From Cyanidioschyzon merolae (lineage: Eukaryota), in the NCBI GenBank assembly GCA_000091205.1, contig AP006497.2: DNA of 64,000 bases. One strand, 5' to 3'. This document shows positions 1 to 64,000 of this stretch, one piece after another. Within the stretch, counting starts at the first letter, position 1, and every line of letters starts with the position of its first letter. The position numbers and the translations under genes were made by a program. The notes under the pieces were generated by a model. The model did not search any database and was not told the origin of the DNA. It saw only the letters and a list, made by a program, of their open reading frames with translations.

Positions 1-3000
1 CCCCCATTCCCCCCACATTCCTTGATTGCAACAGGAAGCCAGTATTCGAGGCTCCCCTGGTTCAGGCCAATGATTCTGGATCACAAGAAAATCGAAAATG
101 CACCACTTGCCAATGTCCAATTTGCGACATAGGCCGTCAGAACGACCAGGCTTAAGTTCGGAGCCTCCAAGCGTCAATCCTTCTCCAGGCTACGAGATCA
201 TCGTGTCTCTACGAATGCTTGCCGCTGCTTCTGATCTGTGGGATCGAAACGTTGGTTTCGAAGCTCCTGGGCCCCGGACTTTGATGACTCGCTACTTCTC
301 TTGTTTATACGGTTGCTGCTCGGCGCCTCGTTGTCACTGAAAACGAATTGGACCTTGCTGGGCATCGCGACTGGAAGTGGCCGGTTGCTCCATGCACTAG
401 TTGGACATACCGGCTTCTGCTGCGGCCGAAACTTTGTGACTGCAGCTGGTTTTGCCACTGAATGTACTCGGACGAGGACAAACACAGCAGAAGGACCGGA
501 AGTCCAAGTTTAATCCGGATTCATCGAGGCGCGGCTGCGTTGAACGGGACGGGCTGCTTTGAATAGCGCAATCCCTTTTGAGCTTCGGGTAGGCTGGCCT
601 GCAAATACTTTCTGAGTATGCGACCTTTGAAAAAAATTTGCTGCAATGGAGCGTTTGTAGTCCCGGATCGTGCAAACCGACCTGACCTGGTGGGTCTTAC
701 CAACGGCTTAGGCTTATGTTAGCGGAGGTGTACATGTGGACCGGCAATACCGACACGAATGCGCGTTTAAGGAGAGAGCCGTTGTATAATTTTCTCTTGA
801 AACATAAACGTCGTTCAGCTCTGTCAGGATATTTGGAGCTTGTCTATTCTTCTTGGAACACGAAGTACGTAACAGAGTGGATACCTGCTGGTACAAGACT
901 CCTCTTCATCGACGTATGCTGCGGGGCTGCAGATGCTTGTCTCCAGGGAGAGTCGACCGCACTCTAGGGTTATGTGTATGCCAATGCTGTTTCGGGACGC
1001 CATATCTCGTCAGAAATCGCTCAAGCGAATATGCGTACCATGCTTTCACACCTATTCCCGTGACTTTCCGTTGTTGCGCTTTCCTATGAGGGAGTGGTAA
1101 GCTTTTCCACAATAGACCACTGCTCCCGCTGCCGTTTGGGGCCACTCTGGATCAAGGAACATTTATATTGTTTTTTCGGTTCGAGGGTATATGCTCGAAA
1201 GCTGTTTCTGGTAGCTTCCAAGCCGTAAAAATCTATATGCATGCACATTACTACTCCAAGACACATTCCACAGCGCAGACCATTATCATTCAGAGATGAA
1301 TGTACAGTCAAATAGGAACGTTCAGCAACTCGGTAGCCACCATACCATCCCAAACCATCGAAAGAAGTGAATTGCGGATGGTTCATTCTTCAGTGAACTA
1401 CACGTAATTCTGTACTCATCCACGAGTATAAGCTCCGATGCAGCCCATATGTAGATTAATATAAACCCACTGGTCTCCACAATGGGGTATACCTTTTCGT
1501 GAATAGTACATTGCCCTCCATTCTGGGACGAAGATTTCATTCATGCCTTACATGGTGGGGATTGTTGTTGTAGGATACACTTCCGTCTTGAATGGCATAC
1601 GAGCAACATAACGCGGATAAAATACAAGATAGCACGCATTGGATCTCGAAATGTGTCACCGTACTGCTGTTCCAATAAATCATTGCGGCTGCTCAGCAAG
1701 TTGCAGGTATATTAATTATGAAAGCCCTCGCCGAACAAACGCGCTGCACTGGTATATTCCATGCAGTCCATCTGCACATGGCAAGATACCCAATGTGCCG
1801 TCTGAGCCGAACGCTGTGTCCCATATTCTTGTCAGCGCATTCTCACGAGCAGGCCACTGCGCAGCAGGTGCCATCGCACTTGATGCGAACGTTGTGTACC
1901 AGCTTGCAAGGGCTCTATCGACCCCAAGACGCCATGTGCACGTCAGCGGTGCATAGAGGCCATCATGCGCCACAGCGGTATTGCCTGCCACCGAGTGGTC
2001 CAGCAGCTGTGCTGCGATGTCCACCAGAGCGTCGCATCTACCGATACGGGTGCAAGGGCTGCTGCTATGGCTGGGTCTCACCTCAGTGTCCTGTCGTATG
2101 TGCTGCTGCTGCTTTCGTGAAAAGCTCGACGCGGTGGTAACTATAGTGCTAAAAACACCAGATTGTATATGCATCGTATACACCAGGTGGTAGCTCGTCA
2201 ACCGCAGCTGCCACCAGAGGGCGTCTTGATCACTTGGTTCTCCGCTGTAGTGCCGGTCTCGTTGCGTAACCATACCGGGAAAGGGTCATCGATCAGTTGC
2301 TCACGCCTATCGGCGTCGATTACAGCCATGCCAGAAAGCAGCTCGCTTATCACCGGTCTATTGCCCTGACGATTGTTCGGTACATAGCGACCCGCTGGAG
2401 AGCAGAATGGAGAGCCTTCGCCAATAGAGATCTGCATTTCATCACGTTCATCGTACCCGATGGAGGCTCTGCAACTTAGCGCGTCGATGATACCATCAAT
2501 GTTGCCGTAGAGAACAGCGTCGGTGATGGTGCTAGTGTCGTTGACAATGACCTCGTCTCGACGCATAAGGTGAAGAGATCATTACAGAGAGTAGAAACAT
2601 ATCCTCCCCGGACAACGATCGTTTCTTTGTGTTCAGTAGTACAAAGAACTGCGTAATATTGCGCGTATCGATGCATTGCATTGCTTGTCTTGATAAGCTC
2701 ACCGCAAATGGATGCTCCGTCTGTTGTGTCCACGGAAGCCCTTCAAGTTTATTCAAGACTCTTAAGATTGGATGTGTAAAGGTCATTATCCACGAAGGGT
2801 AAAAAAGTTCTGAGGAAGATTAATAATGAGCGATTGAGCAAGTACCACCAAAGAGATATAGGGTGTTCGCTGGACCTACGGTGCCAGACGCGCCAAATCT
2901 GTGACCCCGGAGTGTTACTCAACCCGATATTCCCTGTTTGCCGTTTCGTGCCCCAGTGAAACCTACGCTGTCTCCCACATGCATCCAATTCTATACAACA

Positions 3001-6000
3001 GAACAAAATTTCAACTTCCATATATCTCTCAGATACCCTACTCATACGTCAATCAGTCCGAAACAGTCAAGGAGCTGATAGTTGTCATTAGGCTCTCGGA
3101 ATCTTTTGGTCCGAAGCGTCCAGTGGAATAACTGTTCGAAATGCTTAGCGAAATGTATCGCAGCTTTCATATGGGATTTGCTTTTAAGTGCGGCTAATCC
3201 AGCTCTATTCGGTGGTCACTGTGTTGTACTCTCACAAGCCACAATAAAGAGATTTACCAAGACTTCCAGCTGGACAAAAGGGATATAAATGGCCATCTAA
3301 GCCAACACAAGTTGGGCATGCTACCGTGCCTCGGGCGCGTCGCTCGTAGATGGGCTCTCCAGAGAACCGTACCTCGGGGACGCATTGGCCTCGTAGAATC
3401 GCTGCACCTAAGTTCATTCGCCAGGCAATAGATTTTGCACTGACGCATCACTGTAGCCCTAGTTCAAATTCCAGCTTCCATGTTACCAAAAGTTCCCATC
3501 AATTCCTGTCCAGGCAGCGGATTGCTTTCTCGAGGGCGGTATGTCATCGTTCTTGGCCGCTCCAACGGAGCCTTATACACCTGAAGAATTGAGTGCCTCA
3601 GAACCTCCAACCTATATCCATGAGAATTTGTTACGATAATTGTCCCAGAGATTATTGAAGACGCCGCACGTGTCACGACTGCCAAATAACCAGAGCACTC
3701 CGCTAGCACCGGTCCGGGAGGCCGCACCGTCCCGAGCCGGAAGCATGTTTCTGGTATATGAACCACCATGAACGCCTTAGCTACGAGAGCTACCTGTAGA
3801 AGCACTAGAACTGATCCAGGCCCAGAACACAGTATCTTCGGAATGAAGAATTCCATCAGTTGTGTGCATACTCTGAACGAAGTGTACCATAACCAAGAGT
3901 CTCACTACAAACATATATTGTGGTCGCATATGGTAAATCCGGACGGTTCCGCACCGGAAAACAAACGTTACTGAGAAAATCGAGTTCCCTGGAGTCTATC
4001 GGATATAGGGGCATTAAGCCGTTGTTGTTGCTCTTCGTGCTGCTTCTGGGCTTACCACCTAGAGTTTCCGGAAAGTATTCTGATGTACCCTCCTCGAAAT
4101 CGTGCAAGCACCGCAACCTGAATAAGGCAGATCTACGCAGGGCGCTCCCGTAACGAGACATTTCTAGTCTAAAACGATAAATATTTCTCTTAGTGCCTGC
4201 ACGATTGTAGCCTCGGGTCCAAATTCTCTCCCGGATCCGTGCGCACGATTTAATAGGAAGCAAACGTGCGTCGATTTTATGTACAGACATGAATTGCCTT
4301 TCTGTTCGTATATGAGGAGCAGTGCACGCAGTAAACTCAAGGTACCCATATATATTCGTCATTGTGCCCTGCACAAGAGCGCTGCAGCGCAAACAAGGGA
4401 GTGGTACGGCTGGGGTTGTAATTTTCTGGCAGCGTTTGGATGGCAATCATTCTGATTTAGAGTCGATACAGGTCTGTAAAACTCGGAGCTTCGAGTGCAT
4501 TCTGGCAGCAATTTTGGTAGACTCAAATCTATGTCCTTAAATACACGGAGACAACCAGTCATGCTAAGAAGAATGCCTTCTCTTTCCGGATACGGTACCA
4601 GTTTGATCCAGACGGTATTGCATATGCAAAGCACGGCCTTAGTCTCTACCAATATCGCGTCTCGCATGGCTGTGCAGAGCCGAAAGATTCAAAAACTCTA
4701 GCAAGGCGTCTGTCGCAAATGCGGACGCGGCCGGCTACGACTCAGTACGAAAACTTCCTCTTTCTCTGTATCATCTGATCATATTTCTTGAAATCCACAC
4801 TGGGCGTAAGTTCGGCGTCCACTTGCCACCACCATAAGGATGTGAGCCGTAAACAAGCACTGCTGTGTTGCCAGCCTGCTTATGATAGCATGCGTGTGCA
4901 AATTTTTTCAAAGCATCAAGCTTCTGCTAATTGGAACATACTTAATCATCGGTCTTCGTGCAGCGTCCGAGTAGGTATCCATTATTTTGATTGACAGGCC
5001 GGTTATATTCAAATGCAAAACTCATATTTGTACGGTCGAGAACGGTACACGGTAAATTCAGAATCGTTTCGGCCCGTATTATCAGATGTCTCCAGTGGCC
5101 GCTTCGAGTTGATTTCAATGATTGTTGTCAGTTCGAGCTCTCTTGTGCCTTTGTCTGCCCCAGGATGCTGCACGAGCACCTCTAATGCTGGCGCGGAGGC
5201 AGCAAAGTGACAGAACGGATTTGCCATGCAATTCCTAGAATCTCGTGTATAATTCGGGCCTCCTGGTCACATTTTTGGCTCGTAGAGTCTGCTTATGCCC
5301 GCCTTTACTTACAGTGCGACACTTTCAAGATGCGCAGCCAATGCGTAGGACCCTCGGGATCGATATATCCCTTGCAGATGTGCATATATATTCCCACCGT
5401 TTCGCGATGTTGGACTTTGCTTTGAGCCCACCTCTGAAAAGTCCGTGTGTAACTTGACCCAGGTGCTCGTACACGTTGAAGGTCCTTCCGCCAAATCGTG
5501 AAACCGCTGATTTTCGTTTTTACCCCAGGGGCACCCTGGACATGTTCGACTAATTTATCTGCCCAAAATACTGCCTGGCACAGATTCATTCGCAGTTCAT
5601 CGTTGAATTTCTTCGTCCTCCAAGCACGATGCGTTACTGTTTCGAATCGCGAGCGGATCCTGACGAGCTGCCATGACGGTACGAACGTGTTCACGACTTT
5701 GAAGAATCCAAAAATCTCTGCAAATGTCTGCCAGATGGATGCTCTAACGTCACAAGCTTGTGAGACAGTTGTTTCTCGAATAGGCGATCCCCACCTCAGT
5801 TCACAGGCTCTCTTTGCTGGCCGTCTCGCTGAGAGCCTCGACGGAACCTTCCCCGGATATGGAGCGGGAGCCCTCAACTAGAAAATTTCGCTATGGGATA
5901 TGCCAGAGCATATCAAAGTGCATTGCGATACTCTCGACTGCGTGCGACCGCTGCTTTCAGATCTGCCAGCAACAGAGTGACTCAGCCGATCAGACTTCCT

Positions 6001-6557
6001 ACATCACAACTGGCGGTAACAGAGGAAATACTTAGCTACTATCTTCTGCGGCCACTGAAGACTCACGCGCAATATTTGGGTCTCGAGATCTGATTCTGTG
6101 CCAGCAAGGATTACTTTCTGGTTGTATTCAAAACGTGTACATACTGTTTCTTTAAATACCGGTGAACACGACCTATCCGTTACAGAATCCGGCTCTAGCT
6201 TTAGCTTCTCGTCTCGCGCGATGGCGCCGGAATCAGAAATGAGCCCTTATCGCTGTTCCTGACGTCCAAAGTGGGAGCTCAGAGCCGCACGTGGACACGT
6301 GTTCCGTGCAGCGCTGGCTGGGCGTACATATTTGGCGATCGCGAATGCGCGCTCGATTCGCTCGCAGGAGATTTCGCGGGCGGAGAAGACGGGATGGCAA
6401 ACCCACCAATACGTGGCAGAATGAGGATGCAGCAACGAGATTAACGCTTACGTGTCCAGAGGACAAGACATAGATCGGTGTGCGCACGCTTGGGCTCAGA
6501 GCTTCAACACGAGATAATCTTTGGGCTTCTTGTAGACATAAATTGTCTCCAACGAAC

Positions 6558-8069
6558 ATGCTACGAACGCGCGGTTTTCAGTACAACCCATTGTTGAGGA
6601 CAGGTATTATTTTATTGCTGATGATATGGGCCCAGCTCTGCTCAGCTTTTCAGGAAGCAGACAAAACAAGTCTTGGAGCGAGACCTACGCAGGGGCTGGC
6701 GACGAAGATATCTTGCAGCCCAGCGAGCTACGTTCCCACATGCAAAATTGAGAGATATTGCGTCAGGCATGATACTTCAAATGGGTGTGCAACAAAGGAA
6801 CAAGCATGTTCACGAAATGAGCCACATCGTAACAGACTGCAACAGGTGGAAGATAGAGTCCAACATTCAAGGGGCTTCACAAACAGCATGTGGTATAATC
6901 TTTTGCGACAAAGACAGGAAAAGGTCAGTGTTGTGGACACGCGAGTTGATTGCAACTCTGAGTGCGAACAGAAAGACGCCCGAGTCTGCTTGGCATATGA
7001 GTATCGCAAAGTGTGTCTCATTTGCTCCTGCATACGCTCCTATTCGGAAATGAAGGACGCTGCTCAAAGGTACCCGGAGTATATTGGGAAGCAAGATCAA
7101 GGCCTCGGGATGCAAAGCACACTAAATGCGGGTACGAAGTACGAAATTTTTGAGAATCGTTTCCAGCATCGCTACAGATGCCTCTGGGTGCCTACAAACC
7201 AGGACGCAATCACGTCATCAAGAGGAATACTTCGGGCCATGAATTCTCGACTTTCCTGGATTAAGGCAAGATTGCAGAAGACTGGCATCCGCGATGCAGC
7301 ACAAGTACCCGCTGTGTCCCAAACGGAGCGTGAACAAAGTCAGTGGCTGCCAACTGAGCCCGTTGGGAGACGTGCGCCGGGGGGCGCCTTGCCTTCTATG
7401 CCGAATACCATTATCAGCTTGGTGGGAACACCATCGCTCTCTTTGTCACCAACACCACCGTCACCATCAGCTACTTTGGTTCCGACGACGCCAACGATGC
7501 TACCGACGCCAACAACAACGGGGATATCAACGGTTTTACCGAGCACCATGGAACCTCTACCATCACCTTCCACCGCGACAACATCTGCGATGCCAACTCC
7601 GATGATGCCATCGCCATCAACGTCAACCTCCACATCATCAGCTACGCCACACACATATATGCCGTCACCATCACCTTCGGCATCGACCATGACGCCTCCG
7701 TGGACGGCAACTGCAACATCGAGCTGCTCCCATACCAAGACTCATTCTCATTGGACCGGGACGATGACTGCGCCAAACCCGCCTCCACCGACATACATGC
7801 CATCCACCCAGTACCCTCCAGGGTGCTACACTGGCCCTCCGACCGTTATGTGCACATGTGTGTGCTCATGTCCGACAGCAGCACCACCCTCGATGCCGTC
7901 AACGATGTCACCGACATTCACCGCATCCGCGTTACCCTCTGTTTCTCAATCCTCAGCTACAGGTTCTATTACAACAACAACAGCATCAGCTTCCCCATCA
8001 ACGACCCTGTCTGGACCCGTGAGTAGAACACCATTCCCGTCAATCATCGTGACATTCATGTTCCGTTGA
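6558..8069 (+). CDS. Secreted Ser/Thr/Pro-rich mucin-like protein: signal peptide, Cys-containing N-terminal domain, ~250-aa STP low-complexity region, hydrophobic C-terminus
   Basis: Part of a 529-aa ORF (6480..8069). The internal ATG at 6558 is followed by a signal-peptide-like MLRTRGFQYNPLLRTGIILLLMIWAQLCSAFQ. A Cys-rich ~230 aa region precedes a long PTPTTTGISTVLPSTMEPLPSPSTATTS... tract. The ORF ends in the hydrophobic PFPSIIVTFMF, which could be a GPI-signal-like tail. No homolog recognised. Confidence 0.4.
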   Translation: MLRTRGFQYNPLLRTGIILLLMIWAQLCSAFQEADKTSLGARPTQGLATKISCSPASYVPTCKIERYCVRHDTSNGCATKEQACSRNEPHRNRLQQVEDRVQHSRGFTNSMWYNLLRQRQEKVSVVDTRVDCNSECEQKDARVCLAYEYRKVCLICSCIRSYSEMKDAAQRYPEYIGKQDQGLGMQSTLNAGTKYEIFENRFQHRYRCLWVPTNQDAITSSRGILRAMNSRLSWIKARLQKTGIRDAAQVPAVSQTEREQSQWLPTEPVGRRAPGGALPSMPNTIISLVGTPSLSLSPTPPSPSATLVPTTPTMLPTPTTTGISTVLPSTMEPLPSPSTATTSAMPTPMMPSPSTSTSTSSATPHTYMPSPSPSASTMTPPWTATATSSCSHTKTHSHWTGTMTAPNPPPPTYMPSTQYPPGCYTGPPTVMCTCVCSCPTAAPPSMPSTMSPTFTASALPSVSQSSATGSITTTTASASPSTTLSGPVSRTPFPSIIVTFMFR

Positions 8070-9339
8070 AGACCTCGAAGCACCGAACTGGGCATTGTGG
8101 TATGCAGAGAATCCGATCCGTGCGAATCCATGCGTTTGAAAGTGAAACGTGAATGAGATACTGTAGAAACCTTTAGACTGGGATGACGTACACGTGCAGC
8201 TGGATTCGTTTCTCGACTCTGCTGTACGCTTTCGCGTCCACCTGCGTGCCAAGGATGCTATCGTGCTTCTCGTTGAACGAATTTGCCTCTGAAAGAGTCA
8301 TTTCCTGATGCAATCATCAAAGTCACCAGGGGCCGATGCGCCCATTCAATGGACCGAAATCTTGGACCGAAAATTGAGCTGGCAATGCGGTCTTAATGCT
8401 TGCGACAAGAGCAGAGCCACTCAGTACAACGTTTGCAGGGAGAACCCGCATGCTCAGCAAAAGGAACACCACTCTAAATTGTTTTCTTTGGGTGTGAATT
8501 ATTTCTCCGAAACGTGGAAGGAGGAGATGTTCGGTGAGTACCCTTGCGGACTGAGGTGCGGCAAAGCTCACAGAGCTCTTCCCTAGTCTTCCTCAAGAGC
8601 GGTAGGCCTCGCAGGGAGCAGGTGTAACGCTTTGTGGCCCTTGAGTCCCTTCTGTCCAGGTGCAGGATCCAGTCAACCGTCATTGCTTCCAGCATGCAGG
8701 CGATCCAGACCAACTCCTCCGCCGTTCCAGTCAAAGGCCGGCTTTCTGCATGTCGCAGACGCAGCATGCGAGAACGGCTGTGGGCAAACCAGAGCAACCT
8801 CGTATGACGTGGCAACCGGTCCCCAGATGGTGGCCATTGTCAAGCGCGTCACAAAATAGTTCCGCAAATGGAATCTAGACGAAACTCCCAGCAGGAACCC
8901 ACATTGCTGTAGTGGATTTTGCGTACACTGTTGCATTCCGCTCACCTTGGCGTCAAACACTGCCACAAAAGATACTTCTTCAGCTCGCAAAAAATCTTCA
9001 TCTGGAACATTAGCGCGCAGAATTGTCGCTCTCTCTTCTATGGCATAGAATGTAGTCTCAGCTCTCCGGGGTGACAGTACCAGAACCCATTCAGAATGGT
9101 GCTCTCTCTCAACGCTCCATCTTTACTAGCCGCGATGTTTCGCACTATGGTATCCACGAATACCCGCTTCAGATCCAGAGCATCTGCTCAACAACACGCG
9201 TGATTCGTTATCCAGCGTGTAGGTGCGGTCACTGCAAGCCGCTCGCGAATAGCAGCACGAGCGGAACCTCGGATATAAAGCAATAATCACAGTTATATAC
9301 ATAGGTCTAATGCTGCCTCCAACCGCAAACGAAGCCGTA

Positions 9340-10090
9340 GGCATGATTCTTTTAGCTATACAGTTAATTCTAAATATACCATAATGTGTCCATGCTGGTG
9401 CGGACAAGGCTGCCATCCTTTTTTTGGTTTCACTCGGCCCTTCCATTTACCACGGATCCCAGAGTTCGGGATGGATGGGTAGTGGCGTTCGGGACGCGTC
9501 CATCATGCCCCAACCTACTTCAAGTTTCATGAATTTTTTCTTTCGGATATACTGGTCGTATTGTACGTTCTATCATGCGCTGAGCCTGCCGTGAGCACCC
9601 GCCTTAGCGCCTATACAGCTGGAGCAGATGCTGCAAGGAGACAGAACGGCTTTTCCGTACCACTTAAAGCGTCGACTCTAGGCGTGGTTTATCCAACACG
9701 AGGTCGGAGCACACAATCATTTAGCATACCTGCAAGATGCGCAGACAGACCTACTGCCTCCGGTAGCGCGAAGCAACGTATTACGAAACCATCACGACCA
9801 GTGCGACGCCCAGACGCAGCCTAGACACCCCTAGTCCCAACTTGGACTGCGTTGCAGATGAATTGCTCAGGTATCGCCACTGCACCCACCACTGGGAGAA
9901 GCACTTAGCAGGAGCCGGGCAGACTCGTTCGCTCTCGGGACCTTTCGCCTGGAGGGTACAGTTTCGGAAATGCGGTAAACCTTTCGCCCTTTTATAGCTT
10001 ACCGTAAAGAGAGGAAGATGTTTTTGCCGGATAGCTAGATAGTGGCTATTCTCTTCTCTTCTTCTCTATAGCTCGCTCGATACGCGCACC
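9340..10090 (+). repeat. Diverged dispersed repeat family B (~0.75 kb), copy 1
   Basis: By eye it aligns at ~70% identity with 18600..19350 and, in reverse complement, with 36600..36900. Shared blocks include ttcggatatac(c/t)ggtc, tgccgtgagcacccgcct, gcgcagacagacctactgcct and cgacgcccagacgcagc. No coding potential. Confidence 0.5.
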
Positions 10091-10325
10091 TCTGTATCTA
10101 GCAGGCATGAGTCATGGCGCGCGTCTCGCTGTTGAAGGAAACAGTGATCCTGATCATTAGCGTAACGCTATCATGTACATGTTGTAACGGTGTTGACGTC
10201 ACAGCAAACTATACTTATTTGTTCGATTGTGTTTTGAACTTCAACCAAGTGTGTTCAAGTGATTTTTCGCAGTTAATCGCAGACGTGCTCGAGAGTGCTC
10301 TCTTTCTCATAAAGAAAAAAGAAGG

Positions 10326-10787
10326 ATGGTTATGGAAACGGAAGTTGATTATTCTGGAGGCCCAGGGACGCCGGCTGCCAGAAAAAAACAAAAAATAGTG
10401 CCGAGTCCGGAAGAAAAGGAAGAGAAGAAGAACCGAAGGGGGGAAGTCCTACGTCGAATGCGGCAAAAAGGACGGCTGTACGACGAGATGATGGTGAAAA
10501 CCTTTCTTCTTGGACATATCAAGGATCCGTACAGGGAAAAGCTGCGAGACGCTATCGAAAAACGTGTCGACTCGTACTCCAAGAGTATTGTCAAGGCTTC
10601 GTCAGGACTGATGCATTTGGCGAGGGAGATGTACCGCGACGTGACGCACATGGAAACAGTCGATGTTCCTGACGAGTTTTTCGACAAGATGTTTATTCGT
10701 CAGCTGATGCCTGGCACAGAGAAAGCGCGGAAGGCAAACGAGCGGGTTCACGCTCTTCACGAAAACTACGCGGAATTCCGCTTCTAG
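10326..10787 (+). CDS. Transposon ORF1 (153 aa). The N-terminus is K/R-rich and NLS-like (PAARKKQKIVPSPEEKEEKKNRRGEVLRRMRQKGR); function unknown. It may be the N-terminal part of the Fanzor protein.
   Basis: It is conserved in copy B (VKTFLLGHIKDPYRE(K/R)L(R/Q)DAIEKRVDSYSKSIVKASSGLMHL). Both copies share an in-frame TAG separating it from ORF2. Copy B's equivalent is broken by a nonsense and a frameshift. Confidence 0.35.
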   Translation: MVMETEVDYSGGPGTPAARKKQKIVPSPEEKEEKKNRRGEVLRRMRQKGRLYDEMMVKTFLLGHIKDPYREKLRDAIEKRVDSYSKSIVKASSGLMHLAREMYRDVTHMETVDVPDEFFDKMFIRQLMPGTEKARKANERVHALHENYAEFRF

Positions 10788-10832
10788 GGTGCCCGATACA
10801 AGGGTGACGCGGATATTTAAAGCTATGGGGCG

Positions 10833-12479
10833 ATGAAGTACCTCACGAATCTGAAGAACTATTTGGCAATGAACCTCGAACGTTTCATGATACGCGCCGT
10901 GTTTGCGCTCTACCCTGGCATCTCTTGCAAAGGGATATGGACGATTATCAAAGGCATCACGAACGATCGCAAGCATGAAGATGAGGTCGAATTTGTCGTG
11001 AAGAAGGCGTCAAACGAGAGTACGAATTAGGATTCCGTCATCCGTGCGGTTGTACAAAAGCACTGTGCGGTACTGGGGTTGGCGAATCCAGCAGGAAAGA
11101 TATCAGAGTTGAAAAAAGATAAGGACAGATACTATCGCCTCGTCCTACGGTATTTCGTGTTTCTCGACCGAGAGCTCGAACGCAAGGCGGAGATGATGGT
11201 GAATAGGGAAAAATGAAGAGTGGGAGAGACGGAAGGCTTTCCTGATGGGGAAGCGCTTCGACGTGGTTCCAATGTGCAACATCAGGTCACATTTTGTGAG
11301 TATCGATTCAGGCGTCCTTCACGGCATCATGAAGGAGATCAGTCCCGAGTTCAATGTTAACAGGAAGGAGTTCAGCGGTGAAAACTGGGAGACGTCCTGG
11401 AAGAATATCTTCGATTTCAAACGTCTGAAAGTGAGCGAGCAAAAGTTGTTCACTGGGATGATCGAAACCGATGGAGTAGCCTTGTGTGTACACTATCGGC
11501 GGTTGAAGAAAGATCGTCCAGTTCCGCCTTCGACTGCGCCCTTGACGAAGGATGAAGAAAACAAAGAGGAGGATCCTGCGATGCAGGAGGTTGAGGATAG
11601 CGACCTTGTCGTTGGCGCGGCGAAGGATGAAGATGGGAAGGAGGCGGATCCTGCGACACAGGAGGTGCAGGATAACCACTATATCGTTGGCGCGGCCCCT
11701 GGGAATACGAATATCATAACCATCGCAGCACCGTAGCGTGTGGAAGATGGTACTGATGGTAACTTGCGTCAGAAATATATGCGTCTTTTGAGGTTCTCGA
11801 GAGCGAGATACTATCGAGAATCCGGTATGATGAATGCAAAGAAGAAAATCGAGATATGGAATGCAGGAACGAAAGAGCACCTGGAAGCTTTGAGCGAGGT
11901 GACTAGCCGAGGTGCCGACTTTCAGGCTTTTCTGAAATTCATGGATGATCGCGTTGCCCATTGGGATGCACTGTACGAGGAGTATACAAAGCCCCGGTGG
12001 GCACGTTTGCGTATGAATCTATACGGTGGGAGGCAGCGGGCGTTTACCAACTTTTTTAATGAGTTGAGTGCCCTCAAAGAAGACGAGACTCAAAGGCTCG
12101 TAATAGCGTACGGAGCAGGGCGATGGAAGACCCAAGAAGGAACTACGCCAGCTCGAACGACAAGAACGTACAAGGAGTGTCCACGGCTTTTCGTTACAAT
12201 ACCGATAGATGAGTTCCGAACGTCCTATACACACCATGAACTGGGGTGTACCCTTCAGAGGGTCGTGATGGAAAAGTGCCAGAGGAGCCCTGAGGAAATA
12301 GCAATTACGGACCGCTGACAGACGAGCAAATAGGAAGGAGGGCGAAAGTTCGTGGACTTCTTGCATTAGTGAGTACAACCAGTGATGGCAAGAAACGTAT
12401 GGAGTTTGTTAACCGAGACTTTAACGCCGCAGTCAATATACGGAGATGTGCGGTGCTGGAGAATAGACCTCCAGAGTAG
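10833..12479 (+). pseudogene. Fanzor (eukaryotic TnpB-like, RuvC-fold RNA-guided endonuclease) pseudogene, copy A
   Basis: Motifs read directly: [15 protein letters not shown] (RuvC-I Asp), IPIDEFRTSYTHHELGC (RuvC-II Glu plus Zn-finger-like HHCC), and RDFNAAVNIRR (RuvC-III, in a different frame at 12348..12479). Disruptions relative to copy B are a GAG>TAG at ~11031, a 2-bp deletion near 11190, an AAG>TAG at 11737 and a 2-bp deletion near 12320. Confidence 0.7.
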
Positions 12480-12942
12480 ACAAGAGGGAATTTTGTTGGA
12501 CAACCCCTCAAAGTGGAACTATATGAGAGAACGTTGGAAGCAGTAGTAGGTGGCCGGTCCGAAAAGACGAGGAGGCGTCTGCACATCAGCTGAAGACTTC
12601 TTGTCTAGGGCCCCGGTCGCCGCCACTACTGTACACGCCCGACGTCGTTCGACTTTAGAAGGGCGTTCGGATCGACTAGAACTTGGGGCAAGTATCCGAA
12701 GTGTTCGGGACTCAGTGTCGACAGGGCTCTTCCCGACCCATGCTTCTGAAGCATGCTCTTTTCATCGGATATGCGGTCGGTAGTCTGCGTCATCCTGCAG
12801 CGTCTCTCTGCTGACCGGTACTCTCCCGAATTCGGCACACTGGCAGTAGAACGCATCCTTCACATGCCTTGAACCATACCCTCCACTGCCAACATGCGCG
12901 CCCTGGGGTCGCCCAAAGCATCCGCGACCGAGCTTTGCATAT

Positions 12943-14250
12943 CTAGAGAATGATCTGACCGGATGCAGAGGTCGACAAGGTCTTGTGAGGCAGCACAATG
13001 CAGTTGCGAATCACAACGCCGCCGTCGCACTCGACATGCGATCCGAGGACGCTGACACGTCCGGCCTCGGACTCGATGCCGTCACCCTCGACACGAGCCC
13101 AGGGCCCAATGACCGACGACCAGCCGATGATGCTGTTTGCGATATACGCATGCTCTCTAACTACACAATCTTCTAGGATGATGCAGTGCTGAAGGCGAAC
13201 GCCTGCACCAATCACGCAGCCAGCTCCAATGGAAACGTTGGGTCCCACTTTCGCTGACGACGCCACCCGGGCCGTCGAGTGTACGAAAACAGCGCCTACA
13301 AATGTAGGACTCGTACTACTCATTGTCACTGAACCACGGCCTAGGTCGTCAGTGCTCTTGGTAAAGAGCCTGGAGGCTAATGCCTCCGGGCGGTAAGCAT
13401 GATCCGCAAGCTGCTCGGGATGCACCTCAGCATAGTGCTCCAGATAAAGTTTCGAGGCAAGCAGCGCAGCGGCCGGTTCCTTGATCTGACACCAAAAATC
13501 TTTGTGCTCGTAAATATATATAACTTTCCGACCCTCATAATGCATGATAACATCCTGCTCGAGTCTGATATGGTTGCAGTCGCTCTCGCTAACGCTAAAA
13601 AGGCTTCCACCGCTCGCGTTCTCAGTGAGCGCCCAGCGACTGCACTCTACACACGTCTTCTCCAGAAGTTCATAAAATGAACCTGTCGTTGCGATATAGA
13701 TACCACAGTTGATCAGGTTGCTTACCCAAGTCTCGGGTTTCTCTACATAGTGCAAGAGTTCGCAGGTATCGGGGTGCTTCACCATGCATCCGTACGCTCT
13801 TGCGTCCCCGGAAGGAGGCACCGTCTTTCCCAGCACAGTTAGTGGTTTGCCGTGTTTGCGATGAAACGCCAGCATATCGTTGAGAGGAAAGCTGGAGGCT
13901 ATGTCGCAGTGTAATATGAAGAGCACCTCGGGAGAGCCAGAGCGAATAGCGTCGCGGTAGCGCCAGATCCCGCCGGCTGTGCCTAGGGAGCTCTCTTCGC
14001 GCAGGTATCGCACACCAATACCCAAGTGGTTCGAGGCGTTCTGCACGAAGTCTGAGAACAAACTCTCGTCGTAAAACCCGAGAAGAATCACTTCGAAGAG
14101 CCCAGGGACCTGTGCCAATCGTTCGAGGTGATGCAGGATCATCGGCTTTCCCGCGATAGGGATCAACGGCTTCGGCAGGTCAAAGGATAACGGGCGAAAG
14201 CGCGTGCCCTTGGACCCGCCTCCTACTAGTATCACAGCCTTGGCGCTCAT
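12943..14250 (-). CDS. GMPPA: Mannose-1-phosphate guanylyltransferase alpha-like (GMPPA/GDP-mannose pyrophosphorylase A family)
   Basis: The 436-aa reading starts at ATG 14250 (MSAKAVILVGGGSKGTRFRPLSFDLPKPLIPIAGKPMILHHLE). It has the nucleotidyltransferase N-domain, HYVEKPETWVSNLINCGIY, a C-terminal left-handed beta-helix hexapeptide region, and ends ...VLPHKTLSTSASGQIIL, as GMPPA does. The ORF track's extra 120 upstream codons begin at TTG and are probably not translated. Confidence 0.85.
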   Translation of the reverse strand: MSAKAVILVGGGSKGTRFRPLSFDLPKPLIPIAGKPMILHHLERLAQVPGLFEVILLGFYDESLFSDFVQNASNHLGIGVRYLREESSLGTAGGIWRYRDAIRSGSPEVLFILHCDIASSFPLNDMLAFHRKHGKPLTVLGKTVPPSGDARAYGCMVKHPDTCELLHYVEKPETWVSNLINCGIYIATTGSFYELLEKTCVECSRWALTENASGGSLFSVSESDCNHIRLEQDVIMHYEGRKVIYIYEHKDFWCQIKEPAAALLASKLYLEHYAEVHPEQLADHAYRPEALASRLFTKSTDDLGRGSVTMSSTSPTFVGAVFVHSTARVASSAKVGPNVSIGAGCVIGAGVRLQHCIILEDCVVREHAYIANSIIGWSSVIGPWARVEGDGIESEAGRVSVLGSHVECDGGVVIRNCIVLPHKTLSTSASGQIIL

Positions 14251-16392
14251 CAGCGACTGCCCTTTCAGAGGTGCCGCTGGAAGAAGAACGCGGCTCCACG
14301 ACTCGAGCGCAAGCGTCAAACGAAAGCGCTGAGGCTGTACGGCAGCGCCGATGGCGATGTGGCAGGCGCCGGCTATGCCGCCTCTTTTAGCGCTCGGTAG
14401 CCGAGCTACGATTTTCAAGGGGTTAGATCGATGAGCCATTTCAGGGTTTACTCGCTTTGCATATGCGGACGGGGAACAATGAAGAAACTTAACTGGCATC
14501 ATACTAGCCTCTGTGCGGTATAATCTAGGAGACATGCTTCTTTGAGGAACACTTGCTAGATCCAGTAGTCTCTGGGCAGTGGAGGCACGCCCGTCCACGG
14601 CAGATATCAATGGTCTACAGCTGTGTCAACTATGACTGAAATACTGAACTGATCGCGCTGCTCTTGTGTTACGATTTATTCCGAACTTTTATGAAACAAT
14701 GTGGACTCAACAATCGAAGTTCAGAAATAAGGGCGTACGGATTCGTAAATGGTTTTGGGATTCTTGTTCTTTTTTGGAGTGGCTGCCTCGACTCTTTGCC
14801 GCTGGAACACGAAACGTCCCTGAAACTATGGCGATTTGCCACGCCCTCGGATAAAGGTTCGAAAAATAGCCGATAACTACCACTCGTGTCATATGTGTGA
14901 CCTTCCGATGCTCTGCTCTCCGCTCAGGGAGCATGTCCAAACCATGAACTCATAAAGGTTTCGATGCTCCTGCTTGGAAGCAACGCAAGGCAACATCGAT
15001 TTGCACCGCTGGATGGACTACGACGAAAACACTTCATGTCGGCCCTGGACGACTTTCTTACGCGATCACGCTACGAGTTCACTGGGAATGTCACGTTAAA
15101 TCATCGCTTCGTATCAAAAGATGAGTCCTCCTCTTATTGCAGCCATCAATGCGAACGATGCTCGATATTAGCATGGCGCCTGTCACGGGATAAGCTCCCA
15201 GACGCTCCTGTCTCTGTTTTGTCCATGCCGAAACGCCACTTGGTCTCGGACTTGTGTCACCGCTACAATCCCTGCAACTGCCGGCAGCGCCATCAGTATC
15301 CACATAGGTTGCAGAGAACGATCGATGTTTCTCGACTTGTTCTCCAGCGTGGACTTTTATTCCGGTACTTGTTTCGTCATGGAAAACGATTCGTTCCTCA
15401 AATTCGTTATCGCATAGAATAGTGTCCGATCGCGCGCCCAGCGAGCAGCGTCATAGCCAAGGGGATCTCCTGGAATACGCCCATGATCGTCGGGTACGAT
15501 ACCGGGCGCGGAGAAACGAAGAGGATGTCGAAGCAGAGCCTTCTCTACCCGTCAAGGGCGACTACCTAGCGATAAAGCAGACGTTTACGCGCCACAGGGG
15601 GCACGTGAACGAGGCTTTATCGTCGACAAATCGAAAAACCTGACCAAAGCAAAGTCTAGCCGCTGCGAAATGCGTACAGATGCCGTATTCAAAGAAATTG
15701 AAGGTCACAAGCGCAGCATTTCCTCCGACTGCTGGAAACGGAACTTGAGCTGAAAAACAGACCGGCGTATTCAAAGCCAGAGGCAAGGAGAAAGAAAAGG
15801 GAACCGTCACAAAAAACGCCTCAGCTGCTTGTTTCGATGACAGTGGGATTATAACCATACTTAAGCATGTGCGTCCGAGATCAGTAAGAGGATCGGTTCG
15901 ATTTTTAGTCTGACATAGGTGCAGGTCTGGGCGTGGAGAGCGTTCACGCAGCGCGCGCGAAAAGGCTCACCAGTGGGACTACGCTGTCTCGGCAGCGAAG
16001 CAGCAGGGCGGAGACACTCCACACGACACGAAATCACCGGCGAGTCTCGCAGGCAGCGGCTTGTGCCTCGCCTTGGGCCATGAATGCACCTAACAAACGT
16101 GGTCAACGCGCTGGAGCATACGCGTCGAAAAAACACAGCTCAGTGCGGCAAACTCACGAACGCTCATTGCGGGAGCGTGCGGAACACGCACATAGCGCTG
16201 TTGCGTGAGCAAGAAACAGTATTTACGAAGCATTCTAGTCCTGGTCAAGTTGCGAGTGACGGACTTACATGTCCTGCGTATCGCGTACCGGGTTTATAGG
16301 CGGGCTGTGGGCGCGCTCCCCTCGAGTCGCAAGGTGTTGCAGGCTTTCCGCTTCGGTGCCCTTCAAACGTTCCACTGCAAAAACCTGATCAA

Positions 16393-18339
16393 CTACAGCG
16401 ATTCAGTGGACTGGAGCTCGAGGAGTACACCACGTTTTGCAGGCGTATCAAGCGTGCTGATCGTCAAACTGCTCGTGTCTGCTTCAATTGTCGAGCTCTT
16501 CAGGGGCTTGCTGACGTGCTTCTCTAGATAGTCGGATATGAGAACGTATTTTTGGTGTTGTTGTCCGCCGTCAGGTGCCAGGGCACCAACTCTAAATGGT
16601 GCGCCTCGAACGACTGCGAAGTTTTCCTTATCAAGTGGATTCGAAGGCGAGAGCCCGAACAGTCCTTCTTTTCCGGAAGAATGCTCATCTTCCGTGCTTG
16701 ACGACAGGATAGACGCCTCTCCGTCATTATGGCTTTTCTGTATGCCGGTCGCAATCACCAGCGCCGGCTCACGACTGAGATTCTTCTCCAAATCATATTG
16801 TGACCGGTGCATTTTCACGATTTTCTCAATAGCTTTTGCCAGTGGTGGACAGGCGTTGCCGATACGCCGCTGGAGGGCGTCAGCCCAAGCGAAATACTCT
16901 GCGGTTCGTTGCTGGCTCCACCCGTGCGGGCGGCCCTGCTCACATGCAAGAATCTCACGCAAGTTCACGAGTTTGTCAGCGAGTCGAACCATTTTGGCCT
17001 CCTTACTCTTCAACATGCTACAGGCAGCCTCAATTTTTTTGCGGTCCATCCGGGTCAGCATGCTGGAAGCTTTCATGACGCGCCAGTCCTTCGCTCTTCC
17101 CCACATGTTTGAGAGTCCTTTTTCAGAGCCAGGTGTTTCCCCTTGCACGGCCGTATCCGATCCCTTCACGTCATTTGGCTGGGCTCTCGAGAAGAGACGT
17201 GTCCACAGGGACCGTTCAGTGGAAGCTCCAGTCGCTCTTGCGGTGCTCTCTTCATGGAGCATATTAGTGCTTTTCTTCTCAGTGAGAAAGTCATTCTGTA
17301 GTCTTGCTCTTTGATCCAAAGGATGTTGCACGGTTTTCTCAGCGAGATGGCGGCTTAGAACACGTTTTTCCGCCCAACATTCACGCACAATGCTGGAAAT
17401 TTCAATGCCGAACTCCTTTTCGATCTCGACGATGGAAGCACTCGAAGCGGATGATGCGTTTGCAGCAGTCAAGAGAAGCTTGCCATCGTGGTTTTCGTCC
17501 AAGTCGTCAGGCAAAGCTTCTTGCGTCAAAGCGTTTTCAGTGTGTGCAGCAAAGTGCTCATCGCTGATGGCATGACAAAGAATGCCGGCCAGAATAACCC
17601 GACCATCTCGGACGCGACCATCGTGCCACAGTGCATACGCAACATTCAGTGCATGATTAATGTAGGGTGTACGTTCTGTATCCTTGCGGCGATGGTTCCG
17701 ATGCTTCCGTGCAGCGAAAACGCAAGCGTGAAGCAGCATAGCGATGAAATCGTCCGGCGTGCGGCACCAACGAGCTGGTTTCTGTTTGAGTGGACGACGC
17801 TGCTTCAGTATTGCAGCAAGCTCCTCGGACCATATGCGCTCTTGCTCACTCAACTCGACCACAGTGCTGGCATCAGTGCGTTCGAGAGCAGGCTCGCCGG
17901 TTTCTGCACTCGCGGAGAGAACGCCATCCTGCTTCACTGCCTGCTCAGCGTCTTGCGCGGTACCGTGCACAGCTGCGTCAACAGCACTAGGCGCTTTCGA
18001 GTCTGCAGACTGGCTCTTCAATGACTGGAGACGCTGCACAGAGGCGCGATGCGCAGCAACTGCCCGAATTACCTGGTCGATTAGAAGCTCTTCCTGCTCC
18101 GACGCAGCAACGCCGTCCCCCTCAAATACTTCTGCGCCAGTGACTCTCAGAATCACTGAAGACGTCGTTACGACTGAGGGTGCCGGGTCTGAGCGGCGCA
18201 CCTTGGTCAGCTTCGTGGAAGACGGCCGCTGGTTTCCGCGGAGCAGCCAACCGAGTCCAAAAGCGATCAAGGACGACAACACCTCGGCAGAAACAGCGTG
18301 TGTTGAAGAAGAATGATCCCGTTTCTCCTCTGAGCTCAT
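16393..18339 (-). CDS. HD-domain protein of the MESH1/HDDC3 family (putative (p)ppGpp 3'-pyrophosphohydrolase) with a long N-terminal extension and insertion
   Basis: ATG at 18339. Motifs KHRNHRRKDTERTPYINHALNVAYAL...ILAGILCHAISDE (the HD motif) ... KMVRLADKLVNLREI match MESH1 HKHRHQRRKDPEGTPYINH...KLVKLADKLYNLRDL. The N-terminus carries a hydrophobic VLSSLIAFGLGWLL segment. Confidence 0.75.
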   Translation of the reverse strand: MSSEEKRDHSSSTHAVSAEVLSSLIAFGLGWLLRGNQRPSSTKLTKVRRSDPAPSVVTTSSVILRVTGAEVFEGDGVAASEQEELLIDQVIRAVAAHRASVQRLQSLKSQSADSKAPSAVDAAVHGTAQDAEQAVKQDGVLSASAETGEPALERTDASTVVELSEQERIWSEELAAILKQRRPLKQKPARWCRTPDDFIAMLLHACVFAARKHRNHRRKDTERTPYINHALNVAYALWHDGRVRDGRVILAGILCHAISDEHFAAHTENALTQEALPDDLDENHDGKLLLTAANASSASSASIVEIEKEFGIEISSIVRECWAEKRVLSRHLAEKTVQHPLDQRARLQNDFLTEKKSTNMLHEESTARATGASTERSLWTRLFSRAQPNDVKGSDTAVQGETPGSEKGLSNMWGRAKDWRVMKASSMLTRMDRKKIEAACSMLKSKEAKMVRLADKLVNLREILACEQGRPHGWSQQRTAEYFAWADALQRRIGNACPPLAKAIEKIVKMHRSQYDLEKNLSREPALVIATGIQKSHNDGEASILSSSTEDEHSSGKEGLFGLSPSNPLDKENFAVVRGAPFRVGALAPDGGQQHQKYVLISDYLEKHVSKPLKSSTIEADTSSLTISTLDTPAKRGVLLELQSTESL

Positions 18340-18599
18340 CGTATCGCCTCGTACGTAACAAAAGGCAAATAAAATGCAGCGTCTTGCGCGCTGCTACCAG
18401 CACCCTTTGAGTCCGTAACAGCACGCGATCCCGTCGCATCTGCAGCGTCCTCGAGGGGGGGCGTTCAAAATCCAGTGGCGCGCATTCGGGGACACGCCAC
18501 CAGCGTCACGCGGGCAGGCGCGTCGCTTTGGGACGCACGCGCGATGTCACAGATGCATCGCAGCTCGATCAGGACAGAGGTAAGGTTCTTTTCTATACA

Positions 18600-19350
18600 T
18601 CAAGGAATGAAATTGAAATTCATGGACATGTGTATAAAATTTGTAATTTCGGACACGTCATGTTTGGGACGGAGCGCTTGGCGATTTCTTTCCGATGACG
18701 AGTCGGTTCCATTGACCATAGACCCCAGATTGCGGGATGGGTATTGGCTTTCGGAAAAGCGCCCATCATGAAGCACCAACACTCAAGTTCAGTCTCCCAT
18801 ACTTCATTTCGGATATACCGGTCATTTCGTATGTTCCACCGTGCGCAGATTACCTGCCGTGAGCACCCGCCTTTGCGCCTAAACCGCTGTACCAGATGCA
18901 TGACGGAGACAGCACGGCATTGACAAACCACAGAGGGCGTCGGCCCGAGGCGTGGTTCATCCGACACCGGATCGGAGTACATAATAATTCTGGGAGCCTG
19001 CAAGCTGCGCAGACAGACCTACTGCCTGTGACAGCGCGAAGGTATAGACTAGGAGTCCACTGCGACCAGGGCGACGCTCAGACGCAGCACACGTGCTCCG
19101 AGTTCCAGAATGAAGTGCGTTTCGGACGATCCGCTCACATCTTAGTACAGCACCCGCAACTGCAGAGTCGCACGGAGCACCTGCCCGGCAGACTCGATCA
19201 GTCCGCGGAACCTTCCGCCCAGAAGACAAACTTTCGACAAAACGAAAAGGTTCTCCCTCTTGTAACGTTCACCGTAGAAGCAGAATGAAATCTTTATCTC
19301 GTTCCTACTTAGTAGTTCGTTTCTGTTCTTTTTTCTATACAGCCCGCGCC
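18600..19350 (+). repeat. Dispersed repeat family B, copy 2
   Basis: Colinear with 9340..10090 at ~70% identity, lying between the MESH1-like gene start and ORF 19376. Confidence 0.5.
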
Positions 19351-19375
19351 AGGCGCGCACTTCATTTCCTCGACA

Positions 19376-20251
19376 ATGAATTCCGCTGGCCGTCTCAGCG
19401 AACCGCAACAGCGTCGGTCTCTGCGACGGGGAAGCTACTTCTTGGTTGGTATGGACGTTGGTTCCTTTGGTATAGATCCTGACATCCAGTTGCGGAATGT
19501 AAAGCTTTTCGAAGTGCATATACGCCGGACGTGGCTTGCGCTGACATTGGCACGGCGAGCTTGCTACGTGGTTCTTATAGTACTGTGCCTGCACGCTGCG
19601 TACTGCGCTAAAAAGGCTTGCAGCGCAGTCTTTTCAGTGCAGCTCTTTGGAACCAGTGTCCCCGCAGTTCAAGCCATGAGATCGAGTTTTGATCAGAGTG
19701 CTCCGGGCCAATTGTACCACGGGTGCTCTGCGAAATTTGTCAATCAGGATACTATGCACGGTGCGTCTACCTCAGACTGTGAAACGTGTGACCTTGCGTC
19801 GGCCCAGCTCGCGGAGAAACCTTGTACAAACGCCTGCGCAAATAGCCCACCGGGAACAGGCTTGGATTCTAGCGGTGTTTATGGGTGTGCGGTGGAAGCG
19901 ACGCGCGGGACAAGAACCCGCGCGGTGCTCCGTCTTCTGGAAGCATTGAAGTACGCTACTTTGTGGGCACTGAGAGGCTTCTTGCCTCTATGGATCTTTT
20001 TTGGTATGGGTATTTACAGGGCGTTTCTTTTGGACTCGCAACTATACGTTATTCGTCTGAACAGAGTATTGTCTCGCTTCCATATCGTCTTTTCGCGCAG
20101 CGCTCGCCGGCTGCACAAGGCCGAGCGATATGCCTCTAGAGCGCAACACCCGAGTTCATGGACGTACGCCGAGCAACGCATTGCGAGGCCACCAGAATCG
20201 GAGCGACTCGAGCATCGCGCTGATCGGGGAAAACTGCAGAGGACCTCCTGA
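19376..20251 (+). CDS. Hypothetical protein (291 aa) with one predicted TM segment (LWALRGFLPLWIFFGMGIYRAFLL)
   Basis: ATG-initiated ORF of moderate length. No recognisable domain. It begins inside the tail of repeat B copy 2, so it could be spurious. Confidence 0.2.
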   Translation: MNSAGRLSEPQQRRSLRRGSYFLVGMDVGSFGIDPDIQLRNVKLFEVHIRRTWLALTLARRACYVVLIVLCLHAAYCAKKACSAVFSVQLFGTSVPAVQAMRSSFDQSAPGQLYHGCSAKFVNQDTMHGASTSDCETCDLASAQLAEKPCTNACANSPPGTGLDSSGVYGCAVEATRGTRTRAVLRLLEALKYATLWALRGFLPLWIFFGMGIYRAFLLDSQLYVIRLNRVLSRFHIVFSRSARRLHKAERYASRAQHPSSWTYAEQRIARPPESERLEHRADRGKLQRTS

Positions 20252-23200
20252 CCTCCCACGAGCACCGAAAGTGGCCGATGACTCGGTAGCGAGTGTTCAT
20301 GGCAAGCAAAATTGGCTTCAGGCGTGGACGCCTTTCGTTATCTGGATCACGAGGCATACAGGAGCGTTTTGTTTGCGCGGATGCTGGAGTTGGCAGTGGT
20401 GCACGGCGTATTGAAATGGTGCCAAAAGAGAAAAGGGCTATCACAGTTGATTTCCCTAGTGCTGCAGAGAACCGCGCTTTTGGATACTGCACATCTTGCG
20501 GAGCCTTCGTTGCAGAAAATTTCAAAGTTTGCGGTCTCAAATTTAACCAGAGCTGGCGATCTGAAAGCCTGCCGCGTATCCTGCGCTTCTTCGAAAGAAA
20601 CGCATCACCACTCTCAAGCACAACTACAGGCTACGGAATGCCGGCTCGACCGATTACGTGATCTGACGGGAGGCGGAGCTTTGAGGGAAACTCCGAACCA
20701 TTTTATCGCATTTCGGGCGAAAAGCGTTCCTAGCAGATTACACACTGCTGGGTCCTTGCACTACCATCAGCGGATGCTTATCGAAGAGCCAGGACCCCAG
20801 CGCTCGTATCAACCTTAACGCAACCGAGAGCCGAGACGCTCGTGTCGAATCTGTGAAGCTCCGGCCGAATTTCGTGACGGACAAAAATTGCATCGCAGCG
20901 CGCCTCGATCACAGGCGACCCCCGTGTATTCGATGGAGACTCGAAAACGGCGTTGACTCGGGAAAAAATGTCCATGCATATGCGCGGATGCCGTTGGCTT
21001 TCTCTGCAGGTCGGCAGAGCAATGTCATAGGTGCATGGAGCACGCTCCAGGCTCGACACGAATGCTAATAGCGATGGCTTCTCGGGGATTCGGCTCCACG
21101 CTCGATAATCCTGCGTTTCCACGCACACGACATGTTCAGTGACGTCGCTCGGTGGGCGCGACTCGTGAAGCTTGGAGTTTCGTAAAGTCTTTTTCAAGTT
21201 CATCGGTGACGCAGCATCGAACGGTTTCGTCGCATGCTTGCGACGCTGCGTTCGGCGCGCACAGGTTGACAACACAAAGGGGGAGGACGAACCGGCCGCA
21301 TGTTGCGCTCTCGAACGATCCTCTTGAATATGCTTCCGAAAGCGTGAGACTTTCGCTTGTATCTGGACGCTTCCGGGCACGCTACAGTGCTTGACGTCAA
21401 AGGCCGCACACCATTTTGGTCGGTTATCGTACGTGCGCGCGCTGACGACATCGGGTGCATCAAAGCGATCGCATCCGCTATACTCACACCGGAGCATTCT
21501 GGAACTTTTGTACCAGCCCGACTCATTGTTTATTTGATCGTTGTTCTCGCAGATATTCGAGAAAGGAATTGTATCAAGCTGATTGGAAGAAGGTCGTGGA
21601 AGACCTTTATTCTGTGGTTGGTAGCTTGTGCAGTATGGTCTTTCCCGTACCCGTTAGTCATTCTAAGGTCAGCAAGTGGATGAACCACCATCCTCGCAGC
21701 TCTTAATCTGATCATCGTGCATTCCGAGAAACAAAACTTTGTAAACTCTATCTAGACGACTGCCAACGTGTCAATTCATGCTACAAACTGTGCTCTCCGA
21801 GGAAAACTACCAAAGGAGCCACAAAATGTGAAGTGTTAGTCAGATTTATACGCATGATGACTAAGCGACACGGATGGAAGAGGAATGACATGCCCTCATT
21901 GGACGACCATTGTGCATTGAAGAACATACAGTCGATTTCGTACAGAAAAACGAGCGCCTAGTACTCGAGCCGCAGGTGTTCGTCTCAACCGATCAGAATT
22001 CATGCGCTGGATATGGTAGACTTGTGTATTGGTACTCAACAAGAGCAAACTGCTGTTCCTAAAGAACACACTATGGAGCACTCCGACGACTTCCGCCGTA
22101 GCGCCGGACTCTGCCGTGAGGGCGCCTCCTGATCGCCGAACCAACTGGATCGTTCAACTTCGCAGCATTCGCTGATGTACGATCCGTGGCTGCTGCTGCT
22201 GCTCGTATTCCTCTGTGCGGCTTGTAGCCAACGTCATTCTGCATCACTCAAAAGGCGTCAAGGAGTACGCAACTAAGATTGGCATTGCGCTGCTTGGCAT
22301 GCCCACCTAATCTCCCTTGTTTAATTCACTCGAAAGCGCCTTTTCAATACTAAACTGCCACTTTTATATTTATGGATCAGTTGAAGAGCCCTTCAGGTCC
22401 GCTCCACTGTTGTTCAGTGAGTCGTTCTCTACCTTCACGGGTCTCGAGCTACTGCACAGCTTCTTTGCTCATACACGGGAGAGCCCTAAAGGGCACGTCT
22501 CGGTCCGTGGGTCTGCTGCGACGGGGAAGGTGCTAGAACGGAACCTGAGGGCTATCAGGTGCATATCCCGGAATGAAGAGGCGACTTCCAATTGGAATGC
22601 GCAGCCACTGCATCTGACTCTCAAGGAAAGCTGGTTGTCTTCAAAAGCTCTCCGAGATATCTTAGAGTTGAGTTTGTTTCGCTTGGACAGGTACCAGCGT
22701 TGCCGAAAACCTTTAACACTGAACCTCAGGTCGTGCGGCAGCGAACGGTAAAGACCGCCACGATACTCTCCGCCCGAAATGCACCGGATGCACCCGTCAC
22801 TTTCGTCGGAAAACTGGGCATTGTTTCTGAAAGCAGTCACGTTGCGACCACTTGGAACTCTCACAGGCACGGAGACCAGCGCAGATCCTTTCCGTCGCAG
22901 AATACTCGCAGAACACATTGACCGACGGGCTGCTGAATAGAAGTACCGTACTCGACGACAGCTCGCGCAGGAGCCTCCGAGTTTCGCAATGAAGTGCGAC
23001 TAGCACCAGTCCTCCGAACAAGTTCAAGTAGCACGCAGTCAATACCACCTACTATGTTGCCCTTCTGGCCGATCAACGTGCACACGGCGCCTCCACGCTC
23101 ACGCGATAGCGCCTAGCGCCCGCGCCTGGTGCGCTTCCGCGAAACCTCACTACCACGCTTCAAGTTGTACCTATCGAGCCTCTCACTTTCAAGGTTTAAG

Positions 23201-23583
23201 GATGAGCTGATGCCTTCTAAAATCGGTGCGACGCAACAAGAGAACACAAACACCTTGAGTACCAGGAGCAATCGCACGAAACTTCCGTGAACCTGGCCCC
23301 CGCATGCAGCAGCCGTGCACGATCAGATAACCCACAACGGCAGCAGGCAATTCAGTGATCCCAATCCGTGCAGCACTTGCCGACTCCTCGCCGCTGGCTG
23401 CACCCTGCGCTGACTAACGCGCTGCCCAGCGACGGTGTCCTGAGTGTAACAAACGCGATCGAGTACTGTCGGAAATGAGTATGCAAAACAACCGCCATTC
23501 TCTCCCGAAACCAACTGCTTGTTGCCGTGCACCTGAACAGTAGATGCTGTGAATCGTTAGGATACCTTCCGGCAAATTAAAAA

Positions 23584-24729
23584 TTACGCGTTAGAAGCGT
23601 CCATATCGATGTTCGAAATACATGAAATCGCAACATCGGAGGCGTAGCCCGAGCTCAGTTGCTCGATGATGGCCCGTAGACGAACAAGCTCTTCGTCTCG
23701 CTGAGCGAGCTGCTCTTCCAGAGACTGAAGGTGCTCACGCACGCGTCTGCGGGTAAATTTTCGCAGCGAGAAACGCCCGGGCAGCTCACTCTCCGCTGTG
23801 TTTCTCCGGTTCTCTTCCGTTTCTTCTATCTTCTTTCGCAACTGCAGCAGCTCTCGCTCCGCTTCACGCGAACGCTTTTGTTCGTTGCCAAGACCTGATT
23901 CGGCTCGTCGCGCTTTCCGTTCGGCCTCAGCGAGCTGCTCATCGCGGGCTGCCAACTGCAAAACGAGTTCAATCTGGCGACGTTCTAGCTCCTCAGCGCG
24001 AGACGCAATGGGCTCTAGATGCGCCATTCGAGCGTTCAGGACCAGGAGTTGCTTATCGAGGTCGTCACGCTCTCGCCGTAATCGCGCATAGTGCCCTTGC
24101 AACTGTTTGTTTTCCCGTTCAAGAGCGTCCAACCGTGACCACGTAAGTGAAGTCTGTGAGCTCGCTTCATGACGTTCGTGTGTTGAAATCCCGCGCCAAT
24201 GAACGTGTTTTAAGAGCGATAGCGGTTCAAGAAAAAGTTCCCGCGATGGTGAGTGCGGCTCGCTGACGCACCCAGCCGTCTGAGCACCGTGGTCCCGGCG
24301 CGGGGCACTGCCTGCTCCACCCGAAAAAACTCCCAGAAAGCTTCTTGGACTCGGCAGACCCGACCCAGTAGAGAACTGCTTCGTAAACTGTGGGCACTCG
24401 CTGGAGAGCTCCTCCGTGCTCCGACCTGAACGCTGAGTGTCACCGGATCCGGACGAACAGATGAGCGTGGCAACAGCAACCAGTGCAAACGCCGCCCCGT
24501 AACCCAGACTTTGCAGCGTCAGTAACCAAAACAGGTGGCTCAGGCTGGGAAACCCGTTGTTCCTGGAAAACACCTGAAACGAATGCAAGCTATAGGCAAA
24601 GCTCACAGCGAGCGTGATTCCCGCAACGACCAGCCAGGTCGCCCTTCGAAAAGAGGTGCGCTGTGGCATGCCACGCTCCCACTCACCGGCAGAAGCAGCA
24701 GGGCGTTCCCGGTTCACTAACTTGGACAT
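23584..24729 (-). CDS. Membrane-anchored coiled-coil protein: two N-terminal TM helices plus a C-terminal coiled coil rich in E/R/L heptads
   Basis: ATG at 24729. TM-like segments are WLVVAGITLAVSFAYSL and LFWLLTLQSLGYGAAFALVAVATLICSS. The long coiled-coil region is LERENKQLQGHYARLRRERDDLDKQLLVLNARMAHLE...ELLQLRKKIEETEENRR. No specific family recognised. Confidence 0.5.
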   Translation of the reverse strand: MSKLVNRERPAASAGEWERGMPQRTSFRRATWLVVAGITLAVSFAYSLHSFQVFSRNNGFPSLSHLFWLLTLQSLGYGAAFALVAVATLICSSGSGDTQRSGRSTEELSSECPQFTKQFSTGSGLPSPRSFLGVFSGGAGSAPRRDHGAQTAGCVSEPHSPSRELFLEPLSLLKHVHWRGISTHERHEASSQTSLTWSRLDALERENKQLQGHYARLRRERDDLDKQLLVLNARMAHLEPIASRAEELERRQIELVLQLAARDEQLAEAERKARRAESGLGNEQKRSREAERELLQLRKKIEETEENRRNTAESELPGRFSLRKFTRRRVREHLQSLEEQLAQRDEELVRLRAIIEQLSSGYASDVAISCISNIDMDASNA

Positions 24730-25895
24730 TAACTCCTAAAGTGAAGCTGGACGGACCCCTGCCTCCACAACAACTGGAAATCCAAGTCGCTTTCGCTCCC
24801 CAAATTCTGTGATCCGTTGACTCGCTGCGCAGTACGGCCGCGCGCCCTGCTCCAGGTGATCGCGCGCTCTGGGGGGGAGACCCTGAGAGCGCCGGCGTCG
24901 CCTTGGCGTCCATCTACCGGTCCAATCAGCGACAAAATGGACAGATCAAAAGACACCGCCTGCGCACGGTTGTTGCGAGAACTTTCACCTCAATGGTGTT
25001 TCGCTCCCAGGGGCGTGTGATGAAAACGTATTTTCGCGGTTTATGGCAGAACTGTTCCAAGTACGTCCATTTGAAGGACTAAAATTTGCAAGAGAAGGGC
25101 ATGGACGTGTAAGTCGGGGACCCAGAAAGCCGTCATGAATAGATGCCGAACAAAAGAAAAAATCCTTTTCTCACCGATTATCGAGCGTAGAAGAGCAAGT
25201 GATGATGATGATGAAGAAGGTGGCAGAGAAGAGGGGAGGTAGACGGCCAAAAGCGCATGCTTGATGCAACAATGACGAAACTACAGTGGCACAGAGGTCA
25301 CGAGTGACTTCGAGGAATCATTGCAAATGTGAGTTCCACCAGAGTCAATAAACGCAAAGAGTTCGTGAAACGGGACTTCGACACCGTCATTCATATCAGA
25401 CGATAAGTGATGCCGACGACGAGACCCGAGGAGGTGTCACAATCCTACTTTCTGGGGCAGCCTCTCAGGCTCGATATGTGCCTGGGTAAACTGAACCCGA
25501 TAGCATCGGGCCGCTCAAAAAAAGGCTGGGAGCGTCTGCGCGTGGGTATATGTATTTTCCTTCCGTGGTCGGGAAACGTATTTTGGTTCATTGGCTGTCG
25601 ACATGCGTCGATTGCTCTCGCACAGTGATGCTCGCCTGGATCGCTATGATCGCGGATCGCGGCTCCTTTCAGAAGCACTGGGCAGCGATAGAGACGTGCG
25701 CTGCGCCACAGTCCAATGTAGAGCAATATGTGCCGCTGTCACTCGCGAGGAGAGCTGTGGGCTCGCTAATCCTTGAAAGCGATACAAGAGGTGCACTACG
25801 GGCACGAGACGCACTCGTTGGACTGCTTCACTTGGCGGAAACGAGCAGCCAGTGGAATTTGCGGACGAACAAAAGTCAGCGGCATGAAGACCAAC

Positions 25896-26489
25896 CTATG
25901 CGAACGATATCCAACATGATATACTTATGATCGCTACTATTCGACCGAGCGTTGACCTCAGCCTCTTTCGCGCGTGTTTTGCTGGTTTTCGTGGTCGAGC
26001 GATACCTTCACGAACCCGAAGACGGCTCCGCATCGTTGTGACAACGGATAGAGCGCTGCATTCTCGGTTGCAGGCGTCTCCCTGGAGCCGCAGCGCATCC
26101 AGCCCATATTGCAGATCAGCATCGATGGCATCCACCGGGGCCCGAGCCCATCCCATGCGCCCCATTGTTGAAAGCGGTCGCCGTTCCGATGTCCTTGGAT
26201 CCAGAGTTTCTGGATACCCGGTTCCTTCAAGTCGCAAACGTTCGCGATAGCCAGCAACAGCGCATGCCTGATGGCATACAGAATGTGACAGCCCACAAAC
26301 TAGCGTTTCCCTGCGGATAGCGTCAATGGGATGAGGACCATCAAGGCGCCGAGGACTCGCGTCCATCACGTCGTCGAAATCGATACCTGTCTCGTGATCG
26401 GAGAAGACAGAGTATCCAGCTGAATCTAGCCAGCTGGCCACCGCAACGGGCACTCTCCGTCCGACGCCACTTATCGCGTTGATGAGCAT
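25896..26489 (-). CDS. Hypothetical protein (197 aa). Its N-terminus, MLINAISGVGRR...VAVASWLDSAGY, is loosely reminiscent of PP-loop (SGGxDS) ATPases but lacks the consensus.
   Basis: ATG-initiated ORF lying immediately downstream of POP5 on the same strand, tail-to-head. No confident family assignment. Confidence 0.3.
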   Translation of the reverse strand: MLINAISGVGRRVPVAVASWLDSAGYSVFSDHETGIDFDDVMDASPRRLDGPHPIDAIRRETLVCGLSHSVCHQACAVAGYRERLRLEGTGYPETLDPRTSERRPLSTMGRMGWARAPVDAIDADLQYGLDALRLQGDACNRECSALSVVTTMRSRLRVREGIARPRKPAKHARKRLRSTLGRIVAIISISCWISFA

Positions 26490-26639
26490 TCTGGTGGCGC
26501 GAACCCATTTTATGCAAGCAGAACAGGTCAGTCTCAGGGGGCCTCTAGGCGGGCGCTGCGGAGGGCACCACCTCGAAAAGTGACATGTCCTTCGTATCCG
26601 CTTCTGTTCTGGAGACGTGCAAGCGTTATCTGACGGAAG

Positions 26640-27224
26640 CTATCTTTTCTCCACCGCATGCTCATCGATAAAGAGTGGCAACTCGCGACGCATGGCTTGC
26701 ATCATCCGATTCTGGCAGCTGCGAACGCTACCTCCAACGTGGACGACTCGGACTCGAAGCGGAACCCACTGTCCCGTTGCTGTCAGCTGGACCTGGTTCA
26801 ACAACGAACAGGCCGCCCATAACAGCCGATACTGATCCCGTGGTGCTCGTAAAATGGCTATTCCAGTCTCAGCGTCAAAGTATTTAGTTGCGAGGGAAGG
26901 GACCAATAGACACCAGCCCAAGTCACCGAAGCAGCTTTCGATAGTTGCCCGCAGCGCAGCGTGGAGTTCCCGCTCACCAAACGGCAACGGCAGGCGGTAT
27001 ACTTCAGCGGTGCGCGCTTGGTGGGCGTCCGCTGTATTCCCAGTCGACGCGGGCCCGACTTTTGAAAAGTATCTGCGTTTCTGCCCAACTAGAGCGCCGC
27101 GCTCCATAGGCTGGCCGGACGGCTCTCCGCAACGAGACACTTCAGCCTCCGTCCGTGGCTGCGTTCCAGCGTCAGACGCGTTTCGAATCTGACAGACAAG
27201 GTAGCGGCATCTATAACGCACCAT
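26640..27224 (-). CDS. POP5: RNase P/MRP protein subunit POP5 (Rpp14/Pop5 family)
   Basis: ATG at 27224. MVRYRCRYLVCQI matches MVRFKHRYLLCEL. ELHAALRATIESCFGDLGWCLLVPSLATKYFDAETGIAILRAPRDQYRLLWAACSLL and VHVGGSVRSCQNRMMQ match the conserved Pop5 core. There is a ~45-aa insertion after the first conserved block. Confidence 0.75.
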   Translation of the reverse strand: MVRYRCRYLVCQIRNASDAGTQPRTEAEVSRCGEPSGQPMERGALVGQKRRYFSKVGPASTGNTADAHQARTAEVYRLPLPFGERELHAALRATIESCFGDLGWCLLVPSLATKYFDAETGIAILRAPRDQYRLLWAACSLLNQVQLTATGQWVPLRVRVVHVGGSVRSCQNRMMQAMRRELPLFIDEHAVEKR

Positions 27225-27295
27225 TTAGACTTGAAGACCTCGAGTCGAAACCTAGAACAGTGGCTCCGTCCGTGAGACGCGCTTGTCTGAAAATA

Positions 27296-27877
27296 ATCTC
27301 GAGCCTGCGCTACATCCGGGTCAGATGAAAAAGGAACAGTAAACAGTTCGTTCTGGTCTAGATGTTTGATTTTTTCGGATCTTATGAACGATGTACAGCA
27401 TCGACACTCAATGACCAAAAGTAGCACTATTGGATTCATATGCTGTTTACCGATGCTCGGTCGCCGTTTCGGGATGGCATCTTCGGCGTTTCGTAGCTGG
27501 AATCGTAATGGAACCTAAACCATGAGCATTTATAACGCCCGCGAGCAACGGCTCCTAAAAATACCCGATATCGTTATCCAGTGTATACGGACTGGCCTCC
27601 ACGCTTCTCTGCTCTGTATGTGCAGCGTGCCCAAATCGTGCGGTCTTCGAGCCTCTTCGGTTTCTGTTCCGAGGCTACGACTGGGCGCATCAATGCTGGC
27701 CACTGGATTCTTGGGGAACTGCGGTCGACGTGCTCCCTTGGCGGCCTGTTTGCATGGTCATCCCGAAAGTTCACGGAGATGCTCATGTCAAACGATCGAT
27801 TCGGTTCGAAAGACATATCCTGCTCTCTTTGTGGCCACCGAAGACTCCCGTTTTTTTGAACAGCACCGTGATACCTT
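27296..27877 (+). repeat. Dispersed ~1.3 kb non-coding repeat family R, copy 1 (3'-truncated, ~0.58 kb)
   Basis: Near-identical to 46776..47357 and 55986..56550. It starts tgcgctacatccgggtcagatgaaaaagg and diverges from the other copies after cagcaccgtgatacct. Confidence 0.8.
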
Positions 27878-28686
27878 CCTCTAATGGGTATAAACCACCA
27901 GACACTCCCTTGTACTGCTGAAATTCGAACATGGGCGAAAGTTCGGCAAATTCAAACTCGGACATCTGGGAGGGAAAAATGAAGCATTCACAAAAGTATC
28001 CTGCAAATCACGCTATTGAAGACTGTGGGAAGTGACCCAAACTTTAGTGTGCATGCACGTGTGAATGAGCTTGTCCTAGTTTATTCCCACAGAGAGGTAC
28101 TTGCCATTCTGTAGAAGCGGCGGCGACGACGACGACTACTCAAGTCGCTCGCAGGCGTTCTCAGAGACTGATGCTATCGGCGGAAACTGCACCCCAGCGT
28201 CACCTCTAAAGCAGCATGCACAGCAATGTAGATAGGAACCAACGCGTCGAAAAACGAATTGACAGTTTCAATATCGCACGTCTCGTTCAGCGCATGTCGC
28301 GAACACGGCGCATGCACCCTCGTTGCCGAATCCCTAAAACAGCCAGCTGGAGCCCCAGAGTCGTTTCATACATCGAATTTATTCACGACGAGCATGTATT
28401 CAGGATCTGCGCTTCATGCGGGGAGGCGACGCTCCACGACCACCATGCCATCTCGTCGCAAACAGTGCAACTTTCCATACCCGGGCCGAGGCTGCTGATG
28501 TAGGCGAACGATTTCTAAGGCCTTCGTCACGAGTGCCCTGGTGCCCATGCCATCACGCACAGAGGTCACCCGCGGTAGACATGCTTGGAGCACCAGGCTA
28601 TGTAGACGCCGATGGAAGCTGTGCTTTCGAAATCGTGTTCATTGCGATGACAACTCTACCAAGCTGGTACATTCACTTTCGGCAAT

Positions 28687-29592
28687 TTACGAGCGATAAA
28701 GGGCGCTCGTTTCTGGTAGCGGTGCTTCCATGCTACTATTCCGCATGCGAGCTTGGCGTCGAGATGACATCGCAGGAAAAAGAGGCGGAGAGTACGAGCG
28801 CCGCCGGCGTCTGGCCCAGGATGGATTCCTTGTGCTACGATCCAGTGACCGCGGGCGCCGAGTATCGAGTCCCTGTCGCCAAGGCGTCCTTGTGGTATTT
28901 CGCACAAGCGTACAAGAACCAGATTCAGTGGCGGGATCTCCGTTCGGCGCGGGAGGCCCCTTCTGCGAGAACTCCACAGAAACCTGGCGGCAACCGATGT
29001 AGGCTCCATCCATCTCTGAGCGCGCTCTGATCGCATCGTCGAGTGACCGGAACTCGATGAACGCAAAATGCTTACGCCTCTCAATGCGTTCAATCGGCCC
29101 AAATCGGTGGAAATGGATGAGCAGGTCGCGGCTTGTGATTTCATCAGGGTCAAAGTTGACCACAAAGAGCGTTTTGGATGTCGTTACCGAGTTCTCCAAA
29201 CACGCCCCATCCCCGCCTGTGATGCTATCTTCGCCCCCAAGAGTCTTTTCGCTCTCCTGCAGTCTGCTGATTGACGCTGGAGCGGTACCTCGCGCCCATT
29301 CCGCTGTGAGGATCCGAGACTGCGATCCCAGGCGCTGGCCGTTCAGAGCAGCAATAGCGTGTTCGTAGGCTTCAACCGCTGTGTCTTCACTAAAGTATAC
29401 AAAGCAGTAATTGCTTTTCATTTCTATACGCTGAACTTTGCCATAGGGTTCCACCAACTTCTCAATATCCCGCTGTGGAGCACGCCCAATATTCGCTATG
29501 TAAAGCGCTTTCACCCCGGTCGGCGTTACCTTCGGTCCTGAAGAACCCCAGACATCTGAATTCGATAGCCCCTCAAACTCCCTGGTGCTCAT
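28687..29592 (-). CDS. Serine/arginine-rich splicing factor-like protein with two RRM domains and a C-terminal RS-rich tail
   Basis: The first ATG is at 29592; the ORF-track start at 29721 is GTG. RRM1 is KALYIANIGRAPQRDIEKLVEPYGKVQRIEMKSNYCFVYFSEDTAVEAYEHAIAALNG. RRM2 is TLFVVNFDPDEITSRDLLIHFHRFGPIERIERRKHFAFIEFRSLDDAIRARSEMDG. The RS-like tail is RRPRSLDRSTRNPSWARRRRRSYSP. Confidence 0.7.
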   Translation of the reverse strand: MSTREFEGLSNSDVWGSSGPKVTPTGVKALYIANIGRAPQRDIEKLVEPYGKVQRIEMKSNYCFVYFSEDTAVEAYEHAIAALNGQRLGSQSRILTAEWARGTAPASISRLQESEKTLGGEDSITGGDGACLENSVTTSKTLFVVNFDPDEITSRDLLIHFHRFGPIERIERRKHFAFIEFRSLDDAIRARSEMDGAYIGCRQVSVEFSQKGPPAPNGDPATESGSCTLVRNTTRTPWRQGLDTRRPRSLDRSTRNPSWARRRRRSYSPPLFPAMSSRRQARMRNSSMEAPLPETSALYRS

Positions 29593-29779
29593 AACCCTGA
29601 AATATGGCGAGAAGCGGCAAAAAGAAGGGTTCACTACTTTAGATCTTCGGTTCGCCAAGTAGGGGCGAAATAAAGCGGCTGCAACTCCCTGTTTGAACGT
29701 GTCTGGAACCGCTCCGGACACCTAGGGTCTGAGTACCAATTTGCCTCCTCGAAAAAATGTTTCAAAATCCGTAAGCACA

Positions 29780-32560
29780 CGCCGTCAGCGGTGAACGCTG
29801 CCGTACGAACCAGAGGATACCTGTCCTAAGCGCAAGCAATATACCTGGATCACGGAGATGCGTACGCGGCACGACGTCTGCGTCCGGGCGGCCTGGTATC
29901 ACGTCCGCGACAAACGTCTTTCAAAAGAAACACGTTGCTGCCAGTGGTACAGAAGTGGCCGCAAACGCGCCTTAGACAAATTGGCACCAATTGTTGTATA
30001 GACGCCTCCCCGTCTTTTTCGACCGGCCACCTACTACTACTGCTTCCAAATTCTTCTCATATAGTTCCACTTTGAGAGGTTGTCCAACAAAATCCCTTCT
30101 TGTCTACTCTGGAGGTCTATTCTCCAGCACCGCACATCTCCGTATATTGATAGCGGCGTCCAAGTCTCGGTTCACGAATTCCATCCGTTTCTTGCCATCA
30201 CTGGTTGTACTTACTAGTGCAAGTAGTCCACGAACTTTCGCTCTCCTTTCCATTTGCTCCTCCGTCAGCGCTCGGTACTTTTTTATATTCTCAGGGCTCC
30301 GCTAACACTTTTCCATCTCCACTCTCTGAAGTACGCACCCCAGTTCATGGTGTGTATACGAGGTTTGGAACTCATCCACAGGTATCGTAACGAGACGCCT
30401 TGCGCACTCCTTGTACACCCTCGTCGTTGGAGCTGGCGTAGTCCCATTTCGTGTCTTCCAGCACCCTGCTCCGTACGCTACGACGAGCCTTCGAGTCTTG
30501 TCCTCTTTGAGGGCACTCAACTCATTGGAAAAATTCGCGAATGCCCGCTCCTTCCCACAATAAAAATTCATTCGAAAACAAGCCCATCGGGAATTTGTAT
30601 ACTCCTCCCATAGTGCATCCCAATTGGCTACACGAATTGCCATGAATTCCCGAAAAGCTCCAAAGTTCGCTCCTCGGCTAGTCACCTCGCTCATAGCTTC
30701 CAGGTGATCTTTCATTCCTGAATTCCAAGTCTCGATTTTCTTCCTCGCATTCATGGTTCCTGATTCTCGATAGTATCCCGCTGTCGAGAACCTCAAAAGA
30801 CGCATGTCTTTCTGACGTAATTTACCATCAGCACCATCTTCCGCACGCTTGGGTGCTGCGATGGTTATGATATTCGTATTTCCAGGGTCCGCACCAACGA
30901 CAAAGTCGTTATCCTCCACCTCCTGCATCGGAGGGCCAGCCTCCTCTTTGTTTTCTTCATGCTTCACCGCGTCAACGACAAGGTCGTGCCCCTCAACCTC
31001 CTGTGTCGCAGGATCCGCCTCCTTCTCATCTTCATCCTTCGTCACGTCAACGACAAGGTCGTTAGCCTCCACCTCTTGCATCGGAGGACCAGCCTCCTCC
31101 TCTTCTCCATCCTTCGTCACAGGCGCAGCCGAGGGAGGGACTGGCCGATCTCTCTTCAACCGCCGATAGTGTATACACAAGGCTACTCCATCGGTTTCGA
31201 TCATCCCAGTGAACAACTTTTGCTTGCTCACTCTCAGACGTTTGAAATCGAAGATATCCTTTTAGTACGTCTCCCAATTTTCACCGTTGAACTCCTCCCT
31301 GTTAACATTGAACTCGGGACTGATCTCCTTCATGATGCCGTGAAGGATTCTGGAGTCGATAGTCACAAAATGTGACTTGACTTTCCACATTGGAACCACG
31401 TTGAAGCGCTTACCCATTAGAAAAGCCTTCCGTGCCTCCCACTCTTCATTTGTCTCTTCACTCAGTTTCACCTCTGCCTTGCGTTCGAGCTCTCGGCCCA
31501 GAAACACAAAATAGCGCAGGATGAGGCAATAGTATCTTTCCTTATCTTTTTTCACCTCTGATATCTTTTCTGTTGGATTCGCCAACCCCAGTACCGCACG
31601 GTGCTCTTGTATAACCGCGCGGATGACGGAGTCCTCATTTGTGCTCCTGCGTGACGCCTTCTTGTAGACAAATTCGACCTCATCTTCACGCTTGCGATCT
31701 TTCATGATGCCATTGATAATCGCCCATTTTCCATTGCGAGAGATGCCCGGATAGAGTGCAACCACGGCGCGTATCATGCAACGTTCGAGGTTCTCTGTCA
31801 AATGGTTCTTCAGGTTCGTGAGGTACATCATCGCCCCATAGTCGTAAATATCCCGGTCACCCTTGTACCGAGTACCCTCGAACCCCTAAAAGGGATGTTT
31901 TTCGTGTAGGGCATGCACTTGCTCATTTTTCCCTCCGTGTTTGCCCTGAACCAAGCATCAGGTGACGAATAAAGGTCACGTCAAAAACTCGTCTGGAATC
32001 TCGACCGTTTCGATGTGCATCACGTCGCGATACATCTCCCTCACCAAATGCATCAGTCCTGACGACGCCTTGACAATACTCTTGGAGTACGAGTCGACAC
32101 GTTTTTCGATAGCGTCTTGCAGCCTTTCCCTGTACGGATCCTTGATATGTCCAAGAAGAAAGGTTTTCACCACCATCTCGTTCTACGGTTGTCTTTCTTG
32201 TCGCCTTCAACGTAGGGCCTCCCACTTTCGGTCCTTCTTCTCTCCCTTTTCTTCTGGACTCGGCACTGTTTTTCGTTTTTTTCTGGCAGCCGGCGACCCT
32301 GGGCCTCCAGGATCGTGGACTTGCTTTTTCATAGCTTTCCTTTTTTAGTTTTTTTTTGAAAAACAACGCTCTGTGAACGCTTCTGTTATATACTGCGAAA
32401 AAAACTTGAATACACTTGTTTGAGGTTTGAAAGAAAAATGAACTAAAAAACTGTACTCTGCTAAGACCTTAACGGAAATCCAATTTTTCCAGTACAACAA
32501 CACGCTACTGATCAGGATCGCGTTTCCCTTCAACAGCGGCATTCGCATCGTGTCAGTAGA
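29780..32560 (-). mobile_element. Fanzor/TnpB-family transposon, copy B (inverted relative to copy A; degenerate)
   Basis: Colinear with copy A across a 5' small ORF (MRMPLLKGNAILISS vs MARVSLLKETVILIIS), ORF1, ORF2 and the 3' non-coding region. Homology decays gradually toward 29780. Confidence 0.7.
30104..31831 (-). pseudogene. Fanzor/TnpB-like RuvC nuclease pseudogene, copy B. The single reading frame is retained but interrupted by in-frame stops.
   Basis: All four ORF fragments (31262..31831, 30302..31231 and the RuvC-III segment ending at TAG 30104..30106) share one frame. The interruptions are TCC TGG>TAC TAA at ~31260 and CAG>TAG after ...VEMEKC. The motifs read [34 protein letters not shown] and RDLDAAINIRRCAVLENRPPE. 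Confidence 0.7.
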
Positions 32561-33399
32561 CTGGCCGATCTCCGAGGTATCTGGGCGTCGATCTGGTCGT
32601 GGTGAGCAAAACCCCGGGTACAAAAACACCGATAACAAAACAAACTAGTCGCAAACTATTTATTAAAGAACAACTATCTTAAAGACTCACATATCACGCC
32701 CGCCTTAGAGGTCTAGTTTTTCCGGAGAAGCTCTGAAAGTGGGTTAACGCGGGGTGCTTGGGCGACAGCGAAGGAAGCCCACACCAGGGACCTTAACCGC
32801 AACGAACGGAGGGGCGGCGGCAGTAGCACCAGAAAATGTTGACGAAAATCCTGATCAGTCATCCGCCCCTCCCGAATCAACGCTGCAGGTTCCGGCGCAA
32901 ATCTTGGATCGATCCTTAAACTCGGGCTCCGGTTTACCTCCTACATTGGGTACCTACCTCAACTTTGGAAACAGTCTCGGCGGATACTTTGGAAGACGGC
33001 TGGCAGCATGTTCACTGTCAAAAGTGGAATAAGCGGCTTGCCCGCCTATGTGTTTGGGGAGCGGATACGAAGCCGCTGAAAGGTTGGTTCATAGAGTATC
33101 CCCTGTGGTTGAGGGTAGCTTCACGCGTCCGGCAAGATAAAGGTCGCATTTGAATCGACCTTGACTAGCGTACATCTGATTCTACGCTAGCGCTGCGGCA
33201 GACACTCAGTGAACGACTGGAATGCAGGAGGCGCTGGAGGCATGTGCGATCACACACGCCATGGAGGGTGCGTCTAAATTGACGACGTATCTCTGGAATG
33301 CCGCAGCGCTATTCCTATTCCCTTACGCGCTACGAATCGGTAGGTATTGCATCATGGAATATTTGTGGGATAGCCTCGGAATTGAGCTACGAAATATCG

Positions 33400-36300
33400 A
33401 ATTACCAGTAGAGTAAAGAGGAACTTATACAAGTCGGGGACTCTACAATAGGGAAAGAGACCCAACCAGATACGGAAAAGGAGGCACAAAGTCCTCATGA
33501 TCCACGTACCAGAAGAGTAACTAGAGAAAGCAGCTCAGCAAAAAGCCCGAAGAAGAAGAAGACCAACAAGAAAAGACAGAAGAATAGAGAGAAGAACACC
33601 CAAGCGGGCCCATCACAAGGTATCCCCCGAAAGGGCACTCCAGCGGGAACTCAAGAAAGCTGTCAACAAACCGAGTCACCTACTCACAGCGCTGAAGATC
33701 CGAAAAGCCGTGCATGCAAGTCTTTAGACCAATTGGCACGCGAGTTTGTAGATGAGAATCAGAAGATCGCCAGAGAACTGGGACTGCTGGCACCAGAACG
33801 CAACAGTTGCAAACCTCAGTACCTGAAACGACGTAAAAAAGCACAGATTGATGAATGCCACCGACTCAACAAGATCGTCAACCGCACCGCCATACGCGCC
33901 AACGCCGGAGACAAGGAAGCGAAGGCAGCGCTACCGGCGCTACAGGCGCAACATGAGGAAGCTATCAAAAGAAAGAAGAAACTTTCCAGAGAAAACAAAC
34001 GAGGGGATCGAAACCGCAGAATCGCCTCCCTGGCGAAATCTATGCTAGAGAGCACCAACGAAGATGAGACTTGGCGCTACATCCGATCGAGACTGGACCC
34101 ACCAAAAAAGTGCTTGGGGCTCACACCAATCGTTTATAAGGAAGCGCTGAGGACGGAGAGTTCCTCAGTGAATGAGGCCTGGACGGACCACGGGATAGAG
34201 CTGCATGAAGAAGCAACTGGGAACTGCCAAGACCGAATCTATTGGCACCAATATGCTGCAGAACTACCGCGCCTCGACCTGGTACCAGAATGGAACGACC
34301 CAATCTTCTGGCCTGAATCTGTTCGGACCCTCTTAAGGTCATGCAACCGCAAAACACCTGGCTTTAACGGTATCCCTGCGGAGTGGATGAGACTGGCGAC
34401 CCCAAAAGACGGGACAACAGGGACACCATCGATACCAGATGAACCTGACACAATCTTAGGCAAACGCCCTCTGGAGCTCATCCAACGCATGTTTGAAGAG
34501 GCATACATCCCTGATGTATGTAGGAGTGTTGAGGTCGCACCGATCCTCAAAAAGGACTCCCACATACACAGACATGAACAACTACCGGACTATTCGCCTC
34601 ATCCCGTCAATCATGAAGCTACTTTGCGCCATCCTCACAAACCGGATCCAGAGGGGCCTCTAGGAGCGCAAGTTCTTCGCCCCAAAACAGGCTGGACTCC
34701 GGAGCCGCGAGGAGTGCATGAGCCATGTCCTGACCCTCATTGAAGTGGCGCAACGTCGCTTCATTAGCGACCAACAACCAACTTACGTATGCTTCATCGA
34801 CTTCCAAGAGGCATTTGACACGGTCCCGCATGAGGCTCTATTTCTGAAGATGGAACGAGCCGGAGTCTCCGCAAACTGCTTGGCGTTTTTCCGTGCGCTC
34901 TATGCAGACTCGTGGATGCGCATCCGACTGGGCGACGGCTCAAGAACCCCTTGTATAAGAATACGCCGTGGACTGCGACAGGGCGACCCCGCATCCCCGC
35001 TCCTTTTCAACATCTTCATCAACGATCTGCTGAACAATTGCAGACAATACGGGCTTGAGGTGCCGTGGATAGACTGTGGAGATGCTCGGTGAGGAGCCCT
35101 CACGTAGGAACCGCCTCGCAGGCCTTCTATTTGCGGACGATGTCGTGCTGTTGGCACCCGCCCCGGAAACGCTTGCGGCTAGCATGGAACAAGTCAGCGC
35201 CTGGGCCGATCGCTGGGAGATGAGCATAGGAGCATCGAAGTGCGGCGTTATGGCCATCCATGGAGACTCGCAGAGCATTCGCAATCGCTCGTGGCGGTTG
35301 CAGAATCAGGAAATTCCGATCGTGGAAAAATATCGCTACCTGGGGGTCTGTCTCACGCCGACGCTTGACGAAAAGGCACACGTCGACGAGATGATCGCCA
35401 AGATGCATAGACGTACAGCGATCGCACGCCCAGTCCTATCCGACCCTTCTATCCCCTTAGCAATCCATACGAGGGCACTAAGGATGTGTATCATCCAGCC
35501 TACGACCTGGGGTGCTGAATGGTGCAGCATGAAGCACCCAAATGCCTCGCGTCTGCAGACAGCCGCCAACAGGGCAATGCGACTCGTTGTTGTTGTTGGA
35601 TGCTCAGTGCAGAGCAGAGCGACCAACCTGCTGGCACTCGGACTTGAACTCGAAATACCCTCGATAGAAGCGATAGCAGCAGGCTGCTGGGCATGTATAC
35701 GGACCAAAGGGCCCGCCATGCGCACCTCTTTGAGTCGGATTTTCATGCAGACCCCAACGCACCGCAAGAAAACTTGGATGAAATCAGCGCAGATTTGGCT
35801 GATGCGCCTCTTAGGCGAAAACACGCTCCAATCGTTCCCCAGGAATATAGAATTCTCCCGTCGCCTCAAGCGAACGGTCCAAACACCAATATGGGAACGT
35901 ATACACGGTACCAGTCGCGCCAGTAACGCCGGCTTGACCCTATCCGGAACTACAACCTAGAATACACATGCAAGCACTGATGGGAGGCGCTGGAATTCCC
36001 GGGACTTGCTCGAGGTGCCCAGTAGCTCGCCAAAATCCACGTTGGTGGCTCCTGGCTACCAGCACGTGCTCTAAGCCGTATAGGAACACTGGAATCGCAC
36101 TGGGAATCACACTGTCCCTGCTGTCGAGACGAGACCCCCCCCCCCCCCGAGACGCTGACATATTTAGGCTTACAGTGCCCGCGCTGGAAGCAGGAGCGCA
36201 GCGAGCTCCTTGAAGGACAGCAGCAGCTGGGCATCAGCGTGATAGTCGAAGGCCGGACACTCACTCTGAGTGTAGCACTGGCAACTGATGGTCCGTTAAC

Positions 36301-36640
36301 GGAGCCTCAGCGCTCATCAATGGCGAACAAACTCACATGCTACGTTCTAGGCAGAAGGTCCAGCGAATCGGATGCGCACACGGGCCCAGTGCGCTTTCTG
36401 CGCCTACCCACTGTGGTGGGTATCGAGCACAAACCCACGTTGCCAACCGACAACAATGCATTCCATGCATGATCACGAAGGAGAGAGGCGGCTCCCAGGA
36501 TATATCCTAACAACCAAGTTTCTCCAGCGTGTCGTGCAGCGAATACAAGCCTGCATCCGCAGACTGTCCGAGCACAAACTGACGACGAGACCCGATTCTA
36601 CGTCGGGTGAACCACACCTCGAGCCGACGCCCTTTGTGGT
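33400..36640 (+). mobile_element. 5'-truncated non-LTR (LINE) retrotransposon pseudogene carrying reverse transcriptase
   Basis: RT motifs are split over frames with in-frame stops: NYRTIRLIPSIMKLL, FIDFQEAFDTVPH, RGLRQGDPASPLLFNIF and LLFADDVVLL. A downstream Cys/His motif, HxLLQCPRWKQERSELL, is typical of the LINE C-terminal zinc knuckle. A 14-nt poly-C run lies at 36135..36148. No endonuclease domain was seen upstream, which is consistent with 5' truncation. Confidence 0.8.
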
Positions 36641-36900
36641 ACGCCAACGCCGTTCTGTCTCCGTGCAGCGACAGCACCGGCGCTGTAGGCGCTATTGCTG
36701 TCGCTTTCGGCAGGTACTAGGCACACACGATAGGACGTATGAAATGACCAGTATATTCGAGAAGAAGTAGAGGTAATGTAAAATGGAGGTAGGGGGTTGA
36801 TGGATACCTCACCTCGCACTGAAAACCCCAAAAAGAAAAGAAAAATGCGCATAATCGGAGAACGCTGGCCTATGGAAACGTCTTGGCAATGAAAAAAATT
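36600..36900 (-). repeat. Dispersed repeat family B, copy 3 (truncated)
   Basis: The reverse complement of 36640..36900 aligns with 9400..9660 (cgaatatactggtcatttcatacg... and ...gacagaacggcgttggcgtacc). It abuts the LINE 3' end. Confidence 0.45.
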
Positions 36901-37511
36901 CAGGGCGTCCCTTTCCCACGGTGTCCGCTATGGCGATTCGATGCGCCGCGATCGCCGCCGACGTCGCCCGAGGCGGGTGCCGCGTGCGCGGCGCCGCCTT
37001 CTTTCGCCGATGTCGCGACCTACTCCGCCGACACTTGTTTCTAAGGCGACCACCGCGACAGTGTCGACGGCTTGAAGCTTCGGTTTGTGTCTTGCCAGTG
37101 ACGTTTGGACTATAGTCGCGACACTCGTCTCTCCGTGTGACTCGTTCTAGGAAGATTACTCAAAGCACTAAGCACAGATCTTCAAGCGTCTCTAACAAAC
37201 GAGTGCGTTGGACTTTGGGTTGGACGGCAAGCTCGTGAGGCCCTCCGAGTGAAGTGGAACCCTGTCGAAACGAAAGCGCTGTGGGCTGTTTCTGAAAAAG
37301 CGGTCGCACTGGCGCTTCTCTGAACCGCTGCGTTTCCGTGGCGTGTATCGAGTTTATGCTGATCGAGCAAATTAGCTTGTTCCCGTTCTCGGACGAGGAA
37401 GTCTGGCTGGCCGCTATCAAGTGGAAGTGTGCAGCGTTCACGGACGTGGAGACCGACCCTGGCTAGCGTTGGCTTTTCGGTGAGGAAACTCACAAGTAGG
37501 AAACAAACTCA

Positions 37512-38843
37512 ATGGGGTCCGTTTATGAGCCAGTAGGGTTTGAAGGCCCAGAGAAAAAGCTCGAAATCGACTTTCAACCAGCAGGTGAGGTAGCCGGTTC
37601 GCCCTGCTCGCCAAAGCATAGCCTTCGGTCGGTTCCGCGTAGCAAATGGGAAACAATTCTGGCGGTTGCGCAGTGTAATATCCTCTCGGTATTGCAGAAC
37701 GCACACTGCGACGCCTATTTGCTTTCAGAGTCATCCATGTTCGTCTTCGATCGAAAAGTCATGATCAAGACCTGCGGGACGACTTCGCTCCTCCGCACAG
37801 TTCCCGAGCTGATGGCGGTCGGCCAGCAGCTGCAATTGGAGATAGGATTTCTGCAGTATTCACGCACTGCCTTCCGTTACCCAGAATACCAGCCCGCGCC
37901 GCATCAGAGTTTCCGCGACGAGATCGCATACCTCCGCCAGTACCTACCTGAAGGCTTCGAGCGCGTCATGGCGGATGACCACGCCATTCCGCCTGCCCAA
38001 CGCATGGCGTGGCATGTCTTCACCTACGATAATCAGCGAATGCCCACGAATGAGCAGAGCCTCGAGGTGTGCATGTTTGATCTAGATCCGATGGCAATGC
38101 GGTGCTTTTTCGGCGATGATTCGTTACACGGAGGCGATCCAGTGCTGTGCACGCATGTGTCCGGCATCGATGATCTCTTGCGCGCCGCAAAGCGCCTCGA
38201 TCAGAATGCAGTGGATGACGACGGCGCCGCGCCGCTCGTCGACGCGCACCTCTTCTCGCCGTGCGGGTATTCCATGAACGCCCTGGACGGATCAACCTAC
38301 TACACGATTCATATAACGCCTGAGAACCACTGCAGTTATGTGTCCTTTGAGACAAACGCCCACTTGGGCTCTTTCGTGCCAGTTTTACGCTGCGTTCTTG
38401 AAACATTTCGGCCAGCGCGGTTTCAGGTTGCATACGTAGGCGATGAGCAGGCAGCAGGGACACACGCGGCGCGCGACTGGCCCAAGCACCTTCACGCTGG
38501 GGAGCAGCGTTTCTCGCGTCGCGACGCTCTACAGACCGGGGGATGCGCAAAACCCAAGTGCTCCCCGATGGTATGGAGAAGGACTGGGCCGTACAATCAC
38601 TGGATGGCGAGCAGTGCAACCTATCAGTGCGTGTTGGGCTGGCCGTCCCTAGCTTGCGATGAGATCGCCGGCGAGAGGGCGCACTGCGGCTACAATGGGT
38701 GGAGTTCACCTGTCTCCGGTGACTCGTGGAGTACCCGGCCGACGCCGTCGCTCTGTTCCGACTCCGAGCGCGACCTCGATGACGTTCCACTGGACTCCTC
38801 AACGACATTGGATGGACAGGCTCCGAACATATCCATCGGGTAG
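37512..38843 (+). CDS. S-adenosylmethionine decarboxylase proenzyme
   Basis: FEGPEKKLEIDF matches the AdoMetDC N-terminus. YLLSESSMFVFDRKVMIKTCGTT contains the autoprocessing ESS site. FSPCGYSMNALDGSTYYTIHITPE matches the conserved FEPCGYSMN...TIHITPE block. There is a ~90-aa C-terminal extension. Confidence 0.85.
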   Translation: MGSVYEPVGFEGPEKKLEIDFQPAGEVAGSPCSPKHSLRSVPRSKWETILAVAQCNILSVLQNAHCDAYLLSESSMFVFDRKVMIKTCGTTSLLRTVPELMAVGQQLQLEIGFLQYSRTAFRYPEYQPAPHQSFRDEIAYLRQYLPEGFERVMADDHAIPPAQRMAWHVFTYDNQRMPTNEQSLEVCMFDLDPMAMRCFFGDDSLHGGDPVLCTHVSGIDDLLRAAKRLDQNAVDDDGAAPLVDAHLFSPCGYSMNALDGSTYYTIHITPENHCSYVSFETNAHLGSFVPVLRCVLETFRPARFQVAYVGDEQAAGTHAARDWPKHLHAGEQRFSRRDALQTGGCAKPKCSPMVWRRTGPYNHWMASSATYQCVLGWPSLACDEIAGERAHCGYNGWSSPVSGDSWSTRPTPSLCSDSERDLDDVPLDSSTTLDGQAPNISIG

Positions 38844-38955
38844 CGAAGCGAAGGCGGTAGCTGCGCTCGCAGACGTAGCGATCAGAATTTCACCAGGACT
38901 GCAACATCACCGAGGGGAACCGAGTTCACTCGATTCATGGAAAGATTTCGATGCC

Positions 38956-39942
38956 CTAGGCTTCACGGTTCGTAAACGATACTTTCAACGAATAATCAAC
39001 GCACTCGTATCCCTGCGATAAGCTCACGCTGATAATGTCCGCAGCAGCACACATATAGCGAGGTGCTGTTTCCAGCGTGATACCACCACTCGCTTCGATC
39101 AGGTACCGACAATGGGGCATGGTTGCGGTCTTCTCACGGAGCCGTTTCGCTGTCTCACAAAAAGTCTCTGGATCCATGTTATCCAGCATAATCACATCGG
39201 CGCCCGCTGTGATGGCGGCAAGGGCGCTCGCTTCCGAACCGCACTCAACCTCGACGCTGACTGAGAAACCAGCACAGTTGCGTGCTCTGCGAACGGCCTC
39301 TTGAATGACGATTGGGTCATCGGGTGCTCGCTGGAGCTCCAGCCCGATGCAGGCCAGGTGATTATCCTTTAGCATGATCATGCCAGAGAGGTCCACCCGG
39401 TGCATGTCAGCACCACCAATGTGCATGCCATACTTCTCAACCAGTCGAAACCCTGGCGTCGTTTTACGTGTTCCCGCGATGACACCATGCCACTGGCGTA
39501 CCCGACAGAGTTGCTTGAACTGGCGAGCACGCGTCGCAACACCCGAACAGCGTGAAAGCAAGTTCAAGGCGGTGCGCTCGCCCTGGAGCAAACGCCGAGC
39601 AGGCCCGCGAACGGTGGCAAGAGGTCGTTTGCCTGCACTCGAACTACCTTCCGCGCCATCCCAGTACTGTCCTTCTAGACTAGTGGTAGAAGTGGTACCT
39701 TCGTCGCGCCAAGTGACGCTGCAGCCGAGTGTTTCGAAGACCGCGTCGAAGAACGGACGTCCCGCCACGACGCCAGCACTTTTCTGCCAGAGCGTTCCAC
39801 TAGCGGGCCGCAGATCTACGAGAGAACCACTGAAATCGAAGGATGGGGCATCTTCAAGGAGCCAGCGCTCTATGTGCGCGTTCAGCAGCAGCGGCAGAGG
39901 TGCGACACGCGCTCGCTCCAGCTGCTTTTCTTTGCTATTCAT
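38956..39942 (-). CDS. Nicotinate-nucleotide pyrophosphorylase [carboxylating] (quinolinate phosphoribosyltransferase)
   Basis: The first ATG is at 39942 (MNSKEKQ...); the track start at 39999 is TTG. Matches include ERTALNLLSRCSGVATRARQF, HGVIAGTRKTTPGFRLVEKYGMHIGGADMHRVDLSGMIMLKDNH, AGADVIMLDNMDPE and IEASGGITLETAP, all aligning with QPRT/NadC. Confidence 0.85.
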   Translation of the reverse strand: MNSKEKQLERARVAPLPLLLNAHIERWLLEDAPSFDFSGSLVDLRPASGTLWQKSAGVVAGRPFFDAVFETLGCSVTWRDEGTTSTTSLEGQYWDGAEGSSSAGKRPLATVRGPARRLLQGERTALNLLSRCSGVATRARQFKQLCRVRQWHGVIAGTRKTTPGFRLVEKYGMHIGGADMHRVDLSGMIMLKDNHLACIGLELQRAPDDPIVIQEAVRRARNCAGFSVSVEVECGSEASALAAITAGADVIMLDNMDPETFCETAKRLREKTATMPHCRYLIEASGGITLETAPRYMCAAADIISVSLSQGYECVDYSLKVSFTNREA

Positions 39943-41642
39943 GCAAAGCGATTCTCGAACGACTGGAGCTTGCGCTGAATAGCGTTTGGTAAATCTCAAA
40001 CAGCTTGAGCTCTACTACAAGTTATGCTCCGTCCAGAGGGCAACACAGCGGCTAACGCAAAGCAGCCTGGACTCTTGAATGAAGCATCTGGGGCACTTCT
40101 TGAATGAGCGATCGCTCTGCGCCAGACGCCGATGCCCAGCTCGGGTGCACTGGGGTCCATCGCTACCGCTACTTGTCCGTACGCTGAAGCGTAAAGAAAC
40201 GCCCGAGAATCCACCCTGGAAATCACTGGAGAGAAAAGAACGTATGGAGACCGGACGATGCCTCCTGTGAGTCACGGAGACAGGGATGTAGCAGTTGGAT
40301 CACCGTTTGCGGTGAGACGCTGGCATCAGGCTCGGGAAACGTTTGTATGTGCGGTCGTATCCGTGGGAGTGCTGGTGTGCTGTGGCGGTGGTGCTTGCGA
40401 ATCAGACGACACATGACCGCGAGGCATTCAACCAGCTGCGCATGCTAGTGCTGACGCAGGAGCACGTACTATGTCCGAAATGTGTGCTCTAGCTTTCACT
40501 GAAGCTGTGGCGTTGTCGGTGCTAGGCACGGTATCCGTTCTAATGCTGGAGGTTTTGCGCATTCCAGGAATCCCCAGGAACGCTTCGGTTGCCTCGATGG
40601 ACTACATTGCTGCAAATTCTTCTGCTTGGGCAAGTGTTTCCGTTTAGAAGTATTTCGACGAGAAGCGCTGACCACTGCATGAAGCCGAAATCTTAGAGGG
40701 AGCCAGCAGTCCGCGCAGATGCTTTTTACTGGACACAAAGTGTCATCAAGTGCTGCTGTAGGTTTTTCCCCATTTACTGAAGAGGCGTGTCGGTGCCGAA
40801 CTCGGCCCGCTGATCAGTCGTGCAAGCTCCCAGCTTGCTCTCGGAACGCATAAATGCGCTTCGTGCAGACAAGGAATGGAAGCGTTGTAGTGGTTCGTAG
40901 GTTCTTTCTTCTTTCGAGCTGTTCGATAGCGTTCACATAGAACGCTCTCATGCGCTCGCTTATTCGCTGCCATTGTCAGCTGCGGACCTGAACGGTTCCA
41001 CAGGCACTTTTTTTGAGGCGATCGGCTAGCGCACGCACGCCATGTTTTCCAGTCCGCTGCACCGATAAACCAGCGCGGCGTGGGTACTCTCGTCGACGAC
41101 GCGACCGCAGCACTGCTGTTACGGGTTTACGCGGGATAGATTCCAGCCGGAAACCTTCGATAGGCAGTACTGGAAGCGGTTGGAAAACGATCGCCCACGC
41201 TTCACTCGGGAAACCTTACTATAGTCTGTGCTATAGAGAGGAATATGCTCTGCGACCTCGAGCACCGTACGCGGCGTCCGGATCAATATCGCTGAAGCTG
41301 CTCTAGCACGGAACCCGCATTCAAGTTCATGTTTTAAACTGAAACATGCTCTGCGCTCATGAACAGTGTGGAGGCCATTCGAGCTATCTCCGTGCTCCTT
41401 TTCACGCCCTCGCGTGTCATCGAGTTCTTTCCCAAGACGCGTTTTGCGAAAGAAATTCTCCCTGTAAATTCATAAGGCAGAGCAGAGAGCCGGCGCTCAG
41501 CACGCCATGACTTTAGCAGCGCTCGCGTTGCAAGTTGCCAACGCCGTACAATGCCAGGGAGCCTCGGCTTGGTCTGCCACACTCAGGTCAAAATAACGTG
41601 GGACGAACCTGCGTAACTGACTCGGACGTACGTACGAAACCT

Positions 41643-42770
41643 GGTTCTCTTCCCAGTATCATCAGCAACAGCCTTTGCGAGATTCTTCGGCGACTGCTCC
41701 CTTTTCCGGTCTCTTGTCTCTGGCGTGCCATAGCCGATCTCTCCTGTGATCGATGTACTATGTCAGCAGTCAACGGATGCCGATGGCAGCATCGAAGCCT
41801 CGATTTCGCTGCTTCTGGCTGTCGCCGACGCGCTTCATGAACAGACCGTAGATGCGATCTACGCCCCGCTTGGCATGTTCGCCTTCTTCATCATATACCG
41901 CCTCTGTACGCCGTATACAGCGGTGACGCTTCGCTACCGTCGGTTATTCGCGTATGTCGACTGCGCGTCTTCCGCGGGCCGTCCTACAACGCGTGAACGC
42001 TTGCCTCATCGCCCGGCACATGCCCCGCCATGGCACAGAACGCTTCTCTGGGTGCGGTCCTCGGTTTCAGCACGCGGTGCCGTGCACTACGATTACGTGC
42101 TCCACCCGGGCGATCCTCTCGCCATTGTCTCTGTCCTCTGCACGAGCAAGCGCGCGCTCTTCCAATGGATAGATGATTTATGGAACGCGATGTCGTCCAC
42201 GATGAAACTTGTGTCGGAAGGAAAACCAGGGCTGGATCAGCATTCGAGAGATTCGGATGCGTCAACGCTGCCTCTGTACGAATCGATGACGCACTCTGCA
42301 CTAGCCGCACTCGCGGCGATACAAGAAGGCCGGTTCGAAACCTCTTCTACGTGCAACCGGAAGCGTCGTGTGCCTCAGGGAGTACAAGCCATGAGGTATG
42401 CCATGCTCCTGGGGAATGCGGTTCCGTTAGTGGCCTCAGAGAGAGGATAATTTGGCTTTCCGTGAGATTGTTTATTTGATGTGAGTGTCTCAGTGAACTC
42501 TTGGCGTGGACTTGCGAAGAGGTCGATGAGGGTCTTCGATGGGTTTTTCCTATTCAATCCAGATGCGCAGAATGCTGAGCCCACGACTTGCCTACAAAAA
42601 CTGGTTGATCGAAAACTTGGTGAATGCTTATGTTGAGCATGCTGCGCGCAATAAATGGAGAAGCGCGGAGTCTCGTACTTACGCATTGGATAACGATATC
42701 GGTTCTTTTACGGAACCCTGCTGGAGGGCGTCGTGCTTCATCATGATTTCGATAAAGGATCGAATTCCAG
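41643..42770 (+). repeat. 1.1 kb duplicated block, copy 1 (direct repeat of 52957..54085 at ~99% identity)
   Basis: It contains an identical 234-aa ORF (41746..42450 matching 53063..53767) of unknown function, with only a few substitutions between copies. Flanking homology continues at lower identity for tens of bp. Confidence 0.8.
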
Positions 42771-43102
42771 CAGTAAAGCATCCGAGGCGCTACAGCAAAA
42801 TGACGACCGAAAAAGCCACATCTGGCGTATGCATCCGTACGCTCTTGTTGCTGCAGGTCGAACGGTGAGGCTGGTCATCCCATAAAATTCTGACAAAATC
42901 GACATGCAGTTCAGTATGCCACGTTAGCGTTGACATGGATGTCGCGCCTCTGAATTGTGTGCGCAAATTTGCGCACCGCAGTTAACCAGAGTCGCCTGTA
43001 CTCCATGATTGCTCAGGATATTTCCGGCGTGATACACGGAACAGCAAGCCTTGATCATTGCAGCACGCATCGTACCCAATCAGAAGCCGCAGACGAAAAT
43101 CG

Positions 43103-45325
43103 TTAGTCTGAACTCGCGGCCTCGATCGCTGACGAGGCATTGTCGCTGGCATGCGGCGGCTCTGCTGTTGAACGCTGCGACGCTGCAACGTCTGGCGTGC
43201 CTCTGTCTGATATGGGTGTGGCGGTCTGCGACCTCCAGGCCGGGGCCGCCGCAGCTGCTGCAGCTGCTGCAGCCTCGCGCGCAGCTTCCTCCGCCAGGTC
43301 CTCCGGGATGCGGTACCGATCCATGGAAGCGAACAACGTAGATGGCGCTCCCGTCGGTAGCGGCATTTTCAGGGCTGATATCAGCGGATTGCCCGTAGGT
43401 CTTGGTCTATAGAGTGGCTTTTCACCGGGCGATGTATGCACCGATCCGATAATTTGAAGACCGTGGAAGAGGTCGACGCCCAGCTCTGCCTTACAACGGC
43501 GATAGAAATCTTTCGGCGCCAGTTTTCCGCGACCGGTGCCGCGTGCAATCATGCGCTGCGACTTGACCCAGAGCCGCACCGAGCGAAAGCGATCTCGACG
43601 ACAAATAACGCTCGGATACGGATGCAATGGAGTCCATTCATCCGTTTCGTAACGCCATTGGCGGAGCTCGGCAAAACGCTCCTCCAGAGAATGTGTTCGC
43701 TTGTTTCTCTCAGCCTGAGGCGTATCTGCTGGCGCCGTCGATACGCCCTCATCCGAAAGATGATCGCCCTCAGATTGTTCAGTGGATTGTCTGGGGTGAG
43801 CGCGCGGCTGCGTGAAGCTATCGCTGCCAGTCTGGGAAGCCTCTGGTGACTGCTGCTCCAGTTCGTTTTGTTGCGAGCCCGCGTGCGTTGGTGTTGCGCG
43901 CCCCTCACTATCAACCTGAGACGTGACCTGCTGTTCCTTGTCCCGTTGGCGCTCCTCGCGTTTTCGTTGCCGCTCTGCTTCACGTTCTGCTCTACGTTTC
44001 GCAAGCAGCTCCGATTCCCGTTTTCGATAGACCGACTCCAGATCCTTGGCTGTTACACTAGCGTCGTTCACAAAGACAGGATGTTGTTTCAGCTCGGCTG
44101 CGAAAACTTTGAGCATTTTGGAGACGCTGCGGGGTTTCTTGTAGCGAAAATTAGCAGCATTCAACGCTTGAACCTGGTGGACAAAGTACTGGTGCACGCA
44201 ATCAAGAAGCGCTGGCCTCTCGAGCAGGTTCGATTCCGTTGCTCCGTCCGCAGCAGGCAGCTGCTCCGCTACAATGTGGAGCTGATCTCGTATCTGGCGT
44301 AGCTGCTCTTCGGCGTCGCGCTCTACCTGACGCCAGTATCGAGCAGATGCAACCTGCAAAAGCTTCGGCTTGGTTGTTCGCAGGAATGCTAAACGATTGA
44401 AGAGTTCCTCTTGAAAGCGGTACGGGACGGAGCCCTCACTGGTGGGCACCGAAGCAAGTCGAGCAGCAACAGCGCTTTCGCAAAATTCTGCCAGCAATTC
44501 CACGAGTTCTGGTACTTTCTCCCATCCATTCGGCTTCTTGTCTCCGTAGAGGTCACGAATGCGTGCCTCTAGACGCCGTGCCACCTCTTCCACTCGCTGT
44601 GGGAGCACAACTCGTGAATGGCGCCGCGACCAGGCCCATTCCTCAAAGTCATCGTCCTGGGATGGCCCCGAGCGTCCCGTCATCCCCGAAGCGAGCTGAT
44701 GACGCTCCGGCGTCGATGCCGCACTAGCAGGCCGCGGATCCGCCGAAGGAATCCGATTCCAGCGCTGCCCCAGGATGCTGGATAATACGCCAAAACCAGG
44801 CTGCATATCAGCTGCAAAATCCTCGGTTATTTCAGAGTCATCAATAAAGTCGGAGTCATAGTCATAAACGGAGTCGTCGGACTCGTAGTTGCCACGAACT
44901 GCAGCGTTCAGCCGTCGGCGTCGCCGTTTGCGACCTTGACGTTGTCGTCCGGTTGGAACTGTCGCCCTCACAGGTGCAATAGTCTGTGGAATTGAGGCAG
45001 GTGACCCCGGAGGCTGCTCGCGAACGTTTGTTTCCAGATCTCCCTGCTTCGTGGGAAGCCGCAAGCTCCCCGTCGCTTCCAAAGCGGAGACTGGCTTGTT
45101 TGCTTCCGTTTGAGAGGGCTGGGCAGCCTCAGTCCTGAATGCGACACCATCGGACGCTTCTAAAGTTCCTGAAGCGACGACGGAAGCGGTAGCAGTGGAC
45201 GGCGCAAGCACGCGAGTCGCGCCGGCCGTTTCCTCGCGTACGGGAGCCGGAGCAACAGCGCTCTGCCGACGCATGAGCTCCCGAAAGTTCAGTTCATTGG
45301 TCCGCTCAGGATCCAGCCTCAACAT
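43103..45325 (-). CDS. Ubinuclein/Hpc2-like protein (HUN-domain histone chaperone subunit of the HIRA complex), 740 aa
   Basis: ATG at 45325. The acidic motif NYESDDSVYDYDSDFIDDSEITEDF matches the conserved HUN/HRD core (YD..D.FIDD.E). It has a basic RQRQGRKRRRRR stretch, a poly-Ala tract and a coiled-coil/charged region. Confidence 0.55.
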   Translation of the reverse strand: MLRLDPERTNELNFRELMRRQSAVAPAPVREETAGATRVLAPSTATASVVASGTLEASDGVAFRTEAAQPSQTEANKPVSALEATGSLRLPTKQGDLETNVREQPPGSPASIPQTIAPVRATVPTGRQRQGRKRRRRRLNAAVRGNYESDDSVYDYDSDFIDDSEITEDFAADMQPGFGVLSSILGQRWNRIPSADPRPASAASTPERHQLASGMTGRSGPSQDDDFEEWAWSRRHSRVVLPQRVEEVARRLEARIRDLYGDKKPNGWEKVPELVELLAEFCESAVAARLASVPTSEGSVPYRFQEELFNRLAFLRTTKPKLLQVASARYWRQVERDAEEQLRQIRDQLHIVAEQLPAADGATESNLLERPALLDCVHQYFVHQVQALNAANFRYKKPRSVSKMLKVFAAELKQHPVFVNDASVTAKDLESVYRKRESELLAKRRAEREAERQRKREERQRDKEQQVTSQVDSEGRATPTHAGSQQNELEQQSPEASQTGSDSFTQPRAHPRQSTEQSEGDHLSDEGVSTAPADTPQAERNKRTHSLEERFAELRQWRYETDEWTPLHPYPSVICRRDRFRSVRLWVKSQRMIARGTGRGKLAPKDFYRRCKAELGVDLFHGLQIIGSVHTSPGEKPLYRPRPTGNPLISALKMPLPTGAPSTLFASMDRYRIPEDLAEEAAREAAAAAAAAAAPAWRSQTATPISDRGTPDVAASQRSTAEPPHASDNASSAIEAASSD

Positions 45326-46775
45326 AGTCCACCTTTTCGGACTAGAAATTTGTTCTCAGATTGTGAAGACTGACCAGCGACAGACCCAACTGTTACGTTT
45401 CGTACGGAAAACGTGGATGCGGAGGAGATTGGTGGCGCGCAATGTCGCGCGCTCTGCCCTAGGCGGCGTACTAAGGAGCGGCCGTGCGTCTGGCAGAACG
45501 CGTTTCTGTTGTTGTTGTTGTTGTTGCTGAGTAACACTTTCATTACACTGTAGGTATAAAGCTGCCTCTATCCTAGTCTCATGCCCTGGTCAGGCTGTGG
45601 TATGGTAAAGACGGCAGCGCAACGCGGATCGGCATAGGACGGGTACCTAATGGAGCTCGGACGCTTGCAATCGTCGTGTGTGCGAGACCGAAAGCGCGCT
45701 GCATGGGTCCCAAGTGCAAGCTGCTGACCGTGCTTTATTGAAAAGCGTTGTTGGGATTTCCCATTTCGTTCTTGTGTCCCTACGTGAACGGATTGTGCAT
45801 CAGACGTTGAGGGTCAGCGCATTGCAGACAATGCAAACCGACCGCTAGCACATTTGCATCAGTACAGATTTTTCGTGCTTGCAGCCAGGCAATTCGTTCG
45901 GTGCATCCACGAGAGGGCCGAAACACTCCCCCAAAGTCACGTTTCCTATCAACTCTTACAACAAAAGCAGCGCACAGCTGGCGCGAGATAAAGCCGTCTC
46001 TCAAGTTCGTCACTCCGGGGGCGCGCACACGCGTACCTCTTGCGCACCGATACGATAACAGCGATGCTAAGGCGAAAGCGTCCCATATACATTCGGGATC
46101 CGTAGTGAGCTCGACAACTCGGTGGTAACTGCGTGGATCAAGCCTTTCTTTCCTGACGGACTACTACCCTGACGCTGAGGCGTGGAAATTCCCGCGAAAG
46201 GCATCAGGCAAAGCACGCTGAGGATCGCAGTCTAGCGGCCTGCTCGAGTCGCGAGTCCGGGAGCTTCCAGCTCGATGTAACCGGGCGAGACGATATAGAG
46301 TGTGTCCGCACGAGCGCGAACGGGCGTCGCGACCTCAGCACCCAAACCTCATGACAACAAAAACCACAAGCAATTGCGGGTTCCGGCAAAACTGATCAAT
46401 GGTTCTTTTAGCCACGTTACGTCGTCGAGTCTGGCCAAATGACCCCGCGAATTATCTTCAGACTAGACAGGTCCTGGTTGTTTGGTCAAAGTGCGTGGCG
46501 CGAAGCTCCCCATAGCTGCTTGCAGTTGGTGCTTCTGGTGACGCCGTGCAGGGCGAACGCTTTCGCAACCAAGGCCAGTACCGACCAACACTTCACATTG
46601 TAAATCGGTACCAGTATACTGAGACCTGAGCGGTTTGGTCTGCCGGGGTATCGGTAATATACCTCACCCGCCGATGAGTGCCATTGCGTAACAACGCAGC
46701 AGCGTACACGGTCTTGGTTTGTGTACAAAAGCCTGTGGACTGTCCGCTGGCTGCGCCAAGAAGAACGCTTGTCTT

Positions 46776-48068
46776 TGCGCTACATCCGGGTCAGATGAAA
46801 AAGGAACAGTAAACAGTTCGTTCTGGTCTAGATGTTTGATTTTTTCGGATCTTATGAACGATGTACAGCATCGACACTCAATGACCAAAAGTAGCACTAT
46901 TGGATTCATAAGATGCCTACCGATGCTCGGTCGCCGTTTCGGGATGGCATCTTCGGCGTTTCGTAGCTGGAATCGTAATGGAACCTAAACCATGAGCATT
47001 TATAACGCCCGCGAGCAACGGCTCCTAAAAATACCCGATATCGTTATCCAGTGTATACGGACTGGCCTCCACGCTTCTCTGCTCTGTATGTGCAGCGTGC
47101 CCAAATCGTGCAGTCTTCGAGCCTCTTCGGTTTCTGTTCCGAGGCAACGACTGGGCGCATCAATGCTGGCCACTGGATTCTCGGGGAATCGCGGTCGACG
47201 TTCTCCCTTGACGGCTTGTTTGCATGGTCATCCCGAAAGTCCACGGAGATGCTCATGTCAAACGATCGATTCGGTTCGAAAGACATATCCTGCTCTCTTT
47301 GTGGCCACTGAAGACTCCCGTTTTTTGAACAGCACCGTGATACCTCACTCTCTCACGGAGGTATGCTCCAAGAGGCTCTCCTCTGTCTCCCATTCGCATG
47401 GACAGAGGTCTTCGACTCGGACTTGAGCTGTCGCAGTGAACGCTCCCAGTGCAGCGCTCATTGCCGGTCCGCACCGAGCGATCATAGACAGATCGACGAA
47501 TCTCGACTTCCTCTACATCCTTTACTTGCCGCACGCTACGTGTTTCATCGCGGGTAGCATCGCGCTCCACACATCTTTTTTATCGAATGAAGCAGTGTGC
47601 GTTTGCGTGTGCAACGCATAGAGCAAGTGCCGAGACGATCTCCCGGGAAAAGCACGTCATCGAAGTGCGTCGCACCGGCTGCTGAAGCCGTGCATGGCAT
47701 CGAAAGAGGCGTCCTGTGTCCATCAATAGGGTCTGTCTAGCGACCGAACAAAAGGTCACGGGTTATAGGACGGCGCTCGGTCGGGAAGATGCGTTGGACA
47801 TACCGAAGCACCTGACCACAGTCAAGCGTTATTGCCCGAAAAGGCGCACCAGGCCGTATACAAAGATGAAGAATAGAACGGGCGAGGCGTGGATCGCTGC
47901 TGCTGACTCTACGTTACCTTTTGTCGATAACAGCCAGACGCAGCGAGCTTCAGAAGAGAAAGCTGCCGTCAGCTTCATTCAACAGCTGAAAAAGGATAAC
48001 GATCGCAGAAGAGACCTGAATACGTAAAGCCGGAGAAAACAGACTGAGAAAGGAGCAGAACGGCAGAC
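46776..48068 (+). repeat. Repeat family R, copy 2 (full length, ~1.29 kb)
   Basis: About 97-98% identical to 55986..57261. It contains only short ORFs (MSIYNAREQRLLKIPDIVIQCIRTGLHASLL..., MSINRVCLATEQKVTGYRTALGRE...) with no recognisable domains. Confidence 0.8.
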
Positions 48069-48394
48069 AAAGACCGATGAATATAAATCTAGAGATAAGA
48101 GAGCAGTGTCAGTGTTAGAGAACTCATTCTGACAAGAATCTGATGCGGTCGCAACTAGCTCCAGGCTGCCTACGCGGCGAGTTTGCGACGCACCTGCTGC
48201 GTCCAACGCTGCCGTGCCCCTGAACTATTAAATCCTGAAAAGGGAAAGTTATGTCGTCCAATGTACCGCATAGACTGCTTGATTACAAGGGTAACAGCAC
48301 TATCCGGTTGTGGAGCAATGCTTTCGTGGAGTATCGATTCCAAAATTTACTTGAGTCCGCAAAAAATGCGACTGAGCGCTGAGCACGGGTCCCT

Positions 48395-48640
48395 GCCGCT
48401 GTCGCTTGGTACCCGCGCACGGACACCAAGTGACGACTTGCAACCTCTACACGATCCATACTCAATTATGATCGCTGCCGGTGTCGCTTGGTACCCGCTC
48501 ACTGACGCCAAGTGGCGACTTGCAACCTCTATACGATCTATTCTCAATAATGACCGCTGCCGGTCTCGCTTGGTACTTGCGCACGGACACCAAGTGGCGA
48601 CTTGCAACCTCTACACGATCCATACTCAATCATGTGTCCA
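48395..48640. repeat. Minisatellite: ~82-bp unit x3 (cgcttggtacccgcgcacggacaccaagtggcgacttgcaacctctacacgatccatactcaat...)
   Basis: Direct tandem copies start near 48405, 48487 and 48569 with a few substitutions each. Confidence 0.8.
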
Positions 48641-48793
48641 ATACAGCACCACAGCAAAGCGCTGTGCCCTTTACATCAGCGCCACCTGCGCTGATCTCGA
48701 CCGCATCATTTCAACAGACGCAGGAAGATTCTTGTCCCGGTTGTCAGCGGCATCAACGTTGGCGATGCGCTGCAATGGCGCAGCGGCGACGAA

Positions 48794-49834
48794 TTATGAG
48801 TGTTCGGCATGATTTGCGACCTGTTGCTCTCGCTTTCGCTTGGCCTCCTCTAGAAGCTCAACAAAGTGTCCATGATCAGCGAACAGAATCAGCAGCCGGA
48901 TCGCCAGCGGCACCAGGTCCATTCTTCGGAGCGTGGTGTCCAGCTGCCATCGTGCGTGCTTGGCCTCCTCCTGGGCCAACAGGGATGCAGCAACTTGATC
49001 ACCACCGCTCGCTCGGACCTGGAGCTCTGGACGAGGATCCCGATGAACAACCAAGACACTGAAGCGCAATTCTTGATTCGATGCTCGAGAGATGCGTTGC
49101 CGAACAGCCCGCAACGCTACGCAGACCCAGGCCAAATCATTGTGATGCTGCGCTTCGGCCGTGGGTAACTGTTGTTTCGAGTCTGGCGTTCCAGGCGCCA
49201 AAAGTGAAGCATCAAAAGTGCCCACTGCCGACGGTCCAGTCTGCAGGCCATCCAACTCGTATACCTTGCCGCCGAGAGGCACATAGGAGACGTAATGGAA
49301 GACATCTTCGCGCGGAAGCAAGTTACGAAGGGATGGATCCTCTTCCAGTAAAATACCCCGCAGAGGGGAGAATGAGTTGTGAACCGCGCAAATATCCCTA
49401 GCATTGGCCAAAAGCTCGCCCCGTGTCTCCGCATCAAGTGCCTGCGCAAACTCCGCGTACTCTGTCAAAAGCGGGCCCAGTTGCAGACCTCGTTGCCGTG
49501 CGTTCAAGAGCACTGCAAGCAAAGCTTGGGTGGCACACGCATTACGAATGACTTGCCGCGAAAAGATTAAATGATGAGGAGTTTCGGCAGTCGAGAGCGG
49601 CTCAGACGCCGGCGCTGCCAATACTTGGTCGTACTTGAAGAGAAAGATGAGGCCGAAAACCGGACACGCGAGGTTGGCTGCAACAAACGCTTCTTCACTG
49701 AGGTCCACGAGTTCGTCCACCTGGACACCTTTCACGCCCAGTTCAGTTATCATGGCAGTAAAGACACCAGGATCCGATTCGATGGTACACCAGCCTCCCT
49801 CCGAGTCAGCGCCGTCATCAACGGAGCTCGCCAT
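48794..49834 (-). CDS. UCHL5: Ubiquitin C-terminal hydrolase UCH-L5/UCH37 family
   Basis: ATG at 49834. GGWCTIESDPGVFTAMITELGVKGVQVDEL matches the UCH N-terminus including the catalytic-Cys region. QVIRNACATQALLAVLLN matches QVINNACATQAIVSVLLN. It has a C-terminal extension, as in UCH37. Confidence 0.85.
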   Translation of the reverse strand: MASSVDDGADSEGGWCTIESDPGVFTAMITELGVKGVQVDELVDLSEEAFVAANLACPVFGLIFLFKYDQVLAAPASEPLSTAETPHHLIFSRQVIRNACATQALLAVLLNARQRGLQLGPLLTEYAEFAQALDAETRGELLANARDICAVHNSFSPLRGILLEEDPSLRNLLPREDVFHYVSYVPLGGKVYELDGLQTGPSAVGTFDASLLAPGTPDSKQQLPTAEAQHHNDLAWVCVALRAVRQRISRASNQELRFSVLVVHRDPRPELQVRASGGDQVAASLLAQEEAKHARWQLDTTLRRMDLVPLAIRLLILFADHGHFVELLEEAKRKREQQVANHAEHS

Positions 49835-50279
49835 TGTCGTCGGTCAGTGCTGAACTTTTACGCTTCGCCAAAGGTGTACCCGTTGCGCTGCGTCTTTTCG
49901 ATACGCCTTCCCGAACTGATACCACGATCTATCTGGACTGTGAAACTCCGCAGGTAGACGCACAGACGGCAACCGCAGCCGAGAAGTTCTCGCCACCCTC
50001 AGGGCTGGATGTAGAGGCGTTGTTGACGGCTTGCGCGCGGCGGCCGCTGCGGTCGTGAGCATCCGCTCATGCCATTGGTGTACCATAGGTGACGTCGCTT
50101 TTACCGCTGCGTTGCGCCGACGCGGTGACTGTTCAGCGTCCGCGGAGGCCAGGTCTCTGGTCGCTACGGGCACCGGGCACAGGTTTTCTCAGTACGAGTG
50201 GCGCGGCAGCTTCTGGACTCGCGCATCTGGTACCAGTCTGTGCACGAACGGGACTGTTGCGTCTCCGTTTCCCGCGCGC
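49835..50279. promoter_or_regulatory. Putative bidirectional promoter region between the divergently transcribed UCHL5 and ATAD1-like genes
   Basis: It is a 445-bp intergenic spacer between two head-to-head CDS starts. Inferred from arrangement only. Confidence 0.3.
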
Positions 50280-51554
50280 ATGGCAGGGAAACGAGCGAGC
50301 GACGGTGCAGCGGCGAGCAACCCGTATAACTCGCTGTTTGCCGACATTCTTACGTCAGTAATATCCGTCACAGCCTTATTCATTGGTGCAAACATTATTC
50401 GAAAAAGGCTGGACCCAGCATTTGAATCGAAGAAGGAGCTTGAACGACGTCGCAAGGAGCTCGAGGAGCGCCTCCGGAAGCAACGCAGCAGCTGTGGGCG
50501 GCCACCGCTGGACCTTTCGGACTTGACCCCTAACGAAGAGGTTGTCGCGCACTATCTGGTCGATCCTGACGAACTTGATGTGCAGTCATTGGATGATGTT
50601 GGCGGCCTAGAAGAAATCAAAGAGGAACTGCGCGAACTTGTGATCTTACCGTTCCATCGCCCCGAACTCTTTCCTCCCGGCTCGCTTTTGCAACCGCCAA
50701 AAGGGATCCTTTTATATGGACCGCCAGGAACTGGGAAAACGATGCTCGCGAAAGCACTTGCAGCTGAGTCAAAGGCGTGTTTCTTAGCTATTTCGCCAGC
50801 GACGCTGTTGAGCAAGTGGGTTGGCGAAACGCAGCAGCTCACCCGGGCAGTCTTCTCGCTCGCGTACAAAATCCAGCCGTGCATCATATTCATCGATGAG
50901 ATTGACGCGCTGTTCCGCACGAGGAGTGCGCAGGATCACGAGGTATACCGGGATTTCAAAGCGGAGATGATGCAGCTCTGGGACGGATTGACGACGGACT
51001 CCAGCGCCCAAGTGCTGGTACTGGGTGCCACGAACCGTCCCTGGGATGTCGATACAGCGATACAACGTCGGATGCCGAGGAGCTTCCTGGTGGACCTCCC
51101 GGGCGTGGAACAACGCAAGCGCATTCTTGATGTCATTCTCCGGTCCGACAGGCACCGCTTGGAGGCATCTACCGAAGAACTCGCGAAGCTTACCGAAGGT
51201 TATTCGGGAAGCGATTTGCGCGAGCTCTGCAGGGCCGCTGCGCTTCTTGTCCTACGAGATGCAATGCGCGAAGCCAAAAAGTGCGGCGTCGACGTTTCCC
51301 AAGTGCAGCTGCGCAGCATGCGACTTGAGGATTTTGAGCGAGCGATGGAGCGAGTAGCACCGACCGGTGCCCATGCTGAAATTTTTCGGTACCGCCAAAC
51401 TCTGGAACGTGTGCGGAAGCTGCGCGTCGCGCAAGAAAACAGTAATGTAGAGTCCAGAGAACCCGATGAGCAAACATTGGTTGCCGGAATCGAGGAGGCG
51501 CTCCTGGTAGAGGCTAATGAGTTTGTGGAGCGCGTTGGTCGTCGGCTGGGCTGA
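50280..51554 (+). CDS. AAA ATPase of the ATAD1/Msp1 family (outer-membrane extractase) with an N-terminal TM anchor
   Basis: ATG at 50280 (MAGKRASDG...). The TM segment is LFADILTSVISVTALFIGANII. Walker A is GILLYGPPGTGKTMLAKALA, Walker B is CIIFIDEIDAL, followed by SRH-region ATNRPWDVDTAIQRRMPR. The ORF-track start at 50031 adds 83 upstream codons and is probably not used. Confidence 0.85.
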   Translation: MAGKRASDGAAASNPYNSLFADILTSVISVTALFIGANIIRKRLDPAFESKKELERRRKELEERLRKQRSSCGRPPLDLSDLTPNEEVVAHYLVDPDELDVQSLDDVGGLEEIKEELRELVILPFHRPELFPPGSLLQPPKGILLYGPPGTGKTMLAKALAAESKACFLAISPATLLSKWVGETQQLTRAVFSLAYKIQPCIIFIDEIDALFRTRSAQDHEVYRDFKAEMMQLWDGLTTDSSAQVLVLGATNRPWDVDTAIQRRMPRSFLVDLPGVEQRKRILDVILRSDRHRLEASTEELAKLTEGYSGSDLRELCRAAALLVLRDAMREAKKCGVDVSQVQLRSMRLEDFERAMERVAPTGAHAEIFRYRQTLERVRKLRVAQENSNVESREPDEQTLVAGIEEALLVEANEFVERVGRRLG

Positions 51555-51647
51555 GCGGCAAACCCGCGTAAGGCAATGGCAATTGTTTCCAGCAAGTGCT
51601 TCTCGTTGATCGAGGTGCCTGACGCAGCGCGGTCCAGAATGGAGCAT

Positions 51648-51740
<93 letters not shown>
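51648..51740. repeat. (GCAC)n tetranucleotide microsatellite, ~23 units
   Basis: An uninterrupted gcacgcacgcac... tract lies ~95 bp downstream of the ATAD1-like stop codon. It has an alternating purine-pyrimidine composition. Confidence 0.95.
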
Positions 51741-52956
51741 TGTTCCTGTGACGTGTCCACCAGATCGGGGCGCACGCATTGCCACAGGCAGCGTTTAATG
51801 CGCGGATCACTCGTTGGGAAGCGCGCGTATAAATGCAGCGCGCGATCTCATACGATGCGTGTGACGATACGCAAGGCACGTTCAAGCTGCACAGCTGATG
51901 CAGTGTACCTCTGGATACAGAGCAGGATTGCGTTGTGCTCCTGCCTAGTATGGGTTGTGTGTACGGCGGGCACCTGCATCTTTGCGTAAAGACACCAGCG
52001 AAGCTTCGCAGCCGATACTATCTACCCGTAGATATGTCCCTGAATTGCGTTGTGCTTCTGCCCGTCATCAATGTGTTATGCGAAGGTTCTACCAGACGCT
52101 GCTACGCAGGAATACGCTTGCAGATCACTTCGCGCGCCGTGATTTGAGCAATTCTTGTTGGTGAAGCGGACAGACGTTGCACGCCGCGCACATCAGGCAT
52201 GTGTGCACGCGATCCGCTCGTCGCTGCGTGCTGCATGAGGAAGCACAACCGTTTGACTTTGTGAGTCTTATTCGAGCCTGCCTGCTAGTTTCAGGATGGG
52301 CTTGCACCTTCAAAAGCAAAATATGAGCCAGCAATAATGATCATGTGAACCCCCAGTGCTTCCTTTCGTTCGAGGCAGGACAAACCCGGTTTCATTGGCA
52401 GAATTCCTTTCTGATTCGCAGATACCAACTTTTACCGTTTTCCTTGCAAAGCGTTGCAAGAATGAAATAAACCTCTGGCGGAGCGCTTGACACGTTCAAC
52501 TGCTAGCATGCTTGCCAAACGCCACTCGAATCCCGGAACACCGAAATGAAACCCAGTTTTTCGTCCTGAAATTCTCATCCTAGAGACGCCAGCAAGATGA
52601 GCATGGATGCTGTGGGCTTTGAGCCCTGCAGCGTGCTGCGACATGCTACCGCCCACGATCGCACCTCCGAGGCTAAGAAGGCATAGGCTCGTGTGCGATG
52701 GCGCAACGTTCCGTGAATGCCATGCCCCGTGAACAGCTCGCTTGACGTCGATACAATCGCCACCGTACTGGAGCTAAGTTCGCCGTAGCGTCCAATGCAG
52801 CACCCGCTTGTTTTCGACGAGCACGACGATATTTCGTCCTGTGGAGCGGCCGAAACATGTCCAATACCATGGCCACAAAAAGAAACGTTGATCCTCTCTA
52901 CTTTCATGTCAGAATATAATTTCAGAGGTTGTCTACCAAGGTCGTTCACCGTGAAG

Positions 52957-54085
52957 TTTTGGTCTCTTCCCAGTATCATCAGCAACAGCCTTTGCGAGAT
53001 CCTTCGGCGACTGCTCCCTTTTCCGGTCTCTTGTCTCTGGCGTGCCATAGCCGATCTCTCCTGTGATCGATGTACTATGTCAGCAGTCAACGGATGCCGA
53101 TGGCAGCATCGAAGCCTCGATTTCGCTGCTTCTGGCTGTCGCCGACGCGCTTCATGAACAGACCGTAGATGCGATCTACGCCCCGCTTGGCATGTTCGCC
53201 TTCTTCATCATATACCGCCTCTGTACGCCGTATACAGCGGTGACGCTTCGCTACCGTCGGTTATTCGCGTATGTCGACTGCGCGTCTTCCGCGGGCCGTC
53301 CTACAACGCGTGAACGCTTGCCTCATCGCCCGGCACATGCCCCGCCATGGCACAGAACGCTTCTCTGGGTGCGGTCCTCGGTTTCAGCACGCGGTGCCGT
53401 GCACTACGATTACGTGCTCCACCCGGGCGATCCTCTCGCCATTGTCTCTGTCCTCTGCACGAGCAAGCGCGCGCTCTTCCAATGGATAGATGATTTATGG
53501 AACGCGATGTCGTCCACGATGAAACTTGTGTCGGAAGGAAAACCAGGGCTGGATCAGCATTCGAGAGATTCGGATGCGTCAACGCTGCCTCCGTACGAAT
53601 CGATGACGCACTCTGCACTAGCCGCACTCGCGGCGATACAAGAAGGCCGGTTCGAAACCTCTTCTCCGTGCAACCGGAAGCGTCGTGTGCCTCAGGGAGT
53701 ACAAGCCATGAGGTATGCCATGCTCCTGGGGAATGCGGTTCCGTTAGTGGCCTCAGAGAGAGGATAATTTGGCTTTCCGTGAGATTGTTTATTTGATGTG
53801 AGTGTCTCAGTGAACTCTTGGCGTGGACTTGCCAAGAGGTCGATGAGGGTCTTCGATGGGTTTTTCCTATTCAATCCAGATGCGCAGAATGCTGAGCCCA
53901 CGACTTGCCTACAAAAACTGGTTGATCGAAAACTTGGTGAATGCTTATGTTGAGCATGCTGCGCGCAATAAACGGAGAAGCGCGGAGTCTCGTACTTATG
54001 CATTGGATAACGATATCGGTTCTTTTACGGAACCCTGCTGGAGGGCGTCGTGCTTCATCATGATTTCGATAAAGGATCGAATTCC
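52957..54085 (+). repeat. 1.1 kb duplicated block, copy 2
   Basis: See copy 1. The differences seen between copies are substitutions only, for example L>P and T>P in the 234-aa ORF. Confidence 0.8.
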
Positions 54086-54924
54086 CGCTGCAAAGAGTCG
54101 AGGAAGCCACTTGGAAAATACGACCGAGACTCCCAGAACTACCTAAGAATCCGTAAGCCGCCATTGTTGCACGTCCTTTTTCGAAGCTGTTCATCTAGAA
54201 AATTTCGGAGAATTCGAAGAGCAGGAATATGGCGAGCGATTCTGCGTCCCATTCTAAGCTGGCACGGGCCTAGAAGAAATGATATTTGAAGCTGCATCAG
54301 CATGCATTATTCGTTTGCTCGCAGCATCCGACAACTGTAGAATGACTCGATAGCCTCGAATCCACCCGGTAGGAGCACCAGCCTCCTTTCGATACGCATG
54401 CCTGTTCAAGAGCATCCCAGAGAAATGACCTCGGAAGGTACGGGACTCGACAGTGTGATATCGCAGAAGCATTGGGCTACTTCAGCATGTTCACCTACAA
54501 CGGCGCACTTGGTGCTGTGAATGTCATAGGGCGCCATGTGTACGATTGCCCCGCCCGATTCAGGGCTTGTATCTTTCCAGCAGGAAAAGTTATCCTCAAT
54601 TCGAGTGCTCCTTCCTGGAAGCGGTCGTGTAACAATGTGCTTTGAGGAATCACATGCCGCGCCTAGTCTAGACTTGAACGATGAAAGCGCCGCGACGATC
54701 TCGCTCGCTGCCTCACAGACGTCGGGCTCCGAGCGAAACCTAGTCGTTGCGGAGACCTCTTCTGCATGTCTGCAGCATAAATCGGATTTCTCTCGGGTGC
54801 ATCTTTTGAGCACTTCATGGAACGACAATCACAACGTTCCAATCGAGAGCCCTGGTTGTGTACTGCAATACCTCCGATTAGATCATCGAAGCCGGATTTC
54901 TCTGCTGTACCTCGTACGAGCATC

Positions 54925-55734
54925 TCAAGGGGCATAGATCACAACGTCTCCATCAAGAGCACTTGTCGAATGCTGCAATTCTTCCGGGTAGACGATGGAA
55001 ACGAGCGCATTCACTGTATTCCGATAATGTGCAAGCATCTCAACTGTCCCCAGTCGGTTCGCGACATGGAAAAACCCAGTAACGTGGAGTACCTGAGCCT
55101 TTGGATAGCGTTCTAAAGCTTCCGCGATACTGAAAGCCATTGTTGCGTCCCAGAGAGATTGCGCTTGGAGCATTCTCTGCATGCGCTCCTGTTGAGCTTG
55201 TGCAGAGCTCGGATCCGGTCGCATTACCTGCTGCATGATGGCCTGAAAGGCTTCGCTGTAGGCGTTACTGGGTGCAGGCCAGGGCGTCGGTGCGCACCAC
55301 GCACGTTCCTTCGGTGAGAGCGTCTCCATAACCGCTTGCTGGCCTTGTTTTGCCACTCGGCTTGTGATACTGCGAGGGGCGTTCGCGGCGAGTACAGCAA
55401 GGTTATTGGTGCGGGCGAAACGCACCAACGGCACGTACGGTTCGGGAACCACGCTCTCTATCTCGTCACGAAGCATCGCCTCGTTGAGTACATGTTGTTG
55501 GGATCGATCTAGGAACTCCAAAGAGAGCAAAAGTTGTCGATTCTGTCGTTGACTACTTAGCCACAGAGCTTCCAGAATACGAAGTTCAAGCTGCTGCGCG
55601 ACCGAGTGCTCGTGATTTTCACCAATAAACACGACTTGTTCACAAACTTCAGAGGCGAAGATGCTCAAAAGTTTTTCAAGGGATACCGACTGCCCACGGA
55701 AAAAACAACGGTGCACACCCGACGGAACCGCCAT
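54925..55734 (-). CDS. ChaN/Tiki-like protein (Cofac_haem_bdg/DUF399 family), 269 aa
   Basis: ATG at 55734. QVVFIGENHEHSVAQQLELRILEAL...LSLEFLDR... resembles the GExH...E motifs of the ChaN/Tiki/TraB superfamily. The assignment is tentative. Confidence 0.45.
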   Translation of the reverse strand: MAVPSGVHRCFFRGQSVSLEKLLSIFASEVCEQVVFIGENHEHSVAQQLELRILEALWLSSQRQNRQLLLSLEFLDRSQQHVLNEAMLRDEIESVVPEPYVPLVRFARTNNLAVLAANAPRSITSRVAKQGQQAVMETLSPKERAWCAPTPWPAPSNAYSEAFQAIMQQVMRPDPSSAQAQQERMQRMLQAQSLWDATMAFSIAEALERYPKAQVLHVTGFFHVANRLGTVEMLAHYRNTVNALVSIVYPEELQHSTSALDGDVVIYAP

Positions 55735-55985
55735 GAAAGCAATATATCGTGAACCGGTCTATCGTGTGGATGCTTTCAAGTTTCAAGCGCCGCGGCTTGC
55801 CTCGTGCCGTCGTATCGGCTTTGAGGCGAGCGCTCGAGTTTTGAACCGTGTAATTGGTACTCACAGGAATTCATCGGTCATTTTCGTAACATTAGGAAGG
55901 AAACGCAACTTGCCGCGCTCGATGGGCAAGAGATAGGGAGCATGTGCCGAGAAAACGGGTACAGCAGTGCCATGCTAGAAGCGAA

Positions 55986-57261
55986 TCAGATGAAAAAGGA
56001 ACAGTAAACAGTTCGTTCTGGTCTAGATGTTTGATTTTTTCGGATCTTATGAACGATGTACAGCATCGACACTCAATGACCAAAAGTAGCACTATTGGAT
56101 TCATATGCTGTTTACCGATGCTCGGTCGCCGTTTCGGGATGGCATCTTCGGCGTTTCGTAGCTGGAATCGTAATGGAACCTAAACCATGAGCATTTATAA
56201 CGCCCGCGAGCAACGGCTCCTAAAAATACCCGATATCGTTATCCAGTGTATACGGACTGGCCTCCACGCTTCTCTGCTCTGGATGTGCAGCGTGCCCAAA
56301 TCGTGCATTCTTCGAGCCTCTTCGGTTTCTGTTCCGAGGCTACGACTGGGCGCATCAATGCTGGCCACTGGATTCTTGGGGAACTGCGGTCGACGTTCTC
56401 CCTTGACGACTTGTTTGCATGGTCATCCCGAAAGTCCACGGAGATGCTCATGTCAAACGATCGATTCGGTTCGAAAGACATATCCTGCTCTCTTTGTGGC
56501 CACCGAAGACTCCCGTTTTTTGGACAGCACCGTGATACCTCACTCTCTCACGGAGGTATGCTCCAAGAGGCTCTCCTCTGTCTCCCATTCGCATGGACAG
56601 AGGTCTTCGACTCGGACTTGAGCTGTCGCAGTGAACGCTCCCAGTGCAGCGCTCATTGCCGGTCCGCACTGAGCGATCACAGACAGATCGACGAATCTCG
56701 ACTTCCTCTACATCCTTTACTTGCCGTACGCTACGTGTTTCATCGCGGGTAGCATCGCGCTCCACAAATCTTTTTTCAAATGAAGCAGTGTGCGTTTGCG
56801 TGTGCAACGCATAGAGCAAGTGCCGAGACGATCTCCCGGAAAAAGCACGTCATCGAAGTGCGTCGCACCGGCTGCTGAAGCCGTGCATGGCATCGAAAGA
56901 GGCGTCCTGTGTCCATCAATAGGGTCTGTCTAGCGACCGAACAAAAGGTCACGGGTTATAGGACGGCGCTCGGTCGGGAAGATGCGTTGGACATACCGAA
57001 GCACCTGACCACAGTCAAGCGTTATTGCCCGAAAAGGCGCACCAGGCCGTATACAAAGATGAAGAATAGAACGGGCGAGGCGTGGATCGCTGCTGCTGAC
57101 TCTACGTTACCTTTTGTCGATAACAGCCAGACGCAGCGAGCTTCAGAAGAGAAAGCTGCCGTCAACTTCATTCAACAGCTGAAAAAGGCCAACGATCGCA
57201 GAAGAGACCTGAATACGTAAAGCCGGAGAAAACAGACTGAGAAAGGAGCAGAACGGCAGAC
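55986..57261 (+). repeat. Repeat family R, copy 3 (~1.28 kb; the 5' end is ~15 bp shorter than copies 1 and 2)
   Basis: Colinear with 46790..48068. It diverges from copy 2 immediately after ...gagcagaacggcagac. Confidence 0.8.
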
Positions 57262-57714
57262 GAATCCATCAAAGGCTGGTGCTTATGATACTGAGAAGAG
57301 ACCCAGACGCTACAGTGTCCGCACGAGTTCGTAGACCCGTCCCTTTTTCCTGGCAGTGGTGTAGTACAGTACACGGACTCTGGATTTCACTCGTTCAAAC
57401 TAAGAGCTCGATACCCCCGGATTCTCGACCGCTCATGCTCCTGGATACGTCGGTAATGCTCCAGACTGATCTACGCTGTTTCACTTCAAGAGCCGCAGCA
57501 ACGAGAACAAGCTCAATAGCGATAAACAGTTGTCGCTCGACGACCTGACGCCCGCCGGTGACGCCCACCGTAGCGACGCGTGCCCACCGGCGACGGAGCC
57601 CTGCAGAGCTCTATATTCTTCCTCGTTGACCTCAAGTAAGCCTTGGAGCGCACTGCAGTCCGCTTCTTTATAGATTGATAGATCGAACGATACAGGTTAG
57701 CTAGAGCTAACGAT

Positions 57715-60700
57715 ATGGAGGTTGAACAGGCGGCAACAATGCCCCAAGTTGCCAATGGAGGGGATTTTCCTCGAGGTAGAGACGATGATCTGCCGGTTAC
57801 CGCAGCTGCCGCCGTCACCTCTGACAGGCGGACTCGACAAACCGGAACGAAACGGAGTAAAAGAGCGAGCACCAGCGTGATCCGCAAGCCACAAAAAATC
57901 AACTTGTCACCGTTGGTGCGCTCTGAGCGGGCAAAGGTTCCCGCGTGGCTACAGGTCGGCGACCTCCAGCCAGGGACACTGCTGCTGGGTTGCGTCGTCA
58001 CCGTTAGGCCCGAAAGAGCAGTTATTCTCTTGCCTTACGGCATCTGGGGCACTTGTCCACTTGCCGGCACAGAGGCGCTGGAACGGAGCGCCTCGGGAGC
58101 TCCGACTGCAAGCGTGGCGGTTGCTGCCACCTTGAAGCTCCAACCGCAAACAATCGTGCGAGCCTGCGTTCTCAGCCGGCCACTTGCGTCCCACGAACTA
58201 GAGCCGGAGCGCAGAGCAACACATCAGAGTGGTAAACGCGAACGAAGCATCCATCTGAGCGTGGATCCGCGTCACGTGAACCGCGGGTTAGGTCTGTCGG
58301 AGCGGCTCGCGGACTATGGTCCCATTCAGGTGCGACTGTCGCTCCCGTTAGATGACGCACAGAAGCGTTTCACTGTCGAGGCGCTGGCAGAGGACCCGTC
58401 GCAAGATCGGCGTCTTGCGTTGCAGGTCAGCGGAGCGGGTGCAACTGCTTCGAATGATACGGGAATGGTGTGTTGGGCGTCGCTCGCATCATGGAACGAG
58501 CAACGACGTACAGGCATCCTACAGAATGATCCGAAAATGGTCGCAGAAGCGTTCACACGAGGCCATTGGACGCTCGAGCAGCTGAGTCCCGGAATGCTTG
58601 TGGAGGCACAGGTTCTATCACGTGACGAGCGCTTCGCCATCGTGCGCTTCCTCCAAGTCTTTGAAGGCATCCTTGAATGGTTCCATTTGGATCAGTGGGA
58701 AGACTTTGCTCGACTCGAGCCGGACGCCATTCTTCGTGTCCGCCTGATTTACATCGATTGTAGGCGTCGTCGGATCATGGTGACCGCCCGTACTAGTCTC
58801 GTGAACACGCTGACTCTGCCGCTATTGGTGTCTGCTGCCCGCAGGTATCACCGCGGCTCTTTCGTTGAAAGTCTTCGTGTGTTCAAAATAGAAAACGGAC
58901 GCGGAATCTGGCTCCGCAAGGACAAGGAGGCGATTTACTTTTTCGCGGATCGCAAGATGCTCAGCGATGAGCGATTTTCTCGAATGGAAAGGCTGTTTCC
59001 GCTGGGCACAGTCGTACCCCGCGCCCGAGTCGTGAGTCACATGGCGATGGAAGGCATCGTGCGCGTGAGTCTGAAGCCGTCTCTTCTTGAACGAAAGTTT
59101 ATGGACGTTTCAGAGTTGGAGCCTGGTGCCTTGGTGCGCTGTCGGGTCCTCGGATGGATATCCGTGACCCCGGCGACAGCGACTCCTTCACTGCGCGTCT
59201 CCATTGAGGACTGCCTCTCCGGTGAAATTCCTCTGGAGCTGCTCACCGATGTACCGGTCCAGTGGCGGCGACTAGAGAAGAAGTTTCCACCGGGCTCGCA
59301 ACTGCGATGCCGGGTCTGGCTCGTCTACCCCAAGCGCAAACAAGTGCTTTTGACAGCTCGCCGATCGCTCGTGGACTCGGACCTGCCGATTCTCGCTGGC
59401 TGGGATACCATGCAGCAGGGCCAAGTATACGCTGGTATCCTGGGGCCGCGCGATCCTTCAGGCGCATACCGTGTGCTTTTCTATCAACGCTTCACAGGTA
59501 TTCTGCCAGCAAATCTAGGAACGGAAATGGCCTCGTTCAAGTCCGGCCAAGTTATTCGCGTCCGAGTGGAACGAATCCATTCAAGGAGGGCGAAGCAACT
59601 GCTGGTGAGTCTAGATAATAGTGCAGTCACTGCGACGCCGATGGCGGCAGCAGCAGCAGCAGCAGCATCAGAGCAGCAGAGCGATCAAGGCAGGTTACGT
59701 CCAGGCACCCTTGTGCGTATTCAGAGCGCCTTTCGCGACCAGGTAGGGCGCATCCTGGCTCTCGTGTACATCGACGAGCCCCGCGCGAAAGACGCTGGTG
59801 CGCAGTCTGCGAAGAGAACTTGGCTTGTGCTGCTTCCTCGCCAGCATCTCACCGATTATCCGATGTTCCAGAAATCTTGGGCCGCTGATGCCGGTCTAGC
59901 CGCACTCTGTGACGAAGTTGCGCTAGTGATCGATGCTGGTCACACTGGAGACAGCTCTCTGCCGCTCATCTCGCATCGCTGGTCGCTCTGTCGAGCAGCA
60001 GCTTGTGGACTGCTGGATGACGGGGCGGTGGAGCGATCTGCACCTGGTTCCATCGGAGTCGGGTATGTGGAGCGGATAGGTGCCGCTCAGGCCTACGCTG
60101 TAGTGCGTCTGGGGCTATCGTCGCGACGGGTTCACGTCCAGCGAGCCCTGCTTGCCGATCGCTTCGTGGATCAATCCACGAGCGTGCTTCTCGAAGGCCA
60201 GCTTGTTCTCTACTCCGTTCGAAATGGATCTCGGTATAGTTTGCGCTACAGCGACGTCCAGCCTGCGCTCGAAACAGAGCCGTATCGCGAATTCTTCCAA
60301 GAGATGCGCTCTCTGGTGCCGCTCGTTCGAGAACTAGCGCGACTGTGGCGAGCACATGAAGCATCCCAATCCCTGGGTCTGAGCTTGCCGCTACCCGGCA
60401 CGCTTGTTCGTGGTCGCGTGCTTTACAGTGGCGACGATAGAATGGATATGGAGGTTCAGCACGAGCAGGTCATCTATCGGGGAGTCGTTGGATCGTACCA
60501 TTTTGTGGACACACAGGCTGGCGAGCAGGCTCCAACTGCCAGCCGAGAAACATCCACAACTCGTGCCGCAGTGGGGCAACTCTGCACTGCTTTGGTGCTC
60601 TGGATGGATCCACTTGCCAAAACAATGGTATTATCACGCAAAGCGAGCCTGTTGAAAACAGCACCGTTGCCATGGAGCGACGCTCAATGCCTAACTGCGA

Positions 60701-63700
60701 CCGATAGCACTGTATCGTCGTCACTAGGCGGATGTACTCGAGTTCAAAAGGCGCAGGTCTTGGCTGTCTATGGCCAAGTTGCTGTACTTTTGGCCCAAGC
60801 TCGCCTCGCGTTCATGAGTACCCTCGATATCAATGGACGCGGAACAGAGCGGCCTGTCCATGTCGGACAGCAACTCACGGTAACTGCTAGAACGGCGAAC
60901 GCAACAGCACGACCGCCTCCTGCACCTGCTGCTTCGACTCCTGCTGCTGACGACGAGAATAACGGAGCCAAGAACGGTGACGACGCTGCAGAGTGGCCTG
61001 CCTGGATGCGCGCCATGTTGCGTGCCAGTGTGCGACCTGCTGCTCCTAGTACAGAGACTGCCGCTCAGAGCGCGGGCGTTCAGACGAAACGGCAAGTGCC
61101 ACAACCGCTATCCAGACCGCCTGTACGTATCGGTGACGTCGTTACGGACGCCGAGGTGACGGCTGTGCACTCGTTTCAGGTACATGTGCGCTGGTCCGAT
61201 GGCCAAACAGGTCGCGTGCACATTATCAACGTAGAGAACGAGGGCGCCTTTCGGGAGCTTCAGGTCGGCCAGTTGCTGCCGCCTGCTCGCATTGTCGCTC
61301 AGCGGCGGCCGCGGCAGTGGGAACTCTCGCTGCGTCAACGCGACCTCGAAGCCACCGATGTATTGTCGTTGGACTCGCTGCCTCAAACTGGCGACCTTGT
61401 CGAGCGAGCAGTGGTGAAGACCACCGACCTCAATGCACAGGGTGACGTTTTGGCTGTATGGCTCTACGTTCGACCGGGGCTCGTTGCCCGCCTCTCACGC
61501 CTGGAGGCTACACCGCGAGTGCTCGATGAAAGCTGGGTACCCGGACGCTTTGTGCAGGGTCTACGCGTTCTCCGCGCGGATGCTGATCGCAAACGATATG
61601 ACTTGACCACAACGGACCCGCTGCTTGCTGGCCAGTGCATCACTGGGGCACGAGTACGGTCGGTGCATCCAGTGGATGGTATCGTGCGGGTGCAGCTTCC
61701 GCGAGGGCAAATGGGGGTCCTTTTTATCGGCTGTCTGCCCTATGAAGACCCCAAGGATCCATTCCGAACGCTGCAAGGTATTCAAAAACTGGATGTTTAC
61801 CTCGTTGAAGATTGGATTCCTTCCAAGCAAGTGCCGGTTACCGCGATACCGGAGCGTCAACCGCTCCGCTGGGCGCAACTCCACCGCGGTGATGTCGTCG
61901 GTGCTTTTGTGCGGCACGTTGACCAGGCGGGGGTCTTTCTGAACCTTGCTCCAGGGCTAGTTGCCAGGTGCCTATTGCGCGATCTCGCAGAGGGCTTTGT
62001 GCCCGACCCTGTCCAGGTGTATCCAGTCGGTATGCACGTGCAAGCGATGATCACCGACTGCGGCGGCAGTGACGCACGCCACGTACGCGTCTCGTTGCGA
62101 GCAGCGCAACAACAACAACAGCAGCAGCAGCAACGGGCCGTTGCAGCGGAGCAGGCACCAACGTCAGCGGTTCACATCGGGGGCGTGTATTTGGGGCGCG
62201 TTCGTCGCGTCGTTCCGTTTGGTATCTTTGTGGAGCTGCTGACAGATCGTACAGACGAGGGCGATGCACAAGTGCTCGCTACGGCGCTCTGTCATCGAAG
62301 TGAGCTGGTAGAGCAGGGACCATGGCCTCTGCCCGAGGAGCTTCCACAAAGGTTTCGGGTCGGTCAGCACCTGCCGGTGTTGGTGGTAGCGAGAGACGCT
62401 GCTGGTCGCTTGTCACTATCAGCGAAGGCCTCTTTGATAAAGGAGGCGTTGGCTACGCAATGCGCCTCTGCGAAGTCCATCGATGAGGTGGACTTGGGTG
62501 CTGGTTTCACTCCAGCGCTCAAGGACGTCATCGTGTCCGCCACAGAGGACGAGAATGTCGCGCACGAACCGATCTCTAGAAGCGGTAACTGCGACTCGCC
62601 AGCATCTGCGGCTACCAAATACGCAGCTTCATCTTTGATGGGGAGCGAACGATCTCCTCAGCAGAGGGATGCGATGGCGTGTCTGGGATCGAACACAACA
62701 GCACTCGATCATCTCGAGGAGAATACGGAGACGGAGGAGATGGAGCACACTGCGCACCAACCGAATGGCGTCTATGCAGCTGTGAACGGTGCATCGGCGG
62801 GTACGCTTCCGTTCCTCGCGATACCAAGCGAGACAGAACTGGTACGCGAGGACGCGGACACACATGCATCCAAAGATTGGTCACGGTCTGTCGATGAAGC
62901 ATCTGGGGCTGCAAGAGCACCTCTCGACGATGAAGCGCTAGAACGTGGCGAACGTGCGCTCGTAGAATCGTTGCACAAGCCACAGACCGCAGCAGACTTT
63001 GAGCGCGCGCTACTGGGGCGCCCCAACGATCCCCAGCTCTGGATCGGCTACATGGCCTTGCATCTCGCTACCGGGAACGAGCTTGAGGCAAGAGGCATCG
63101 CAGAGAGAGCTCTGCAAACAATTCACTACCGCGAGTACCAGGCTCGCATGCGTGTGTGGATTGCGTACCTGAACCTGGAGCGTTCCGCAAACGCTGCCGC
63201 GGATCCACTCGAGAGCGACATCTTTCGCCGAGCGCTTCAGAACTGTGATAGCTTGCAGCTGCACCTGCGCTTGGCGCGTTCCCTAGAGGCAGCTCAGGAA
63301 GTCAAACTCGCTGGCCGAGTCTACGAACATGCATGCCGACGACACGGTCACCAGACGGCGTCTGTTTGGATAGCGTATGGCGCATTCTGTTTCCTTCGAA
63401 GCTCACAAGAGGTCCTGGGGCGCACGCTTCTAGAACGAGCGCTACGAGCACTGATGGACCCCGCTCAGCACGTTCAGTGCATCCTCAAGTTCGCTACGTT
63501 TGAGTTCAAGGGTTCCGGTGAACCTGAACGCGGGCGAACGCTATTGGAGAACCTGATTCAGGCGTTCCCCAAACGATTAGACTTTTGGAACGTGTACTTG
63601 GATATGGAGCTGATGCTTTTACGCCAAGAACGCGGCAAACTCGAACTCGTTCGCAGATTGTTTCGTCGATGCACAGCGCTTCCCAATCTTAGTCTGAAAC

Positions 63701-63831
63701 AGGCCAAACACTTCTTCAAGCGATACTTGGAAGTGGAACGAGCATTTGGCGACGCGTCTTCCGTCGAGCACGTGAAGCAGGCCGCGCGCGCCTACGTTGC
63801 CCAGCGCACGGGCGAGGCGCCGCAGCGCTAA
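57715..63831 (+). CDS. RRP5: rRNA biogenesis protein RRP5 (multiple S1 RNA-binding domains plus C-terminal HAT repeats), 2038 aa, intronless
   Basis: ATG at 57715. Repeated S1-like modules run through the body, for example GQVIRVRVERIHSRRAKQLLVSL and GGVYLGRVRRVVPFGIFVEL. The C-terminal HAT/TPR-like repeats read LWIGYMALHLATGNELEARGIAERALQTIHYREYQARMRVWIAYLNLE...FWNVYLDMEL. In-frame poly-Ala and poly-Gln tracts are present. Confidence 0.9.
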   Translation: MEVEQAATMPQVANGGDFPRGRDDDLPVTAAAAVTSDRRTRQTGTKRSKRASTSVIRKPQKINLSPLVRSERAKVPAWLQVGDLQPGTLLLGCVVTVRPERAVILLPYGIWGTCPLAGTEALERSASGAPTASVAVAATLKLQPQTIVRACVLSRPLASHELEPERRATHQSGKRERSIHLSVDPRHVNRGLGLSERLADYGPIQVRLSLPLDDAQKRFTVEALAEDPSQDRRLALQVSGAGATASNDTGMVCWASLASWNEQRRTGILQNDPKMVAEAFTRGHWTLEQLSPGMLVEAQVLSRDERFAIVRFLQVFEGILEWFHLDQWEDFARLEPDAILRVRLIYIDCRRRRIMVTARTSLVNTLTLPLLVSAARRYHRGSFVESLRVFKIENGRGIWLRKDKEAIYFFADRKMLSDERFSRMERLFPLGTVVPRARVVSHMAMEGIVRVSLKPSLLERKFMDVSELEPGALVRCRVLGWISVTPATATPSLRVSIEDCLSGEIPLELLTDVPVQWRRLEKKFPPGSQLRCRVWLVYPKRKQVLLTARRSLVDSDLPILAGWDTMQQGQVYAGILGPRDPSGAYRVLFYQRFTGILPANLGTEMASFKSGQVIRVRVERIHSRRAKQLLVSLDNSAVTATPMAAAAAAAASEQQSDQGRLRPGTLVRIQSAFRDQVGRILALVYIDEPRAKDAGAQSAKRTWLVLLPRQHLTDYPMFQKSWAADAGLAALCDEVALVIDAGHTGDSSLPLISHRWSLCRAAACGLLDDGAVERSAPGSIGVGYVERIGAAQAYAVVRLGLSSRRVHVQRALLADRFVDQSTSVLLEGQLVLYSVRNGSRYSLRYSDVQPALETEPYREFFQEMRSLVPLVRELARLWRAHEASQSLGLSLPLPGTLVRGRVLYSGDDRMDMEVQHEQVIYRGVVGSYHFVDTQAGEQAPTASRETSTTRAAVGQLCTALVLWMDPLAKTMVLSRKASLLKTAPLPWSDAQCLTATDSTVSSSLGGCTRVQKAQVLAVYGQVAVLLAQARLAFMSTLDINGRGTERPVHVGQQLTVTARTANATARPPPAPAASTPAADDENNGAKNGDDAAEWPAWMRAMLRASVRPAAPSTETAAQSAGVQTKRQVPQPLSRPPVRIGDVVTDAEVTAVHSFQVHVRWSDGQTGRVHIINVENEGAFRELQVGQLLPPARIVAQRRPRQWELSLRQRDLEATDVLSLDSLPQTGDLVERAVVKTTDLNAQGDVLAVWLYVRPGLVARLSRLEATPRVLDESWVPGRFVQGLRVLRADADRKRYDLTTTDPLLAGQCITGARVRSVHPVDGIVRVQLPRGQMGVLFIGCLPYEDPKDPFRTLQGIQKLDVYLVEDWIPSKQVPVTAIPERQPLRWAQLHRGDVVGAFVRHVDQAGVFLNLAPGLVARCLLRDLAEGFVPDPVQVYPVGMHVQAMITDCGGSDARHVRVSLRAAQQQQQQQQQRAVAAEQAPTSAVHIGGVYLGRVRRVVPFGIFVELLTDRTDEGDAQVLATALCHRSELVEQGPWPLPEELPQRFRVGQHLPVLVVARDAAGRLSLSAKASLIKEALATQCASAKSIDEVDLGAGFTPALKDVIVSATEDENVAHEPISRSGNCDSPASAATKYAASSLMGSERSPQQRDAMACLGSNTTALDHLEENTETEEMEHTAHQPNGVYAAVNGASAGTLPFLAIPSETELVREDADTHASKDWSRSVDEASGAARAPLDDEALERGERALVESLHKPQTAADFERALLGRPNDPQLWIGYMALHLATGNELEARGIAERALQTIHYREYQARMRVWIAYLNLERSANAAADPLESDIFRRALQNCDSLQLHLRLARSLEAAQEVKLAGRVYEHACRRHGHQTASVWIAYGAFCFLRSSQEVLGRTLLERALRALMDPAQHVQCILKFATFEFKGSGEPERGRTLLENLIQAFPKRLDFWNVYLDMELMLLRQERGKLELVRRLFRRCTALPNLSLKQAKHFFKRYLEVERAFGDASSVEHVKQAARAYVAQRTGEAPQR

Positions 63832-64000
63832 GCCACTCCGACGCGATGCACTTGCGAAAGACGCGCCCTTCTCTCGTTTCCATAAAGCATACTCACGAGG
63901 CATACAAGCCCAGCATCAAGGTTTGAGGAGCCTACAGCGAATTCATCGTGCTTTTCTCGCTCAAATACATCAAGCGTACTTGTTCTCGTTTTCATAGAGC

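What the first reader, a model, noticed from the sequence alone, without database searches (positions are those of the whole stretch)
10100..32560. Two inverted, diverged copies of a Fanzor/TnpB-type RuvC-nuclease transposon bracket a 17.4 kb block of housekeeping genes
Both copies share the same architecture: a 5' small ORF, then a K/R-rich ORF1, then a TnpB-like ORF2, then a long non-coding 3' region. Copy A is 10100..~12760 on the + strand and copy B is ~29780..32560 on the - strand.

ORF2 carries an unmistakable RuvC triad context: GADPG/GAAPG (RuvC-I), IP(I/V)DEF(R/Q)TS (RuvC-II) and RD(F/L)(N/D)AA(V/I)NIRR (RuvC-III). The copies are roughly 80-85% identical and have independent inactivating lesions, so they are old paralogous insertions rather than a recent duplication.

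Between them lie the GMPPA, MESH1-like, coiled-coil, POP5 and SR-protein genes. Inverted TE copies like these could mediate an inversion or form a composite element. A eukaryotic TnpB relative next to core genes is the most biologically notable content of this window.
Basis: partly seen in the sequence, partly recalled or inferred. Interest (0 to 1): 0.8.

Follow-up and report, generated by a model that had tools for sequence, protein, structure and literature searches.

The report
Two dead Fanzor1 transposon copies
The window comes from the red alga Cyanidioschyzon merolae, and the two inverted repeats are decayed copies of CMe-1A, a Fanzor1 (eukaryotic TnpB-like nuclease) transposon family described from this same genome in 2013, so the finding is real but already known.

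Summary
The repeat is real. Window 10127-12634 (+) matches 32538-29947 (-) at 83% identity.

The window is C. merolae 10D: its AdoMetDC is 443/443 identical to XP_005537448.1.

Both repeats are copies of the published Fanzor1 element CMe-1A (Bao & Jurka 2013; about 150 copies, each about 80% identical to the consensus). They match its 3169-bp consensus at 82-89%.
- Copy A is 9427-12665 and is full length, including the 5' TE-N2 module.
- Copy B is 32591-29915 and has the core only.

Each copy holds one roughly 735-codon ORF, not three ORFs. Each ORF is broken by 6 in-frame stops and 2 frameshifts. Only one lesion is shared. Copy A has also lost the RuvC-I aspartate (GAAPG).

A profile built from distant relatives hits only solved Fanzor1 structures in the PDB (E = 4.5e-20, 3.9e-11, 3.8e-6).

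There is no sign of an inversion or a composite element. Environmental contigs at 98-99.8% identity are colinear with the window across copy B and across the copy A-GMPPA junction.

Side observations suggest a Helitron2-like carrier: hairpins at both termini, a T-rich 5' flank and a TT 3' flank, no target-site duplication (TSD), and variable 5' modules.

Verdict: correct identification, ordinary content, already known.

The parts
9427..12665 (+). Copy A: full-length CMe-1A-type element (TE-N2 module plus Fanzor1 core), a pseudogene
   Evidence: blastn of the published 3169-bp consensus: 9441-11620 = consensus 15-2196 (82.2%) and 11616-12636 = consensus 2117-3137 (88.6%). Ends placed by motif positions.
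9427..10069 (+). TE-N2_CMe-like 5' module of copy A
   Evidence: Matches consensus 1-~650, which Bao & Jurka report as 95% identical to the separate repeat TE-N2_CMe. A solo copy of the same module lies at 18693-19363.
10070..10089 (+). 5' hairpin at the start of the Fanzor core in copy A (AGCTCGCTCGATACGCGCAC)
   Evidence: Many copies start at this point, each with a hairpin of type GCGCTC-ggt-GAGCGC or GCGCG-gtcgata-CGCGC.
10326..12608 (+). Disrupted Fanzor1 ORF of copy A. Stops at 10785, 10818, 11028, 11734, 12477 and 12591. A -2 frameshift near 11208 and a -1 frameshift near 12301.
   Evidence: Codon-wise comparison with the consensus CDS, 84.2% identity; three-frame translation.
11546..11696 (+). 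In-frame 75-nt tandem repeat (2 units) encoding an acidic 25-aa unit just before RuvC-I
   Evidence: Tandem Repeats Finder. The consensus has 1 unit; copy number varies between family members.
11689..11703 (+). RuvC-I motif of copy A, GAAPG: the catalytic Asp is replaced by Ala
   Evidence: This Asp (D484 in P0001 numbering) is invariant in the alignment of 33 relatives.
12205..12219 (+). IDEFR: the relocated RuvC-II glutamate of copy A
   Evidence: E656 is invariant and aligns with the DEFRTS/DEYKTS motifs of solved Fanzor1 structures.
12411..12428 (+). NRDFNA: RuvC-III of copy A
   Evidence: R724 and D725 are invariant.
12643..12665 (+). Terminal 3' hairpin of copy A (version 1, partly decayed), flush with the element end; the flank starts TT
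29915..32591 (-). Copy B: Fanzor1 core element without the TE-N2 module, a pseudogene
   Evidence: blastn of the consensus: 32554-31045 = consensus 687-2193 (84.7%) and 30971-29915 = consensus 2117-3169 (86.8%). The 5' start TCGACGCC lies at 32591.
29972..32332 (-). Disrupted Fanzor1 ORF of copy B. Stops at 32209, 32185, 31888, 31264, 30304 and 30106. A -1 frameshift at 31983 and a +1 frameshift at 31934.
   Evidence: GADPG at 30895-30881, VDEFQ at 30379-30365, NRDLD at 30172-30155.
30895..31120 (-). The same in-frame 75/78-nt repeat, 3 units in copy B
29915..29934 (-). Terminal 3' hairpin of copy B (version 2: CGUGUUUC-uuuu-GAAAGACG); the flank starts TTTG
18693..19363 (+). Solo TE-N2_CMe-like element inside the 17-kb block
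   Evidence: Consensus 1-668 at 80.9%. Its 5' flank ends ...TTTC and its 3' flank starts TT.

Best explanation
The two repeats are old, independently inserted and independently decayed copies of the C. merolae Fanzor1 transposon family CMe-1 (Repbase CMe-1A).

What the family encodes:
- One intronless protein of about 734 aa.
- It has a K/R-rich N-terminus, a helical middle part and a TnpB-type RuvC domain.
- The catalytic site is rearranged: Asp in GxDPG; Gly at the canonical RuvC-II position (AYGAG); a substitute Glu in VDEFRTS; Arg-Asp in NRDxNAAxNI.

How it probably works (inferred): by homology with the Fanzor1 proteins studied experimentally, an intact family member should be an RNA-guided double-strand DNA endonuclease. 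Its guide RNA would be transcribed from the 3' end of the element, with the guide reading into the flank. That activity is not shown for this family.

Status in this window (shown): neither copy can make the protein. Each has 6 stops and 2 frameshifts, and copy A has lost the RuvC-I Asp. They are inert relics that happen to flank 17.2 kb of housekeeping genes with their 3' ends facing inward.

How the family moved: not established. The element encodes no transposase. Its ends look most like a non-autonomous Helitron2-type element.
For: Organism: AdoMetDC at window 37512-38843 is 443/443 identical to XP_005537448.1 of C. merolae 10D.

Family identity:
- The published CMe-1A consensus aligns to both copies at 82-89%.
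- The published CMe-1 protein is collinear with the repaired ORF.
- The paper reports about 150 copies at about 80% identity to the consensus, without TIRs.

Fanzor1 homology:
- 1467 relatives at E<=1e-3 among protein representatives.
- The 33-sequence alignment has invariant D484, E656, R724, D725, N727, A729 and N731.
- Its profile hits only PpFz1 9cf0 (4.5e-20), SpuFz1 8gkh (3.9e-11) and GtFz1 9cer (3.8e-6) among 177,635 PDB sequences.

Mechanism by analogy: Fanzors bind an RNA from the 3' non-coding region next to the right end, cut DNA beside a target-adjacent motif (TAM), carry a relocated RuvC-II Glu and have N-terminal nuclear localisation signals (PMC10530073).

Decay: the lesion list is.

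Age: a contig only 90% identical (L008) carries the orthologous copy B.
Against: - The single repaired protein and a shallow family profile gave no significant Pfam or PDB hit.
- PF07282 is only weakly matched: E=0.23 in P0001 and 0.0023 in P0189.
- The canonical C4 zinc ribbon of the Bao-Jurka motif is not evident in this family (TSYTHHELGC...EKCQ).
- The AlphaFold model from 37 close relatives was unusable (pLDDT 36.8), so there is no structural check of the active site.
- No conserved RNA structure was recovered by RNAalifold over the last ~120 nt in 35 copies. An omega-RNA is therefore inferred, not shown.
- No nuclease activity has been reported for this family in the papers read.
Confidence: 0.93

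Rival explanations
1. The pair acts, or has acted, as a unit: either a composite transposon carrying the 17-kb gene block, or substrates for an inversion of that block.
For: - The copies are inverted and 83% identical over 2.5 kb, which in principle is enough for ectopic recombination.
- One contig at 90% identity (L008) is orthologous to copy B and its outer flank. It loses all similarity to the window exactly at the element's 3' end, and it carries the other version of the terminal hairpin.
Against: - L012 and L013 (99.1-99.6%) are colinear with window 33890-27583 through copy B into the RRM gene.
- L004-L006 (98-99.8%) are colinear from GMPPA into the 3' end of copy A.
- The downstream flank of L008 matches nothing in the window, neither the flank of copy A nor GMPPA. 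It is therefore not an A-B inversion, and it may be a chimeric metagenome assembly across a >100-copy repeat.
- Both copies are dead. Their 3' ends face inward, and copy B lacks the 5' module.
Confidence: 0.04
2. The two copies arose by an inverted segmental duplication of one insertion rather than by two transposition events.
For: - They share the TAG at codon 692 and an expanded 75-nt repeat.
- They are closer to each other (17% divergent) than the sum of their distances to the consensus.
Against: - Similarity stops at the element ends, and no flanking sequence is shared.
- Copy A has the TE-N2 module and a version-1 terminal hairpin. Copy B lacks the module and has a version-2 hairpin.
- The TAG at codon 692 also occurs in other family members, so it marks a subfamily.
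Confidence: 0.02
3. On mobilisation: CMe-1 and TE-N2 are non-autonomous Helitron2-type rolling-circle elements, like the Chlamydomonas Fanzor1 carriers CRe-1 to CRe-3.
For: - Hairpins at the core 5' start and flush with the 3' end, the latter in two versions that keep the stem.
- The 5' flank of TE-N2/CMe-1A starts is T-rich, mostly ...TTTC.
- The first two 3' flank bases are T in 92% and 94% of 36 copies.
- No TSD was found.
- 3' ends are intact while at least three different 5' modules are joined to the same core.
- Bao & Jurka describe exactly these traits for Helitron2: hairpins at both ends, insertion between TTTT and T/C, 5'-variable but 3'-intact copies.
- An automated annotation% of C. 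merolae TEs helitrons.
- The nearest named relative is from a green alga.
Against: - No RepHel-encoding partner with these termini was sought or found.
- Asymmetric terminal inverted repeats were not convincingly present: one 10-nt match by eye in the consensus, not kept in many copies.
- The T-rich stretch may belong to the element rather than to the target.
- All copies are old, so the ends are blurred.
- Bao & Jurka left the family unclassified.
Confidence: 0.35
4. On mobilisation: the family is retroposed by the resident non-LTR retrotransposon, being LINE-dependent in the way a SINE or HAL1 element is.
For: - A degenerate LINE with RVT_1 lies next to copy B.
- In five loci, 5'-truncated LINE copies end 5-30 nt before a Fanzor core.
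- The 3' end has a defined hairpin followed by a short T/G-rich tract.
Against: - Most copies start at one defined point (consensus ~648-690) rather than at scattered truncation points.
- No TSDs were found.
- Solo LINE 3' ends finish in A7-8 and lack the Fanzor hairpin.
- LINE and Fanzor also occur head to head (window; L051). This fits nesting in TE-rich regions.
Confidence: 0.05

Closest known systems
CMe-1A / CMe-1 Fanzor1 element of Cyanidioschyzon merolae (Bao & Jurka 2013, Mob DNA 4:12; PMC3627910)
   Same: - Same genome.
- 82-89% nucleotide identity to the 3169-bp consensus.
- Same single 734-aa ORF.
- Same 5' TE-N2 module in copy A.
- No TIRs and no TSDs.
- Decay of about 80% identity to the consensus, as published.
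   Different: - Copy B, like most environmental copies, lacks the TE-N2 module and starts at consensus ~650-690.
- Both window copies carry extra 75-78-nt in-frame repeat units and a TAG at codon 692.
Solved Fanzor1 nucleases: Parasitella parasitica PpFz1 (9cf0), Spizellomyces punctatus SpuFz1 (8gkh), Guillardia theta GtFz1 (9cer)
   Same: - Significant profile matches over the WED/RuvC region.
- The motifs TDGV, DPGR, DEFRTS, RGLLWC-type and NRD...N all align.
- The relocated RuvC-II glutamate is present.
   Different: - Only remote sequence similarity; a single sequence gives no hit.
- No clear C4 zinc ribbon.
- No associated transposase.
- Activity and guide RNA are untested.
- The window copies are pseudogenes.
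Chlamydomonas reinhardtii CRe-1/2/3 Fanzor1 in non-autonomous Helitron2 elements (Bao & Jurka 2013)
   Same: - Algal Fanzor1.
- No TIRs.
- Terminal hairpins.
- T-rich insertion context.
- Intact 3' ends with variable 5' ends.
   Different: - The CRe genes have 5-10 exons, while CMe-1 is intronless.
- CRe termini match verified Helitrons, and no such partner is known here.
- CRe truncated copies often have TSDs of 7-19 bp, and none were seen here.
Bacterial IS200/IS605 TnpB with omega-RNA (e.g. ISDra2)
   Same: - RuvC D...E...D nuclease core.
- An element with subterminal hairpins, no TIRs and no TSDs.
- A guide RNA expected at the 3' end, reading into the flank.
   Different: - Eukaryotic host.
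- A much longer N-terminal half with a K/R-rich (NLS-like) start.
- The RuvC-II Glu is relocated.
- No TnpA.
- Pfam OrfB models are not significantly matched.

Membership tests
CMe-1A (Repbase family, C. merolae) | Nucleotide similarity to the family consensus along its length | tested here: met
   Copy A covers consensus 15-3137 at 82-89%. Copy B covers consensus 687-3169 at 85-87%.
CMe-1A (Repbase family, C. merolae) | 5' ~635 bp shared with TE-N2_CMe | tested here: met
   Present in copy A (9427-10069). Absent from copy B, which is a core-only variant, as are about 30 environmental copies.
CMe-1A (Repbase family, C. merolae) | No TIRs and no recognisable TSDs | tested here: met
   The consensus ends are not inverted repeats (read). 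No shared k-mer of 7 nt or more between the 5' and 3' flanks in the three loci tested.
Fanzor1 / TnpB-like RuvC nuclease | Significant sequence-profile similarity to established members | tested here: met
   The profile of 33 relatives hits only Fanzor1 chains in the PDB: 9cf0 at 4.5e-20, 8gkh at 3.9e-11, 9cer at 3.8e-6. The single sequence and the shallow profile gave no hit.
Fanzor1 / TnpB-like RuvC nuclease | Conserved D ... [TS][TS] ... RD catalytic constellation | tested here: met
   D484, E656, R724 and D725 are invariant in 33 relatives. Both window copies keep DEF-TS and NRD. Copy A has D->A in RuvC-I.
Fanzor1 / TnpB-like RuvC nuclease | Rearranged RuvC-II: an inert residue at the canonical position and a substitute Glu downstream | tested here: met
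   AYGAG (Gly) at the canonical position, with the invariant Glu of VDEFRTS about 33 residues later. The criterion comes from PMC10530073.
Fanzor1 / TnpB-like RuvC nuclease | C4 zinc ribbon (OrfB_Zn_ribbon / PF07282) between RuvC-II and RuvC-III | tested here: inconclusive
   PF07282 scores only E=0.23 (P0001) and 0.0023-0.09 in relatives, below the curated cut-off. The sequence shows H, H, C ... C rather than CxxC...CxxC.
Fanzor1 / TnpB-like RuvC nuclease | Structured guide RNA (omega-RNA/fRNA) encoded at the 3' end next to the element end | tested here: inconclusive
   A terminal hairpin flush with the end is predicted in nearly all of 35 copies, in two versions that keep the stem. RNAalifold found no consensus structure, the mean z-score was only -0.66, and no Rfam match was found.
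Fanzor1 / TnpB-like RuvC nuclease | RNA-guided DNA cleavage | not testable with these tools
   Needs biochemistry. The window copies could not make the protein in any case.
Helitron2-type non-autonomous element | Hairpins at both termini | tested here: met
   5' hairpin GCGCTC-ggt-GAGCGC or GCGCG-gtcgata-CGCGC. 3' hairpin CGUCGUUCGA-cuu-UCGAACGGCG or CGUUUUUC-uuuu-GAAAGGCG.
Helitron2-type non-autonomous element | Insertion after a T-rich tetranucleotide and before T/C, without a TSD | tested here: inconclusive
   The 5' flank ends ...TTTC/TTTG/TTTT in 12 of 14 TE-N2 starts. The 3' flank is T at 92% and 94% of the first two positions. No TSD was found. No empty site was available, so these bases may belong to the element.
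Helitron2-type non-autonomous element | Asymmetric terminal inverted repeats, and an autonomous Rep/helicase partner sharing the termini | not tested
   Only a 10-nt inverted match was seen by eye in the consensus. The C. merolae genome could not be searched for RepHel with these tools.
Composite transposon / inversion cassette | The block between the copies moves or flips as a unit | tested here: not met
   Colinear contigs from other strains at both inner junctions. Both copies are dead.

The most novel reading that the evidence does not exclude
The CMe-1 Fanzor1 family and its companion TE-N2 were left unclassified in 2013. They may be Helitron2-type rolling-circle elements.

Features that point this way:
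- Terminal hairpins at both ends.
- Insertion in a T-rich ...TTTC|TT... context without a TSD.
- One fixed 3' end joined to several different 5' modules.

If so, red-algal and green-algal Fanzor1 would share the same kind of carrier.

A weaker add-on concerns genome rearrangement. Dispersed dead copies may still rearrange Cyanidioschyzon genomes, as hinted by the synteny break exactly at the 3' end of the copy-B orthologue in a 90%-identical lineage (L008).
Probability: 0.3. Interest if true: 0.35.

Novelty: already known. Interest (0 to 1): 0.18.

Why it matters
It matters little beyond correct annotation. These are two relics of a repeat family published from this genome in 2013, and neither can encode a nuclease.

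Two points may still be useful:
- The family has nearly intact members in hot-spring metagenomes, for example P0001 (752 aa, 74% identical to the repaired ORF). Together with the published consensus, this gives a candidate thermo-acidophile Fanzor1 that nobody in the papers read has tested.
- The end anatomy collected here offers a testable classification for an element whose mode of movement was left open.

Tried and rejected
- **Pfam on ORF pieces and on the repaired 744-aa protein:** no significant hit.
- **phmmer of the repaired protein and a shallow family profile against the PDB:** nothing. Only the profile with distant relatives worked.
- **Rfam at gathering threshold and tRNA scan of the whole window:** nothing.
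- **First impression of a trypanosomatid, or of an unknown cyanidiophyte:** the listed named hits were only 67% identical. This was rejected when the 90% cluster turned out to contain the C. merolae 10D protein, identical to the window.
- **Stop-codon reassignment (TAG vs GAG):** considered and rejected, because the neighbouring housekeeping ORFs are open under the standard code.
- **The look-up of encoding contigs for P0163:** not on record. The look-ups with P0039 and GMPPA returned only short contigs ending in the repeat.
- **AlphaFold2 with the 37-sequence alignment:** pLDDT 36.8, unusable, so no fold search was run. The last large protein search, needed for a deeper permitted alignment, was not spent because membership was already settled.
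- **RNAalifold on 35 3' ends:** no consensus structure.
- **TSD search:** none found.
- **LINE-mediated retroposition:** judged unlikely.
- **The 11-nt identity between the 3' flanks of L008 and copy A (TTCGGATCGAC):** judged to be part of the common T/G-rich tract rather than evidence of an A-B inversion.
- **A regex scan for 3' ends:** failed and was replaced by alignment-based extraction.

Full report

Yes.
- A blastn of window 9001-14000 against the whole window gives two collinear inverted matches: 10127-11695 vs 32538-30967 (83.1%) and 11543-12634 vs 31044-29947 (82.9%), both with E=0.
- The repeat finder reports eight inverted pairs at 77-89%.
- A global alignment shows that similarity begins and ends sharply and that the flanks are unrelated.

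**2. Which organism?**

- The window has long intron-free ORFs and about 53% G+C.
- The AdoMetDC ORF (37512-38843) has a 100% match in the protein collection. The named hits listed were Cyanidiococcus (67%), Cyanidium (43%) and Galdieria (40%).
- The 90% cluster of the exact match contains XP_005537448.1 of Cyanidioschyzon merolae 10D.
- A direct comparison gives 443/443 identical residues.
- The window is therefore C. merolae 10D or an indistinguishable strain.

**3. What are the repeats?**

I repaired the ORF conceptually from both copies, giving 744 aa.
- Its close relatives are all unnamed proteins from JGI metagenomes, 51-77% identical. There is one weak hit to a Haematococcus protein.
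- A literature search for Fanzor plus Cyanidioschyzon led to Bao & Jurka 2013.
- That paper lists one Fanzor1 family in C. merolae, CMe-1A. It has about 150 copies, each about 80% identical to a consensus of roughly 3 kb, with no TIRs and undetermined TSDs. Its 5' 635 bp are 95% identical to another repeat, TE-N2_CMe (about 70 copies). Some copies are still intact.
- The supplement gives the 734-aa CMe-1 protein and the 3169-bp consensus.

Blastn of that consensus against the window gives:

| Window position | Strand | Consensus positions | Identity |
|---|---|---|---|
| 9441-11620 and 11616-12636 (copy A) | + | 15-3137 | 82-89% |
| 32554-31045 and 30971-29915 (copy B) | - | 687-3169 | 85-87% |
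| 18693-19363 (solo TE-N2) | + | 1-668 | 81% |
| 36591-36793 (TE-N2 piece) | - | 84-282 | 78% |
| 25031-25072 and 25309-25467 (two faint scraps) | + | 841-882 and 2851-3012 | 83% and 68% |

The repeats are thus two members of a family already described from this genome.

**4. Anatomy and state of the two copies**

A codon-wise comparison with the consensus CDS (consensus 906-3110) was made.

Copy A (ORF remnant 10326-12608):
- Stops at 10785, 10818, 11028, 11734, 12477 and 12591.
- A -2 frameshift near 11208 and a -1 frameshift near 12301.
- One extra 75-nt repeat unit.
- GADPG changed to GAAPG, so the RuvC-I aspartate is lost.

Copy B (ORF remnant 32332-29972):
- Stops at 32209, 32185, 31888, 31264, 30304 and 30106.
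- A -1 frameshift at 31983, restored by a +1 at 31934.
- Two extra repeat units and one extra codon.

Only the TAG at codon 692 is shared. Other family members have TTG, TCG, TGG or TAG there, so it marks a subfamily.

In the consensus, the 'small ORF' lacks an ATG and contains a stop (read).

**5. Is it a Fanzor/TnpB?**

A profile of 11 close relatives also finds nothing.
- A full HMMER search of 1.84 billion representatives with that profile finds 1467 proteins at E<=1e-3 and 694 at E<=1e-10. Many are 600-750 aa long.
- Thirty-two of them aligned with P0001 are 24-40% identical to it. They share invariant D484 (GxDPG), E656 (DEFRT), R724-D725 (NRD), N727, A729 and N731.
- The profile of that alignment hits only three things of note in the PDB, all Fanzor1: Parasitella PpFz1 (E=4.5e-20), Spizellomyces SpuFz1 (3.9e-11) and Guillardia GtFz1 (3.8e-6). 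The alignments run through the TDGV, DPGR, DEFRTS, RGLLWC and NRD motifs.
- The canonical RuvC-II position holds Gly (AYGAG), and the invariant Glu lies about 33 residues downstream. This is the 'rearranged catalytic site' described for Fanzors.
- A C4 zinc ribbon is not evident, and PF07282 is matched only weakly.
- An AlphaFold model from the 37 close relatives was unusable (pLDDT 36.8).

**6. How it works**

Shown here:
- Homology to Fanzor1.
- A conserved catalytic constellation in the family.
- Both window copies are dead.

Inferred from PMC10530073 and the solved Fanzor1 complexes:
- An intact CMe-1 protein would bind an RNA made from the element's 3' end and cut DNA matching the flank-derived guide next to a TAM.
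- The K/R-rich N-terminus would act as a nuclear localisation signal.

Evidence on the guide RNA, using 3' ends from 71 metagenome loci:
- A hairpin flush with the element end occurs in nearly all copies, in two versions: CGUCGUUCGA-cuu-UCGAACGGCG and CGUUUUUC-uuuu-GAAAGGCG. Both versions keep the stem, including a G-C to U-A swap and G·U pairs.
- RNAalifold found no consensus structure, and the mean z-score was only -0.66.
- The omega-RNA therefore remains an inference.

**7. Inversion or composite element?**

- L012 and L013 (99.1-99.6% identical) are colinear with window 33890-27583, running through copy B into the RRM gene.
- L004-L006 (98-99.8%) run from GMPPA into the 3' end of copy A.
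- No strain sampled shows the block inverted.
- L008 (90% identical) carries the orthologue of copy B and its outer flank, so the insertion is old. Its sequence beyond the element's 3' end matches nothing in the window, and its last ~30 nt are of the other hairpin version. This is either an ectopic exchange with another copy or a chimeric assembly. It is not an A-B inversion.

**8. How did the family move?**

The element encodes no transposase. Observations:
- Most copies start at consensus ~648-690 with a hairpin.
- At least three different sequences are joined upstream of that point: TE-N2, a 'GTCGGACACGTGTCC...' module, and the 3' end of a LINE.
- TE-N2/CMe-1A 5' ends are preceded by a T-rich run, mostly ...TTTC.
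- The two bases after the 3' end are T in 92% and 94% of 36 copies, followed by an A-poor tract.
- No TSD was found.

These traits match the Helitron2 group that Bao & Jurka defined in the same paper for the Chlamydomonas Fanzor1 carriers. However, no Rep/helicase partner or empty site could be examined. I rate this at about one in three. LINE-mediated retroposition was considered and judged unlikely.

**9. Verdict**

The ORF architecture was misread, and the novelty and the rearrangement role were overrated. The feature is an ordinary member of a repeat family published from this genome in 2013.

Noticed in passing
window 32649-36898 (+): Degenerate non-LTR retrotransposon next to the 5' end of copy B, head to head. 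ORFs 34718-35092 and 35076-35960 hit RVT_1 (E=3.8e-14 and 7e-6). Its 3' end is ...CATGAAAAAAA at 36898. A published automated annotation reported only class II TEs in C. merolae.
   Followed up: partly
L018, L021, L024, L027, L035 (and window 36591-36898): In five metagenome loci, 5'-truncated copies of that LINE, with different truncation points, end 5-30 nt upstream of a Fanzor core. The LINE 3' region itself contains an inverted TE-N2-like piece (consensus 84-282). It is unclear whether this reflects co-mobilisation or nesting.
   Followed up: partly
window 18693-19363 (+): Solo TE-N2_CMe-like element (81% to consensus 1-668), lying between the HD-domain gene and the next ORF inside the 'housekeeping' block. 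It ends with the same hairpin that starts the Fanzor core. Its flanks are ...TTTC| and |TT.
   Followed up: partly
window 25031-25072 and 25309-25467 (+): Two faint matches to the CMe-1A consensus (positions 841-882 at 83%; 2851-3012 at 68%). They may be a third, much older and internally deleted copy inside the block.
   Followed up: no
window 11546-11696 and 30895-31120; P0001, P0006, P0010: An in-frame 75-78-nt tandem repeat just upstream of the RuvC-I strand, encoding an acidic unit of type [24 protein letters not shown]. Copy number varies: 1 unit in the consensus, 2 in copy A, 3 in copy B, 4 or more in some metagenome proteins. Each unit ends like the strand that precedes the catalytic Asp.
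   Followed up: partly
L008 3964-6327 vs window 29915-29940: A contig 90% identical to the window across the outer flank and copy B loses all similarity exactly at the element's 3' end. It also carries the other version of the terminal hairpin. This is either ectopic recombination between Fanzor copies or a chimeric assembly.
   Followed up: partly
window 12477-12479 and 30106-30104; other loci: Codon 692 of the family ORF is TAG in both window copies and in several other copies, but TTG, TCG, TGG or ACG elsewhere. The 42 codons after it stay well conserved at the DNA level (89% between A and B, the best-conserved segment). This could reflect an overlapping RNA or DNA signal near the 3' end.
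   Followed up: partly
window ~27583-27876, 47053-47345, 56248-56540: The last 294 bp of contig L013, colinear with window ~27.6-27.9 kb, also match two other places in the window at 96-97% on the opposite strand. This is a short dispersed repeat unrelated to the Fanzor element.
   Followed up: no
P0001 (locus L001 10001-12259; L007): A nearly intact family member of 752 aa with no internal stops, ending 33 codons early at a TAA. It comes from a hot-spring metagenome contig and sits among ordinary algal genes. It is a candidate for functional tests.
   Followed up: no

Follow-up and report, generated by a model that had tools for sequence, protein, structure and literature searches.

The two Fanzor copies described here are, with high confidence, old and inactive relics of the transposon family CMe-1A, whose intact form encodes a single 734-aa Fanzor1 protein, and the TAG codons that appear to split each copy into two open reading frames are unrelated lesions. 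Both copies lie in a 64,000-nt window (the whole stretch of DNA that was analysed) that forms the left end of chromosome 15 of Cyanidioschyzon merolae 10D. A sequence-only reading of this window had noticed a TAG between a basic N-terminal frame (ORF1) and a nuclease frame (ORF2) in each copy, and the point between them is referred to here as the junction. It had placed the two stops at a homologous position and considered an ancestral two-ORF architecture, a progenitor that was already a pseudogene, an unrecognised intron or a single protein that had been split.

The source of the window was established by seven of its long ORFs, which exactly match deposited C. merolae 10D proteins, including CMO006C, CMO007C and CMO015C. 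Among the exactly matching proteins are an S-adenosylmethionine decarboxylase, UCH-L5 and an Rrp5 homolog. CMe-1A is a Fanzor1 transposon family of C. merolae with about 150 copies, each about 80% identical to a consensus of about 3 kb (Bao and Jurka 2013, Mobile DNA 4:12; PMC3627910). The element lacks terminal inverted repeats and shares its 5′ 635 bp with TE-N2_CMe. The entry 'CMe-1A (3169) ... 734 (1)' in Additional file 1 of that paper denotes a 734-aa product from a single exon; nucleotide and protein consensus sequences are given in Additional files 2 and 3, and some copies are stated to remain intact (PMC3627910). The family, its single-ORF structure and its age have been known since 2013. 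When the published 3,169-bp consensus was compared to the window by blastn, both copies were assigned to CMe-1A at 82-88% identity, copy A aligning over consensus nt 15-3137 and copy B over nt 687-3169. Such full-length alignments agree with CMe-1A being an old family with about 150 members, as published, and the two copies differ from the consensus only by copy-specific decay. The continuous 734-aa, one-exon ORF is present in the consensus and lost in copies A and B, which are pseudogene members of the family. The claim that the window holds two copies of a Fanzor element was borne out, both by the consensus alignment and by a match of the family profile to Fanzor1, described below. Exact look-up returned no NCBI annotation for the copy A ORF1 or the other ORF fragments; a 163-aa fragment alone was present, as anonymous JGI/ENA ORFs.

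Copy A (9441..12636, plus strand; 82-88% identity by blastn with the consensus) is a near full-length but decayed CMe-1A that includes the 5′ TE-N2_CMe-like part. Codon alignment to the consensus ORF located its Fanzor1 ORF remnant at 10332..12608 (plus strand), with six in-frame stops at consensus codons 152, 163, 233, 444, 692 and 730, two frameshifts (-2 at about 11208 and -1 at about 12301) and one extra in-frame 75-nt repeat. The stop that had been taken as the end of ORF1 is the TAG at 10785..10787, in codon 152, which is AAC (Asn) in the consensus and GAG in copy B and in the outside copy L032. A second stop, TAA at 10818..10820 in codon 163 (TAC, Tyr, in the consensus), is also found in L032 and L040 and is absent in copy B, which has Tyr there; it falls inside the interval covered by the sequence-only reading, which missed it. 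The catalytic Asp of RuvC-I has been changed to Ala at 11695..11697, where translation gives GAAPGNTN compared to GADPGNTN in the consensus and copy B. A TAG at 12477..12479 occupies codon 692, the same codon as a stop in copy B. Translation showed that the coding sequence of copy A is scattered over several frames.

A blastn search with the junction region of copy A found one other copy in the window, on the minus strand at about 32538-29947 and 83% identical. This is copy B (29915..32554, minus strand; 85-87% identity to the consensus by blastn), a decayed and 5′-truncated CMe-1A that has lost the first 686 bp. Its Fanzor1 ORF remnant, at 29972..32332 (minus strand) by codon alignment, contains two extra in-frame repeat units, six in-frame stops at consensus codons 42, 50, 149, 357, 626 and 692, and two compensating frameshifts (-1 at 31983 and +1 at 31934). 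The supposed ORF1 stop in this copy is the TAG at 31886..31888 (minus strand) in codon 149, which is TAC (Tyr) in the consensus and in L001 and lies three codons upstream of the position of the copy A TAG. The stop in codon 692 is the TAG at 30104..30106 (minus strand). Copy B stays largely in a single frame, yet it has many stops. Neither copy is able to make a nuclease.

The repeat is an in-frame 75-nt (25-aa) tandem repeat with an acidic unit, found directly upstream of RuvC-I at 11546-11696 (plus strand) in copy A and at 30895-31120 (minus strand) in copy B. Its copy number is one in the consensus, two in copy A, three in copy B and four in L001.

Each copy does carry a TAG at the junction, as had been reported, but the two are not at a homologous position. 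In copy A the context is CGC TTC TAG GGT (TAG at 10785-10787), reading ...YAEFRF-stop-GARYKGD, and in copy B it is CCC TTT TAG GGG (TAG at 31888-31886, minus strand), reading ...HEKHPF-stop-GFEGTRYKGD. A MAFFT alignment of the DNA of the two copies is free of gaps across 10735-10835 and sets the TAG of copy A opposite a GAG in copy B and the TAG of copy B opposite a TTC in copy A. The codon alignment of copy A, copy B, the consensus, L001 and L002 likewise has no indel at the junction in any of the five sequences, and the consensus there reads HENYAEYRFNGTRYRGD. The two stops, in codons 152 and 149, are thus 9 nt or three codons apart, and the earlier alignment by eye had concealed a three-residue gap (GA compared to GFEGT). 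Codons 121-150 are the least conserved part of the ORF, with 66.7% identity between copies A and B compared to 85% for the whole ORF. By chance, a pair of stops one to three codons apart arose in 27% of trials in which six stops per copy were placed on 263 stop-prone codons. The shared ancestral stop that was taken to define a two-ORF Fanzor arose from misalignment where the gene varies most, and the two TAGs are best read as separate, unrelated nonsense mutations of ordinary pseudogene decay.

The ancestry of each stop was examined with 82 copies from outside the window, namely L001, L002 and 80 loci from a metagenome scan, about 75 of which cover codons 149-152. These are environmental relatives, distinct from the other approximately 150 copies in the 10D genome. 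At codon 152, the covering copies have GAG, GAA, AAC, AAT, GAC, GAT or AGC, with the exception of L040, which is the ortholog of copy A (99.2% identity over 6,074 bp, both flanks included). In L032, which matches copy A at 93% identity, the TAA at codon 163 is shared whereas codon 152 is GAG. This indicates that the TAG of copy A is a single G-to-T change that occurred late on the copy A branch. At codon 149, most outside copies have TAC or TTC, and stops are found in at least four lineages: copy B; L003, L007 and L030; L019, L021, L022 and L024; and, as TAA, L051 and L063. A neighbour-joining tree was built from 1,300 nt with the test codons left out. Copy A was paired with L032, and copy B was paired with L001 in a different clade. 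L003 and L030 were paired, L051 adjoined L047 (TAA compared to TAC) and L019 stood apart. Pairwise identities were star-like at 78-87%, and copies A and B, at 85%, were no nearer to each other than to other copies. The tree and these identities indicate that the codon-149 stops are recurrent hits on a Tyr codon. The earlier conclusion that the stop predates the divergence of the two copies does not hold, since the sister copies have sense codons at both positions (GAG at 152 in L032, TAC at 149 in L001).

We also considered that the copies with TAG at codon 149 might form one clade with copy B, and this was rejected. Copy B is 83.4% identical to L003, 84.7% to L030 and 78.3% to L019, compared to 86.7% to L005.

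The L040 sequence (JGI contig Ga0080006_1151082) aligns to window positions 7885-13955 and is the same decayed copy A with every stop retained. A public metagenome holds a Cyanidioschyzon genome that matches strain 10D with 99.2% identity at the copy A locus.

Next to be weighed is whether the element encodes one protein or two. The repaired copy B, used as a protein query, matched three distant relatives and 24 close ones, the latter from JGI metagenomes. P0001, the protein of L001, is a 752-aa open frame that runs from codon 24 to codon 699 through the junction, where it reads HEKHPFYSLNGTRYKGD. P0023 has an ATG start and is continuous at the junction, reading HENHPEYRFSGARYRGH. The three distant relatives are P0025-27, proteins of 682-690 aa that carry PF07282 and have about 30% identity; each is a single ORF that extends from a basic N-terminus (TKRKRS) through the ORF1-homologous region to RuvC. 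Because the consensus, the 752-aa ORF and the 682-690-aa relatives are all continuous at the junction, ORF1 appears to be part of a single protein. Substitutions agree with this. In codons 2-148 of 37 non-redundant copies, stops made up 0.9% of single-nucleotide codon changes compared to 5.3% expected, and the synonymous fraction was 0.32 compared to 0.22 expected. This deficit of stops and excess of synonymous changes indicate that the N-terminal region was kept as coding sequence, although the RuvC half is more constrained, with a synonymous fraction of 0.54. Taken as sequence evidence, these data favour the K/R-rich "ORF1" being the N-terminal part of one protein. An AlphaFold2 model of P0001 from a 27-sequence alignment (mean pLDDT 34.9, pTM 0.23) was too poor to place the junction.

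An ancestral two-ORF layout, with an accessory K/R-rich protein of about 150 aa and a separate nuclease, is extremely improbable on these data. It would account for a TAG no more than three codons apart in both window copies, after a basic N-terminal segment of about 150 codons, and for the recurrence of codon-149 stops in several family members. However, the published consensus is a single ORF of 734 aa in one exon, P0001, P0023 and P0025-27 are unbroken across the junction, and in the 30%-identical relatives the ORF1-homologous region is held within a single ORF. In most outside copies neither codon 149 nor codon 152 is a stop, and Tyr codon 163 and codon 692 gather stops as often as codon 149. 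The "ORF2" of copy A has no intact frame either, the next ATG-initiated ORF being only 65 aa (10833-11030). The alternative favoured in the sequence-only reading, a single-protein origin in which an NLS-bearing N-terminal part was split off, is the one that the consensus, P0001, P0023 and P0025-27 support. The check it had proposed on other copies gave a sense codon at the junction and a continuous ORF of about 700 aa, the result it had foreseen as evidence for a nonsense lesion.

None of the 82 outside copies is fully intact, the best being L001 with a 1-nt deletion at codon 17. What is called intact here therefore rests on the consensus, on the statement by Bao and Jurka and on the long partial ORFs. 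Relatives of the CMe-1A protein are encoded by 136 stretches of public metagenomes, and each copy examined has stops, frameshifts or both.

The one stop that is truly at the same codon in copies A and B is the TAG at codon 692, just past the last RuvC motif (RPPE-stop-TR). This codon is unusually variable in the outside copies, with nine states (TTG, CTG, TCG, TGG, TAG, ATG, AAG, GCG and TCC), and its TAG recurs in unrelated lineages: L014, L015 and L017; L071; and L072, L073 and L075. The 3′ end is well conserved between copies A and B, including the sequence past codon 692, and the 43 codons that follow have a synonymous fraction of 0.50 compared to 0.24 expected.

The shared codon-692 stop, together with the possibility in principle that disabled copies are mobilised in trans, could point to a common progenitor of copies A and B that was already a pseudogene with the junction stop. 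This is very unlikely, and it fails at the junction site itself: the stops there are in different codons (152 and 149), L032 and L001, the sisters of copies A and B, have sense codons at those sites (GAG and TAC, respectively), and the star-like tree puts the two copies in separate clades. The TAG at codon 692 that would speak for it is shared by L014, L071 and L072 in a codon of nine states. Stops recur at the same rate at codons 149, 163 and 692, with four non-redundant copies each, and the lineages with a stop number at least four at codon 149, three at codon 163 and four to five at codon 692. Among the 37 non-redundant copies, eight codons have at least three stop hits compared to 2.7 expected, and three have at least four compared to 0.44. 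Part of this clustering results from lesions shared by sister copies (copy A and L032, L003 and L030, L023 and L041). Stop positions are mildly over-dispersed, and some stops may be inherited within sub-lineages rather than independent. Most of the excess is accounted for by uneven mutation rates and by common ancestry within the sample. Another explanation is that elements already truncated, to the NLS-bearing N-terminal piece of about 150 aa or by the last 43 residues, proliferated in trans, or that codon 692 is a natural alternative end beside the presumed guide-RNA region; we consider this very unlikely.

Two further explanations would leave the ORF functionally continuous. In the first, a short unrecognised intron would take the stop out of the mRNA. 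The context of each TAG does resemble a 3′ splice site (YTTYTAG|GG), and frame-preserving GT...AG intervals that span the stops exist (83 in copy A and 101 in copy B), for example the 42-nt interval at 10746-10787. Against this, C. merolae has only 27 introns (PMC4829280), and Cyanidiales introns have a nearly invariant GUAAGU 5′ splice site and ACUAACC branch site (bioRxiv 10.64898/2026.05.17.725761). GTAAGT and ACTAACC are absent from the entire copy A ORF and from the junction region of copy B; in copy B, GTAAGT occurs once, at 30214, some 1.7 kb downstream from the junction. None of the 83 and 101 intervals combines a GTAAGT-type 5′ site with the branch motif, so the junction does not have the features of a Cyanidiales spliceosomal intron. 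The putative interval is also conserved coding sequence in the consensus and relatives, and removing it would leave five further stops and two frameshifts in each copy. The intron suggested earlier thus has a vanishingly small chance of being real. In the second explanation, TAG would be reassigned or read through, in keeping with TAG being four of the six stops in copy A and four of the six in copy B. This is just as negligible a prospect. TAA and TGA stops and frameshifts are also found in both copies, the host genes of the window are ordinary ORFs that exactly match standard-code proteins, and copy A has lost the RuvC-I aspartate. A tRNA scan of the window found no tRNA genes and, hence, no lead to a suppressor tRNA. 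With so many extra stops of all three kinds as well as frameshifts, neither one intron nor reading through TAG could restore the frame.

The relationship of the single protein to Fanzor1 was examined by profile comparison. A profile of the CMe-1 family and its 30%-identical relatives matched the Spizellomyces punctatus SpuFz1 structure 8GKH in the PDB (E = 3.8e-9), whereas a single-sequence phmmer search of the PDB had no match. The likeness to SpuFz1 (8GKH, 9CEU-9CEZ) begins at the 'ETDGV' strand and extends over the RuvC motifs, PVDEFRTS and NRD..NAA.NI among them. The N-terminal half of CMe-1, in contrast, could not be aligned to that of SpuFz1. In Pfam, neither the consensus nor the repaired copy B protein had a significant match, the sole hit being PF07282 at E = 0.2-0.5; relatives P0025-27 do carry this Cas12f1-like TNB domain. 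The RuvC residues of the Bao and Jurka motif, D-X(125,275)-[TS][TS]-...-RD, are present in the consensus and copy B as GADPG, DEFRTS and NRDFNAAINI, and copy A lacks the first Asp (GAAPG). The authors of the motif themselves placed CMe-1 in Fanzor1 (PMC3627910). The C4 zinc finger between [TS][TS] and RD, canonically CxxC...CxxC in TnpB/Fanzor, is absent from CMe-1, which has only THHELGC...C and no second Cys pair. That pair is replaced by LVSTTSDGKK in CMe-1, and P0025-27 retain CxxC...C...C. The zinc-finger region (consensus codons about 607-670; about 12210-12400 in copy A and about 30170-30360 in copy B) is the most strongly constrained part of the ORF in the family.

The description of ORF1 as K/R-rich and NLS-like was accurate: a basic cluster near the N-terminus reads AAGKKRKTVP in the consensus and AARKKQKIVP in copy A. 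N-terminal NLSs have been validated experimentally in other Fanzors (Jiang et al. 2023, Sci Adv; PMC10530073), and the cluster is at the same place, as is TKRKRS in the 30%-identical relatives. By analogy, the KKRK or KKQK cluster fits the Fanzor N-terminal NLS pattern. Compared to a separate accessory protein, however, the predicted NLS segment of CMe-1 belongs to the nuclease polypeptide. The literature on other Fanzors suggests that the intact CMe-1A protein would have both NLS function and RNA-guided nuclease activity.

Taken together, these observations point to the following history. The gene of intact CMe-1A has no intron, and its 734-aa Fanzor1 product is basic and NLS-like at the N-terminus, variable and helical in the N-terminal half, and a RuvC nuclease in the C-terminal half. 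After insertion, each copy decayed separately, with codon 152 changing from GAG to TAG in copy A and codon 149 from TAC (Tyr) to TAG in copy B. The junction TAGs belong to a set of lesions that counts, per copy, at least six nonsense mutations as well as two frameshifts, and the 'ORF1 + ORF2' appearance results from two lesions that are unrelated and happen to lie three codons from each other where the gene is least conserved. The fitting annotation for both loci is that of CMe-1A pseudogene relics. Copies A and B should not be cited in support of an accessory ORF, a split NLS domain or an intron in Fanzor elements, so the practical value of the result is negative and it matters little beyond that.

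Other traces of the family were seen in the window. A solo copy of the CMe-1A 5′ 668 bp, a TE-N2_CMe element (81% identical), is present at 18693-19363 on the plus strand and stops 13 bp short of the long ORF at 19376-20251 that contains CMO006C. Elsewhere there are a 200-bp fragment of the TE-N2_CMe element and two weak CMe-1A-like fragments, with listed sites at 36591-36793 (minus strand) and 25031-25467 (plus strand). Base composition also marks the two copies, with a GC content of 0.49 at 10001-12000 and 30001-32000 compared to about 0.54 in the flanks and a strong, strand-specific GC skew of +0.18 and -0.23, respectively. Both features result from the purine-rich coding strand of the Fanzor ORF.

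Follow-up and report, generated by a model that had tools for sequence, protein, structure and literature searches.

Positions 12480 to 12760 of the window (the whole 64,000-nucleotide stretch of DNA that was analysed) hold the 3' end of a dead CMe-1A transposon copy, and we judge, with modest confidence, that its last ~140 nt (12540-12679) are a plausible ωRNA relic. This region is inside the published CMe-1A consensus, plus about 90 nt of flank. An omega-RNA scaffold had been proposed here in the original prediction; as a predicted relic at the 3' end of the element it is plausible, and the anatomy proposed for it (coding status, end and guide flanks) was wrong. The features of the two copies, A and B, are the following.

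9441-10074, + strand: 5' TE-N2_CMe-like module of copy A (78.6% to the published CMe-1A 5' consensus)
10326-12608, + strand: decayed Fanzor1 ORF of copy A (three-frame translation, 40-copy consensus, published protein, profile matches)
12477-12479, + strand: premature nonsense TAG (L or W in homologues, TTG in the published consensus)
12480-12539, + strand: former coding sequence with the conserved C-terminal motif TRENFVGQPLKVELYEKKLE (frame open in A and B)
12540-12608, + strand: family-specific ORF extension of 22 codons plus the ancestral stop TAG 12606-08 (absent from distant relatives)
12540-12554, + strand: predicted 5' arm of the long-range helix (P1), with predicted inner helices at 12565-12606 (fold predictions)
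12609-12632, + strand: first part of the non-coding tail, a variable GC-rich segment and then the conserved GCCACTACTGT, the predicted P1 3' arm (12619-12632)
12633-12676, + strand: terminal extended hairpin, a decayed V1 in copy A (covariance model R1, 52.7 bits, E = 1e-13)
12668-12679, + strand: right-end boundary zone of copy A (49-insertion alignment, subfamily tail TTCGGATCGAC)
12680-12760, no strand: host flank unrelated to the element (conservation < 0.5, A vs B 32%)
29915-32538, - strand: copy B (one frame, about 8 in-frame stops, no TE-N2 module, V2-type terminal hairpin)

Two decayed copies of CMe-1A

The window holds one repeat twice, as copy A (10127-12634, + strand) and copy B (32538-29947, - strand), which are about 83% identical (blastn E = 0). 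The motif quoted in the original prediction, gaagcagtagtaggtggccggtc...ggaggcgtct, was located at 12538-12581; since it belongs to this 2.5-kb repeat, chance similarity is far from sufficient to explain it. Nucleotide comparison with the 3' region of the published 3169-bp CMe-1A consensus showed an identity of 88.8% for copy A (12022-12636) and of 87.1% for copy B (30562-29915), the latter aligned up to the final consensus base, and the C-terminus of the published CMe-1 protein (supplement) is exactly that of the consensus reconstructed here from 40 copies. Since the identity, the protein end and the consensus all match published CMe-1A, the element was already catalogued. On these comparisons copies A and B are decayed members of CMe-1A, a Fanzor1 family that belongs to Cyanidioschyzon merolae or to a closely related alga. 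In C. merolae the family has about 150 copies, intact ones among them, each about 80% identical to a consensus of ~3 kb; it is without terminal inverted repeats, and its 5' 635 bp are a separate element, TE-N2_CMe (Bao & Jurka 2013, Mob DNA 4:12, PMC3627910). The published consensus DNA terminates ...GTCTAGGGCGCGTTTGCCGCCACTACTGTACACCGCTGGCGGCAGCGTTTTTCTTTTGAAAGGCG (PMC3627910 supplement).

That the element is a Fanzor was borne out, and the profile matches and the CMe-1A identity place it in Fanzor1. A profile of 34 diverse relatives matched the Fanzor1 structures 9cf0 of Parasitella parasitica (E = 5.5e-20) and 8gkh of Spizellomyces punctatus (E = 2.9e-12); to reach these structures the profile had to include relatives of 31-47% identity, and an exhaustive HMMER search gave 1175 relatives. 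With the close family alone as query there was no match in Pfam and none in a PDB sequence search. The RuvC motifs (GxDPG, DEFRTS, NRDxNAAxN) are kept in the family consensus and in copy B. The AlphaFold2 model, made from a shallow alignment of 13 sequences, had a mean pLDDT of 31, too low for the model to be used. At two loci carrying distant protein relatives (L087:435-1343 and L089:349-1203, 39-43% identity) a DDE_3 (Tc1/mariner-type) transposase gene is located immediately upstream; unlike L087 and L089, the CMe-1A element has no DDE_3 transposase gene.

Copies A and B are pseudogenes, as are nearly all copies of the family. The ORF of copy A is damaged by two frameshifts, several in-frame stops and the replacement of the RuvC-I Asp by Ala (GAAPGNTN). 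The intact ORF of a Fanzor1 was found in neither copy, multiple stops being present in A and B and frameshifts additionally in A. The TAG of copy B is at 30107-30105 and its ancestral stop, TAA, at 29974-29972; the metagenome loci L031 and L033 match this locus, together with its flank, at an identity of at least 96%.

Several other repeats were observed. A unit of ~76 nt that encodes an acidic repeat is present in tandem inside the Fanzor ORF just upstream of RuvC-I (11546-11696; 30889-31120), and its copy number varies, with more repeat matches in B and in locus L002 than in A. A third, far more diverged fragment (25309-25467, + strand) corresponds to the RuvC-III part of the CMe-1A consensus (68% identity, E = 2e-10). 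Three other pairs of repeats in the window, 46791-48071 / 55986-57264, 41646-42851 / 52963-54170 and 27306-27882 / 46776-47351, are 97-98% identical, and these families are far younger than the Fanzor copies. The window also carries long intron-free ORFs, for example that of a 2038-aa RRP5 homologue, in keeping with C. merolae as the source of the family.

At the left end, the 5' ~635 bp of copy A (9441-10074) are TE-N2_CMe, as in CMe-1A. This 5' module is common to at least 22 metagenome copies and is absent from copy B, and solo copies of TE-N2 are located in the window at 18693 to 19114-19219 and at 36793-36591. A conserved TE-N2 core of ~160 nt (A 9535-9697) was also found inverted at metagenome loci, adjoining the 5' end of "short" Fanzor copies. 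A conserved T-rich run and a recurrent ..GAT come before the TE-N2 left end and lie beyond the start of the published consensus (CGATGAC...); the bases before the minimal Fanzor left end are ATN or CA and those before TE-N2 left ends are GAT, and they are either a target motif or element sequence. The part shared by all Fanzor copies, with or without TE-N2, opens with the palindrome GCGCTC-GGT-GAGCGC (~10085-10100; also at L021, L046 and L058), which is preceded by ATA, ATT, ATC or CA according to the type of junction. In the 3' part of TE-N2 (9878-10075, + strand) the consensus sense fold is unusually stable (z about -4) and includes the hairpin TTTTCCCCCTTTT..AGAGGGGGGAAAA. The idea of a "ghost element" was dropped, the 3' end of the TE-N2 module having no sequence similarity to the CMe-1A tail.

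Coding status and right end

The tail had been described as lying past the stop of ORF2, the TAG at 12477-79, whereas the same frame is open in A and B beyond this codon (PPE-stop-TRGNFVGQPLKVELYERTLEAVVGGRSEKTRRRLHIS-stop in A and PPE-stop-TRRDFVGQPLKVELYEKNLEAVVVGGRSKKTGRRLYNNWCQFV-stop in B), with an in-frame 3-nt indel between the two copies. Judged by its homologues, this TAG is a nonsense mutation and the ancestral stop lies elsewhere. When the C-terminal half was reconstructed and used as a protein query, 253 relatives of 70-82% identity were obtained; those that extend to the C-terminus have L or W at the TAG position and terminate in ...TRENFVGQPLKVELYEKKLEAVVGGRSKKTGRRLHVSWRRFV. In the majority consensus of 40 independent copies, 802 codons form a single open frame, which encodes a protein of roughly 790 aa ending ...RRLHVSWRRFV-stop. 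Because the homologues and the 40-copy consensus read 43 codons beyond 12477-79, the ancestral stop in A is TAG 12606-08; the TGA at 12591-93 in A is a second nonsense mutation, the codon being TGG in 33/49 copies. The codon at 12477 is hypervariable family-wide (TGG in 10 of the 49 copies, TAG in 9, TTG in 8, TCG in 8 and CTG in 7; TGA in 2 other copies). At L009, the nearest relative of copy B, it is TGG, so that the TAG arose more than once and its presence in both A and B is no mark of a common truncated ancestor. An alternative genetic code with TAG as a sense codon was ruled out by in-frame stops of several kinds and by frameshifts in A; L or W at that codon in intact homologues also speaks against it.

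With the TAG recognised as a nonsense mutation, the label "non-coding tail" holds for 12609 to about 12668-12679 and fails for 12480-12608, which once coded for the C-terminus and has decayed. The motif F[VI]GQ[PR]L is retained in relatives of 35-47% identity, whose proteins stop about where 12540 lies, and the solved Fanzor1 proteins end earlier still, within a few residues of the position equivalent to the TAG (RPPxFSR). The diversity at codon positions 1, 2 and 3 was 0.114, 0.114 and 0.290 in 12330-12476, 0.214, 0.117 and 0.228 in 12480-12539, and 0.237, 0.205 and 0.242 in 12540-12605, a codon periodicity that is strong upstream and gone in the final 22 codons. Since the periodicity is gone and relatives end before them, these 22 codons look like a family-specific read-through, and the constraint on them seems to act on the nucleotides and not on the protein.

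Comparison of A and B confirmed ~100 bp of high identity beyond the TAG, with 91/101 positions identical (90%; 90.1%) over 12480-12580, a value equal to that of the upstream coding stretch 12330-12476 (90.5%). The identity was 57% over 12581-12608, 73% over 12609-12634, 49% over 12635-12679, where the terminal hairpin versions differ, and 32% over 12680-12760, which is unrelated sequence. Homology had been said to persist for another ~150 bp at lower identity, to 12760; the A/B BLAST alignment stops at 12634. The likeness of A and B in this region is the shared ancestry of two pseudogenes, and it does not by itself require an RNA function.

The end of the element was located with 86 related loci from eukaryotic metagenome contigs, which represent 49 distinct insertions in different gene neighbourhoods. 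Conservation over these 49 insertions was 0.78-0.96 at 12330-12608, 0.62-0.89 at 12609-12668 and < 0.5 beyond about 12670. The alignment shows the right end of the element in A at about 12668-12679, instead of the limits 12580 or 12760 that had been given for the tail. The published consensus terminates at the equivalent of 12667, and the 11-14 nt that are 3' of the terminal hairpin vary by subfamily (TTGTTGGTGCG, TTTGTTTCCAGGGG, or TTCGGATCGAC); the tail of copy A is of the 11-nt TTCGGATCGAC type, common to L009, and L052 has a variant form. Both of the guide flanks first proposed, 12580+ and 29999-, are inside the ancestral ORF, which stops at 12606-08 in A and at 29974-72 in B; if an ωRNA was made, the flank 12680-12760 is where a guide would be read. 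No terminal inverted repeats joining both ends of copy A were found, and no target-site duplication was visible at the insertions inspected. The TE-N2 left end bears an apparent ~15-nt similarity to the V2 right end in reverse complement.

Predicted RNA fold of the last ~140 nt

The consensus tails of the subfamilies fold into one predicted architecture, made of a long-range helix, inner helices and a terminal hairpin. The predicted long-range helix has 14 bp and pairs coding GCAGUAGUAGGUGGC (12540-54) with non-coding GCCGCCACUACUGU (12619-32). The structure prediction that had been suggested as a check gave a strand-specific, unusually stable predicted fold for the last ~140 nt (z of -3.4 to -5.5 for the sense strand). 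The sense folds of the V1 consensus, the V2 consensus, the published consensus (which is independent) and copy A (12536-12679) were predicted at -70.7, -64.4, -57 and -62.7 kcal/mol, with z values of -5.5, -4.5, -3.4 and -3.9, respectively, and for each of them 0/200 shuffles were as stable. The antisense z was +0.3 for copy A and -1.85 for the published consensus. Over the 49 copies, which are not independent samples, the mean z was -2.2 for the sense strand, -1.0 for the antisense strand and -1.3 for the upstream coding stretch. A sliding z-score scan of the all-family consensus gave an unremarkable z of -1.2 at 12520-12667; this consensus mixes both hairpin versions, and the scanned segment cut the last helix. 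An Rfam 15 scan of 9200-12900 gave only a chance snoRNA hit (E = 0.42), and Rfam may hold no Fanzor ωRNA model. The tails of the distant relatives L088 and L089 were also folded and are not comparable, their element ends being undefined; the L087 contig stops 32 nt past the stop codon.

In well-kept copies the final ~45 nt are one hairpin of 16-19 bp, for example CACCGTTGGCGCCGTTCGA-CTT-TCGAACGGCGTTGATGGTG in L021. This hairpin exists in two versions, V1 (CGTCGTTCGA-CTT-TCGAACGGCG) and V2 (AACGTTTTTC-TTTT-GAAAGACGTT), which differ by six substitutions that shift the register, and a long hairpin is formed by each. The re-paired V1/V2 hairpin speaks for selection on structure and is the only sign of it; the V1/V2 contrast represents roughly a single evolutionary event.

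Copy B is apparently mosaic: its body is nearest to L009 (12% distance), which has a V1 hairpin and an A-type 3' tail, and its own tail (29915-29990) has a V2 hairpin, as opposed to the V1 of L009 (L009:3847-3997). This suggests that 3' ends have been exchanged between subfamilies.

The search for compensatory substitutions between A and B, which had also been suggested, gave 0 compensated double changes vs 19 pair-breaking differences. RNAalifold on the 49-copy tail alignment gave no consensus pairs. When the consensus fold was imposed on the 49 copies, the long-range helix was without double-sided changes, with 84% of cells paired, and the pairing measures for the whole structure were barely above those of shuffles. 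The covariance-model alignment of the terminal hairpin, in which the V2 copies were partly recovered and which was contaminated by palindromic minus-strand hits, showed no covariation (0.082 vs 0.118 for shuffles). Since almost all copies are pseudogenes, most of the variation is neutral decay and selection is hidden, and for this reason absent covariation is weak evidence either way.

The predicted structured segment 12540-12679 is in the sense orientation, overlaps the end of the ancestral ORF (12606-08) and runs to the right end, like ωRNAs. In an active ancestor, the sense strand of 12540-12679 would have encoded the ωRNA scaffold of the family. The long-range helix, formed by the stretch that carries the codons A-V-V-G-G, would enclose helices of 9 bp and 4 bp around the stop codon, and the terminal hairpin would come next and reach the transposon end. 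A transcript that ran past the right end would carry roughly 15-20 nt of flank as its guide, taken from about 12680 onward in A and from below about 29901-29915 in B. As is the case in characterised Fanzor1 and TnpB systems, the ωRNA-loaded Fanzor1 would cut a matching empty site beside a motif that lies 5' to the left end. In A and B this putative machinery would be a relic, with the protein genes broken and the helices eroding. More tentatively, the family may have made an ωRNA of ~140 nt whose 5' half is inside a 22-codon ORF extension held by RNA pairing and whose hairpin doubles as the transposon end, in two interchangeable versions; the Fanzor1 gene would then have grown over its own guide-RNA gene. 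No description of an ωRNA for this red-alga family was found in the literature searched.

A reading with no RNA function, in which neutral shared ancestry of former coding DNA and a transposon end explains the segment, the hairpin is a DNA-level transposition signal and the long-range complementarity arose by accident or as a side effect, is possible and in our view less probable. Hairpins with such a role at the DNA level are the subterminal hairpins of IS200/IS605 and the 3' hairpin of Helitrons. Every formal covariation test was negative, in agreement with this alternative, yet the stability of the fold is strand-specific and depends on G-U pairs. The equal A/B identities of 12480-12580 and of the upstream coding stretch also agree with it, as does the pseudogene state of almost all copies; however, where the predicted structure starts, codon periodicity is lost and conservation is nevertheless above background. 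Terminal inverted repeats and visible target-site duplications are absent, as in hairpin-dependent transposons (Bao & Jurka, PMC3627910), and the minimal left end, with its short palindrome GCGCTC-GGT-GAGCGC, is a further point for a DNA-level signal, but every characterised Fanzor1 has an ωRNA at this position (PMC10432273, PMC11423790). A DNA-level role of the hairpin is, besides, compatible with an RNA role. The right-end structures of ISDra2, for example, are part of its right-end RNA.

It is very improbable that the ORF ends at 12477-79, with 12480-12580 as a non-coding scaffold and guides read from 12580+ (A) and 29999- (B): the TAG in 9/49 copies, the end of solved Fanzor1 proteins near the equivalent position (RPPxFSR) and the fall of A/B identity after 12580 fit this literal reading, but the TAG position is read as sense in the family consensus, in the published protein and in all longer homologues, F[VI]GQPL after the TAG is conserved as protein in the relatives of 35-47% identity, 12581-12679 can be aligned to the family in 49 independent insertions, and the TGG of B's nearest relative means that the TAG arose repeatedly.

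An ωRNA relic at the 3' end of a dead CMe-1A copy, the reading that we prefer, is of little importance beyond correct annotation, as the element and its consensus, this tail included, have been in print since 2013, the 3' location of Fanzor1 ωRNAs has been an established rule since 2023, and nothing here is new in kind. If it is true, it adds to the known Fanzor1 ωRNAs one from a red alga whose overlap with the ORF is unusually long, and it defines a scaffold, from 12540 to the right end, with which the reconstructed consensus protein could be tested. The lessons are that a stop shared by decayed transposon copies can be a nonsense mutation, that two copies can show "conservation past the stop" merely through coding ancestry, and that element ends need many independent insertions.

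Comparison with known systems

The published CMe-1A and the element described here are alike in size (about 3.2 kb), in the ~80% likeness of copies, in the lack of terminal inverted repeats and in the TE-N2_CMe module. They differ at the ends: on the right the published consensus reaches the base of the terminal hairpin and goes no further, and on the left it begins inside the conserved T-rich run, whereas our alignments suggest 11-14 extra subfamily-specific nt on the right and about 8-10 extra nt on the left. Bao & Jurka 2013 (PMC3627910) assigns no RNA to CMe-1A, and that paper is older than the discovery of ωRNAs.

In characterised Fanzor1 systems, much as the original prediction had stated for omega-RNAs, the ωRNA is located at the 3' end of the nuclease ORF and runs to the right end (PMC10432273). 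These ωRNAs are 75-150 nt long, occupy the interval from the ORF 3' end to the right end or overlap with the ORF 3' end, and take a guide of 14-15 nt from the flank (PMC10432273; PMC11423790). The candidate ωRNA of CMe-1A is like the Fanzor1 ωRNAs of Spizellomyces punctatus, Guillardia theta and Parasitella parasitica (Saito et al. 2023, Xu et al. 2024) in position, sense strand and size range, and a stem-loop adjoining the flank is present in these ωRNAs and in the predicted CMe-1A fold. The GtFz1 ωRNA overlaps 17 aa of its ORF, and the predicted overlap in CMe-1A is 22 codons. The conserved 7-bp SL1 is not assignable in CMe-1A. Spu-1 has inverted repeats of 30 nt, which CMe-1A lacks, and, unlike the characterised systems, the copies in the window are pseudogenes.

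In comparison with ISDra2 and the IS200-IS605 TnpB elements, CMe-1A differs by having no TnpA-type gene. It resembles them in having no visible target-site duplication, in its subterminal right-end hairpin and in a short conserved motif just 5' of its left end, which is either a target-adjacent motif (TAM) or element sequence.
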